A DNA stretch of 61,713 bases, counting the filler, from Sluysia triapertura (taxonomy: Eukaryota): NCBI GenBank assembly GCA_046118255.1. It is 5 parts of 5 records of this genome, joined end to end, with 100 filler letters (N's around TTAATTAATTAA, not from the genome) between each part and the next. Parts side by side here need not be neighbours in the genome. Positions count along the whole stretch, not along the records: positions 1 to 16,357 come from JBJNIA010205815.1; positions 16,458 to 27,655 come from JBJNIA010187479.1; positions 27,756 to 39,353 come from JBJNIA010182980.1; 2 more parts are not named here. One strand, written 5' to 3'. A program made the translations under genes and the position numbers. Of this stretch, positions 1 through 61,713 are shown piece by piece. Every line of letters begins with the position of its first letter. Within the stretch, counting starts at the first letter, position 1. The notes under the pieces are model-generated. The model saw only the letters and a list, made by a program, of their open reading frames with translations. It searched no databases and was not told the origin of the DNA.

Positions 1-1334
1 AGATAATTGTGTTAAGATAAATTGAAAGATATTTTGTGCTAATAGATTAATTAATAGACCCTCTGACAATTGTTAAATAATTAGACTTTAATTAGTAAAT
101 TGTGCATTAAAGATTAAGGAATTCTTATAGCAGAATATTTTTGACTGTCATTCCTATAACTGTCTTCCTTAGGATTTAAATCGTAGATTATAGGCGAACC
201 CATAAATTATAAAAACTATAATTGTTGAGTAATTAGAAGAGATACCAACAATATAAATTTTGATGTTAATATTAATGACAATGCTCTAGTTTGAATACTG
301 ATCACATGACTATGGCTTATTTATTCTTATGACTTATAGTTTCCTAATCTAAATTTTTGAAATCCCTTTTGCATTATAAATGAGCATTAAAAATACTATT
401 AAATTATATTTTATAATGATTATTAATCTTTGTAAAAAAGATCTTTTTTTGTTTTAGTAAATAGTCAAGGCCGCTATACCACTTTAAAAACCAATGGCAA
501 TAAAATTAAATTCATTACTTAATGGTTAATCATCACTTTGTTTTAAATTTTATATTGATCTAATTTTTTGGGTCATTACAGTTTTGGATTCACATCGCCT
601 TGATTAACTCGATAAATATAAATGTTTATTAACGGTTTGATTTTTTATTTAACATTTATTTGTGATACATTGTATTGTGAAGGTTTAATATTTGTATATA
701 ATGAAAAAAATTAATAGTTTTCTAATTTGTAAAAATCAAGAATTAAATTAAAAAACAAAACAATTATATTAACATTTTCTCTTTTTAATTAAATAAAGTA
801 GTAGAAATAAATAAATGTTATAACTTTAATACAATTTTTTATAATTCAATTTTGTATCAATTTAAGACTAGTGAAACTTTATGAAATGAGAATTTTATAT
901 TTATTTTGTCAATTCTAAAATGTATTACTACAAAAAATTTTATGAATATTTTATGAGAATTTTCAACTATAAAAGGATTTAAAATTAAACTAATAACTAA
1001 TTATACTGAAATCAAGAAATTTATCTTAGCGAAGGATTTTTAATTACGTCAAATTAACATCTTCGAAAAGTTAATTATTTCCAATTCAAGAAACTAACAG
1101 AAATCAAGACGATTTTTCCTACGATTATAATCCATGCAGCCATAAGTTTTTATTGTTAAGGCTTTCTCTATTATTATCTTGGAGCCAAATCTGACTTAAA
1201 ATCTTTAATCTTTTGAAACTAAAAATTACTCCTGGTTTAAAATAAAATATAAATCCCATTAAGAATTTTACTTTTAATTGTTAATATAGTTTTTATGTAA
1301 CCATATATTTGTGCTCTTGTTAGACTTCGTAAAA

Positions 1335-1406
1335 TGGACTGACCGGGGATCGAACCCAGGACCTTCGATGCGCAGTGCGAATGCTCTACCACTGAGCTAT
1401 CAGCCC
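1335..1406 (-). tRNA. tRNA-Ala-like gene or tRNA-derived SINE head with an irregular anticodon arm
   Basis: The reverse complement reads GGGCTGA TA GCTC AGTGGTA GAGC A TTCG-CACTGCGCAT-CGAA GGTC CTGGG TTCGATC CCCGG TCAGTCC A. It has a 7-bp acceptor stem with G3:U70 (the Ala determinant), intact A and B boxes and intact D and T arms. The anticodon stem is only 4 bp with a 10-nt loop containing TGC. Confidence 0.7.
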
Positions 1407-2278
1407 CGTCTAACAATTTTATTTTTTAAATATATTCAATTATATTGATACTTGGCACATTTTAGGCCTTTTACCCCAACACTCTTTTATTTTAGTTATT
1501 TTGTTTAAATTTAATTGGACGCACAATTTTAATTTATATTCACTAATAAACACTAAATAATATCTTCAAGAAAATCTGCAAACTGTATAATGGCTAATGA
1601 AAGAAGAAACACATAATATAATGTTTGTTTGTTTTACAAAATATAGTACGTCAATTTAACCTTGTTAATTAGAAATATTTCGTCTTAAAAAACTACTTTG
1701 GGTTAAAATATCAATTTTTCAATTACAATTTTATCATTTACATCTGGAAACCAGAATTCTACTTGTTTCTGATGTAAAAGGTGGAAATTCTTTGTAAATT
1801 ACCTTCTTTTTGTCTCAAAAGACAAAAGAAATTATTAGTTTACCTCCATTTATTTATTAAAAAATCAAACTAAAATGATAATTGTAGCTCATCCGAATTT
1901 AGTTAAATTTTCATTTTCTTATTTAAATTCATTAGGATTTTATACAAATTACTCGTGTGCTTCAATTTAAATCGATGATACTATCCAAGAAATCTAATTA
2001 GTTACATTATTCAAATTATTAATCAACACATCCACAACTAAATTCATAAGTATCATCCAAGAATATCATTAATGTTAATCCACAATTATTTATAAAACAA
2101 TTCATTATGCCTTGTACAGTAGAAATGTCATACAGTATTGGTGCATGATAATTTCATTAACCAAAATCTTCATTCTATAATAACTCTTCCTCAGTTAATC
2201 CTTTCCAACAATTAACAAATCGAAATTATTACCAACAATTGCTAATCACTACTTGCTATTTATTATTCTTTTACTTAA

Positions 2279-2280
<2 letters not shown>

Positions 2281-2311
<31 letters not shown>
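2281..2311. repeat. (TAA)n microsatellite
   Basis: Direct read. Similar tracts occur at 16458-16534, 37798-37841, 38008-38042 and 50711-50771. Confidence 0.95.
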
Positions 2312-2313
<2 letters not shown>

Positions 2314-2567
2314 AAATAAATCAGTTATGTACATAAAATTATTATTATGCTAATAGTAAAATCACCATTTAAATGAGGTCGTTAAGATAAATATGGTATT
2401 ATATTACGTATAAGTACCAAACTATGAAAATACATTTTACAAAGACGCTGTATTTAGGAACGAAAACTGTTAATAAAATTTGGTTGTGGCATTGTCAATA
2501 GAAAAATCAAAATAGTTTAACTCCATCTATCAGTAGTTAATAGATTTAGCTGTCAAATATGAAGCTT

Positions 2568-2807
2568 TCAATTCAGAATATTGATATAAGAATCGATCTT
2601 TGTGCGATGTCGTTGAGACACACATTCGGCAATCCAAACAATGTTTCTCATTTCTTGTTCTTTCAATTTGATCAGCGAATAAAACACACCATAATGGAAT
2701 TGCTGCATAAAAGAATTTACATTTAATTTCACTTCATGCTCGAAAAACTTATCTTCCAATGACTTATCGTTACCAGTACCAACGCCATCGAATACTGCCT
2801 TGTACTC
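2568..2807 (-). CDS. ATP6V0D: V-type ATPase V0 subunit d, terminal exon
   Basis: Acceptor ttttag|GAG, then [29 protein letters not shown]...[26 protein letters not shown], the conserved subunit d C-terminus, ending in TGA. No upstream exons were recognised in the window. Confidence 0.93.
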
Positions 2808-3826
2808 CTAAAATTACAATAAATAACCATTATATTTCAATATAAAACAATAAAATATTCCATTAAATAGATAAATTTCGCAAAATAAAGGAGAAATATA
2901 CAAAATATAAGGGACATTTTTAATGTTCAGTTAAAACTATTAAAAATGTCCTCAATTTTCTTCCAAGACAGCTTCCAAACGTTCGACTAAATTATCAATA
3001 ACTATCGCAGTTTTTTAAGTGGTCAATCAGCTCTTCTAGGGAACTAGGTAAATAAACAATGAGTGTATGTGACTGGTTAAAATAATGAATCCATTAAAAA
3101 TTCATTCAATTATTGTAAGATACTACATCAATAAAGGATATGCTTATAGACTAATAGTACCAAGACAAACGATTAAGTGAAACTATCAATCTGATTCGTC
3201 ATTATCAATAATACATGTATTGATGCATCCTACTACTGAAACATGCAATACAAATTTATTTTGGCAATTTACAATATCCTTTGTCTTAACAGTACCAATT
3301 AGTAAAATAACTACGGATAAGAGGTCTCATAAGTATTATAAAAATAATATGTTAAAATTGACAACAAGTAACAATAATACTAAGGTAATTCAATTATATA
3401 ATTGTACAAGTTATAAAAATCCATCATTAAAATCAATATATACTCTTACACCTTAATGATTACACTCTACATCATACTTACAACTAATATCACGATAGAA
3501 ATTACAAAATATTTAACACATAAATATAAAAATAATCAAATACTCAAGATTTAAGAGGTATAACAAATAAAGTAATGGGTGATTACCAGTGACGGTTATT
3601 TTCTGTATGACAGATAACCCAACTTTATTAATGTTGTTCAAAATTTTGCTATACTGAAATCAGGTTTTTTAAGTTTCTATAACATACATAATTTAATTTT
3701 TAAATTAGTTTTGTAATTACTTTAGGATCTAAACTTTAATGATTATGTTATTAACATTAAAATTGTTATTATCTTATATTTTTAATTACTATATTTCTTT
3801 TATTTTTTTAATAAGTAATTTAGACA

Positions 3827-4224
3827 ATGAGTTTTACACGCTGCCTTATCTGTCAAAAAAGCATACATAAAAGGTGTACAAAAACTATCCCATGCCAACT
3901 TAAAATTCACTTCAAATATATCAGCTATAGTTAGTGAACTTTTCGCTTTGTAGGATACAATTAGATGGAATTCAGGTTTTCGTAAGGGCATCTTTCTACA
4001 AGATTACACGTTCGAAAAATCAAAACATAGAAATTCAGGAGATCGAAATAACGCCACCGGAATATATAGGCGAACAAATTAAAAAATACACGATAGATAT
4101 TCCGCCTACAAATTTCTTTCCTGACCTAACGTGGTCTCAGAAGCACAATCGCCGCCAAATGCAGATAAGACAACTTTATGTGGAAGTGGGTCAGTATAAA
4201 AAAACATCAAAGACAAATAATTAA
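3827..4224 (+). pseudogene. Disrupted intronless ORF of unknown function with a Cys/His-rich N-terminus
   Basis: An ATG at 3827 gives MSFTRCLICQKSIHKRCTKTIPC..., which stops; coding-like sequence continues in ORF 3934-4224. GC content is higher than the flanks. Confidence 0.3.
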
Positions 4225-5688
4225 TTTAATTTCTTTTATTCTTTTCTTAAAATGTATTAGGTTTTCAAATAAATGAAGTTAATAATAATGTAATCGTTAA
4301 ATATAAACTTGCAATTGTTTTACATTGTTAATATTCTTTTAATTTCTCATGAATTCATTCTTTTATTTAGAATCAACAATGTCAAATTATCCATATACAT
4401 ATATTATACAATATCAATTCTTTTTATAATGGGATCGATCACTTTTGCGGTAAAATGATATTCCTTTTACATTTTTCAATTCAAAAATAACACCAAATTT
4501 TCTTAAGAATGAAATGGATCTACAATTTATCACGCATATTTATGGAATACAATTCAACCACAAATAAATATTGGTTATTGGTCATCCAGAAAATCAAGGC
4601 GTTATTTATAAATGCATCAAATAATTAGAAGTAGAAATATAAGAATTACTAACTACATTCGCTATTCTCTTCTATCAAAATTTCCACTTTTGTACTGATA
4701 ACGTGTACTGATAGTTTGACCTTTACTCATTTACCACACGAATATACAGAGAAAAAAATCTAATTTTTGTTGCAGTTAATTTAGCTCTGGATTTCACAGA
4801 TAAACAGTAAATCATCCGAGCATGTTTTACACCATATCAGACTTTTTCACTCTGATGCATTTATAAAACCAAGAATGAGAATTAAGAATTTTTGACTATG
4901 AATCAAAATTCTGAAAATTCTGGTTCAGAGAAATCTATGACAATGTGCTCGTAGCCTGCCTTCCAGAATTCATTATCAGAAAAATTTATATTTCATTAGT
5001 TTTATATAAACACTCAATGAACGATGTTTATGGTCCATCAATTATGCAATACAAAATGCGGTTTCAAGGTGTAAATAAAAGTAAAACAGTCGAAGTTAAA
5101 AATATGTATATCGAGGTAGTTTGAGATCCAGTTAAAGACCAGTATGAATGACAAGTGCACATGGTGAACATTTATGAACGCTATATTGATGTTATGTCTC
5201 AATTTTCGATATTGACCATTTAGGTATTATATTTTTTGTTATTTCTATTTTTTAATTATTGCTTATAAAAACAGTTCAATTTGTTTATTTATAAACTTTT
5301 TAATGTTATAATAATTAAAAATTTTGTTTATTGTGTTAATTTAGCTTTTACTAAAAATTAAATAAAATTTAAGAGAAATTTTTGAAAATTTAATAAATTC
5401 TAAACTTTTTAACAAAATAAATATTAATTAATATTTATATTTATTTTTATATATTTTGTATTTTCAGAGTGGAGAAATAGCGAAACTTTTGTAATCAAAA
5501 ATTGAAACATGAATCATTTTCGATAATATTATTGATTATTTGTTCAAAATATTTTTTAAATCTGATAATGATTGATAGTAACACTAATCAGAATCTTATC
5601 AAGTGCTTTTTCTTGCGTGTCTGCTGTAAAATCAATAGTTACATAATTATTTGGAATTTGTTTTTTAACGCTTCTGATGCAAATATCG

Positions 5689-6245
5689 CTAAATAGCTTC
5701 CTTTTTCGCACTTTTCAATTGATAGCAGAAGTAGATATGTTTACTGGATTCGAAATGTTTTAATTGACGATTCACTTCAGCCATTAACTCGCTACTGTAC
5801 GCTACGCTACAATTGTGAAGCTTTTTAAACTGCATTTCGTTTCTCGTACCGGTTTCGACTGACATCAAATAAGATACCCGACCTAATTCTTCGATAATAG
5901 TTTTAAAACGAACTATTGTTCCTTGCATGACTTTACCGCGCATAATAATAAAAGCAGCTACCACGTCGATCATTGCTCGTAATGCAATAGTTACAATATA
6001 AAAAAAGCAAAAAATCTCCCTAAGTATTTATACCAATGTCTTGTAAAGCTTTTCAAAATTGGCATGAAGAAAGACAATGAAACTGTAGTAAAACGTAATA
6101 ATAGTGATAACATGAAAAAGGAAAAGCGCACAAGAATAACATACTTGGATTGTCCCGAAATAATATTTAAACAGCCACTTGTGACGATTATATCATCTTG
6201 ATGTCTGCAGATTCCGTTTGTAAAAATCGTCAGCACCTATTGGAT
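5689..6245 (-). pseudogene. Decayed intronless ORF, hydrophobic or membrane protein fragment of unknown identity
   Basis: The frame of ORF 5689-5973 extends upstream through two stops (...ALFLFHVITIITFYYSFIVF...IALRAMIDVVAAFII...). It directly follows the CTH fragment. Confidence 0.35.
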
Positions 6246-6254
6246 AACATTCAC

Positions 6255-6782
6255 ATACTCTATTAATTAATGCGCATTATTACATAAGCACCATGATTTA
6301 AAGGTTGTTGAAAAACTGATGATACAAATATATTAATATTCTTATGAAAACTTTTGCTAATTTTAATAACTGCTTCAATATCAACATAATTTTCATCATT
6401 GGATTAGTTGGAGTTTCAATCCACATCATTTTAGTAGACGAAGTTAAACATTTCTTTAATAGTGCCAAATCTTGCAAATCAATAGCTTCACATGTTATTC
6501 CAAATTTCATAGCTACTTTCATAAAATAACGTCCAATTAATCCGTAAACATCAATAAAGTATAAAATTGCATCACCACGATTAAAATAATTAATAATAGA
6601 AAAATTAATGCACCTAATCCTGAAGCGAAAGCAGTAAAATAATGACCATTTTCCGTTGCTGCTATAGCTGTTGCTAATATTTCTCTATTATAATTACCAC
6701 CACGTGAATGATCGTATATGATTCTTGTAAAAAGTTGTAGATAATGAAATTGGTGGTATTATTGGTTGTCTTGCACCAACTT
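6255..6782 (-). pseudogene. CTH: Cystathionine gamma-lyase processed pseudogene (N-terminal half)
   Basis: Across frameshifts it reads PIIPPISLSTTF, YDHSRGGNYNREILATAIAATENG..AFASGLGA, DVYGLIGRYF, TKMMWIETPTNPMMKI and QQPLNHGA. These are Cys/Met-metabolism PLP enzyme motifs in the correct order. There are no introns, and it is truncated before the PLP lysine. Confidence 0.88.
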
Positions 6783-7394
6783 TACGATATACATAAGATT
6801 ATTTTCTTCCATTTGATCTTCTTTTGTTTGGTCTGCAATATTTCCACCAACAGAACTAGTATTCATATTAGGATCGCTACTAAACGGTTTTAATTTTGCT
6901 TCTATTGCATCCGAATATTCTTTTGATTTAAGCATAAGGCGATAAAGTGCTTTTACTATGGACGGTTTTAGATTGAGCAGATTTACTGAACTCAGTTTCC
7001 TTTTCAGATTTATTAATTAGTTCACGTATTTTCATTCTCATTTCTGAACCTAGTCGTGGCATCCGAACATTTAATTCGTTTATACACGCTGATAGATCTT
7101 TGGTAGATTCTAATATGTTTTGTCTTTCTTGTACCAATTGAATTGAGCAGAAGTGGGATTAATATTGTATATTACATATCCTTGTCTTCATTTCAGTAAA
7201 ATTATTCTGGTCATTATTATTGGTTAGACTTAGATGATGTATATCCCTTAATATTAACGAAGTTCTGGAATTTTAGTAAGAACAGCATAGTAAATCATCG
7301 ATTAATAAAATATTCGATAATAGTTGAATCACGTGAGCTTGTTTAATAATCACAAATATTTGAGCGAGTAAAAACATGGTTAGTGAATAAGTAA

Positions 7395-7637
7395 TATGTG
7401 GACGACGATCTTCTAGTTCGTTGTTATGGAAGCAAGAGAAGGAAAGATAAAAAATTATAAAGGAGTGGTAGCAAAATTAAAGGTGTTAAAAGAAATTCCA
7501 TTTAGTTTATTGTTATTTTAAAATTTTAAATACAAATTTAATGATTTTTGATGTAATGAGTGCTTTGGATGTTGTAAAAATGATTTTTAGTGTAATGTGA
7601 TGTATTAAAATTTTGTGTAAAGATGTTGGCCACCACA
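7395..7637 (-). mobile_element. Repeat module copy 1 (short), LTR/leader-like
   Basis: GT-rich on the plus strand, ends TTGGCCACCACA at 7637 and has ACGATCTT at 7405. Confidence 0.55.
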
Positions 7638-9264
7638 AATATAAAATCATATTGTTTCATTTTACGTAAACATTTGAATTATTCTTAGGATTTTGCTTTT
7701 TTGTGCATATAAATTTTACATTGTTAACTTTTATACATTGTTGTAATAAATAAAATTTAATCTGAAGTAATATTTTAAACATTGCTGAAACAATAAATGT
7801 TTATTTTTATTGTAATTAAAACGTTACTTCCCTTCAACCTTTTGTGTATTAGTGAATTACATAGTTGTAATATTATATAAAATAATAAATTCTCGTAAAC
7901 CAATAAATATTGGCTACATTAGTTGCATATTCATATTTCATTGGAGCAAACGTATTAAAAAATTTTATGTTGTTGGACACACAAAAATAATTGGAAAAAT
8001 ATTAGCAGATTGCAGAATAATTATAAATTAATTTTATGTTTAATTAAAAAGCTATTTTGGTTACAATAGAATTATAATGAAAATTCTCATTGTTTATAGA
8101 AATAATATTGTATCAAAGAATATTATTTGTTTTTCAGACAAAGTACTTTACAAGTAGTAAAGTACTGCATCAATCATATTAACAGTAATATTCACTTAAA
8201 TATAGGAAAAAATGAAGTACCTCAATTTCGTTCAATATTTAAGATATTTTATTTTAGAAGAATTTACACACGTGTTTCAAAAGTTTTCGAATGTTTGCAA
8301 ATAATTCACATTATCTGCATTAATATATCGACAAATTTAACAGAATTGTCTCCAAAAATCCACAATATTAAATATAGTTTCACAATTAGGCATTCTTATG
8401 TTTACTGAAATTTGCAATGATATTCAAAGACTACCATCATCAATTCAATTATCTATAACCAGCGAGAAACCGATGCTATACTTAAAAAGGAATTCACTTG
8501 AAAATCATAAAACTAAGCATAGAATAATGTGTGAAATTATTCATTGGTGCGTCTTTTATTTCAAATGACATTTTATAGAAATCTATTTATGTTTTATTCT
8601 GATTTTATTCCATATTATTGATATATACTGCAAATTTGTATTATAATTAATAATCTCGTTTATTATTGTTTTATCTCAAATCGAGTAGATCTTGCTCCAT
8701 TTCATACCAAATGGATATTTTCACCCATTTTATAAATAAGCAATATAATTAATTATGTAAATAAGTGCCAAATTTAATCAATATTAAGTTGAAGCTTGGA
8801 ACTGGGAATGAAATAAATTCTCCCCAATTGTCATTATTCGGCTTTGAGATTAAAATAAATCTTAACCGAGATCCGAAGCTAATTCACATTATGACATTGT
8901 ACGTAGTAAAAATTTTCTCTTATATTTAAAAGTTAAGAAACTTAAATTAAATTAAATTGTCAATGAAGTGATCAAAAAAAATAAATAAAGTGATAAAAAA
9001 ATTAGCTACTTGTTAAATCAAAAAATATATAAAATCAAAAGTAAGATTGAAATAAAATTTATATTTGATTTTAGTGAAAACTTAATAAAGTGTGAAATGA
9101 TTGATAAAAGTTATTATTCATCTTATGAATGCTACAAATTTTTCATCATCATCATCATCATCATCATCATCTATTTGGTGGGGTTATGTTTAAATTTGAT
9201 AAAGTTAGGTTTGAATTCATAAAATTAGCCTTGAGTGGATCTAAATATATTTGTGAATTTAGTC

Positions 9265-10169
9265 TTAATTGACAAAAAAATCTTTCAAGTTCAAGACAGT
9301 AAGTGCACGTACTGGTGTTGCACATCCTGCATGTAAAGCTCTGGTCAATGAATTTGCTTCCATGCAATCAACACAACGCATTTTTAAAAATTCATTACCG
9401 GATCTTGAAAGTTCATAACTCCAAAAATTATGAAATAATTTGATAATCTTTAACTTTTGTTTTCGTGTCTGAACTCTTTCTGTACACACTAAATTAATTC
9501 TAACACGAAAAAGTGATTCATGATTATAAAACGGTTTAAGCACATGAGCCCATTGATGCGAAGCTAACTGAACAAATAGAAAACCTTCTTCATTATCTTT
9601 AACTGAAATACACTTATTAGACATTTCAACTAATTTATCCATTAATTTCCCAATGTTACTTAATGGGTACAATTGTAAATTCGTGGCAATAGATCGATTA
9701 CAGTAACCAGACCTTACGAGATATTCACGAAGAGAAATAGGTTCTATTGTATTTATAAAATTGTGACATTCTGGATTCTGAATCAACACAGATTGAAATC
9801 CACTATCAATAATTATATTAAAATTTATTTTCAATTTTTCTATTGCGTCTCGATTAGAAGTAGAAGACAACATCAAAATAGACTCGTAATTATCAAGTGA
9901 ATCAATTGATTCGTTATCAGAATATGCGCCAAAAATAGATATTAAATTAGGATTCATATATTTGCAAACTTTACAGCATTCTTGATAATTGGGCATAAGA
10001 ATAATACTTTATATTTGTTATTGGTAATAACTGAAGGTATATTGTTATTCATTTTACCAGAATAGACATTTTTAATAGTATTTAAAATTACTTCAACCAA
10101 GTTTTCGAATTCAATTTGATTATCAAAGTCTACATTAACAATTTGTTCTTGTATCCAATTTAATTTCAT
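9265..10169 (-). CDS. Intronless orphan ORF (~300 aa if one frameshift near 9996 is repaired), with CxxC motifs
   Basis: The 243-aa ORF is unusually long for such AT-rich DNA and overlaps a 71-aa upstream ORF. It contains CCKVC and CVDC-x10-HAGC. Confidence 0.5.
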
Positions 10170-10329
10170 ATTATAAACTATACATTCAGGAAAGTGTAAT
10201 CGTCATATATCATTTGAAATTGGAGCAGTTAATATAATCAATATGTCGATAGACATAACAAAGGCGATAATAATGTTGTTGTATGTAGCTCAAAAAATGA
10301 TATTTTTATTTTAAATTATTATTAGTACT

Positions 10330-11448
10330 CGATGGCCAGAATTGTTTGCCAGAAAAATAATGAATTTTATTCTGGTTGGATGGCCAATAATATGAGTGCA
10401 ACATTTAATAAATTAGTTATAGTGAGTGATTAGCCATCATCAGTGTTGACATCAATCTGTTAACAGTAATGAACAATGTTAATACTGGTGATGGTAGAAA
10501 CAATTTTTGATGCATTAATAAAATTTTATCAATAATAATAATATAATGATAAAATTGGTAATAATGACAGTATTGATATTATTATCAATAAACTTGTATT
10601 CTTTAAAAACTGACATGAGCTTGCTTTTAATACTTTAATAATTCTTAACATATTTTAAATCTAAAAATAGTTGAATTGAATCCTATAACAATAACAAAAA
10701 TGGTGTTAAAGTTATTATTGTTATTAAATTACATAAATTGAATTCTTTAAAACTCTACACGATCTTCCTTTAAATCCTTTAGATTTCTTCACATATTGAA
10801 ATAAATCTAAATATATTTGAAACTAAAATCTCTGAATACAGATTAGTTTAAATGAATTTATATGTGATTAACGTTTCAAGGTATGATAGTAGTTTTATGT
10901 CGTCTAGTGAAATGGAGAATGTTAGAATGGATTTTTAGGTGGTGATTTAAGTTCTTGATTGAAGGTAATATTTGAATATTGGAAGATTTTGACCGCAAGA
11001 TGCATTAAGAAGAGTGTGGTTTGGTAAATGTGAAAAGATAAATTATAATACAATCCTTGGTATATTTGAAAGGTTATTGTGCAATGTTTTATGCGATTTG
11101 TTTATTTGTTGTTTTTAAGTGGTATTGTATTTTGTGTTGTTGGTGATTATGTAATGACAAATGCTGAATTCAAGGTGTTACAATTGATTCGGAGGTGTGA
11201 AGTAGATAATTTCAAATGTGGCTATTATTTGATTGTTATGAATGTCGAGTTACATATTTTTGATGGATTTGTTGGTGTAAATTGGTGATATTGGATGTAA
11301 ATGTGATGTATAAGTTATAAGATTGTGAATATGATTTAACTATGACAGATGAACTATTCTATAAGTGCAGAAAAGATGATATGTGAATATTAGAGTGTTA
11401 AAGGTTATTTTTTATCAAATTTAATAATATTAATGGTTGACCACCACA
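10330..11448 (-). mobile_element. Repeat module copy 2 (near full length)
   Basis: Ends TTGACCACCACA at 11448, with ACACGATCTT at 10757. TTTGAATATTGGAAGATT and AAGATAATTATAA blocks are shared with the 15.2-16.36 kb copy. GGTTGGATGGCCA lies at 10374. Confidence 0.65.
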
Positions 11449-12113
11449 AACAATAAGGAAATATTAAATCGATTGAATATTGAAATTGAAAAAGTTGAGG
11501 ATGCTACATCATTAAAAGTTAAAATAAAAACTACACATTATGAGTATAACAACAAATACCTTGGCGGATTAAAACAGAAGAACAGAAGAATACAAAACTG
11601 TTTTCAGAATTTAGAACGATCGAAAGAAGTCAATTCAAAGTCTCATGAATGTAAAGCTTTACTTACTGTTTAATCTGAAATTACATGATAACTTTAATAG
11701 TCTAAAGTATTTTACATTATTTTACATAACTATGACGAAAGAACAAAAAAAATTATAACGTGTCGATTTATTTAAAATTATATACAACTTTAACGTGTAC
11801 ATTCAACTTAGAACAAATTAAAATTATGTACGTCACTGTGTTATTTATTCTACGTGATCAGTATAGAATAATATATCAAAATTTCAAAGGTTCTGATTCA
11901 AATAAAATCATTTGGAATTTTATATTCTACAAACAAGTTTTTGGGGTTTTGCATTTTGATGGATAGATTATGGTCTGATCAACATTCACGCAATTCTTAG
12001 TTTTAAATATAAATATAATTATTGCTTCTTTTATTTTATTTTTTGAGTTACACTTACTTATCATTTCGAAGTTTAATAATATATTACAAAATACGTTAGT
12101 CAAATAAAAGAGT

Positions 12114-13186
12114 TTATTTATAAACATGTTTATTTATAAACTTAACACTTAAAATTTTAATATGTACATACTTGCTTCTGCATAACCTTCTTAAATTCTC
12201 CCGTGCTTCACTATCTAAAGAAAATTTAATACAATCATTATTATTATCTAAATACACAATAAATATTACTTTATTAGATTTTACTTTATGATTATTGCTT
12301 GCAGCTTTCGAGATCATAGACTGGATGCTTTCATCTAATTCTTGGATTTGTGTATTGGTCATTCCGTATATGTAATTGCATTTAGTTCCATTCTTTAAAC
12401 AGGTTCCCATTTCATCCGAAGAAAAAGGACAATAAGGGACGTTACCAATTACAAAACTTGTTTTGATTTTAACATTCTTGTGGAAGTTATGATAGTAAAA
12501 GAGATCAGCTTCATAATCTTCTTCATGAACGTATGGTTTGTATTTATCATCAATGTCGCTGAATCGTTGGCTACCTTTCATAATTTTCTTTTCTTTGATT
12601 CCATTATCATGATCATAGTTAAGATTCTTCTGATGATGCAACATGAGATCGCGGTCAATTTTATAATATTTGGAAAAATCATCAAAATTTATCTGTCTAT
12701 AAACTTTAACAAGTATGTGATTATACGGTGACTTTACAATACGTAATGTATTTTTTAAATGATATTTCAGACAAATACTGTAGCAACTTTCATATTGTCA
12801 TTATTAACATCGCAGTTTATTATGTAGAAATAATCGAAATGGTGAGTAACATCTTTATAATGTCTTTGGATTAGATATTCGTTGTTGTTTGAAATATTCC
12901 TTTGATAATTAACGACTAGATGAGTGTCGAGGTAATTTTCATGCATAATGTCCTTTTCAATTTGGTAATCAAAATTTTCTTTTGAATTATCTAATTGTGT
13001 TGAGGGCAATGATAAATTTATTTTTAAGAAACCATTAATATTTTTATCTATTTTAAATTTTTTATTGAGAAAATTTACAACATAAATTAAGTAAAAACAA
13101 TTCAACTTTAATTTTATAATTATAAACGAAATAGGCTTAAGGCCTGTAAAAATTAACAAATCTAAAACAGTAACAAAGTGTGACAT
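12114..13186 (-). pseudogene. Intronless ~350-aa ORF broken by a stop and a frameshift near 12755; C-terminal domain possibly an AID/APOBEC-like deaminase
   Basis: ORFs 12767-13186 and 12114-12644 are linked by a coding-like spacer. The C-terminal part has H-E-E, then FVIGNVPYC-x9-C, KVIFIVYL and ENLRRLCRSKYVHIKIL. Confidence 0.35.
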
Positions 13187-13201
13187 TTTATTATAATTGA
13201 A

Positions 13202-13402
13202 TTATAACAAATAAAGAAAAGATATAAACAAAGTTAATAATAAAACTAGCGGTACTACAAAAGACGTTTTCGCTGCTATTTTTTCAGAACTGTTGAAATT
13301 CGATAGTATAAGTGGTAACGTAAACATTATTAAACACGCAGTTTCTTTGATTAATTGTTTATTTTTGAGTAAACGATAAAGTAAAGTTATAATGTTTAAC
13401 AA
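13202..13402 (-). CDS. Small hydrophobic ORF with two predicted TM segments
   Basis: 66 aa, ending 15 nt before the next co-oriented ATG. The start codon is not ATG. Confidence 0.25.
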   Translation of the reverse strand: MLNIITLLYRLLKNKQLIKETACLIMFTLPLILSNFNSSEKIAAKTSFVVPLVLLLTLFISFLYLL

Positions 13403-13749
13403 TAATCATTACATATTGTCTAGTATTTATAATAATATTCACAGAATGCGATAATTTTCTTTATTGAAACTAACTCGAACGTTAAACTTTTCTTTATTTT
13501 TATCAACATAATTATTAATTATATCATTTTCAGTTAAACTACACGAAAAATAGTCGAACATTTTGTAACAGCTAGTTTCAAGTGATGAAAACCGTCAATG
13601 GATATTTTAATAAACAAATATAATCATAATGTATACAATAAATTTCAAATAATTTACTTTTAATAATTCAAATTAGTGTTATAATAAAACAAAGTATAAG
13701 ACTTATTGTTTGTAATTGAATAATAATAAATTTCATATATTCATTCAAA

Positions 13750-14300
13750 AATATGTGTATTAATTGGAAAATTTTATTACCAGCAGAGGCCCTATCGAGA
13801 TAATACATTGGGCTTTGTCAAATTAATATTATCCATTGTGATATTTTTAGACCAAAAATAAAAATATGACAAATATCAACTAAATCTTTTAACTTTGGTA
13901 ATACTGGTTTAGAATAAATTTCGCAACGATCACAGTTTGATAATGAAGTTACTTTTCCACAAGTTCGATAAGGGACACAATAATTTTTTTGTGGATCTAG
14001 ACGCCATTCAATATGCGATTCCATTTTTAAAGAATTACACGAAGTTACTGGTTCTAGGCATCTTTGAGGCTATTTTCAATGCTTAATCTGTTGGTACAAA
14101 CACGGTGAAATAGATTCAACCAAATTTGATTCGGAAGTAAGTGATATGACTTCACTGGAAGAATTACCAATTTCAAACTCAAAAGGTTTGTGAATAACAC
14201 TTTGTGGAAATACTGTAATTGTTGAAAGTTTCAGCGAAGTTACTTGTATAAATAGTGTTATTAACATTATAATCATTATTGTCACTTTCTATTTCATTAT
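13750..14300 (-). pseudogene. Decayed secreted or membrane Cys-rich protein
   Basis: Signal-peptide-like IMIIMLITLFIQVTS, then an in-frame continuation through stops into a Cys-rich segment (YCVPYRTC...NCDRC) and a hydrophobic C-terminus. Confidence 0.4.
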
Positions 14301-14479
14301 GATTGTAGATAAAAGAGAATTCTGGAAAACAGTGATCGTATCAAATGTAAATTAAGAAATTGAGCATATTTATATAATTTCTGTTTGCTAAATTATGGTT
14401 ATTAATTGTATTTCTATTATATCTAGTAGTTAATGCAATTTCTTTTGAGATGAATAGTATGAATCGAGAGCAAATATAT

Positions 14480-14870
14480 TGTGTAGTATTGGGGAAAAAC
14501 ATTGAAGAAAAACGAAAAAAATAGAAAGACAGATTGATAAGAAGAATAAAAGAAATAATAATGATAACAATAACGTGGTTATTATGTTTATTAATATTAC
14601 CGTTGTTGATGTTGAAATAAAATTTATTATAAAATTTGTTATAAAAGTTATTAATTGATAATCATATTATATAACAATAATGACAATAATTATTATATAA
14701 GTTGTTTAGCACGATGTGAATTGTAATAACAATAGTTGTAGTTCATGATAATTAGGTACGATGATCATGTTTGTTTTTTAAATGAGTTTAGTATTTTGTT
14801 TAATAATCTGTGTACGTGTGAAGTGTTTTTATGTGATGAAGTGTGATGAATTTTGTGTAATTTCCCTACA
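14480..14870 (-). mobile_element. Repeat module copy 3 (divergent terminus)
   Basis: GT-rich, with GTGATG..AATTTTGTGTAA shared with copy 1. It ends CCCTACA, and an AAT-rich tract lies on the ORF-proximal side. Confidence 0.35.
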
Positions 14871-15194
14871 TTAATTTATTTTCTTTTTTATCTCTTCGTC
14901 ACCTTCTTTTATAAATCTTTTTGTTTCATTATTGTACGACGCAATCTGCTGATAATCAACAGTAGTTTGATGAAAGTCGAACAGGCCAAAATCAGATTCA
15001 AAGTTTGTCAATAGATAATATTTTATTACTAAACCATTGATCTTTGAGTGATACGTAATGACGTTATTATCATTCATGATACCTTTACTTTTTAATTTTG
15101 TACTGGCTTTAAATTTTTTCCTTTTGTTTTTGTTCACAAAAATTTTTAAAACATTAAATAATAATTAATGGTACATCTGTGAATATTTTTTTAT

Positions 15195-16357
15195 CTTGAT
15201 TGGTTATCCAACCTAATCATCCCAATGATATTTTTATGCAAGTGATTTGGTTGGATAACCATTGTAATCAGTGATTTAATTTTAGTAGTTTATCATATTG
15301 ATTTGGTGACGATGTGATCAACTATGATGACTATCATCGTCATCAGTGACATAAAATTGTAATTATAAAGCAAAGTGTCATTGCTGGAGGTGGCGGTAAA
15401 ACAGCCGATTTTATTAATCATAATTTAGATTAAAATAATGATAAGGATAATGATTAAATGGTAATAACAATAATAACAACGACAATATTGTTATTATTAT
15501 TAATATTATTATTATTATAAAAGAAAAACGCATAAATTCTTGCTTTATATCTTAAACACAACCTTGCTTTGACTTTCTTGATTTTCTGGACATATATAAG
15601 TTGTAGAAATGAAGAGAACTTTCGTCTTTGTGAATTTATGGCGGTGAGGCTTTTCTTTGTGATTTTACGTTCTTTTGTATGATTGTTTCTGATATTCTGA
15701 ATTACTTATTTTGAAGTAGTGTAAGTGTTCTACAAAGTTCCTGGTGTTTTGAAAGAAAGTCTTGTTTCAAGCTGAGAGTGTATCGAAATGTAATATTTAT
15801 GTAATTTTTGGATGTTGATTAATATTTTTAAGTGGAAGTAAGAGGGAAAAGTATGAGAATGTTAAACGTTTTAGATGATTTGAAAATATATGACTTAGGT
15901 ATTTTAAAATAATATGAGTGATTTATGTTTTTTTCTAAATATACGTTGGTATTTTAATGAAACTTATGTTTGAATGTTGGAAGATTGTGGTTACCAATAT
16001 ATTGAAAAGAGAGTAGTGTAATGGGTGTGAAGAAGATAATTATAACCTATGTTTTGGTCTATTGTAAACGGTGATTATGTGATTTTGGTTACGTTGGTAT
16101 TGAACTGTGTGTGAAAATGTTTATAATAAATTTTACCAGATTGTGGTATATTGTTAAAGGGTATAATTTTAGTTGTGATGTATTAGTTTTTACTACGATT
16201 TAAGAAAAATGTGTGATGTATATTTTAAAGATTTGTAGAATTTTGATGTGTTTGTTGGGATTAGTGAAGAATAAGGGTTAATATAAGGGTCAAAACTTAG
16301 GATAACAGAATAAGTTGAACGTTATTAAAGAACTAAGACGAGGCATTATGATGAACT
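15195..16357 (-). mobile_element. Repeat module copy 4 (terminus lost in the gap)
   Basis: TTTGAATGTTGGAAGATT (15969), AAGATAATTATAA, CATAAATTC..ACACAACCTT (15531) and GGTTGGATAACCA (15249) align with copy 2. Confidence 0.65.
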
Positions 16358-16457
16358 NNNNNNNNNNNNNNNNNNNNNNNNNNNNNNNNNNNNNNNNNNN
16401 NTTAATTAATTAANNNNNNNNNNNNNNNNNNNNNNNNNNNNNNNNNNNNNNNNNNNN
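16358..16457. other. Assembly spacer 44N-TTAATTAATTAA-44N
   Basis: The identical 100-nt construct occurs four times. The palindrome places stops in all six frames. Confidence 0.95.
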
Positions 16458-16467
16458 AATAATAATA

Positions 16468-16536
<69 letters not shown>

Positions 16537-16599
16537 CGATACTTACTTAATTATGTCATCCGTATGAAATTCAAAACCAGATTATAAGTGATAAATTTG

Positions 16600-17380
16600 C
16601 TTTTTCTAGTTTTATGCTCTGCTGTTAATTTTGTTTCATATGATTATTTTCAGTTATGGTGTTAAACGGTTTATTATAATCTGAATAATTATATTATAAT
16701 TATAATTTGTATAGATGATGTTGTTGCAATGTGTTGTCTAAGTAATTTGTGATGCTAGAGGATATTGTGCCATTGGTAGCATTATAATATTGATATTGTA
16801 ATAAAAATGGTTGGTTTTTGGAGAAATAGTTGAGTATTGCAGTTCATTAGCGTGAACATCAGAAGGTGAACTTCCTTGAGGAAGGTGTAGATGATTAGGG
16901 TAAGATACAGAAATTGATGGATTAGGGTACTGATAAAATTTGGGTAAATGATGCTGAATTGTTTGATTTATTGAAAGTTCTAGCGTACATATTTGGAAAT
17001 GACATATGTATGATCTTCACTAACATTGTTATAAGTCATAGTAATAACTTTTATTAGGCAAATAATAATTAGTTTGAGTGTTATTTGAGTTTACCATAAT
17101 TGGAGTGATATGTACTTCTGAATTCATTAATAACTGTGAATATTGTGGATACTTTCTGCAATTGAAATAGGTTTTACTATCGTTACTGATCCGTGTGGTG
17201 ATGGTAATAATGGTAAAGCAGATTCAGTAATGTACTCTGAACTTTATTTGTTGTTGCCAGATGTTGACACAGAGTAAGTAAAGTTAATGGAAAGCCAACA
17301 ATTACTGTGCGGTGTTCTGCTAAAGAGAAGCATAAAATTCGACTTGGCAACATTTTGGACAAGTATCGCGACAAGACTTG
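16600..17380 (-). pseudogene. Heavily decayed intronless ORF, glycoprotein-like
   Basis: Fragmented frames contain N-x-S/T sites (NNT, NKS, NVS, NAT, NGT). It lies downstream of module copy 5. Confidence 0.25.
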
Positions 17381-17594
17381 CGTAAATAATTTGATGTTAA
17401 TTTAAGAAAAATATAATGTTTCAAACGAATAATCGACTTATATAAGTTTCTTGCAAGTGCATCAATATTAATTTATGTTGGAAGATTCCCAGGAATTGTT
17501 TTGATAATAACCAAATAAAACCAATATAATTTTCTGACTGGATAAATATATACTTAAATTTTAGTCGATTATAATGAGATAACAAAATCAGAAG

Positions 17595-18619
17595 AATGGC
17601 AATATATAGGGATAAATAAAACAATTTTTTGCATTATAACAATATTTAATTTAGTTGTAGGTAAATGTTAATGTTGTTTTGAACATCTGCTGAATTTTGA
17701 GTAATGTTGTGTTTCCGATTTTTAAATAATTGTGTTAGGTTGACTTGATAATAATGGACCAAGTATTGATCTCTGAGGAACTCCATGCTTTACATATACC
17801 TCATTTGACATATAAATTGTTATTCATATACCTCATTCAATAAAACATATTGCCTTCTTTCTTTTAAATATGATTCAAATGTAAAAGAAATGACTTGAGT
17901 TATACTTAAGAGGAAGAGTATTAAATAAATTACTAAAATTTGTTAAGATTTGATCCTTGAATATGATAGTTTGAGATGGTTATTGAAAGGTTGAAGTTAT
18001 TTTAGTTTTAAATGACGATTACAAAGTAAATCTTAACGTAGCTTGGTGTAGTTGATTAAAGATTTTAATGTAAATGATTTATGTTTCTGAGGTACTTGAT
18101 AACGTTGTTGAATGGTGTTATTGTGTTTATCATTTGTGTATTATATATTGTGATTGTGGTTTGTTTGATAGAATATCTTATGAGTGAATATTGTGAGTTA
18201 TTCGAGATTAAATGTCGGAGTTTGTTGTGCTGTGGATGATTAAAAGTGTTGGTCGAATTGTTGATGTGTGGGGATTAATGAGATGTTATAAATATCGAGT
18301 GTTGTTTATGGTGATTGTGTTGGTGTAATTCGATAGTAAGAAGTGTGGTTGTTTTGAAATTATATTTTGGTGAAGTTTAACTTACGAATATTGGATGTGA
18401 TGTTTTGATAAATTTTAAGTTGTGAGAGATGGCCACTACAAATGTCAATATATAGTGATAAATAAAACAATTTTTACATTATAATAACAATATTTAATTT
18501 TGGATTGTAGTTGTGTGTAAATGTTAATGTAAGTATTGTCGATGTTGTTTTGAACATCTGCTGAATTTTGAGTAATGTTGTGTTTCCGATTTTTAAATAA
18601 TTGTGTTAGGTTGAGTTGA
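17595..18619. repeat. Direct repeat (17595-17748 and 18441-18619) flanking module copy 5
   Basis: 73-nt perfect identity between 17671-17743 and 18542-18614, plus a gapped upstream match. Confidence 0.9.
17749..18440 (-). mobile_element. Repeat module copy 5
   Basis: Ends ATGGCCACTACA at 18440. The last ~150 nt align colinearly with 27880-28024 (TTGTGTTGGTGTAATTCG, GAATATT). Confidence 0.7.
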
Positions 18620-20952
18620 AGATTGTTAATGCATTTATTTATGATAAGTTTGTTTTGTTATATATTAGTTCAAAATAAGTGACCTGAGCTGGATATTCAA
18701 GGCATGTAATTAGGCAATCAAACAATAATAAATTTAACAAATAGTCCATGTTTAATAATTTAAATGAAAAAGTTACTCAATATATTGATGTTTTATTTGA
18801 ATTTTACAAAATAACAAACATATTTCATAAATAAAATAAAATATGAACAAAATGAAAAAATGTCACATTAAAATGATTAAAGTACCTTAGTACTACAACG
18901 AGTAGTAGATCTGAATCGAGATAGAGAAAATATAAGGAAAATAAGATAAACAATTCGATGAATTGAGAAAGTATTAAATGAAATAATAGCAGAAATATCT
19001 ATAATATACTAAAAATAAGTTCAATTAAATTTGAATCAAAGTACAATACAAAGAAAAGAAATTAATAACTGAAGACAAAAAATAATAATGTTTGTAAAAT
19101 TTCGAAAATTTTGATAAATCTGTATGTCGAAAATATTTTAGTTCTGTTGTGCAAGATTTATTAATTAAAAATAAATCGATATTAAATATTTGTTTAGTAA
19201 ATTTATAGAAGTTGAAAGAAAATTCAACGAATGTTAAAAAAGTTATATTTTATAATACAAAAGCAAACAGTGGGAAATTTGAAAAATAATGTAATAACTG
19301 TAATATATCAACATAAGGTTAATTTATCGCATTTCTTTTATTCTTAAAATATTCAATACAACATTCTCATATGAAAATTAACTACTACATTAATGTTATG
19401 TAGAGCTTATATAATTACACTGTAAGTTTTATACGATGCGGACATTAATTAATATTGAAGTTAAAAATAAATTAAAATTAAACCAAATAAAAATAATTAT
19501 AGTAATTATTAATTTCTCTAAAATAATTTTCTTTTCTTTCAACGATTATGTACTTTATTGATTTAATGTTTATTTAATTTATTCAGTAACATTGTTTGAT
19601 CATAATCAAGAGAACTTATCTGTGAAATAATGATTATACATAAAATTGAGTGTTGAATTTTTGTTCACTATGATGATCAAGGTTATTATTAAATGTATAC
19701 ATGTATTTATAAAGTCTATATTAATTTATTTCTAATTTAATGTTTCATAATTAATTTTGTGGTTTTAATTTGAATTTGATATACTTAACTACAAATATAA
19801 CAACTTATTACTTTATTTTGTATGTATATTTATCATAAATGATAATTATGAGCAATAATTCGATTTTTCATTAAAATTATTTGCAAAACTTTATTGATAT
19901 ACGTGTAATGTAGATCAATAAATAAATATATGATAATATTTTATTTTAAAAAGAATTTATTTCATATTATATTTTTACTAATCAATGTTTGTTAGTTTTA
20001 TGACTTCGTGAATGAAATTCAAATATGTACAAAGAATCAGATTCCAATAGTTATTTAATATTCTCGATTAAAATTAATAATAATTTCTTTATGAAATGTA
20101 GTTTTTTTCCCTTTCAACTGTAAAATTCTTTTTTCTGTATGTTTAAATTAACTCTTGTTGCTGTTTTTCATATTGTAATACAACCTTTGGTTAATTTTAT
20201 TATACGACCAATTTCATTCTGCGGTAAATTTATTATTGCATTAACTTTCGTAATTTTAAAGCCAATTTCTTCTATATAATAATTTTGACCGTATATTTTA
20301 ACTACATACACTTATAAACTTGTCATATTCGTTTTGCCAGTTTTTATTAACGTTCGATTTATTTTTATGTGATAATTCTTTGTTAATCTCTTTTTATTTA
20401 TTGTTTTTATTCCTTTGTTTGAAACATTTAATGCTTACAAAAACATTTCTGTTCGTTTTAGTTTTATTTAAGTTTTCTTCAACTAAGAAGTTAAAATATT
20501 TATTACAAATTAATGTTTAATATTTTTCATGATTTAAATTTTAATGTATTCAATGAAAAATAAATGAAACAGAAAATAATATGCGATTTTTTAAAAATTA
20601 ATATTAGATTTTATGAATAAAATACACGTTTTTAAATTATATATAACATTATATAAGAAACTATAAAAAATTATCAATTCCAAATATCTTTAGTCAGTCG
20701 ATTTGGAGCCGAAACATTTGGCCAATGGCAGTTTTAGATAATTCATTTCTTAAAATTCTTTATCTTTGAGGAATTATTACATCAAGCTAAATAAATGACT
20801 ATAATTAAAACATGGAAGAATTTTTCAATTAAATTATGTTAAATTAATCCGAGTGACATTTCTAGCATGTGCCATGAAGAAAAATGCGACATAAACTTCT
20901 AACATTTTGTGAGAGTGAATAGAATAAATGAAAGTTTATTTAAAAACTTATT

Positions 20953-21000
20953 GTGAGTTCACCAACGTACTGGACTTACCAGCGAGGACCAGCCGTTGGA
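20953..21000 (+). repeat. Structured dispersed repeat, copy A
   Basis: GTGAGTTCACCAACGTACTGGACTTACCAG..CCAGCCGTTGGA. Other copies lie at 39505-39624 (-) and 41681-41785 (+). Confidence 0.85.
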
Positions 21001-22909
21001 TTTTAATGTAAAGTATGAGTTTAACTAAGTTCACTTAACACTATAAATTGATGTTAATTATGTCTCAAGTCTGGTGTTATCTGTATTCAAAATATAATTT
21101 ATTAAATATTAAGAAATTTAAATAAGGTTACGTAAATCCCGTTATATGGGATCAATCAAATAAATGTTACTTACTAGAATTACAATCTAGTGTTTGAAAA
21201 CAAATTAAGTATTTTAAAGATTTTATAATAAATAAAAGAAAATAATTTGGTTATTCAATAATTTATTTATACAGAATTAACAATATAATAACTAGATACA
21301 ACTAGATATACAATGTTTCATGAAATTTAAAAAAATTGATTTTACTTTGAACCCTTATATAGTTCAGTTATGTATTAAAAATTTTAATCTGTATTTTTCT
21401 TGTGATATTTATATATCAATCCTTAATATAAATTATACTAACGTGACTTTTGTTAATGACAACTGTTTCTTCCAAATGATTAAAATCAAAGATTCAAAAA
21501 TTTTTACAAAACAACTGTGAAATAACTGTGTGAACTTTACAAAATAACTTGTGAAAATAAGTGTGAGTTTATGTTAAAAAGCTTTCATTTAAATAGTGTT
21601 TTAACCTGACCTTGAGAGGTCAAATTAAAACAAACTAAAAAAATTTAAATTAAAAATTTTCAAAGTCAGCTTAATTTATTTAAAATTAATGAAATAAAAT
21701 TTAAAATAACATATAAATTAATAAAATATTTGAAATAACATACATTGATTTCAAAAGTTAATATTCCAAAAAATAAAACAAATTTAAATCAAATATTCCA
21801 GAAAAGTTAAATAAAAATTTTTAAATAAATCAAATAAATAATCATATCATCATTATTAAATATATATACAATTTATCAATATATTTAAATAAAAATTTAT
21901 CATTCAACATAAATGAGTATCAATGTAAATACATAAATGATTATCAATGTAGATGATGTAAATGATTCACTAAAAATGACACCAAAAATGATTTATCACA
22001 AAGAGTTAAACAACAAAGTGAGATATTTTATTTACAAATATCAACTACGTAAAATATCTTTCGTCAATCCAAATTAGAAACGAATGCAAGGACCTTCAAG
22101 AGGAAGGTTAATGTTGTAACTTAATGTGGCATAAGAATTGTTAGCATAGTGATAGATAGAAATAATGTAACTTCTCGTGCACCCAATGAATTTCAATCGA
22201 TTTCTACAGCGATTTATTGATTTTACTTTTTTAAAACGATCTGTATTAAGTCATGTCTACCATTTTAATAACACTTGAAATACAGCACATCTTTAGATTT
22301 AAACTTCAATTATTTTCATAAATTTAGATATTTAAGAAAATACTCCGTTATTTTAATACTTAGACCCTTAAAACAATCCAACAATAACATAATAATTCTT
22401 TATTACACATCAAATCAAAAATTTTAAAAGGCTAATAACTAAGTTCTAATTTTAAACGTAAAACTCTCTTTGTCTTTTTAGAGATTTTTATCATTATTTT
22501 CATTTTGTTTCGATTCACGAAAACCAGTACCACTAAATGTACATTGTCCAATCATAATTTTCGATACTTTTTGTCCAATAAATGCTCATTGATTTTTAAA
22601 TTACATTTTTTGTTTATTTTTAACGCTTATTTTGCTGAATTTCGTTTTAATCACAACCTTACGAAGATTAAATCATAAAACTTTAATCATGACCTTTTTA
22701 AAAACCATTTTTTGTGACAAAATTCAACATTTTTCAAGGATACTATAAAACTATTAATCAAAAGTGTATAAAAACATTGTCACAGAAAAAGTAAAATGTT
22801 GGGAAAATAACTACTTTCTCCAAAAATAATAGATAAAAATACTGAGATTCAAAACATACAGAAATTTTATTCATGTAGAATGATAACACAATTTACTACA
22901 AATTAAATA

Positions 22910-23180
22910 TCAGTACTTTGTTTGCCCTCCTTTGTTATCCAATAATTTCCTGATCCTTAAAGGCATACCACAAGTCTTTGATCTCGTCGTCGTGATGCCA
23001 TACCTTTATCAGGGCTGGTTGGTTTATGGGTAGAAAATCTCCCAGAGATTTTCTATGGGATTCATGTTTGGAGAGTTTCCAGGCCAGAGTAGCAAATATT
23101 TAGAAAACCATATTTTTCCTGTTTTAGTCTAATAATTTGGCCATCATGAACGCACTAAAACGCACTTTCGTAGGTTTTAA
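22910..23180 (-). mobile_element. Tc1-family transposase C-terminal remnant
   Basis: WPGNSPNMNPIENLWE (23039-23086), LIKVWHHD and MPLRIRKLLDNKGGQTKY* match the Tc1 WPxxSPDLNPIENLW...MPxR..KGG.TKY pattern. Deleted and frameshifted. Confidence 0.88.
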
Positions 23181-23798
23181 TATAATATAAGTATAAATAT
23201 CATACTGATATTATATTATTAGAGTTAAATTTTTATTATCTTTTATAAAATTTAAATGAAATTGCTACTAAAGAATGTGCGGTTCACCTACGATATTTCT
23301 CGTGCAAGTGGTTGTCGATTCTTGATTTATTTAATTCTATTTATAAACTATTCTCTAAGCTCAGGATAAGTGCAATATAAAATACATTGCTTTACACTTA
23401 ACACTAAAGCAAAATAAGAAATATTAATGCGTTCGGATATAATCCGCGACTTAAAACCTATAATGGGTATGTCTGTAGCTATCGAAATCATTTTATAACA
23501 ATTATTCTTTCTGTGCTAGTGAGAAACTTAACTCAGTATGGAAATTAGTTGATAAGCGTATCGATATTGTTGAGGGTTTTTGTATTTAGATCTTGTACTC
23601 GTTATATGCCGAAAAACAAAACACAATCGAATTCGTATTGTTTATTCAACTAAAATGGTTTTCCTTTTTGTGTTGTAAGTTCTTAAGTTAATTTTTCGAG
23701 GGATTTTAGCTCTCATTAAATTGGCAAATAGTGATTACAAAGAAAAACGATTCTACTTATTAATATTGTTACTATATTATTATTATATCTTACGAATA

Positions 23799-24222
23799 CC
23801 GTGTTTCTCCGAAAATAAGATGTTTCAGGATGATTTTAATTTAAGACCTAACCCTAATAATAATATTCCTAATTAAGATACTTTCATTGTCAAAGCATTC
23901 TGGTTCACTTTCTGACTGTAACAAGATTCTCGTTATTAGCAATTATCAAAGCATTTCTTCTTTGATACACAGTATCCATGAGAATGTTCATGGTGACATA
24001 AACACGTTTAAATTTTAAATGAAATTCGTAAATAATCTCAACTATAGATTGCAAAAACAGTAAGACATACGCAGTTTTTAATACGAGAAATAATTAGACT
24101 ATCTGTTAGAAATTATCTATCATAATTCTCTCTACTTTTTAACTTTGTTTTTCGATAGATTAAAATAGTATACCCTCCAAAAATAATTATTATAAACCCT
24201 GTCTTATTTTCGGGAAACACGG
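23799..24222. mobile_element. Non-autonomous pogo/Tigger-like TIR element (MITE)
   Basis: TA|CCGTGTTTCTCCGAAAATAAGA ... TCTTATTTTCGGGAAACACGG|TA: ~22-bp TIRs with a TA target duplication. Confidence 0.88.
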
Positions 24223-24839
24223 TATGTTATTACATACAATTATCATTTTATATGCTACTGTGTTATTATATATGTCAGCGTTCAAAGTCTAAAATAGTAA
24301 TAGTGTAATGATAATAATAATAATAATAGCGGAAACTCGAAATATCAAATGTATGTATTTGTTTCATTTAAATGTCTATTTTAAAGAATTGATTAACATC
24401 AAAAAATAAATAAATGATTTATTTAATTAAATAATATCAATATTTAAACAAATCGAAATCGCTTCAGTCACACACAACAATAGTATAATTAACGGTAAAC
24501 AAGAGCGATTCATTTATGAATTCTATTAATTAATCTATTTTTGGCAAAAATATTCAAGTAGATTTTGGTGGAACTGATCCGATTTTATCGTGATTATATT
24601 AAATAACAATAAAATGATTTATTCGCTCACCTTCCTCAAGTGAAGGTTTAAAATGTAATATTATTTGCATCTAGTTTGAAGCTAGGTTTAAAATTGTTCT
24701 ATATTAATTATATTACACTTAACATATTAACTTATTATATTTAATATTTTTTGTACATTTCTATATTTGAATTTGTACTTTGTTGCAGCTTTTGAATTTG
24801 AATAATAAACCTTCAAGAGTACTTGTGTTTGTTATTCAT

Positions 24840-26330
24840 AAAGAATTAATGAATCCAAAGGAATTATCAGAGACAATGACAATATTAATTTCATTTTTTG
24901 AAATATAAAAATTTTATGGACATTAAAAGTTATAGCTTCAAACATGATATTTGATGAACTGTTTGCATTACGGAAGTTATAGTTATTCTCCGGTAGTGGA
25001 TTTCTAAAATAAAAGGGATCGAAGTTAAATAGTAAAGGGATACAAAAGAATGAAATTACTTTAAACTCAAAGTCATCTGTGCAGTTAATAAGTTGAGTAG
25101 TTTGAACGACATCATTATAATTCTTGTTACCTGTCGATTTGTTTTTGCTTTTGACATCATGAATAGCCTTTATGAGATTGTTTATACTTTGTACGTGACC
25201 ATGAATAACTAATTTGACTGATAGTATGGTAAAACTTGCAAGATTGTCCGAATTTACTCCATTGGCCTAGTTCATTAGATTGAAATGGGCATTGTACTGT
25301 TCTAATTAAATTATAATTCTTCTGGTTTGAAATAATTTCGATCACGAATGCGGTTGTTGAAGGATTACGATTATTTACAATGTCAGATTCATTAGGAGAA
25401 TAGTAATTAACTTCAGAAAGTTTCGTAAACTTTGAATATCTTTCTTTTACAGAATTAAATCTATACATATTACTTTAATTAAGGCAACGAGGAATACTTG
25501 GTGAAAAAGTGTAACATACATATTTGCCACTAAGTCAGAATCCATTTTAAATTATTAATTTTCTTTAACATTATGTGTAACTCGACCACAACATTATATT
25601 GCTATTAATTTTTTTCGTAAAACCGATTAAAATAGGTACAAACCGCCAAACATTTTGAGACGAAAAGACATTGTTTTTCATTAAAATTTTATATATGAAC
25701 TTGACAAAAATACAATGCCATAATGATTTAAGAAATTTCGAACTTATGTCTGATGGTAATTTATCAACTTGTACAATGTACTGATTGATATTGATTAGAT
25801 CATTTAGAGACATGATTGAAAAACTAAGAAATGAATTGTTTGCATTTGGTTTAGTTTGAGTTAGAAACTCGCACCCATCTGGAGCAGAATATGGTCTAGA
25901 GGATACATTAATTAGAGAATAAGACTGATAAGATAACATTTTATATCTTGGTTATGAATCAGTGAATTGAAAATTTAAAGGTTTTATCGGATTATGTTCG
26001 TAAACTAAAAAATCATATGAAGTGCTTGATACATTTTTGTCATTTAAATCGCATGAGTAATTAGGGTCACTATAAGCTTTGACCAAATTATCAGGTTCAT
26101 TTACTTGATTATCTAAACGAATTAGCATTTCTTGACTAATCTGTTCAATTGCCTTGGCTTTAAATTCATGCCAATTCAATACATATTTAACACTGTTGTG
26201 ATGTGATATTTGTTCAGAAAACATTTAGAGGTTGGAAATATGGAAAAGTCGTCTCAAGTATTTGACATTACAAAATTACACTGAAATATAATTAATTGCC
26301 GTATCAAAACACTTCTTTTTGATTAATTTT
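24840..26330 (-). pseudogene. Decayed ~480-aa intronless glycoprotein-like ORF
   Basis: Consecutive ORFs 25952-26224, 25571-25939 and 25157-25468, plus a downstream frame ending in hydrophobic LILSLSLIIPLDSLILM. Many N-x-S/T sites and scattered Cys. Confidence 0.45.
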
Positions 26331-26379
26331 TTAAAAGATTTTTATACAAATTATAACATTTATGAAAGCAAATGGTTTT

Positions 26380-27164
26380 GATAATTGCGTGGCTAATTGG
26401 TTTTACAATTTGTGCAGCAATTTCAATTAATTATTTTTGTGTATGTTTATTACTAGTTACTATCTTATGATTGGATGTCCAATCAGATGAAAACAACGAA
26501 ATTAAATGGTAGAATGTATAGAATGATGTATTAATTCGGTAAGCAACTGCCATCAATTGACAGTTGATAAAGTAATGTAAAAATGTTTTTAATTAAGCTG
26601 TCGATTAAAAGGTAAATGATGAACGAATAATGATTAAAATGATAATGATAATGTTAATACTAATAATGTAGATAATAATAATAAAATGTAATAATAATAA
26701 AAAGTTCTGCATAAACTTTAATGCTTTCTCACACGATCTTTTCTTTTATTTAGTTCTTTCTTAACATATAAATAAATTTAATATAAGTAAAGTTTTATTG
26801 AGCTAAGATATTTAAAATGATTAAGGAGTGTGAGTTTAAGGTTTTCCAAGGTGTCAATGATTGGGTTTGAAAGGATTGAGAACTTAAAATGTTTTGGGTT
26901 AATTTTAACATGTATAATTGATAATTTGAGATATAAATTGTGGTTCTAATGTTGTGGAATAGTGAATAAAATGTTCTAAATAAGATTTGAAATGCACATT
27001 AATGGTTTGAAAGTAAGTATAACTTTAATGTAGAGTTGTGAATTTAAAGTGTTTTGAAATGAAAATTGTTTTAATGAATATAAAATATAAAATGTTAGTA
27101 AATGAGATAGTATGAATGAAATGATTATTTTGAATTTTTTAAGTTCAAAAGGTTGGCCACCACA
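26380..27164 (-). mobile_element. Repeat module copy 6
   Basis: Ends GGTTGGCCACCACA at 27164. CATAAA..ACACGATCTT..ACATAT..AAATAAAT at 26710-26780 aligns with 10733-10810. Also has an AAT tract and a GATTGGA-TG-TCCAATC hairpin. Confidence 0.7.
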
Positions 27165-27173
27165 TACACACAC

Positions 27174-27204
<31 letters not shown>

Positions 27205-27205
<1 letters not shown>

Positions 27206-27236
27206 ACAGGGTGACCCAAAAGTAACCGAATCGCAA
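27205..27236 (+). mobile_element. Single Tc1/mariner-type TIR
   Basis: TA|CAGGGTGACCCAAAAGTAACC. No partner end was seen before the gap. Confidence 0.45.
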
Positions 27237-27655
27237 ACTTAAATAAAAATTATTAATTTATAAAATTATCCATTAAATAAAAAATATTCATTTATGCATG
27301 TATAAATATTCATAATTATTAATTAATAATTTTCTCTTATACTATATGTACTTTATTAAGCCATAAATTTATTATACAATATACAATAATTTCTAATTGT
27401 TCTTAATTATTCTACATTTTGGAAGCTTTGTTAGTTCATTGAGTGAAAATTTATTTTGAAGTTTAGAAAAGGTAAATGAATTATTGAACTTGTTGAAAAT
27501 ATCAACAAACAAATATTCAATAGATCTTGGGATTAAATTTTAGTTTTTTCAAAAAATGTCTGTTATTATTCACGAATATTGTATTTTTAAGATTGTGTTT
27601 ATTAAGCCTTTTTATTTGATCGTCTATTATGGGGATGAATGAACAATATATATAT

Positions 27656-27755
27656 NNNNNNNNNNNNNNNNNNNNNNNNNNNNNNNNNNNNNNNNNNNNT
27701 TAATTAATTAANNNNNNNNNNNNNNNNNNNNNNNNNNNNNNNNNNNNNNNNNNNN
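27656..27755. other. Assembly spacer
   Basis: 44N-TTAATTAATTAA-44N. Confidence 0.95.
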
Positions 27756-28024
27756 AGTATTTAATGAATGAATGTTACGAATTGTTTGAGCTAAATGTAG
27801 AAGTTTGTTATGTTAGAAATGATTGAGATATTAGTTGATTTGTTGTTGTATATGAGTTGATGAGGTGTTGTGATTGTCTAATGTTTTATGATGTTTGTGT
27901 TGGTGTAATTCGGAAGTAAAAGAAAGATATGATTATTATGGAAATTGCATTTTAGTTGATGTTGATTCATGAATATTAGATTTGGTATTTCGATTGAGTT
28001 TAACTATGAGTGTTGACCACTACA
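27756..28024 (-). mobile_element. Repeat module copy 7 (terminal part only)
   Basis: Ends GTTGACCACTACA at 28024 and is colinear with 18200-18440. Confidence 0.7.
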
Positions 28025-28484
28025 TCGTAAACAGATGAAATGAATAAACAAATACTAACAAGCACAAACTAATCCAACTCGATAATAACTAGAAATTGAA
28101 TGAATATGAATGTATATCTGAATTATAACATGGACAAATAAACATTAGTCATATATAGAATGAAATTCACAAACTATAGAAAGAAATGGGCTCTGTAACA
28201 AAATAAATTAATAAGAATTCATAATTAATAAATAATAATTAATTAATAATTAATTAAAGATTAATAATAAAATGATTATTAAAGAATGGAACAAAAAACG
28301 AATTGACCATAGTATATTAAAAGTATAAAAATAAAAGACAAATTAGAAATAAAGCTAATATTAATTTGAGAGTAACAGAATAAAAAAGAAAACACAAAAG
28401 AAATAAATGATAATTGATTTTTATTTGAATGTTTCTTTTTTATTCGATCGCTGATTTTAAACAATTTTTGGTTATTTGTTAAAA

Positions 28485-28590
28485 TTCCGCCTGATGCCCC
28501 GAGTGTAAATTTCACTAGATATTTTCTAGTAATATGTTACATGAAAAACAGATCTATTAATGTTATTTTATGGGTCCAATGGACTCGCAT
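28485..28590 (+). repeat. Dispersed DNA-transposon-like repeat, internally deleted relative to 58190-58495
   Basis: Shares TGTAAATT..ACT..ATTTTCTAGTAAT and TGTTATTTTATG(G/A)GTCCAATG with the 58 kb copy. Confidence 0.6.
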
Positions 28591-29117
28591 TGTATTCAAG
28601 GCATATACATACTCTTCTGGAGACGGAAGTTTAATAATCTCTGAACATTTTATAACTCTTTGACTTAATTTGTCACTTGATAATTCGAACATTATGTTTA
28701 TCAACATTTCGATTATTCTTATGATTAAAAAATCAATACTTCGGCGACACTGTTACATTAGGCAAAAGTAATTTAATCGAACATTTATTCTCATTTTAAC
28801 ATTCCTTATCATTAATAAGTAATTTTAAAATTATATAAAATTATTATTTAAAATTATTCAAGTCCCATTCTTTGATTTTGGATACTTAAAACTAACCTCC
28901 AATTTTTAGTATCATATAAATTGTAAATTATGAATCTGTAGACCGTCTTAATCCAAACACTAATTACGTAAAACATTACAAAAGCACTTAAAAATATATC
29001 TTTCCTACTTATAATTCCCAATGATTATAATTATTGATGTTTGGTAATCCAAAGATGCATTTTTGTTCATCAAAAAGTTTAAATTTTCGCTATTAATCTA
29101 ACCTCTTTTTATTTAGG

Positions 29118-31090
29118 AGACTGGATTTTGTCTCAGAACTCATGTTTATCAATGGTTAGAGCGAGAAGTGAATGTGATTCACGATATTTGTTTTCCAAAA
29201 CCATCGTCATCTGACACAGGTTATTGTAATTATATTTATAATCATAATTTCAGGTATTACCACAAGTTCTAAAACATACTATCTTACAAATGTAAATTCA
29301 GAATCCCATATTATATGGTTAAAGGTATTATTCGTATTTTTCGAATATTACATTTTTATTAACTTTCTTTATAAAATAAAGTGTAAAATTTTCTAAGAAA
29401 ATTAATGGTTGATTTGATCAAAGTACCACTTCTTCGGTTTTGAAGCGAAAAATAAATAGGCAACCATTCATAAAGTGCCGCACTGATAGGAAAAAACCCT
29501 AGTTAGACATGGCTCTTTCTAACATTTTCGGTGTTAATGGTGTGCGATCATTCAAAATTCAAGTCTGTCAAACTGAAATCATGATCTTTCGAACAGATCG
29601 AGGAGTCTGACCTTTTGTAATTAAAGGATTGTTTCGATCGTGGTCGTCTGATGCCACGGTTATCGAACCTTTTCCTCAACATAATAGAACATAATTACAA
29701 TACATACTAAACACATTTAGAATTTATATATTGTATTTTATCAAAAATAATTTCACTATCAAAAATACATATATTTTATGAAAAAATTATAAAGCACATC
29801 AATTTTTTCATTCTCATTCAATTTAATTTATAATTCGAAAGCTAAATTAAAAGTTACTTTACTTTTTTATTATTATTACTCTATAATAATTTCCATTTAT
29901 ATAAGGTAATAAATGTTTATTTATTGTTTAGAATAATTTTTTCTTTAATTTATAATCATTACTCATTCGATTTCTGTTGTATTAATTGTATTAATATTAA
30001 TATGATATTATTATTTATTTAGACCAATCAATATTTATTGTTGAGTTTATACAATTTCTGTTCCACAATCAGTCCTAGTAATGTTGGACTTGGTGCTATT
30101 AAGATTGAATTATTAATTCTGTTACAAGAATTACAAGGTACTTACAATGATGTGATACAACAATTTAAAGCACTTCCTTACGAAATCAGATTACCGTTTT
30201 TGGTATGTTCACTAACATCTGATAGTGGCATTATTTCAAATCCAATTCATCAAATTATGGTTAGAAAATTTCGTCAAATGTTTTATATATAATATATAAG
30301 GATAATTTTTAATGTTTTTTTAATTTTAAACATTTTACTTTGTGAATTCATTAAATAATAGAATAGAAATAGAATGCGAAATTTCAATGTTTCACCAACT
30401 CTGAAAAGTAACCAATGATTATTGAAGAAATTGTTAAGTACTTTTATTTTTTTACCATTTAAGTTGTATTATGATGTGTCATATGAAATATAAGAAAAGT
30501 AGAGAAACAAAACATATGGAAAGTAAAGTGCAAAGTTGAGAATTTTCATGTGCACTTTTCGGCATGTACTCAACATGTAACACTTAGTAACTGGAATTAA
30601 TGTTTAAATTACGAAATTTAATAGTTAAATACGTTTTAATAATAATTATTATAATTATTTAATATTACATTACATTTTACAGGCTAGCCTGACTGACATA
30701 TCAGACATTATAATTAGTTTTAAATTTCCACAAAATTTTCTTTCCATTCAATTGCAAACGATCCAATATTCAGAAGAAGAAATTCAAGTACAGTTAGAAG
30801 AAACGGATAAAGCACTTTACATATTGAATTTGTGTCAAAATTTAAGTGCAGCATTGTTTCAATGTCTTTCTGTATCTCAAAACAGTGACTCAATTGAAGA
30901 TAATAAAAGACAACGAAACTGTTCATTTAGTGTTCTTTATACTCCAGAATCAGATTTACGAATCCGTCATTTTAAGCAGTATAAAGAAAATGAAGAAGTT
31001 TATCCGAATTCAGAACCGAGAAAATGGCCCGGTAGTTTTAAATTATTTGTTAAAACAATTTGAAAGTATTGAAGTATGCAGTTCAATATA
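29118..31090 (+). pseudogene. Multi-exon gene or unprocessed pseudogene, product unknown
   Basis: AG/GT-bounded, phase-compatible exons at 29118-29219, 29254-29324 (34-nt intron) and 30022-30259. Later coding-like blocks (30361-30437, 30683-31090, possibly to 33.5 kb) contain stops or frameshifts. Confidence 0.45.
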
Positions 31091-33869
31091 TAAAGTAGTA
31101 TTTGGTAAATGCAATGATTGAATTAATAGTTTTAACTTATTTTTATAAATCAATTAGATCCCGATGTTCCACATTACGTACTGCATGGACATTTATATTT
31201 TCTTATAGCAGCTAAATTGCATTTCCTCTCATTTTAAAAATTTTCAAATTTCAATTTTTCAGTTCTTGTTTTGCTCTTTATAAATGTTCTTTGCTTGTAG
31301 TCTTTCTGGTTGGTTAGAAACAATAGTGAAAGTATACTACAAATGCTTTTCATTTTAAAATAGATATTTTTAACCTATTCATAGATTAGGGTCAACTATT
31401 CAAGATCTAAATAGAATAAACGATTAATTAATGTAATTAAATTTTTATTAAATATTAAAATTCTAAATTTAAAGTATTTTTTTTCATTTTTAGGTTATAC
31501 ATCTTTTATATCATTATTTGGTTTGGATAGCAAATTGTTGAATTCCAAATACGTCTTTGTTCTTACTGAAGCTTTAATAGTTATTTATGTTGGAATGCTT
31601 ATTTATTCTTTCAAAATGAACAATGCTAGTTTGATTTACCGATTAGTAAATGTGAAGTTCGACAAGTTAGTTATTTTAATTGCAACATTGCACATAAATT
31701 ATTTGTTACAATAAAATATTGTTTTAAGAATATGAAAACTATTTACAATGTTTCCAATTCATCGACTTTTTTGATGAATACAATTTTTTAATATTGTTGA
31801 TTATTGATTTTTTCAAAAAAGATTTCATAATCGAACAAGTTTTACATTTTTCAANNNNNNNNNNNNNNNNNNNNNNNNNNNNNNNNNNNNNNNNNNNNNN
31901 NNNNNNNNNNNNNNNNNNNNNNNNNNNNNNNNNNNNNNNNNNNNNNNNNNNNNNNNNNNNNNNNNNNNNNNNNNNNNNNNNNNNNNNNNNNNNNNNNNNN
32001 NNNNNNNNNNNNNNNNNNNNNNGAAATATTGGTTTTAAATAAGATCAATTATAAAATAAATTTATAGAAATATAAATATTGATAGAATTACAAATAGAAA
32101 TTCGAAGCTTTGTTGTTTTTTTTTATTCTGAGTGTTTATTCAAGTGCGAATAAAAAATGAAATGTTATTAGAAGCATATGATTAAAATTAACAAATCAAG
32201 TTTGATAATATAATTCTTTGAAAATTAATTTTTAGATATTCAATACGTTCTTTTATTTTAGATTTACTTTGCTTATTAAAATTTAAAACATAAATCTACT
32301 AAATTTTCTGATAATTCTTATAATTTAATTATTACGTTGTTAATATTGATTCAAAATTAAATGGGCATAGAAAATGTTTATTACATACTTCCAACATCCA
32401 TATTTTAAAATACAACTTTTTAATTAACAAATTCCTAAAAATTATTTCATATATTTTTGAAGGAATATTACTATTTTGACATTATAGTTTTAATTTATTA
32501 TTTATTGTTTTTGATCGTGTTTGATGCACTTTTATTTTTTGAAATCATTAATTTCACAATATAAGATTACGTGTTCGTGGATTGCAGAAGCTGGTAAAGA
32601 ACTGGATAAATAAAACATCGTAAGGTTTTTAAAGAGATACATAATTTCAAACTGCAACAGAGGACCCTATTAATGAAAAAGATGATTAAATGAACATTTG
32701 TTATAACAATTAGGAGAAAACGCTGGACATGCTTGAAGCATTTCCGAAAGATAATGACAAAGAAGAATTTAAATAAACTCTTCATTTATATTAACAATAT
32801 TTTTTCTTAATTATTGGTAATATAAAATAAATTATAAATATTGTTATCTTGGATTAAGAAGTTATATAAAAATTATATTAATTTTTAATATGCATTTTAT
32901 TTATATATGTGAAAAATGGAATAAAAAATTCATATTACACAGAACAAAATACGATCATTTATTTTTCTTAAAACATTTTCTTTGTATTGATACTTAAAAT
33001 GATACTAATGTATATATAAAAATCCTCTCATTTATTGAATAAAGTATTAAAATTTTTGAATAAGATATTTAATTTTTTATAAAACTGTAAAAGTTATTTT
33101 TACAATTTATAATATTTATCAATTATTCATACATTTCGAAAAAAGGATGTCTTTAGAAGACTTGAAAAAAAAACATCAACTGGAAAATTGTTGATACATT
33201 GGTATTATTTTAATCCACAAAACTTTTTTAATGAACTTTTTGACGAGAAGAGTTGTCTGTATGCATGAAGTTGTGTAATATTATAATTATAATTATATTC
33301 AAATAATGTATAAAATGACATTAAACTTTCAAACTGATATGATAAATTCTTTGCACAAATTGGTATAAGTAAAATTCCAAAATCTCTGAATGAAGATCGT
33401 GATATTTAATAAGTTAATATTGTTATTTTTATTTTGTACAAATTCTGTCAATACAATCAGTCTATAACTATTCTCAATAATGTGAATGTTAGTTCTGAAC
33501 TCGTCTCTGATTGCAGAGATTGGAANNNNNNNNNNNNNNNNNNNNNNNNNNNNNNNNNNNNNNNNNNNNNNNNNNNNNNNNNNNNNNNNNNNNNNNNNNN
33601 NNNNNNNNNNNNNNNNNNNNNNNNNNNNNNNNNNNNNNNNNNNNNNNNNNNNNNNTTAGAATTCCCGTACTCAAAAAGAAATTAAACTATTAATGAAATA
33701 AAATATATTTAATAAAAGACAAAATGGATAATAAATGGATAATATAACTAAAAGGAACAAAGGTAATAGTTGTTTTTATTTTTTTACTTTATTTGTAACG
33801 AGCTATGCGTGCATAAAAGATTACTAAAATATTTATGGTTGTTAAAATATTTCAAGGCTACTGAATCTT

Positions 33870-34210
33870 TAATGAATGCGTTGATATTGACCACAACAAC
33901 ACCGAATAGAGGTGTTCGTGTGCAAAAATGGGAAAATTCATTGAATTCAAACTTGGTTAAAAGTTTTTCTTTGAGATTTTTAAGTGTCACTGAAAAAGGT
34001 AAGAAAAAAAAGGAAATTGTTTTCGCTGAAATTTAAATGAAACAATCATCAGTTGGTGGTAAAACACGTTTTCGAGTAAAACTTCTAGTAACAGCGTCAC
34101 AATCTATTACGTTTGATAAAATCCGGTTAACTTTGATACGAACTCCATTGCAAAAGCAACTTTTGATATCCAAGTTTCTTAAGAGCATTGGAATAGCTCC
34201 AACTTCTTAA
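33870..34210 (-). mobile_element. Helitron-type PIF1 helicase fragment
   Basis: VGAIPMLLRNLDIKSCFCNGVRIKVNRILSNVIDC matches the PIF1/Helitron KVGAPIMLLRNLD..GLCNGTRL motif. Confidence 0.8.
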
Positions 34211-35990
34211 CAATAATTTGTAAAGTAGATCTATACTTTGACACTTTTTTGTTTTCTTCAATATTTATAGTCAATATGACACGTAGAGTTACAAACATTA
34301 CTTTGTAATATAGATTTTGATTTAATTTAATTTAAATTTGATTTAATTTGTTTTTGAGAATTTTTTAATTCGTTAGTTTAAACAATTTAAGGTTACCTTG
34401 CTTAAAAAAGGTAAACTCCAAGGTAAATTATTTAAACTGTATTAAAACATTAAACTTTGTTTATATATCTTGTATTTTATTGGGTGTTGTTTTATTCTTT
34501 TCTTTCGTGTACAGTTGAATACATTTTATTCTATAATTTTTATCATTGATTTAAATAAATTATGCTATATCGTTAATTTTATCTTCGGAATTGTGTCATC
34601 ATATATATATATATATATGAGTTTTATTATGCGAATTTAATATAAAATTGTGTAATTAACTTAAATGGTGGTCAGAATGTCGATCGAACTCTAACCTTTG
34701 AATTAAGACTATGGAACTTTCGAAGTTCAACAGAGAAAGTTCCATTTTGAAATGAACAAAATAAACAAATGAAACTATTTCTACATTTGTCAGATTTTTA
34801 GAAAATTACAGCATTTTTCTAGACGTTTTAAATTCTTACATAGTAATTTACATAAATTATTTCTTTATTGAGGTAACTTATAAACTTATACATAAATATT
34901 TCAGTGCTTATTTGATGCCAGAATTTCGATAATTAGATAACTTTAATCCAAGCAATTAAGGAAAACTTTAGAACAATCCATAACTTTGATGGATAAACAT
35001 TTTTCATTTGAATATGAGTGTAATCAATAAGTTATAAGTTTATCCAATATATCAAGAAGTATATTAATAGCACTACTGATAAATTCTTCAAATATCAATC
35101 TGTTATTCAACAGATACTTTATTTTTTATTACTAAATTTTAAAAGGTTTTTAACATGTTCTTTAACTTCATATCAGCTTTCTCATCTAAAAAATTTTCCA
35201 AATTAATAAATTCATCAATATTACTGATTTCGTAGAATTCATTTCTTTTAAAAATTCAAAAAAGCTAATCCTTAATGTTCTCTGAAATTAGCTTGTTGTA
35301 TTTTGTTTTTATTCTTTTATGTTCAGAATTATTTTACAATTTTCTACGTATTCATAATTATCAGAAATTGATCTAATTCACTTTTTTTAATAAATCAATC
35401 AATGTAAAATGAGATCCACAATTGTGGAATTCATGTATGATAAAACAACTTTTCCAAATAATATAACTTCAAATTAAACGTTAAATTTAAAACTAAAACA
35501 ACATTCCATACAGTAAATATTTAAGTATTGTTTTGCAACAAAAGATTTAACAAACCTGACAAGTGTGTAAAATCGAAGAAAGCTGTAACATCGAAAATAT
35601 TGAATTTATTTCAATGAAACTAACAAATAAAATCCAGTATAGCAATTCTTAATACCATTTAAATTAATAGTAATTTATTTTTTATTCATTGATATCTAGT
35701 TTATTATGCTTTCTAACAAATGACATGTCGTTTTCAATGTTATTGTATGCACTTTGACTAATTTAATATTATTGGATGTTATAAGATAATATTTGTTTGG
35801 TTTTCAAACTCTATGATAAAACAAAATTTAAACAAATAAAACAAAGAGTAATAAAAGTAAAGCAATAATCGTAATAAATAATTATTTTATATTAGCAAAA
35901 AGTAGAAAAAATTTAAAATGTTATGGGAAGAGATATAAGGTTTTAAATGAATCACTTCTACTACGCCAATTACGAGTTTAGTAATTTTGT

Positions 35991-36315
35991 CATTACCAAA
36001 AAATTTCAGTTTTATCCGATATATTTAATCGTTTTTAAAACTATATCAGTCGACTACGGTGCTACAACTTGAAATAGGAAATGACTGACTAAAACTAAAC
36101 CCTAAAATGCGTGCACCGACAACACAATATTTATAACCGTTTTTAAAACTATATCAGTCGACTACGGTGCTACAACTTGGAATAGGAGATGACTGACTAA
36201 AACTAAACCCTAAAATGCGTGCACCGACAACACAATATTTGTAACCGTTTTTAAGATTAAATCAGGACTAAAGTATTCTGATTTCTGCAATGTACAGTAG
36301 TGTTTTTTGGTGATG
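35991..36315. mobile_element. Non-autonomous element with internal 108-bp tandem repeats and flanking inverted repeats
   Basis: 108-bp units start at 36030 and 36138, with a partial third at 36246. They are flanked by CATTACCAAAAAA and TTTTTTGGTGATG. Confidence 0.7.
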
Positions 36316-37470
36316 GTAAATGTTTTTCATAAAACTTTTTTCATTTTTGAAAATTAAAATTATTTAAATTGTGTTCATCGTCATTATTCTTGTACCCCGA
36401 CCACACAATTAATTAATGGATACATAAGGTTTCACTTCATAACACATTAAATAGCATCTCAGAATAGCTGCCATTTCTAACCACATTTGTTTAGCCAATA
36501 TAGTTAAAACAATGCATTATTTCTAATGATTATATTATTAAGAAACGGAATATTGTTTAAAAATCTATATAGATTTCAATTTACTAGATGTAATACAAGA
36601 TTATATTGATTTTTTGATTTTTTTACGTTATAAATATATTATAAAATTTAAATGAGTATATGATCAATAAATTAAAATTTTGTTATAAATTTAAATATGC
36701 AAAATATAAATATGTATATGTATTGAATTAAAATTTTTGTATTTTTATTAAATTATTACTAAAGAATAGACTGTGTATAAATAAATAATTTTTATTATTG
36801 TATTTATTATGTTTTAGTGCTTTTACATTAAATGTTATATTGAATTATCTTTACTTCTTTATTAAAGTCATAAGTAATAGTGTACCCTGGATAATAGTAA
36901 TACTAAATTCAATTATTTCATTATATATGCTACTAATATCTACTAAAAAAATAAATACTCAAAGAAGTTTAGAATTGATCATTCATAATATTTCATAATT
37001 TTTCAATTATTTGGCATTCTTTAGTATATTTTAGTACCAGACAACTTCATTATGTTAATAAAAATAAATAATCTTATAATCATTTATTTATAATGGTATT
37101 TTATTTTAAATCTTTCATTCCATATAATCCATTATGAGTAGTTCAGTATAATCAATTTTAAAATCCATATAAATTACTCATAAAACCTAAGACAGTTACT
37201 GTATATAGTTATTAATAATTTATTCTAAGATAATTATTTAATAATATCCACAATTGTCGTATTAAATAATAATCCATTTTTATATTTGTATTTATTTAAA
37301 TAATGTATAAAATAGTTAACTTGGAAAATTTAAAAGATAAATACAATTATATATGATATTATTTTCTTATAAGCTTCCATGTTTTCAATAATTGCGAGTT
37401 TTTAAAATAACTTTGTAATTAAACCAAAATTGTGAAATTTATTTATTGTTATTTTACATCCAATTAAATT

Positions 37471-37788
37471 TTATATTAAACAATTCTTATAAAAACAATT
37501 GTAAAACCCACTTCTAACATTGGGCCAAGATCGTAGTAAATACTGAAAGAATTTGATTTCCATTTTAGTTAAATTATTAAGTTCTTTATGAATTAATGTA
37601 CTATTAGTGTTGCTATTGATATTGTTGTCTATTTTAGAATTGCTATTCAAGGCAAGAATTCTATGTTCGTATGATGGTTGTAGAAGCAAACTTGCAAAAA
37701 TTACAGCTAATTCGGACGAAGTCATTTTATTAATATCGTTTTTCTGAGTGACTCGAATTAAATGATCAACGAGGTATATCAGAGAATC
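37471..37788 (-). CDS. RhoGAP-domain protein exon (C-terminal part of the domain)
   Basis: Acceptor tttcag|GAT, then DSLIYLVDHLIRVTQKNDINKMTSSELAVIFASLLLQP, matching the RhoGAP L..HL.RV....NKMT..NLA.VF motif. The 3' end may be an internal donor near 37519. Confidence 0.75.
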   Translation of the reverse strand, partial: DSLIYLVDHLIRVTQKNDINKMTSSELAVIFASLLLQPSYEHRILALNSNSKIDNNINSNTNSTLIHKELNNLTKMEIKFFQYLLRSWPNVRSGFYNCFYKNCLI

Positions 37789-37798
37789 CTGAAATTAA

Positions 37799-37844
<46 letters not shown>

Positions 37845-38003
37845 TTACTATTTATAGATATTTAAAATCGTTACGGAAATCTGGATAGTTATTTTAATTG
37901 ACAGATTCATTTCGAACTAAAAAGATAAAAAGAAAATCGATGAAAATTTAATTTATAAAACAATCAAGCTGCATAAATAATATTATTAATAATAATTATA
38001 TTG

Positions 38004-38052
<49 letters not shown>

Positions 38053-38487
38053 AAGTAAAAGAAGCAAAGGACTATGCATGAAATAATGATAGTGAGACAG
38101 TAATAAGTATTAAATAAAGCGAAAGGAAAAAGCAAATGAAAATTGGAAACAACATTATTTGACAAATAATACATTATTAAATTATCCTGGTATATTATAA
38201 CATAAAGTAAAATAAAATCATTATTTACTTTTTGATAATATTAGTCTTACAGTTATTTAATACCATCTTAAATTTTATTTACATTTATATATATTTTTGT
38301 ATTATTATTATTGCCTCTTCTAAATCAAAATTATAATACATCAATCATTATTATATGGATTTTTTGTTAAAAATTTTAAAAATTACTATGAAGTCAAGAG
38401 AGATTTAATTTAAAAACTTAAAAATTATTAATAAATTGATAATTTGAAAATTCTTATCGCGTAGCAAAGAAAATAACGATGATTTAT

Positions 38488-38562
38488 AAAGCTATAACCA
38501 AGGAATTTGAATCAAGTGATACTATTGAAAATGTTAAAGCAAAAAGTCAAGCTAAAGAAGGT
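38488..38562 (+). pseudogene. Ubiquitin fragment
   Basis: [25 protein letters not shown] versus ubiquitin [25 protein letters not shown] (residues 11-35). Confidence 0.8.
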
Positions 38563-38669
38563 AATCTTCATTTTTGTTTGTTAAGCTTTGATCATTCTTT
38601 TAGCAAATTACACTGGGGATTTGGTACATCATGTACTATACCATCTATTCAGCAAATTGAATTTCAGTA

Positions 38670-39353
38670 AATATGTAACTGAACTTGTAATCTTTTGGTG
38701 TATGTCAATTTTCATTGGGATTGTACACTTTTGGAAAGAATGCTTAAGTTCTCGTCAACGATGCATCTACGAGGACAGAATTACACCATCAAAAGAAGTT
38801 CTGGAAATAATGACAGACAATTGCACAAGAACACTACTATGCAGTGTTGATCGTATGAATTTTGATTGTTTTTATGTTCTTTTTATAATTGAATTGACCA
38901 TAGTTTTTAATTTTAATCTGATGGTAAACGTCTGGTCATTTTTAGTTTTGCAATATTCTAGCAAGTTAAATGACACTCAAGAAATTAATGTGTCTACGCT
39001 TTTCATAATTATTGTTTTTATTTATTGTACAATCATTAAGTTAACGAAGAAAGTTTATGAGATATTCGTGTTGGAAGAAAAACACGGGTTAAATAAGCGA
39101 ATTACAAGATTTTTCGTTAAAGACTTTATTAAAGGACTCTGTGTAGGTATAATATTAACGTCACTAACTTCATACGGTATTTTGTATATTGTTAAAAAAA
39201 GTGGTCTGTATTTTTATGCTTACGTTTGGATTTTTACAGTCATAGTGACAATTTTTCTTATGTTTATATATCCTGATTCTATGGCACCGTTGTCTGATAA
39301 ATATATTCTATTACCTAAAGGTGAATTAAAAACTAGAATAGAAGACCTATCAC
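38670..39353 (+). pseudogene. ZMPSTE24: CAAX prenyl protease 1 (STE24) intronless copy, N-terminal half, cut by the gap
   Basis: FVLEEKHGLNK..FFVKDFIK, IYPDSMAPLSDKY..LPKGELKTRIEDL and WKECLSSRQR. It has no introns and shows substitutions at normally conserved positions, so it is probably a retrocopy. Confidence 0.8.
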
Positions 39354-39453
39354 NNNNNNNNNNNNNNNNNNNNNNNNNNNNNNNNNNNNNNNNNNNNTTA
39401 ATTAATTAANNNNNNNNNNNNNNNNNNNNNNNNNNNNNNNNNNNNNNNNNNNN
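39354..39453. other. Assembly spacer
   Basis: 44N-TTAATTAATTAA-44N. Confidence 0.95.
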
Positions 39454-39504
39454 TAAAATCATTACATTTAATATATAATTAACTTGATTTAAATCACTTA
39501 AAAA

Positions 39505-39624
39505 ATTCACCTCCAGAATTTAGTTAGTAGGCAAGACCTATCTTTAAAGTAAAGCATTCTTTCTTGTATTAAAAAATCCAACGGCTGGCCCAAACTGGTA
39601 AGTCCAGTACGTTGGTGAACTCAC
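39505..39624 (-). repeat. Structured dispersed repeat, copy B
   Basis: Reverse complement of the copy A core plus a distal TCTGGAGGTGAAT. Confidence 0.85.
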
Positions 39625-40230
39625 GCAAATTTTAATTAATTCTTTATTCTACACTTTTCTCACCGTTGATTTTAAGGAGTGGTTGAATAAAATATTTATT
39701 TAAATGTTATAATAAAATAAATAAAAAAATTTAGATCCATTACAAACACTTAATTTTACAGCTTCATTTTTTCATAGATCTTATTCATGTAGTGAAGTTA
39801 AATTTTGAACACAATATTTCCTCAAAGGATATCAAAACAACTTTCTTATGGAAGAATTAGTCATAAATCAACACACAAATACTTATGAATTTTAAATGAA
39901 CTAATAAATGTCGATAATAAATGTTAATTCCTTCTATGTTTTATTCTAACTTTAGAAACGTTTTGATGATGATAATAAAAGGTACATTAAATACTAATTT
40001 CTTGTTTAAAACAATTTTTAAATAAGATCTTGTTTAAATAAGATCAATTTTTAATTTAATGATTATATTAGAGTGTAAATTTAATTCAAAAAATATGCAT
40101 AAAGTTTAAAAGTTATAATCAGACGTTATATTTTATATATTAAATTAATTATTGCATCTTTTATCATTATAAGACTTTTTATTTAAGATTTGTTTAAATA
40201 ATTTAAATATAATTTAAATATTTTTAGATA

Positions 40231-43200
40231 ATGGATGAAACATTGAAGCTTACAAAAAGATTGGAAAAGTTGTTTAATTCTGATGAGGAGGTATATAAAG
40301 CAATTTCTATATCTACTTTCATAGGACTCAGATGCCATTATAAAATATATGAAAAGGCTAGGTGAAATAGACATGAATATTTTGATTTTAACTAAAACTG
40401 GTGTTGGATTAATTATTAATAAATTTAGAAAGAAAAACAACAATACTCATGTATCTAATGCTGCTAAGCAATTGATTCGTCAGTGGAAGAAATTAGTTCC
40501 AAGTATATTCATTTTTGTTTCTTTAGTTTTAGAATCTGATTCAAAATCAGCTAAGCGTAAACATGAAGACGCAGGATCATCCAAAGGAAGTGATAATGCT
40601 TCTAGTGATGAAGAAAAAACTAAGAAAACGCGTTTAGATATAGATGAAAGCAGCAATCATAGTAGTATATCTGCTTCCGGAAATAAAGAAATGAATATGA
40701 AAAAAGCATCTATTCCTAAATCCACAATATCTCGCCACCAAGAAACGTTTGATCCATTTAGGCTTAAAGCGCGGGAAATGATTTTGAAATCCTTAACACG
40801 AGATGGTTTGTTATCAATTATCAATTTAAATATAGTTTATTCATACATATTTTTGGGTATTTTAACTCTAAATATTAGTTATTTTTTATATTTTTATATG
40901 TAAATTTATATAATTATAGGATTATTTTTTTGATTATTAGTTTTAGTTAATTTTCATATAAACTGTCTTCTAACTCGTTTGTAAATTTTAACTATTTCGT
41001 AAAGTTGATTGTTGATAATTGTTTAACTCTGAAATTTTACAATCACTTAATTCTTAATCAAATAACTTCAATTTATAATTCTTTTATTGGTTTAATGTTA
41101 GATTTCCTTTTGTACTTTTAGCAATGCAGAATATATCAGTGGTTACCACTTTAACTCTGGCTTCGTAAATTTTTATTTTTTTGCTGATGAATTCTTTATA
41201 TCAATTGAAAAACTTTTCTCATCTCTAAATTACTTAATGTAAATTTATCAAATAACTTTTTTTAAAATTAAATTAAGACAACAATTCTGTTTGCATGAAA
41301 TTGATTTCTCTTTCATGATTTTATATTAGAGGTTTACTTAATGCTTTTTATGCAATTATTAATATTAAATTCTCTCAGTTTGGAGGTTTAGTTCAATACT
41401 TGTCCCTGTTCTGAAAGATGAAAGTGCTGGTTAAAGTTTTTATTTTAAAATCTGTAAAATCTTACTTTTCAATCCCTTGAACAAGTATAATTTCATTTGT
41501 TATTAAAACAAGGTATCTTTTTAATTCGTATAAGGTTTGCTAAAATATTACTTATAAATGTTTAAAAAAAATGACACCAAAAATGTAATTATGAACAAAA
41601 AAAATTTCGCGTTCGCAGAAGATTAAACAAAATATTATATTGTGAGAAAGGTAAGTAATAGAATAAAGCAAGTTATATATGTGAGTTCACCAACGTACTG
41701 GGCTTACCAGCTATGGCCAGTTGGATTTTTGTAAGATTAATTTGGAGAAAATATGTCAACAGAGTTCTTCTATCTGGAGGTGAATCCTGTGCCTTTTGTT
41801 ACGTTGATATTAAAAATCTTGATAAGTTAAAATATTTAATCAAAAAATAAAGAATTGAGTTTATTTATTAATTTTAGGTTGATTCCTTTGTAAATGTATC
41901 CGATTTTTTAGATTTTACAGTATGTAAATTAATAAGAAACAATTACAAAGAAAAAATTATACAATGGATTAGTAATAATAACAATAGTAAAATTTACATA
42001 AACTAACTTTTTTCTTAGTTTTATCAAAAAAATTTACAATTTAAAAGAATATTTTTCCACAGATCATTATATGATCCAAATATTAATAGTAATGTTACTT
42101 GTATTTTACTTATGATATAAAATATATCAAACTTAATAATATTAAACTAACGTCACTGGTGAGATCCAGGAACTTTGATTTATAACAACAGCTCAAAAGA
42201 TTTATAAAAATGTTAATAGCTTGTATTACTAACTAGAGTTATTACAACAAAAATCTCTTGTTTATATACTTTTAGTCCGACCTTGGTCAGACTAAAACAA
42301 AATATTAAATTAAAACAAAAATTCAAAATTAAAATTCAAGATTAAAATATTAGATTTAGAATTAGACTAGTAACGTTAGTCTAAGAATTTATAAAATTTT
42401 GATGAAATTATTGATTAAAATTAAAATTCTTACCAAATGAATGTAAAAATTAAAATATTTTCGAATAAATTGAAATATTTTCCGAATAGAATTAATCAAT
42501 AATCATATAAATAGTCAAATTTACAAATAAAGTCTGTATAAATAATCAATAGTCACATTTACAATATATAGTTAATTAATTTTACAAATGAAATTTATAT
42601 TAATGAGTTTACTACAGGAATTTAATAACCAATAAAATGCTTACGTGTATAAAAATTTTTTTTGCAAATTGAAATATTTAATAGTTTAATTGGATCAGAT
42701 AAACTTTATTATATTTTGTGTGATCACTTTTTTTACACGTATTGCTTATGCAAGTGTTTTATTTGAAAATAAGTTAGATCACACTTTCAAAATAATCTGG
42801 AGGTTAGTTCGTATAATAGACACGACTTAAATCTGTAAAAAATGCGTACCACTTGGATTATAATACGTTGTAATTTAGAAGTAATTACGAAACTTGAGAA
42901 TTAACAAGTCGTTGCTTGCCGGAGCTTAATCGCGAATACTATAATTGATTACTAACTTTAAGTCAGCTTGTTACGGTCTGACAAATACGTCAAAAGTTCA
43001 AAGAAATTAATGTTTATGAAATAAATTTAACAATTATTTACTATATATTCACTTCAAACAATGTAACTTAATTAATTCAACACAAAAAATATAATAACTT
43101 ATAATAGCAATAATTAGTTCTTAAAAATTTTATTATCACTTTAACTTAGCCTTTTTACAATCTAGGAAAGTTAATAAAGTTTAAGTGAATTTTATTTTAT

Positions 43201-44393
43201 GCAAGTTAATATCAGAAATTCAAAATTTATTTCAAATAATCGTACTTTTTTGGCATTATTTACATCATCATCATTGAAGGTTAGATTCGATATTCTTAGC
43301 TTTGACTACTTCTATTTAGTTGGCTTTTTTCTGCCGCCATATTAACTATTTACAACTGCATATTAATTACTTGAAAGAAACAAAATTTAGAATTTTCTTT
43401 ATCTAATAATTTAATTTTTTTAATTTTAATAATTTTTTATTTAATTTTTTAAAAAAGTGTGATATATTTTATATGTATAGAAATTTAATAATTTACATTT
43501 TAATTTTAATTTATACCTTCAATATTTTATTAATATAATAAATATAGGGATTTAAAAAAGAAAAATATTTTACAATATTTTATAATAAAAATAATTACAG
43601 ATACATTTTTACACAAAAATTTTGTAAATCAAATTCAACATTTATTATTTTGGTTATTAATTTTTATGTTTATTTAATCGAATTTTTATTCTTATTAAAT
43701 ACATAAAAATACAATCATAAATTATTAATGTATAGTTTATTATTCATTAACCCTTACGTGTACAACGTTTACCAAACTTGGTCAAGTTTGTCAATAAGTT
43801 ATATTGTTATATTTATGTTTAAAAATTTTGCTGCTCCGATACATTTTTATCAACAGTCATTACAATTGTATTTAAGATATAAAGATATAATTTTTTTAAA
43901 ATTTACAGAAATACCGGAAGGATCATTTGATCCTGATTACTTATCTGTACAAATCGAGACAGCAATTTATAATATATTTCTTAATACTGATAAAGACTAT
44001 AAGCAAAGAGTTCGGACCAGAGTTATGAATTTGAGAGATCAAAATAATCCAGAGTTACGCTTTAATGTACTCACAGGTTCTTTTTCTGCAGAAAAATTGG
44101 CAAATTGCACTTCGGAAGTTTGTTAACAAATTTTTCTAAATTGGTAAATAATTGTATTTTATTAGGAGATGGCAAGTAAGGAGATGAAACAATTGCGAGC
44201 TAATTACATGAAAGAAATTATAAATGAATCCCAATTGGCTGTTGGTGGCGGTACTGAAAGTAGTATTTTAAAGTGTCCTCGATGTCGCAAAACTCGTTGT
44301 AGCTATAATCAAGTGCAAACGAGATCTGCAGATGAACCAATGACTACCTTTGCTTTCTGTAATGAATGTGGGCATCGGTGGAAATTTAATTAA
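40231..44393 (+). CDS. TCEA1: Transcription elongation factor TFIIS, 5 exons, ~315 aa
   Basis: Exons 40231-40290, 40325-40502, 40533-40805, 43909-44117 and 44166-44393 all have GT-AG boundaries and compatible phases (948 nt). Motifs: N-terminal LTKTGVG..WKKL, central [14 protein letters not shown] and the Zn ribbon [12 protein letters not shown]. Confidence 0.96.
41681..41785 (+). repeat. Structured dispersed repeat, copy C (in TFIIS intron 3)
   Basis: The same core plus a distal TCTGGAGGTGAAT at 41773. Confidence 0.85.
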
Positions 44394-46835
44394 TTTATAT
44401 TAATCATGGTGAATGTGTATATATCCGTTTTATTGCTACGGCTATTTATTGGCATTATCCATTTTAAATTTACGTTGTTAAAATTGCTATAGTGAAACTT
44501 GTCTGTATATATTCGATTTAGTGCAATGTTCAGCAATAATTCGATTTAAATTAAGTGATAGTTCTATAAAATGATAATATATTTAGAGTTTATCAAATTT
44601 GAAAATTTAATCTTATTTTTAGGTTATGATTATATTTTTCAGGGCAGTATTTAAAATCGCTCATAATGTATGTAACATAAATATGTAAAATTTATGATAA
44701 ATACAATGACTTCTGTTTCTAAAATAATAAATCTGTTTTGTATTACAGTGTTTCATAATTATTAAACAAAGCGTTTACAAATAAATATATTGTGTAACTT
44801 TTCAATTATTTTAATTTTCATGTTTGAGAGAGATAAATTGTAACCTACATTATTGAAATTTATTATCTTTACTTTTTATGTCGAGTTAAAGGCTTTAAAT
44901 CGGTTTGAGTCATTCTGATATTTTTGAGGTACGCATTGAATGATAGAGGTATATTTCATGCTTTTAGTATAATTTCAAGTTAGTAATCCATTATCTAAAA
45001 GTACACTTAAGGTTAGTTCCATTTAAAATATATCCTATGATAACATTTATAACTAGCTTACAAATTTTACTTACTGAATTACGCATAAATTTATAATGTT
45101 AATAAGTGTAATAAAACAAGTTTTAATTTTCACGTTAAATATTTTAATGCTTAAATTTTAAGAAAAAAATACATTTTTCTATTTCATTAAATTTAGTTTT
45201 GCATTAATTTCAGAATTATAGTTGACATTTTCATATGTAAGTCTTGAATATTTTTTAACCAAAAATTTCTCTATCGAAATCATTAAAACCCTACCAATGA
45301 CAAAAGGTAATAATTTAAAGAGTGTTGAATTAAACTAGGGATAGATAATAATAATGTGGTAATAAATTTAAAAGAACTTTATAATATTTCAAATAAAGAC
45401 TAATTGTGGCATAATAAAACCACGCATGAATTTGATATAAATATTGCTAAATAGTGCGTATGAACAATAAACTTATTAAATAATAACTTTTTATGGGATA
45501 ATGTAGAATAACAGTAATTGACACATTGTGTAATTTTTTTAATTAACTTCCAGCAAAATAAATTGAAGCAATATCGGCTTAAAATGTGCAGTAGTAGTGC
45601 CTGTAACCATATTTAACTTTACTCTTAAATTCTAATTTGAACTTATGTGGTTACAATTTACATTTACAATTGTTCGCTTTCCTAGCCTAAACAATTATGA
45701 AAGTTATAAAACAAAAATGGGTTTGCCTACGTAATGCGCTTTATCTTAAAAAAGGACGCTTTCGTAGAATTTAATCGACGTAAAAGCTTAATAAAGAGTG
45801 TCGAAATTACTTTTCACAATTAATAATATATCAAATATTCATACATGTTACTTAATCTTATTCTATGAAGTATTTTGATAAATTACTGTGCGAAGGGATT
45901 CTTAACACTTTCGGAGTAATGAGAGTTAATTTAAATTCTTAATTCTCTATTCAATTATTTAAATTCTTATCGATTTTAATTTTATACTTTCTAATCGGTT
46001 TTAATTTTATATTTAATTTTATAAACTTTACAAAGCTAAAAGCTTTATAACGACTAAAAGAAAATTTATTAATTCAGAAAATATAAACAAAATTAAAAAT
46101 AATATAATATGAACAACAAATAATAATGTATATAACACAAATGATAATTTAAGATTAATTTAACCCAGAGGTAATCTTTGGGTATATTAAATGAAGAAAT
46201 TTAAGTTAAATGTTAAGACATGATATTTATGTCCAAACTTAACATGAATAAGCTTACTTAGATTTCAATCGTGCTTGTCGTATTCCAAATTCCCAAATTG
46301 GATATTGTCGTTTTCCTTATGATACAGTGCGTCCATTAATTTTTTTTAAAACTAAGAACCTCCTTTGTATACCACTAAATTATCTATCAAATTATTGTCG
46401 CTAAAGTCAAATGTTACCTCTTCGTGTTCGTGTATGATTAAATTCCAATGACTAATTTCAAATATTTGTAAAATTGTTTAAATTCAAATTCCAATTATTT
46501 AAAAATAAATGATTATACTAATAAAGTTTTATTTATAGATTAGAATTTCCGTAATGCATTTTTTTGACTTAAATATTTAAATTAAATTTCAATAAACATT
46601 AGTATTTTATATTATTAATTATTAATTAACATTTAAAATAATGGCAAATTTTTGCAAATATATACAATTATAATAGTAAATTTTTTTTTCAAATATACAC
46701 ATAATATTTACAAATACTTCCCCATTAGGGAAGATTCGTCTCGAATCAAAATAAATATAAAATGTAAGACACGCTAATAATTATCTAAATCAACTTCTGA
46801 GTCACTACTCCACGGTGTTGGGTCCGCTGGACTAG

Positions 46836-48105
46836 TCATTGATTGATATTTGCTACGTTTCCACGGTGGAAAAGGAAATTCTGACCCATAGGATACTCGT
46901 GTTGGTCGTGGAGAAGTTGTGTTTTCTTCGGTTGTGGTGGAGACGACATGGGTGATGGTGATGGTTTAGATTTTTTAGTAGTTGAAGATTCTGGTTTCGA
47001 TGCCGACGGGGAAACGGATGATGATGCTGTTGCCAAGGACACATGTGTTGTTGATGGAGTAACCGACGGTGCCATGAGAGTGTTGGAAATAGAAGTAGAA
47101 AAAAGAGTAGGTGGAGGAAGCGAGCAGTTTGGAATAAAGGTTAAGTCTTTAGCGTATTAAATCTAGTAGAGCGACCAACTCGAAAGATATTCGGGAGCAA
47201 GTCATTCGAGGAGGAATGGGATAGAGCAATCGAAAAGTTTGTCGCCCCCTCAAAATTGCGTTATCTGTATTATAAGATAAAAGATTATTATTGGACAGGT
47301 TAATAAGTCCTTTGAGCCAGCCGAAAGGTATGTTTAAATCATGGGTTTAAGGACACCATGATCTTATCGTGAAGGTGTCCCAGAAGAAAAGGACGAACAT
47401 CGTCGATATTTTTTGCCTCAGAAATGTCAGAATCTTTCATTTCCTGCACATCCCGTACGAAATTCTTAACACGTAAACGGGGTTTTATGTTTATGTCAGT
47501 GTGGTACTGTCTGGAGTAAGGGACGCAAGAAATCTGAGTAATATGGGGGAAATTCGAAAAGTCATAAGCGTACGAATACGCGATGAACACCAATCGGTCC
47601 TCATCATAGGCCGACATTGGGGGAACGTGAGTAAACGACCTTCCGTTCTGCCAACGTGCCAAGTTAGCGATATCTTCCTTATACAGATTGTGGAGAAAAG
47701 ATTGGAAGGAGGAAGGCGGCAACAGAAATAGTAAGGCAATTAACGTGAGTTATTCCGTAGCCTCAACAACGATATTACACTTTTTATGCATATTAGAAAC
47801 GTGCAATGAAGTAAACATGTGGACACGAGTAATGAATGGAACAGCCAAATACAAGAATCTATTTCATCTGGAATTTCAGATAGTCCATCTAATGATACGA
47901 AAGGCTTCAAAGAAAAAATATGAGTGGCCAAGTTGAGATTTAATTCCGATTTCAGATTATTGGGGGTCTCAACAGAACAGGAGAAAAAGGCTGGGGTAAC
48001 ACATGGTAAAACTTGTCCACATGGACATAAAAATTTTTTGGTTGATTCAGTAATTTCGCCTGCATCTTTTCTATATAGAGGAAAAGAAAACATAAAATTG
48101 TACAA
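46836..48105 (-). pseudogene. Fragmented GC-richer intronless ORF with a Ser/Thr/Pro-rich C-terminus
   Basis: ORFs 47740-48105, 47339-47722 and 46836-47075 are consecutive on one strand. There is a sharp GC increase relative to the flanks. Confidence 0.45.
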
Positions 48106-48749
48106 AAAAAATTATAATTAAGTAAGCTTATTAAAATTGTTTAATTTTATATTATAATAAAAAAATTGACTTTAGGAAGACTTAATATTTCTTTTTTAGG
48201 AAAGGATTAGTAGGTTTTGAAAATTTAGGTGTTTTTAATTCTTTCTGCTTGTAAAAGTGTTTTAACTGACGCCTTCTCGGTTGCGTCTTTGTGACTTAGT
48301 TAAGTTTTTTGGAAAATTAGGTGGTTTTACCCATCCGTTTTTACTAATATTATTTTTTCTCATAAGTGACTCCGGTTGATATAAATCAATGCCGGGTTCT
48401 TCTGAATCGTTTGTTATATATTTGATCGTGAACTCGTACGATCGGGGAAGGAACGCTTATAGCAAATGTCACATTTATTAATGGTAGTTCTGCACAGTGG
48501 ACAATTTGGTAAAGGTATTGGAGAAGATTCAAAAAGATGGTAAAGACAAAAGAAGTGGAAACGGTGAAAACAAGGGGTGGTTTTAGCAAAATATTTACAA
48601 AGAGAGCGAAGACAGATGGCACATGTTTAAAAAGACATTATTGGTTGTTCTAGCTAAAATGAAAATATATAAAAGATAATAAATAGTATTAGAAAATTAA
48701 AAAGAAAAATCTTAAACTTAAATAAAATTTTAAGTAATAGTTTAGTTTG

Positions 48750-49553
48750 TGCATGACCCGAGATGATCCTTACTATATTACAAAATTAATTTTATAATTT
48801 TAATATCACATATGACCCTTATGTTCCTATCCCTACCGATAGTGGTCGAACTAATGTTCTTACGCTTGCCATACGTTATATTCGTACCATTGTTATTAAT
48901 TTGAAGCATTTTATCTGATTTCGTATCCGAATCATTTTCGTTTTTATCTATAATTGGTACCTGCACGTTGTGATACCTAATTGTTGGCCAGAATCCTTTA
49001 GAATTAAGTATTTCTGTTTTTCTTATTATCCAGAACTTGACAAACATGAGTTTATTATTCGGAATATGATATAAGCGAATAGTTTCATTAGGCAATATTA
49101 TTCCATAACGTAAACCATTACTCAATTCGTAAGCCATCAATAACGTATTATTATATAGCGGATTATTAGATAGCGATAGATGATCATTGGAAACTGAACT
49201 ACTATTGAAGATTGTCGAAAAACAAATGGTTTAGTTCTTATCTTGTACTATCGTATTAAAATAGTCCTGGAGTCACTTTGGGAGTCATATTCTAATTCCA
49301 TAGTTATTGTTACACTAATTAGTTGATATTCAGCAAGATCGATAAACGATATGAACCAATAGGAATCCTGTTTACTTGCTCTTATCCCAATTTCACACCA
49401 ATCCATTGTACAACATTTTATTCGGGCCGAAAAGAACTTCATTTTGTCAATTAATATTCTAGCGTATATGTCTTTTTGAGTAGAGACATAATTTGTACTT
49501 GATACACAAGATAGGTAGATACATATCAAGATTGTAGATTTTACTTGAGTCAT
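48750..49553 (-). pseudogene. Secreted glycoprotein-like ORF, disrupted
   Basis: Signal peptide MTQVKSTILICIYLSCVSS. The continuation at 48778-49140 has NET, NDS, NGT, NIT and NIS sequons. Confidence 0.45.
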
Positions 49554-49596
49554 TTGCCAATCTCCGTATATGAGCGGTATTTGATTGTTTGTAGCT

Positions 49597-50268
49597 TATT
49601 CGTAAATTGGAGGTGGGAGTATTGGCATACCTGGAGGACCATAATTGTTTCTATGTGGAACTGTATACGTATCGTCATTATTATTGTTATGTGGTAGACA
49701 GATATCGACATCTATTCGAAACAAACATAATAATAGTTAATACCACTATAGCTAGAGCAATTACGAATAGTATTGCCGCCACAATTAGTATCATTAACGC
49801 TGGATCATCCCGTAATACCTCCAATATTGTTAGATGTTTTCTTGTTCCTTTAAATGCAAAGGGCAAGTATTTTGATGAATGACGGTATTTCACTATAATA
49901 TGTCTATCTTCAACAGGTAAAATATCTGAGCAAACCGTGACTGGATACCTTAATTCGTATATAACCCATGAGCTAAAGTTAAGTCTAGCAGGTTTCAAAC
50001 ATGCAAATTTAGCGTGAATGTTTTCATTCAATATTTTAACTTTTACTTCATTGTTTCTATTATAGAATTCTAAATACTCCGTTTTAAAAGATAGTTCGTG
50101 ACATTGAACTACTGTAATTATCGTAATCAAAATCAAAGGTATAAGATTTTTATTATTCGCGGGGATCCGTATTTTCTTACCTATTTGGTACAAATAGAGT
50201 ATGGTCCAAAATATATATAATAACGTAAAAATTAGTAATAAAATAAAGAATTTATAAGAGTGTTCCAT
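49597..50268 (-). CDS. Membrane protein (193-aa ORF; probable frameshifted cytoplasmic tail ending PPPIYE)
   Basis: Two N-terminal hydrophobic segments and a strong C-terminal TM helix (LMILIVAAILFVIALAIVVLTIIMF). An alternative frame continues ICLPHNNNNDDTYTVPHRNNYGPPGMPILPPPIYE*. Confidence 0.55.
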
Positions 50269-50596
50269 TGTACCTTTTGCAGTTGAAATTACCTATTGAT
50301 TTCTTAATTGTACCATAATTAGATAAGGTTGTCTGTATTTTCGTTGTTTCTTCATTTCTCAACTGTTCTATTTGCTTAATAAATTTCCAGATGTTCCGTG
50401 TATTTCTTGGAGTGTCAAAAAAGAAAGTTATTAGGATTGGCCTATAACCGTAATGTAGACAATGTGGGATACCGTCTAAATTATGTGGTTTTCCCACTAG
50501 TAATGGCTTCAAATAGATACAATAAATTTCGAATTTGTGTCGAAGAATCATTTTCTTAGAGATGAATTCGAATTTCCAATATTGATTGTAAACATC
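50252..50596 (-). CDS. Orphan ORF overlapping the next ORF by 17 nt; 5' part possibly lost in the gap
   Basis: 99-aa ORF at 50252-50551, abutting the contig end. Confidence 0.35.
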   Translation of the reverse strand, partial: DVYNQYWKFEFISKKMILRHKFEIYCIYLKPLLVGKPHNLDGIPHCLHYGYRPILITFFFDTPRNTRNIWKFIKQIEQLRNEETTKIQTTLSNYGTIKKSIGNFNCKRYNGTLL

Positions 50597-50696
50597 NNNN
50601 NNNNNNNNNNNNNNNNNNNNNNNNNNNNNNNNNNNNNNNNTTAATTAATTAANNNNNNNNNNNNNNNNNNNNNNNNNNNNNNNNNNNNNNNNNNNN
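50597..50696. other. Assembly spacer
   Basis: 44N-TTAATTAATTAA-44N. Confidence 0.95.
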
Positions 50697-50710
50697 AATA
50701 TAAATTAATA

Positions 50711-50773
<63 letters not shown>

Positions 50774-52289
50774 AAAATTTCAAATTTTGATTAAAATATT
50801 AAAATGAATCATTATAAAAACAAAAAATACTAAACCGAAATACATCTAATTAATAATACTGCTTTGTAATATTATTTCTATGTATTTTAATACAGTATTT
50901 GTGTAATATTATCAGTAAAGCCTCAATATTTCAAATAATCCCAATAGTGTTTCTCGATCTATTAAACATAAAAAAGCACACCACGTTGCTTAATTAAATT
51001 ATAATGTCTTAATTTTAATTAACAGTTTTATTCAAAGAAAATTTAAAACTATCATTCAATTTTTACATAATATAAAAAATAATATTAAATAAAATACATT
51101 AAAATAGTTTAATGAATTTTTTAATAAATTCTTTGACTTTTCACAATCCCTTTAGGACTATCACTGTTTGATAACAATAAATGAAAAGTATTTATTGTTG
51201 ATTTGTTGTATAGTTACATATTGTGCATTTGTTTGATGTGTATGTGCTTCTTGTATCTGAAGTTTCTGTAATAAGTACTATAAAACTTATACTTGTTTTA
51301 AATTCGTTTAAATGTATGTTTACTTTATGAGGAATATTTGAAGACCAGACGTGTATCATTGAATTATTAACAGTGTACTTCATAGAGACAATGTAAGTTT
51401 CAAAGATTATGATGGACTAACTTCAGAAGTTGAAGACATAATAATAGATACATTACATTGAAAGTTTGGTTAGTTATATTCGATATTACATTTTTTATTA
51501 ATATTAAGTATATATGAATGTTTACTTTTATTTACAAATAACTATTGCTTGATATTCTTGTTCATCTAAAAGTTTTTGGTTCAGATTTATTTCAATATGA
51601 ATGCAAATTAAGCAAATTTAGTTAAACAGTAAATCATTATGATTTTCAATATCAAAGATTTTTTTAAGATTGTTTACTTGAGGAGTCAGAATTGCCCAAG
51701 ACAAATAAATAAAAAATAGTTTATATGTAATAACAATATTAAGACAATAATTATAAAAATGAACTTTAAAAGTCATGAAAATAATAACCTTTAGGTAATA
51801 ATAAAGAAACGGAATCATAAAATTCTACCACCATCCTTTGGCATTGCTCTGAAACAAACTCAGCTGTAAATTATATACGAATAATACTTCTGTGCGCAAT
51901 TAAGTTGTAGCAAAATACCGCTTATATATGTCAGCAAAACAAGTTGTGTTTCATGTTATATAATAGGTTAGTAAACTTTGGTGATAGGTATAGATGCATA
52001 ACAAAATGTCCCATAAAAATTTAATGTCATTTCTAAACAACTATGCGAAGAATTATTAATCACAATTCTTTTTTTACTTAACTTCTCACGAAATTTCATA
52101 AATAAAAATTTTACTACTTTAAAAGCATGATCATAATGAGTACATAATTTGTTTTTAGGTATAAACGAAAAAGTAGCATAAGAATTTTGTAGTAACAACA
52201 TTAGGTAACAAAGCACATGAATTATTAAAATTATTCTAATTTAACTTTTAATGCGTTTTGGTCATATTTATTCCATTTATCTTCTGTAG

Positions 52290-53530
52290 TGTCACTTTGT
52301 CACTTTTTCATTGTTCCCCTTTCCACTTATTCTAATAAGCTGTCAATAACTTTTGAAGTTTATCCAATTCTTTTTGCTTCGTTCTGTATTTTTTTCATTT
52401 CTTTAGCTTTCTTCGCTACGGAGAATCATCATACTCAAACAAGTAATAATATTATCCAAAAAGGATTTATCTTGCTTGAATTTCAAATAATTTAAACATT
52501 TATTAAGAATATAAAAATATAATTGTCAATGTTTCTGATGCTTCTTCACGTATTCTATTTATATGTTCAGTAATAATAGATTTTGTACCATTATAGAGCT
52601 GTTAACCATTTTTTGAAGTCATTGTATATGTATTTCGCTATAACTGTTTAAAGATTAAATCTGAGTTCTCTTAACTGATCAAACATTGAATTCAATTCAA
52701 AATATGATTAACAGTGCAAAGTTTCGACTAATTTTTGATATCCGAATAACCATTTAATTCTAACATTCTGTCTTATACCTTTTCATGTATCGTAATTGAA
52801 TTTAATCTTGCAACAGTTTTCTTTTTTAAATATCCATAGCTCGCTTTTCTTCGTATGGCGTAAATTGTAGATCTTCTTGACGTTCAAGTGTCTTATGAGT
52901 CGTAAAATTACGTAACCTACGATCATGGTCGACAATATGTAGTAGTTCCTTCATATGTAAATTATGTTGTGTTAGATGTTTATCACACTTTTCTGATATG
53001 TTTAACCTTTTGTGAAGTTTGGTAGATATCCTACAATGCGTAGAAAACAATTTTTCTTTGAATTTTTACTAATTAACAATATATTAGAAGTGTTAATTCC
53101 CTCAGATGATTTTCCATTATGATTGAGAATTATTATAGCCGTTTGATTTTTGAGTTATTCATAAGCAAAAGGAATATTTGACAAAAAGTATAAATTAATT
53201 CGTGTTGTATTAACATATATATGCAACTATAGTTTAGTTCACTTGAGTTTTCAGGAAATTTTTCTAGTTGATTCGTTTTGATGTTATCTTCTTCGTCTCT
53301 CGAAATCTTCATTAAATGATTATTGTTTAATATTTTTGCTTAATTCTTGTAATATCTTTTGATTTCTTCTTTTTAGTCTACGAAGGAATAATCGTTTATA
53401 TGAGCTCTCTCATCTTTTGGCCTCATGTTTTACTTATCCTAATCCATGACTCAAATTCGTTCTTTTGAAATCTAATTGGTACATCTTCATATTAGTGACG
53501 TTTAAGTGTTGTTGATAAATATTTCTGTCA
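52290..53530 (-). pseudogene. Outer dynein arm docking complex ODAD1/CCDC114/CCDC63-family processed pseudogene
   Basis: EKCDKHLTQHNLHMKELLHIVDHDRRLRNF resembles the family motif Q.N.EMKEL.RIIDHDRKLKEF. A downstream RNFAL and flanking coiled-coil-like decayed frames are present. Boundaries are approximate. Confidence 0.65.
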
Positions 53531-53931
53531 CATATTTGCATTGTATCTTTAAATTTTGACTAAAACTATTGTTATCCCTAGTAGATCGTCTATGTACGAA
53601 AAGTGATATCGTTTGATCTAATTTATTGATAAAAGAAGAATTTTGTATTCAGTAATTGTTATGAAATTCAACATCATTATAAACATTATTACATTACAAT
53701 TTAATAAATTGAGTTTACAGAAAAATAGCGTAAAAGAAATTTCGTATTCCGGTTATGTAAAAATAATATTAAAAGGTTTTAAGATACTGAATGCGAGAAA
53801 AGTTGCAGACTGTTTAAGATTTGAATGATTTAAATTTGGAGCTACTAAGAGGTATTGAGTTGAACTGTTGAGGTACATACCTTTTCGAATAATGATAGTT
53901 AATTTACTATAATAAAATAAAATTGTTAGGT

Positions 53932-54010
53932 GGGACTGATAGATTAGTGGTTACAGAATCGAAGCGCACAACTGTGAAATAAGGAGTAAATTCGAATCCC
54001 GGTCAGTCCA
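53932..54010 (+). mobile_element. Degenerate tRNA-derived SINE or pseudo-tRNA related to 1335-1406
   Basis: GGGACTGATAGATTAGTGGT ... TTCGAATCCCGGTCAGTCCATTT has the same 5' and 3' ends, followed by (TTA)n. Confidence 0.7.
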
Positions 54011-54967
54011 TTTATTATTATTATTATTACATTATTTTATTATTACTACCTATGCAAATTTAGATATGTTGCTAGGGTTCGCCTACGATCTAAGATTTAA
54101 GCCTGACGTGACGTATTCATAGGTTTTATAAAATTCGATCGATACGATAAAGTCTATAAAGACTTTATTCTCTTATTTGTTGAAATAAAGTCAAGTAGAA
54201 TAATTATTCAAAAATTAACCTCAATCCTTTCTTGTTTAATCGATACCTTTAAATCGATTTTAACTAATGTCACTTTAAAAGTTATAACTTTATAAATCGC
54301 TTTTTAATAAACTGAAGATTTATAAGGCAGTTAATTTAATTTTAAGTATCCTGATCAATTAATTTTACTGTTATTAGGCATGACCTTAGTTTTTGACTAT
54401 TTATCTACTAATACTTATCTACAATTTCTCTTGATACAAAAATAAACGAATTTCCATACTATTCAATCGAATTTGAATTATCCTCGAAATGCAGTCTTAA
54501 ATTCTTGACTCTATTTTTAAAGTATACTTTTTTACTCTTTCAATTTATCAATAAAAACTCTTTATTGATAAATCTTCTATTTTATATTTTCTTTTAATCA
54601 AAATCTAACTTCTTTTATCTAATTTTGGTTGTATTGTTACATGATTTTTACTAGTTAAAAGTTTTAATTTAAATTAATTCTTTTGTTAATTCTTTCGTTT
54701 TATTTATTTTTGATAAAATTAAACATTTAGGAGTTATAAATTCTACGACGTTTCTACTTAAATTCGATTTTTTATTATAATGAACAACGAAGCAAAAAAT
54801 CTTAACATAAATTTTATTAGGATAAAAAAAATTTAAGATTTAAATTTTGTTCTTCTATTATGTTTTCCCGAGTATGTTTTGTTTTATGTCTTCTGAAGAT
54901 ACTAAAGAAAATAAAAGAATATAATTCATCAGCAATAATAATAATGAAATTAATAACATCAAAAATT

Positions 54968-55410
54968 CTAATTACTTTTAAGTAATGTTCGTATAAGAAG
55001 TAATCTGGAACTACTACAGAGAATAACATTGACGAAGTGTTTATAGTAGGATAAACTTCTGACCAGACCTGTATCCGTGATTGCCGGAACTTGTCGTCGA
55101 GGATTAAGCCAAGTTATAGAATCGATTAACAGATTACACTTGATCAACTGTTCTTGACTTGACAACAACTCTTTGGTATTGAATAACATCTGCGTTTGAT
55201 TTGTTGGTTCCGAATTATTATTTCTTTTTGATCGTTTCCGAAGATCATTTTGCCATTTCCCAAAAAATTCTATCAACGCGTACGTAACAAGAGTGTTTTC
55301 TTTTTTACTAAAAACTTCATTTCAACGTCAAGTTAATTCTTTATTTAACTTCTCTGGACATAATATTAGGTAAGGATTAAGAATATCAACTGGATCTGTT
55401 GACATTTTTA
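54968..55410 (-). pseudogene. Coding-like fragment of unknown identity
   Basis: A 102-aa GC-richer frame. No family was recognised. Confidence 0.25.
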
Positions 55411-56836
55411 TGAATATACTGAATGATTTTTTTTGATTATGCTTTATTAACTTTAATGTATTAAAGTTAAAACTTTAGGCTGTATTTCACTTTAGATTTA
55501 AAATTTTGATAAGTATTTTACTCCTCAATATATCGGGGAAACCTTACACTTTACTAAATAAAAAATTAGTTTAAGTGGATTTTAGGATATTAATTCCCTT
55601 ATGTGAATCTAATATTTACTTATCAAAAACAAATTACTTGAAGCATGGAAAATTGTCTGTAAAAATCCAGGAAGTGATTTACAAAATGGCGATTTTCATT
55701 GTATTAATGCTAGTTTATATACTCGTTATCATCCAATGAAAATCAATGATTCTAGAACATTCTAGAAGATTCTATTCTATTTTAGAAGCTAATTTTATTT
55801 TTTTTCTATTTTAAAGATTAATAAATGGTTTTAAAAAGTTTTCTATTGTTTTAATTACTTTTTTGATAATTTTAAATAGTTTTATATAATTTTAAAATGT
55901 CGTTATGACACTTTAAAATTATTTTGTAGGATTGTTATGGCAACCTAAATCATTTTTACAAATATCATCGAAAAAAGATATTCACTAAAATAAAATATAT
56001 ACGTTCGTGAAAACTTAAATTATTTAAATTATTTAAATGGAATGAATGAATTATATTTTATATTATATACAATTTTATAAATTTTTTTCAATCACTCAAA
56101 TCTAAAAGATTCTAAACTAAACCGAACTTTGAAATATATCCGTAAACTGAATTTATAATTTCTTTAAATTTTAAATTGATATCAGTGTTATTGAAATGTT
56201 CTAAAATGCTATCGTATAAGTGTTTCTTTTAAAAAACTTAATCTCACTTACAAAATATCTAAGGAGTCGGTTCGTCTAATATATACGATTTATACCACTA
56301 TTGGAGATGTACTATTAGGATTTTTATAACTTAACTTAATTAACTTTAGAAAAACTTTTTACTTGTGACTCACGGCTTATATGACAATGATTAATTGCTT
56401 GTAACTCTTCAATTAATTTATAATACAACCCTTTACGAAGTGTTGTTTAATTAAAATTATACATTTTATAATCACGCAACCCGTATTATGATGTTGCTTT
56501 TCAGAATAAATGAAAACTACACAACCCATATTAAGGTGTTGCTTAACAAAAATGATTTTATAAGTTTATTACACTATCGATTGAGAAGAATCTAATACTC
56601 TTAAAGTATTTTATCGTCAAAGAAAAAGCTAATTAAAATTCTTACAATGATTAAAATTATAATATCGACAATAAGTTAATTAACTAACTCAACTTCGGTT
56701 GGCAGTTTTAATCAATATCATTGAACAGAAAATACATGTGTTAAAAATTAAGCTCCACCACAATTTGCAGTACACAGATAAAAAGAGTGTCATCAAAATT
56801 TTACTATACTTGATTAAAAGGTGTCATTAAAAATTT

Positions 56837-57826
56837 ATGCTGACAATTGATAATAATCGTATAAGATTCTGTGATGATCATTGCCTTCCAACAATAAATG
56901 TAGAAAACATATTCAGTTTTCCATTTTATATGTCATTCGAATATGCTGGTGGAAAGTTAGTATTCAACTTTAATGAAAAAGATAATTTAAAAATCAATAT
57001 GTTGCTCATTCTGTTACAGATATGAAAATACAATATAAGAGATTTAAAGATGGATGTAAACTAATGAAATGTTTTAAAGTCTATGATGATTATCTTTCAA
57101 ATGTGAAATTCATTAAGCCAAAGTTAACCACAAATGAAAATTTAATTTTAGTTAGTATGTTTCATGAATTGCTTGAAGTATCATCGAAAATTATCAATTT
57201 TTTAAATTGTAGAAATAATAATATTTATGTTAGAATTGTGCAAGTACAAAACATTAGTACAAAAAGTTTGATAGAACAATTTTATCTCAGTCGAGAATTT
57301 AATTTAAAGCATGCTTTTTCTTCGAACTCTAAATTGGCAAAGAAAAATAAAAGTATTCCTAGATTAATTATAAGAGTTGATGATCAAATTACAGAAATTT
57401 CTATTAATTTATAGTTAATTGTTAACAAATTAGTTACTGCTGATATAGTAGATGTAGATTCTTATGTTATGACAAATCAAGTAACGTCATTAAAGACAGA
57501 CGTTTCAAATGAAAGATTAAAAACTGGCTATTCTAAATTATCTATAATGAGAAAAATTGCAAGGCGGGTCTTTGTTTGTACGAAGCAAATATGGCAAGAA
57601 TTGTATGTACTATCATCTAATTTGTGAATCTGAAAATATTCCTGAGTATTCAGCTTGCTTCGTTGACCACTGTCATAGGATAAAATCTATTTTATCGACT
57701 TTGGGAATTCAACTTTATGTACCAGATCCAGTCTTTTATCCTGGCGATTTTATAAATGATAGCTCAAGACAATTCTGTGATGAAGAACAAAATGGTCATA
57801 ATTATACATTTTTATTCGAATTTTAG
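56837..57826 (+). pseudogene. Disrupted intronless orphan ORF (~300 aa)
   Basis: ORFs 56837-57025, 57022-57414 (reads on past one TAG) and 57557-57826 are contiguous. Confidence 0.45.
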
Positions 57827-58189
57827 TAACTTAAATTATTTTTATTTGCTATATATTTTAAGAATCATCCAAGAATATGTAAAACGGCATAACCAGGAAA
57901 CAACAAGACAAACTTTAAATATAACTTTAGTTTCCCTAGAAATGTTAATAATAAATAGATTTCGTATTTATTTTTGCTCTTTATTAAATTTTAATAGGAT
58001 TAATTTAAACTTTGTTTTAAAGTTTTTTAATACTTACAATTTTAATGATATTATTCATTTTTTATTAACTAGTTTTTGTAAATGTAAATTGTTTTTGTGA
58101 ATGACGAAATTCAGTTTTCATTTTAACTTAATAAACATAAAATACAAAACATATTACCAAAGTGCAGATCCATACTTTTAATTTCTCAT

Positions 58190-58495
58190 CCACCTGACGG
58201 GTCCAATGGACCCGATTGTAAATTCCACTGATTATTTTCTAGTAATTCGTTATGTGCAAATTATTTTGACTACCTGCCTTTAAAGTAGATCAATGTGTTT
58301 ATTTACATGCTTGGTTTAGCACTAAATGTATAAAGGTTTGATAGATACCTATTCTTACTATATTAAAATTATATATAAAATTAAGTCATATTATAAAATA
58401 ATAAAAAGTAATACAAACTCATAGTATTGTAAAAACTAAAAGCGGTCGTGGTACGTTTAATGTTAAACGTTGTTATTTTATGAGTCCAATGTTAG
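58190..58495 (+). repeat. Dispersed DNA-transposon-like repeat with a CGGGTCCA-A-TGGACCCG palindrome
   Basis: Palindrome at 58198-58214, with homology to 28485-28590. Confidence 0.6.
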
Positions 58496-60561
58496 ACGAA
58501 TGTTGCATTAATTTTGTGATAATTTTCATTTTATTTCGTCAACATCTTATTTGCATTATCAGTAAAGCAAAACATTTGATTAAATTTGACTTATTGGTGT
58601 GCACATTATTGATAAATAATGATTCCAAATATTAATGATTAAATGACTTCAGTACAGTTTTGTTCAAGCAAATCTACAATAGAAGTAATCGTCATCGAAT
58701 ATAAGTTATAATGAAAAATACGTAACACTCAAAATTAGGGAAAATAAGTTTCCTTAGATGAAATATTAAAATTGATTAAGAGTTATTTCGTAAATGATTT
58801 GGTTTTACTAGACAAGACCTTGAAACAGGTCACAATGAAGTGGTAATAGTTTCAAAAAGTTTGTAAAATAATAATAATAATTTATTAAATTAAAACTTAG
58901 AAAACAACATTTACCCAACATAAATATTGAAAAGTAAATTATAATTGAAAACACAACAAATATTATTATAACAATTGTTTTTAAATATTTATTATGTTAA
59001 TAAAGAATAAGTTGTTAACTATTGTATTTAAAAACTTTGATAAATCGCGTATTATTGTTTTGTGTTTTCTTTTAACCGCTACCTATTATTTTGAAATCTT
59101 AATATAATTTATCAAAATTTAATATCCTTATTTAAATAAAATAACACAATGTCTTGAATAATATTTATAACAGCATTTCATAAATTTATTTTTCATTATT
59201 TATACATTTAATACCATTTCAAATAACAAAGTATTGAAAAAATGTACTTATTTCTTAATTAAAATTAATTTTAATTAATTTTAAAATAATAAATTTAATA
59301 ATTAAATAATTTAATTTTTACTATTTTAAATTTTATGTATTTTAATTTAAATTAATAATAACTCAGTAACAAAATTAATTTAGCTTGAAATCGTGATAGA
59401 TTCAATAATCACAAGTAATTACAATGAGTTTTTCTTTATTAATACAAATCAATTCGAACTCAGATATATTCAATATAATGTAAATATATTAATTAAACAA
59501 TTATGACGAAAAACTCTGATCAATCTTAAAATAACCAAAATAACTATTGACTGTCATTAATTCAAATAAAAATTAAACAGATAATATAATAAACCAAGGT
59601 TGACGCAATAAAAATAAATTCAGACATGAATAAAAATAAATTCAGACATGAATAATAAGAATAATGAGTGTAAGTTTTTTTATTTAATCAAAACTTAAAA
59701 CATGTTTAATTTAGTTTCATTAGTATCAAATTTTATACATAATTTCAATTTATATATTAATATTAGTCACAAGTAATTGCAGTTAAACAACAGTAATTTA
59801 AACCTGTTATTTCATAGTATAGTTATAAAATAATACATGCCTTATAAGTAACCGAAAATTTTAATTTCTTATTTAACATTAACCAATAACAAAAATTCTG
59901 CACAACTTGTGAAAACCATTTTTATTTAGGAAATAATTTTTATTATCCAATGCTACTAAGTAAACAATGAAAGTGCAATTAATGTGTTACGAAAATTAAT
60001 CATCAGTGTGAATTAATCAAAGTCCCATTCCAATCAAATTTGAAAATGTTGAAGCAACACTGAAACATAATGGTTGCTAATTGTCTAAAATAATTTCAAA
60101 TGCAAACAATATCTTTAAAGCGATTACACAATAAGTCATCTTAACTTAAATTAATACGGTGTTTGCAAGCAAAATTTTGTCATTCCGATTCACCTGTCCT
60201 TGAATTTGATTCTTTATTCAGAAGCTACTATATGACAAAAATAAGGTAATGTAAAATTCATACAAATAGTTTTTCTTTGCCTGTTGAATATTTTTTAACA
60301 CGTTAGTCGCCACAATAATTTCAACAAAAATTTCAACTGTGCCATGATAATTTCATTACATAATTTGGATACTATGTCTCGAAAAAAATTTAACTTTGTA
60401 CAATAAAAATATCTTTTCATCAAATTTTCCGGAAAAAGCTATTTTTTGTGACAAAGGTATATAAATGTACATATGTGACTCATCCAAACAGGTTGCAATA
60501 AGAATTGACCACTATTTTGTTGAATGCATTGTATATGAATCAGTAGTGCATGTGACATTTA

Positions 60562-60872
60562 TTAGATTGTGCATAATTTCTTCGTCATATTGTAGGCACT
60601 GCTGGATACTCGAAATGTTAGAGTATTAACAAGAAAACATGCCCCAAAAATGGTGGATATAAATACAACTTCCGCTAGCACTATTAGACAAAGAAATAAT
60701 AAGAAAACTGTTGGGATTGCCCAACTCTGGATCTGGAGATGAATGAAAACATATAAAATTATAAAATGAAGGAAAAACCGATACAAAGTGATGGATTGAA
60801 CATGGTAAACATTATTGGAATAAGAATCATAAAAGTAAAAACAGCTAAAGGATACCTTGGAGTTCCAATGAC
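60562..60872 (-). pseudogene. Multi-pass membrane protein fragment, unidentified
   Basis: Hydrophobic frames VIGTPRYPLAVFTFMILIPIMF and SWAIPTVFLLFLCLIVLAEVVFISTIFG. They could not be joined cleanly by splicing. Confidence 0.3.
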
Positions 60873-61713
60873 CTATGTAAGGGTTTGAGATGGACTTGAA
60901 AAACCTTTAGAAGCTCATGTAGAACTTCTTAGTATCAGACACATATGACTGGTGTAGCAATTAACTACAAAAATAAGTCCTAAATGTTCTTAACAAATAG
61001 TATTGCTATTTTTACATTGGACCTTTTATATAATTTCAAATATTTCTTTAAATTCCAAATTTAAAACTTAATTTTTATTAATAGACATTTCGAAATACAT
61101 TTGTTTAATATAATTTACACAAAAAATCTTTCTATTAAATTTAATACGTCATTTATCTTAAATTATAATTTTAAAAATATCTTTATATTTATTAATTTAA
61201 ATTATGACAGAAACATTTCTTCATTATTTGAATATTCATATTAAAGTAAAGTAATAAAAATTTAACAAATAATAAAAATTTTCATATAAATAAAATAAAT
61301 TACATTTGTACTAGTGTACAATGATTATTAAAAAATATGTTCAGTTAAAGATATTTGATAATAATTTATTAATTAATATTTTATAACTTAATTGTCAATA
61401 AAAATTTCTTTCGTAAGAAATTTTTAGATATTTTTAATATGTTTTAAAATATTATTAAAACATGCATTTTAGAAAATTGTTAAATTATAAATTTCTTTCT
61501 CTAAATTATATATTTTTAAAGAAATTTTTCGAAAATAGGAAATATTCAGAAAACTAAATTTGATCTTGATCTTTCTCAAATGGCTCAGAAACATGACTAA
61601 AACGTCATTATTTAAAAAGACAAATTATTAATAATATTAACCCTTTCAGCCCCGAATTTTTTTTCCTTAAGATATATGGTGATTTATTGTCTTTATAGAT
61701 GATGATTTAGGAA

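What the first reader, a model, noticed from the sequence alone, without database searches (positions are those of the whole stretch)
5689..28024. Co-oriented family of LTR/leader-like modules, each heading a different intronless cargo ORF: candidate gene-capturing retroelement or expression-cassette array
Seen: up to seven diverged copies of one non-coding module, all in the same orientation. Five share a sharp terminus TG(G/A)CCAC(C/T)ACA (ending at 7637, 11448, 18440, 27164 and 28024; minus strand 5'-TGTRGTGGYCA). One has a divergent end (14870) and one runs into a gap (16357). The fuller copies share an internal order on the minus strand: a CA-rich body, an AAGATCGTGT block (7405, 10757, 26731, variant at 15556), a (TTA)-rich tract, then hairpins. 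Downstream of six copies lies an unrelated intronless ORF in the module's sense: a CTH chimera, a CxxC orphan, a Cys-rich secreted protein, a basic 88-aa ORF and two glycoprotein-like ORFs. No gag, pol or transposase was seen. Known: LTRs begin with TG, and LTR elements can capture mRNAs by template switching. Inference: this is a non-autonomous element family whose 5' module mobilises or expresses interchangeable host- and virus-like cargo.
Basis: partly seen in the sequence, partly recalled or inferred. Interest (0 to 1): 0.82.

Follow-up and report, generated by a model that had tools for sequence, protein, structure and literature searches.

The report
Solo LTRs carrying swapped gene cargo
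This animal genome region is a pile-up of highly repeated mobile DNA pieces, likely lone end-repeats (solo LTRs) of large retrotransposons, that share one end motif but carry different, mostly broken genes inside, one of them an intron-less piece of a host enzyme gene.

Summary
The modules are real mobile-element ends, but of several diverged subfamilies, not copies of one sequence. Five exact TGTRGTGGYCA termini lie where reported (shuffles: mean 0.02). Contigs of one public run pile up far more deeply on the modules (bin depth 5,000-241,000) than on unique flanks (contigs of depth 15-18). They map one element completely: 12996-14870 (1,875 bp) starts TGT, ends ACA, has a 5-bp target duplication with one mismatch, has no terminal repeats, and holds its ORF inside. 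That is the anatomy of a solo LTR. This element is nested in another module's ORF, so the 'basic 88-aa ORF' is a cut-off piece. Two cargos share a CCCH-like motif, so not all are unrelated. The cystathionine gamma-lyase (CTH) piece lacks a 35-nt intron seen in a low-depth contig and is itself repeated (depth about 1,300), which points to capture through RNA. No gag-pol partner, primer site or expression data could be tested, and the sense strand is unresolved. Best reading: long solo LTRs of Gypsy-like elements with accessory or captured ORFs inside the LTR, like the MMTV sag gene. New variant of a known kind.

The parts
12996..14870 (-). Fully bounded element, 1,875 bp, TGT...ACA, no direct or inverted terminal repeats; likely a solo LTR; nested in the ORF of the 16357 module
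   Evidence: Empty-site joint 12991->14872 in 2 contigs with 5 shared letters, plus two neighbouring joints; ends and target duplication; repeats
14871..14875 (-). Target-site duplication, near copy (ATTAA)
12991..12995 (-). Target-site duplication, far copy (ATTAG; one mismatch)
13821..14288 (-). Cargo inside the mapped element: hydrophobic N-terminus and Cys-rich part, broken by stops; no family
   Evidence: depth 152 at 14150 against 6,000-29,000 on both sides
7400..7637 (-). Module 1: terminus at 7627-7637 and short C/A-rich body; far end not found
   Evidence: bin depth about 6,400, and a unique contig begins at 7638
6762..7158 (-). ORF pieces of no family upstream of the CTH piece
6301..6758 (-). 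Frameshifted N-terminal piece of cystathionine gamma-lyase (CTH), lacking an intron at 6535-6541
   Evidence: Pfam PF01053 E 2e-15 and 1e-4; best solved-structure match is CTH, E 6e-15; intron-bearing contig of depth 24.4, and depth 1,326 at 6386
5689..5973 (-). 94-aa ORF of no family after the CTH piece
10300..11448 (-). Module 2: terminus, C/A-rich body, block (10720-10810), TTA-rich tract, TGGNYATCCAAYC at 10374-10386
   Evidence: bin depth 5,000-16,000
9265..10169 (-). Orphan cargo in two overlapping frames (71 aa and 243 aa), with CxxC motifs
   Evidence: bin depth 1,700-1,950
15180..16357 (-). Module 4: start lost in the gap; body, block (15515-15605), TTA tract, strong hairpin at 15198-15261
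   Evidence: bin depth up to 241,000
14874..15164 (-).
12770..12991 (-). Second piece of the module-4 ORF, beyond the insertion
12114..12797 (-). ORF with CCCH-like motif; no credible relatives
17850..18440 (-). Module 5: terminus and body, ending before the block; closest relative of module 7
17595..17748 (.). Second copy of 18441-18619 (82% with a gap), bracketing module 5
16741..17633 (-). Broken ORF remnants (hydrophobic, Cys, Pro/Ser-rich); link to module 5 unproven
26400..27164 (-). Module 6: terminus beside a TA/TG microsatellite, body, block (26695-26785), TTA tract, hairpins, motif at 26469-26481
24835..26224 (-). Broken cargo in four pieces; CCCH-like motif in 25160-25474, similar to that of 12117-12797
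27756..28024 (-). Module 7: terminus and body running into a spacer; cargo unknown

Best explanation
These are high-copy mobile elements bounded by TG...CA, likely unusually long solo LTRs of Gypsy-like retrotransposons that carry an accessory or captured gene inside the LTR itself. Shown: a shared terminus, very high repetition of the ends, lower repetition of the cargo, one complete 1,875-bp unit with a 5-bp target duplication and no terminal repeats, nesting of one unit in another, and intron loss in the CTH cargo. Inferred mechanism, with the minus strand as the element's sense: an autonomous partner (not in this window) supplies reverse transcriptase and integrase; during reverse transcription the enzyme switches onto a co-packaged mRNA and fixes a piece of it in the LTR; the LTR and its cargo are copied to both ends of each new insertion; recombination between the two LTRs later removes gag-pol and leaves one LTR with its ORF. 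The block, TTA tract and hairpins would be the promoter and leader of that ORF. Cargo is swapped between subfamilies over long times (two keep a CCCH-type gene, others hold unrelated ORFs), and the copies here are mostly decayed.
For: Mapped unit TGT...ACA with ATTAA/ATTAG duplication and empty-site contigs. No direct or inverted terminal repeats. All 6 intact near ends fit TGTNR, the pattern given for most Gypsy LTR termini (PMC2836005, passages); short inverted ends of about 7 bp are the LTR norm (PMC3601003, passages). Depth 6,000-29,000 on both sides of the mapped unit's ORF against 152 at one site inside it; 241,000 in the last bin of the module-4 body against 94-222 at five sites in its ORF. 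The CTH piece lacks a 35-nt GT-AG intron that a contig of depth 24.4 carries at this site, and has depth 1,326 at 6386 against 15-18 for unique contigs. It is partial and joined to unrelated ORF pieces, as described for template-switch retrocopies (PMC5131818, passages). All six cargo sets lie on the minus strand. Precedent for an LTR-encoded gene and for solo LTRs: MMTV sag (PMC11998498, passages).
Against: Only 1 of 7 units has both ends mapped, and its duplication has a mismatch; a second parse gives a perfect 5-bp duplication with one extra base at each end. Candidate far ends for the other five intact starts are not convincing, and downstream regions do not align (15 pairs, z 2.4 or less). 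No two-LTR element, gag, pol, primer-binding site or polypurine tract could be tied to the family: Pfam found no gag or pol in 277 fragments and no genome is held. The plus strand fits the textbook LTR layout (poly(A) signal, then G/T-rich U5, then CA) at least as well. Depth is summed over contigs at 80% likeness, is no copy number, and reaches 64-335 even over unique stretches; all of it comes from one run, which may be the source sample. The intron rests on one contig. An intron-less ubiquitin/STE24 chimera at 38443-39352 has no such module upstream, so captures in this genome are not confined to the module.
Confidence: 0.5

Rival explanations
1. Same solo LTRs, read the other way: the plus strand is the element's sense, the G/T-rich body is U5 ending in ...CCACTACA, the block is the poly(A) site, and the cargos are antisense genes in a long variable U3, driven by a two-way promoter.
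For: On the plus strand all three full modules show an AATAAA-like signal, a shared CATAAA and then a T-rich stretch and a G/T-rich body, the layout reported for animal Metaviridae LTRs (PMC3601003). The best hairpin folds more strongly on the plus strand (z -6.6 against -5.5). This end is the more conserved and more repeated one, as U5 usually is (own knowledge). Antisense accessory ORFs exist in plant Retand elements (PMC11963269, abstract). A plus-strand piece at 11449-11670 also lacks an intron.
Against: Template switching puts a captured mRNA in the element's sense, and CTH is on the minus strand. Retand antisense ORFs lie before the 3' LTR, not in it. AATAAA is common in 75% AT DNA, and the far end of the mapped unit has AATAAA and a T/G-rich stretch on the minus strand too.
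Confidence: 0.22
2. The modules are ordinary 5' LTRs and leaders of larger elements whose first internal accessory ORF survived (as with Ogre, Retrosat2 ORF0 or the upstream accessory ORF of Burro); the mapped unit is a deletion derivative.
For: Such upstream ORFs are described (PMC6431247 section 7; PMC3485330 abstract). Six of seven units have no mapped far end. TGGNYATCCAAYC begins with TGG like a primer site.
Against: The mapped unit is repeated along its whole length by bin and has no terminal repeat, so it could not be reverse-transcribed as a two-LTR element. The TGG motif differs between copies at positions 4-5, follows CA in only 1 of 3 copies and is a hairpin arm. No gag follows any cargo.
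Confidence: 0.12
3. Non-autonomous cut-and-paste DNA transposons with TGT...ACA ends (Ginger-like) that pack gene fragments, as Pack-MULEs do.
For: Ginger ends follow TGTNR with 4-5-bp duplications, and Ginger2 prefers AT-rich targets (PMC2836005). No retroelement enzyme is linked here.
Against: Ginger elements have inverted repeats of about 40-300 bp; the mapped unit has none. Intron loss in CTH needs an RNA step.
Confidence: 0.07
4. Endogenised segments of a multi-segment virus, each with a conserved end, a long leader and one ORF.
For: Conserved terminus, structured leader and a single orphan ORF per unit; a virus-like RING and membrane-protein cluster lies elsewhere in the window.
Against: Target duplication and TG...CA ends, very high repetition, a host CTH cargo; no viral match.
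Confidence: 0.04

Closest known systems
Solo LTRs of Gypsy/Ty3 (Metaviridae) retrotransposons
   Same: TGTNR start, CA end, 5-bp target duplication, no terminal repeats, high copy number, nesting.
   Different: At least 1.9 kb long with ORFs inside; no gag-pol partner seen, so the superfamily (Gypsy or BEL/Pao) is not established.
MMTV LTR with the sag gene (PMC11998498, passages); HIV nef and foamy-virus bet overlapping U3 (recalled)
   Same: A protein-coding gene inside the LTR that would stay behind in a solo LTR.
   Different: Vertebrate retroviruses with one fixed gene; here an invertebrate-type genome, several different cargos and a captured host mRNA piece.
Burro giant Gypsy elements of planarians (PMC6431247, section 7)
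   Same: AT-rich animal host, thousands of copies, accessory ORFs and host-like domains such as RING.
   Different: Burro's extras are described in the internal polyprotein or an upstream ORF; no Burro domain (BIR, MATH, BCL2, gag, pol) was found here and the host is not shown to be a planarian.
LTR-mediated retrocopies by template switching (PMC5131818, passages) and variable ORF3s of bdelloid LTR elements (PMC5408684, passages)
   Same: Partial, intron-less, chimeric host sequence amplified with the element; different extra ORFs on related elements.
   Different: There the capture replaces or follows internal ORFs between two LTRs; here the cargo lies within a single TG...CA unit.
Ogre, Retrosat2 and Retand elements of plants (PMC6431247; abstracts of PMC3485330 and PMC11963269)
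   Same: LTRs of 2-6 kb and orphan extra ORFs, some antisense.
   Different: Their extra ORFs are described outside the LTRs.

Membership tests
Solo LTR of an LTR retrotransposon | TG...CA ends | tested here: met
   1 of 1 fully mapped unit; TGTNR at 6 of 6 intact near ends
Solo LTR of an LTR retrotransposon | 4-6-bp target-site duplication with an empty site | tested here: met
   5 bp with one mismatch, empty site in 2 contigs; not found for the other five intact starts
Solo LTR of an LTR retrotransposon | Same sequence occurs as paired LTRs around gag-pol, with primer site and polypurine tract | not testable with these tools
   No genome held; no gag or pol among 277 window fragments scanned
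Solo LTR of an LTR retrotransposon | U3-R-U5 layout: poly(A) signal followed by G/T-rich U5 | tested here: inconclusive
   Fits the plus strand at the shared block and, by eye, the minus strand at the far end
Gypsy/Metaviridae (against BEL/Pao) | Reverse transcriptase and integrase phylogeny | not testable with these tools
   No pol sequence linked to the family
Burro elements | Giant gag-env-pol polyprotein with BIR, MATH, BCL2, ankyrin domains between long LTRs | not testable with these tools
   None of these domains in the fragments scanned; a solo LTR would not hold them; Burro LTR sequences not available
TRIM/LARD non-autonomous LTR elements | Two direct terminal repeats around the cargo | tested here: not met
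   No terminal direct repeats in 12996-14870
Ginger1/Ginger2 DNA transposons | Terminal inverted repeats of about 40-300 bp | tested here: not met
   None at the ends of the mapped unit; lengths from PMC2836005
Penelope-like elements/Terminons | Hammerhead ribozyme motifs in the terminal repeats | tested here: not met
   Rfam scan at gathering scores found only one tRNA; divergent ribozymes could be missed
Endogenous element of a segmented virus | ORFs related to viral polymerase, capsid or glycoprotein | tested here: inconclusive
   No match, but the searches are weak for orphans of an unsampled host
LTR-mediated retrocopy | Cargo lacks introns of the parent gene | tested here: met
   35-nt GT-AG intron in one contig, absent from the window's CTH piece
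LTR-mediated retrocopy | Short sequence similarity at the switch points | not testable with these tools
   Needs the parent mRNA and the pre-capture element

The most novel reading that the evidence does not exclude
A family of large invertebrate LTR elements in which the LTR itself is the gene-capture cassette: promoter, structured leader, an exchangeable ORF and poly(A) site all lie in one terminal repeat, so that solo-LTR formation has scattered thousands of self-contained mini-genes, some of host mRNA origin, through the genome.
Probability: 0.28. Interest if true: 0.75.

Novelty: new variant of a known kind. Interest (0 to 1): 0.52.

Why it matters
Solo-LTR formation normally deletes everything a retrotransposon encodes. 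If the cargo rides inside the LTR, it is doubled at each insertion and survives that deletion, which gives a route for amplifying host gene pieces (here CTH, some tens of times above unique depth) and for seeding orphan genes with their own promoter. LTR-encoded genes are known from vertebrate retroviruses. In 10 literature searches I saw no listing that describes exchangeable cargo inside invertebrate LTRs; the library lacks most subscription papers, including the Burro genome paper, and repeat databases were not searched. It also warns annotators that such solo units would be called as lineage-specific genes.

Tried and rejected
Whole-genome search: no genome held. Relatives of cargo proteins: none for 9268-9996 or 47342-47749; for 12117-12644 none in viral contigs and two spurious hits to repetitive proteins among 1.84 billion representatives. 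PHROGs: 1 weak hit in 25 proteins, ignored. Single-sequence structure predictions were too poor to use (mean pLDDT 37.9 and 55.8), so no fold search was run. The protein atlas gave no answer. No RNA holder listed. Hammerhead ribozymes: CTGATGA occurs in two leaders but without the rest of the core by eye, and Rfam found none. TGGNYATCCAAYC as primer-binding site: rejected (see rival 2). Far ends by target-duplication search: only chance-level candidates for five starts. Contig depth and joints for the 18440 and 27164 modules were not obtained, so their ends and cargo repetition stay open. Earlier findings of this scan: nothing held. Host identity: TFIIS matches spiders and a blood fluke at 66-68%, which does not place it; 35-36-nt introns and 25% GC suggest a flatworm (recalled knowledge, untested). 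PMC13238120, PMC8532177 and PMC13524379 (passages) added nothing on LTR-internal ORFs. No supplements were read.

Full report
Setting. The window is about 25% GC and eukaryotic: it holds a V-ATPase d exon, TFIIS exons, a RhoGAP piece and a tRNA. TFIIS matches animals at 66-68% and does not place the host. Four gaps are artificial spacers (N44, TTAATTAATTAA, N44), and the seven modules lie on three pieces between them: four in 1-16357, two in 16458-27655, one in 27756-31854. No whole genome is held. One public run, X1, holds 41% of the sampled words of 9000-16300 as contigs; it may be the source sample.

The observation. The five termini are exactly where reported, and 5 exact matches compare with a mean of 0.02 in 100 shuffles, though the motif was chosen after the fact. 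A scan for TGTNR followed by a jump in C-over-G skew returns 15 sites, among them all six intact starts. The bodies, however, are hardly alignable: 18440 with 28024 gives z 20 and 70% identity, the other 20 pairs z 4.1 or less. Three modules (11448, 16357, 27164) share a ~90-nt block (z 4.9, 5.6, 2.8) and, further on, TGGNYATCCAAYC. In a window-wide scan the block's true partners do not stand far above AT-rich background. The block at 7405 is chance-level. Hairpins are significant in two of four leaders. So these are related subfamilies that share an end motif, a composition and, in three cases, an inner layout.

They are high-copy mobile elements. Laying the contigs of X1 on 2400-16357 at 80% likeness gives four long unique contigs of depth 15-18 (2400-4888 and 7638-8670), background bins of 28-335, and module bins of about 6,400 (7060-7991), 5,000-16,000 (10322-11719), 106,000 (14516-14981) and 241,000 (15914-16357). 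Cargo bins are lower but above background: 1,748 (CTH), 1,713-1,954 (243-aa orphan), 988-2,105 (CCCH ORF region). The tool warns that such depth is no copy number; I use it only for order of magnitude. At single sites the contrast is sharper: 152 at 14150 inside one cargo against 6,000-29,000 on both sides, and 94-222 in the module-4 ORF. Ends are thus shared far more widely than the middles, as expected if one shell carries different or faster-diverging contents. Only 15 of 234 joints and 6 of 2,949 loose ends were shown. One shown joint links the 7637-type and 14870-type ends on opposite strands in one contig, so copies elsewhere are not always co-oriented.

One unit is mapped at both ends. 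Two contigs join 12991 to 14872, with 5 letters that fit either side, and two neighbouring joints agree. On the minus strand the skipped unit starts TGTAGGG at 14870 and ends CAACACA at 12996; it is flanked by ATTAA and ATTAG. It is 1,875 bp, has no direct or inverted terminal repeats and contains the Cys-rich ORF remnant and about 800 bp of AT-rich tail. TG...CA ends, a 5-bp duplication and no terminal repeats are the marks of a solo LTR; TGTNR is the stated pattern of most Gypsy ends (PMC2836005, passages; PMC3601003, passages). For the other units no far end was found.

The cargos. Only CTH is identifiable (Pfam PF01053; human CTH is the best solved match, E 6e-15). It is an N-terminal piece, frameshifted, and preceded and followed by ORF pieces of no family. 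One contig of depth 24.4 carries 40 other letters between 6535 and 6541; on the minus strand these contain a 35-nt GT-AG intron, and the exon letters read as the conserved motif of the enzyme, whereas the window has five bases and no intron there. The window copy is therefore a processed copy, and with depth 1,326 at 6386 it has been amplified. A second contig shows a 36-nt GT-AG intron at 11610/11611 on the plus strand that the window lacks; whether that piece is cargo or the landing site of the 11448 unit is open. The ORFs of modules 4 and 6 share a CCCH-like motif (best of 456 pairs, z 5.0; Pfam hits under the cut-off) and may be one old accessory gene, while module 2 has the same inner layout but an unrelated ORF. 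No cargo has credible relatives. Pfam found no gag or pol in 59 + 93 + 125 fragments; it found a DDE transposase scrap at 23027-23128 (E 0.003) and a Pif1 scrap at 34036-34206.

How it most likely works. An autonomous LTR element, not seen here, would supply the enzymes. Reverse transcriptase would switch onto a co-packaged mRNA, as described for animal LTR elements (PMC5131818, passages), and fix a piece in the LTR; each insertion would then carry it twice, and LTR-LTR recombination would leave a solo unit with its ORF. MMTV offers the precedent of an LTR-encoded gene and of solo LTRs (PMC11998498, passages). I take the minus strand as sense because all six cargo sets and the captured CTH lie on it. 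The plus strand remains a serious rival: there the block looks like a poly(A) site followed by a G/T-rich U5, which would make the cargos antisense genes in U3. Counting both orientations, the long-solo-LTR reading has about 0.7. Shown: ends, repetition, one duplication and empty site, nesting, one intron loss. Inferred: the partner, the recombination, the promoter and any expression.

Comparison. It works like a solo LTR that keeps an accessory gene. Membership of Gypsy or of the planarian Burro group (PMC6431247, section 7 read whole) cannot be tested without pol. TRIM/LARD, Ginger and Penelope-type elements each fail a defining test on the mapped unit or the window. Extra and captured ORFs are well known in LTR elements of rotifers and plants (PMC5408684, passages; abstracts of PMC11963269 and PMC3485330), but are described there between the LTRs. 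In 10 searches I saw no listing for exchangeable cargo within invertebrate LTRs; coverage is incomplete.

Verdict. New variant of a known kind; interest 0.52.

Noticed in passing
window 46777-50596 (minus) and 3073-4892 (plus): Two diverged copies of a multi-ORF cluster, collinear in five pieces (tblastn E 8e-6 to 0.012; 11 control regions gave at most 2 hits each). The younger copy is up to 41% GC and has a RING finger (Pfam E 1.7e-7) and a membrane protein with two hydrophobic helices. Virus-like or accessory region of a large element; no relatives found; no module seen upstream of the plus copy, and the other starts at a gap.
   Followed up: partly
window 38443-39352 (plus): Ubiquitin scrap followed by a diverged STE24/CAAX protease piece in one 256-codon frame without introns (Pfam E 1e-31), running into a spacer; looks like another processed chimera, without the module upstream.
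   Followed up: partly
window 11449-11670 (plus): Open frame directly beside the 11448 terminus that lacks a 36-nt GT-AG intron present in a contig of depth 26.4; gene not identified.
   Followed up: partly
window 17595-17830 and 18441-18619: A ~155-180-bp duplication brackets module 5; between the module and the second copy lies a short stretch that resembles a LINE reverse transcriptase motif (recalled, not confirmed by a call).
   Followed up: partly
window 16358-16457, 27656-27755, 39354-39453, 50597-50696: Artificial 100-base spacers with stops in all six frames; two abut TTA/TAA microsatellites. Order and orientation across them are unverified.
   Followed up: no
window 2571-2810 (minus): Last exon of V-ATPase subunit d; no further exon was found in the fragments scanned, so modules 1-4 may lie in one long intron of this gene.
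   Followed up: partly
window 23027-23128, 28282-28752, 34036-34206, 58182-58491: Scraps of other mobile elements: a DDE transposase piece, a Pif1 helicase piece, and a short stretch repeated at 28.5 kb and 58.2-58.5 kb.
   Followed up: no
window 1335-1406 (minus): A tRNA with an irregular anticodon loop, not assigned by ARAGORN.
   Followed up: no
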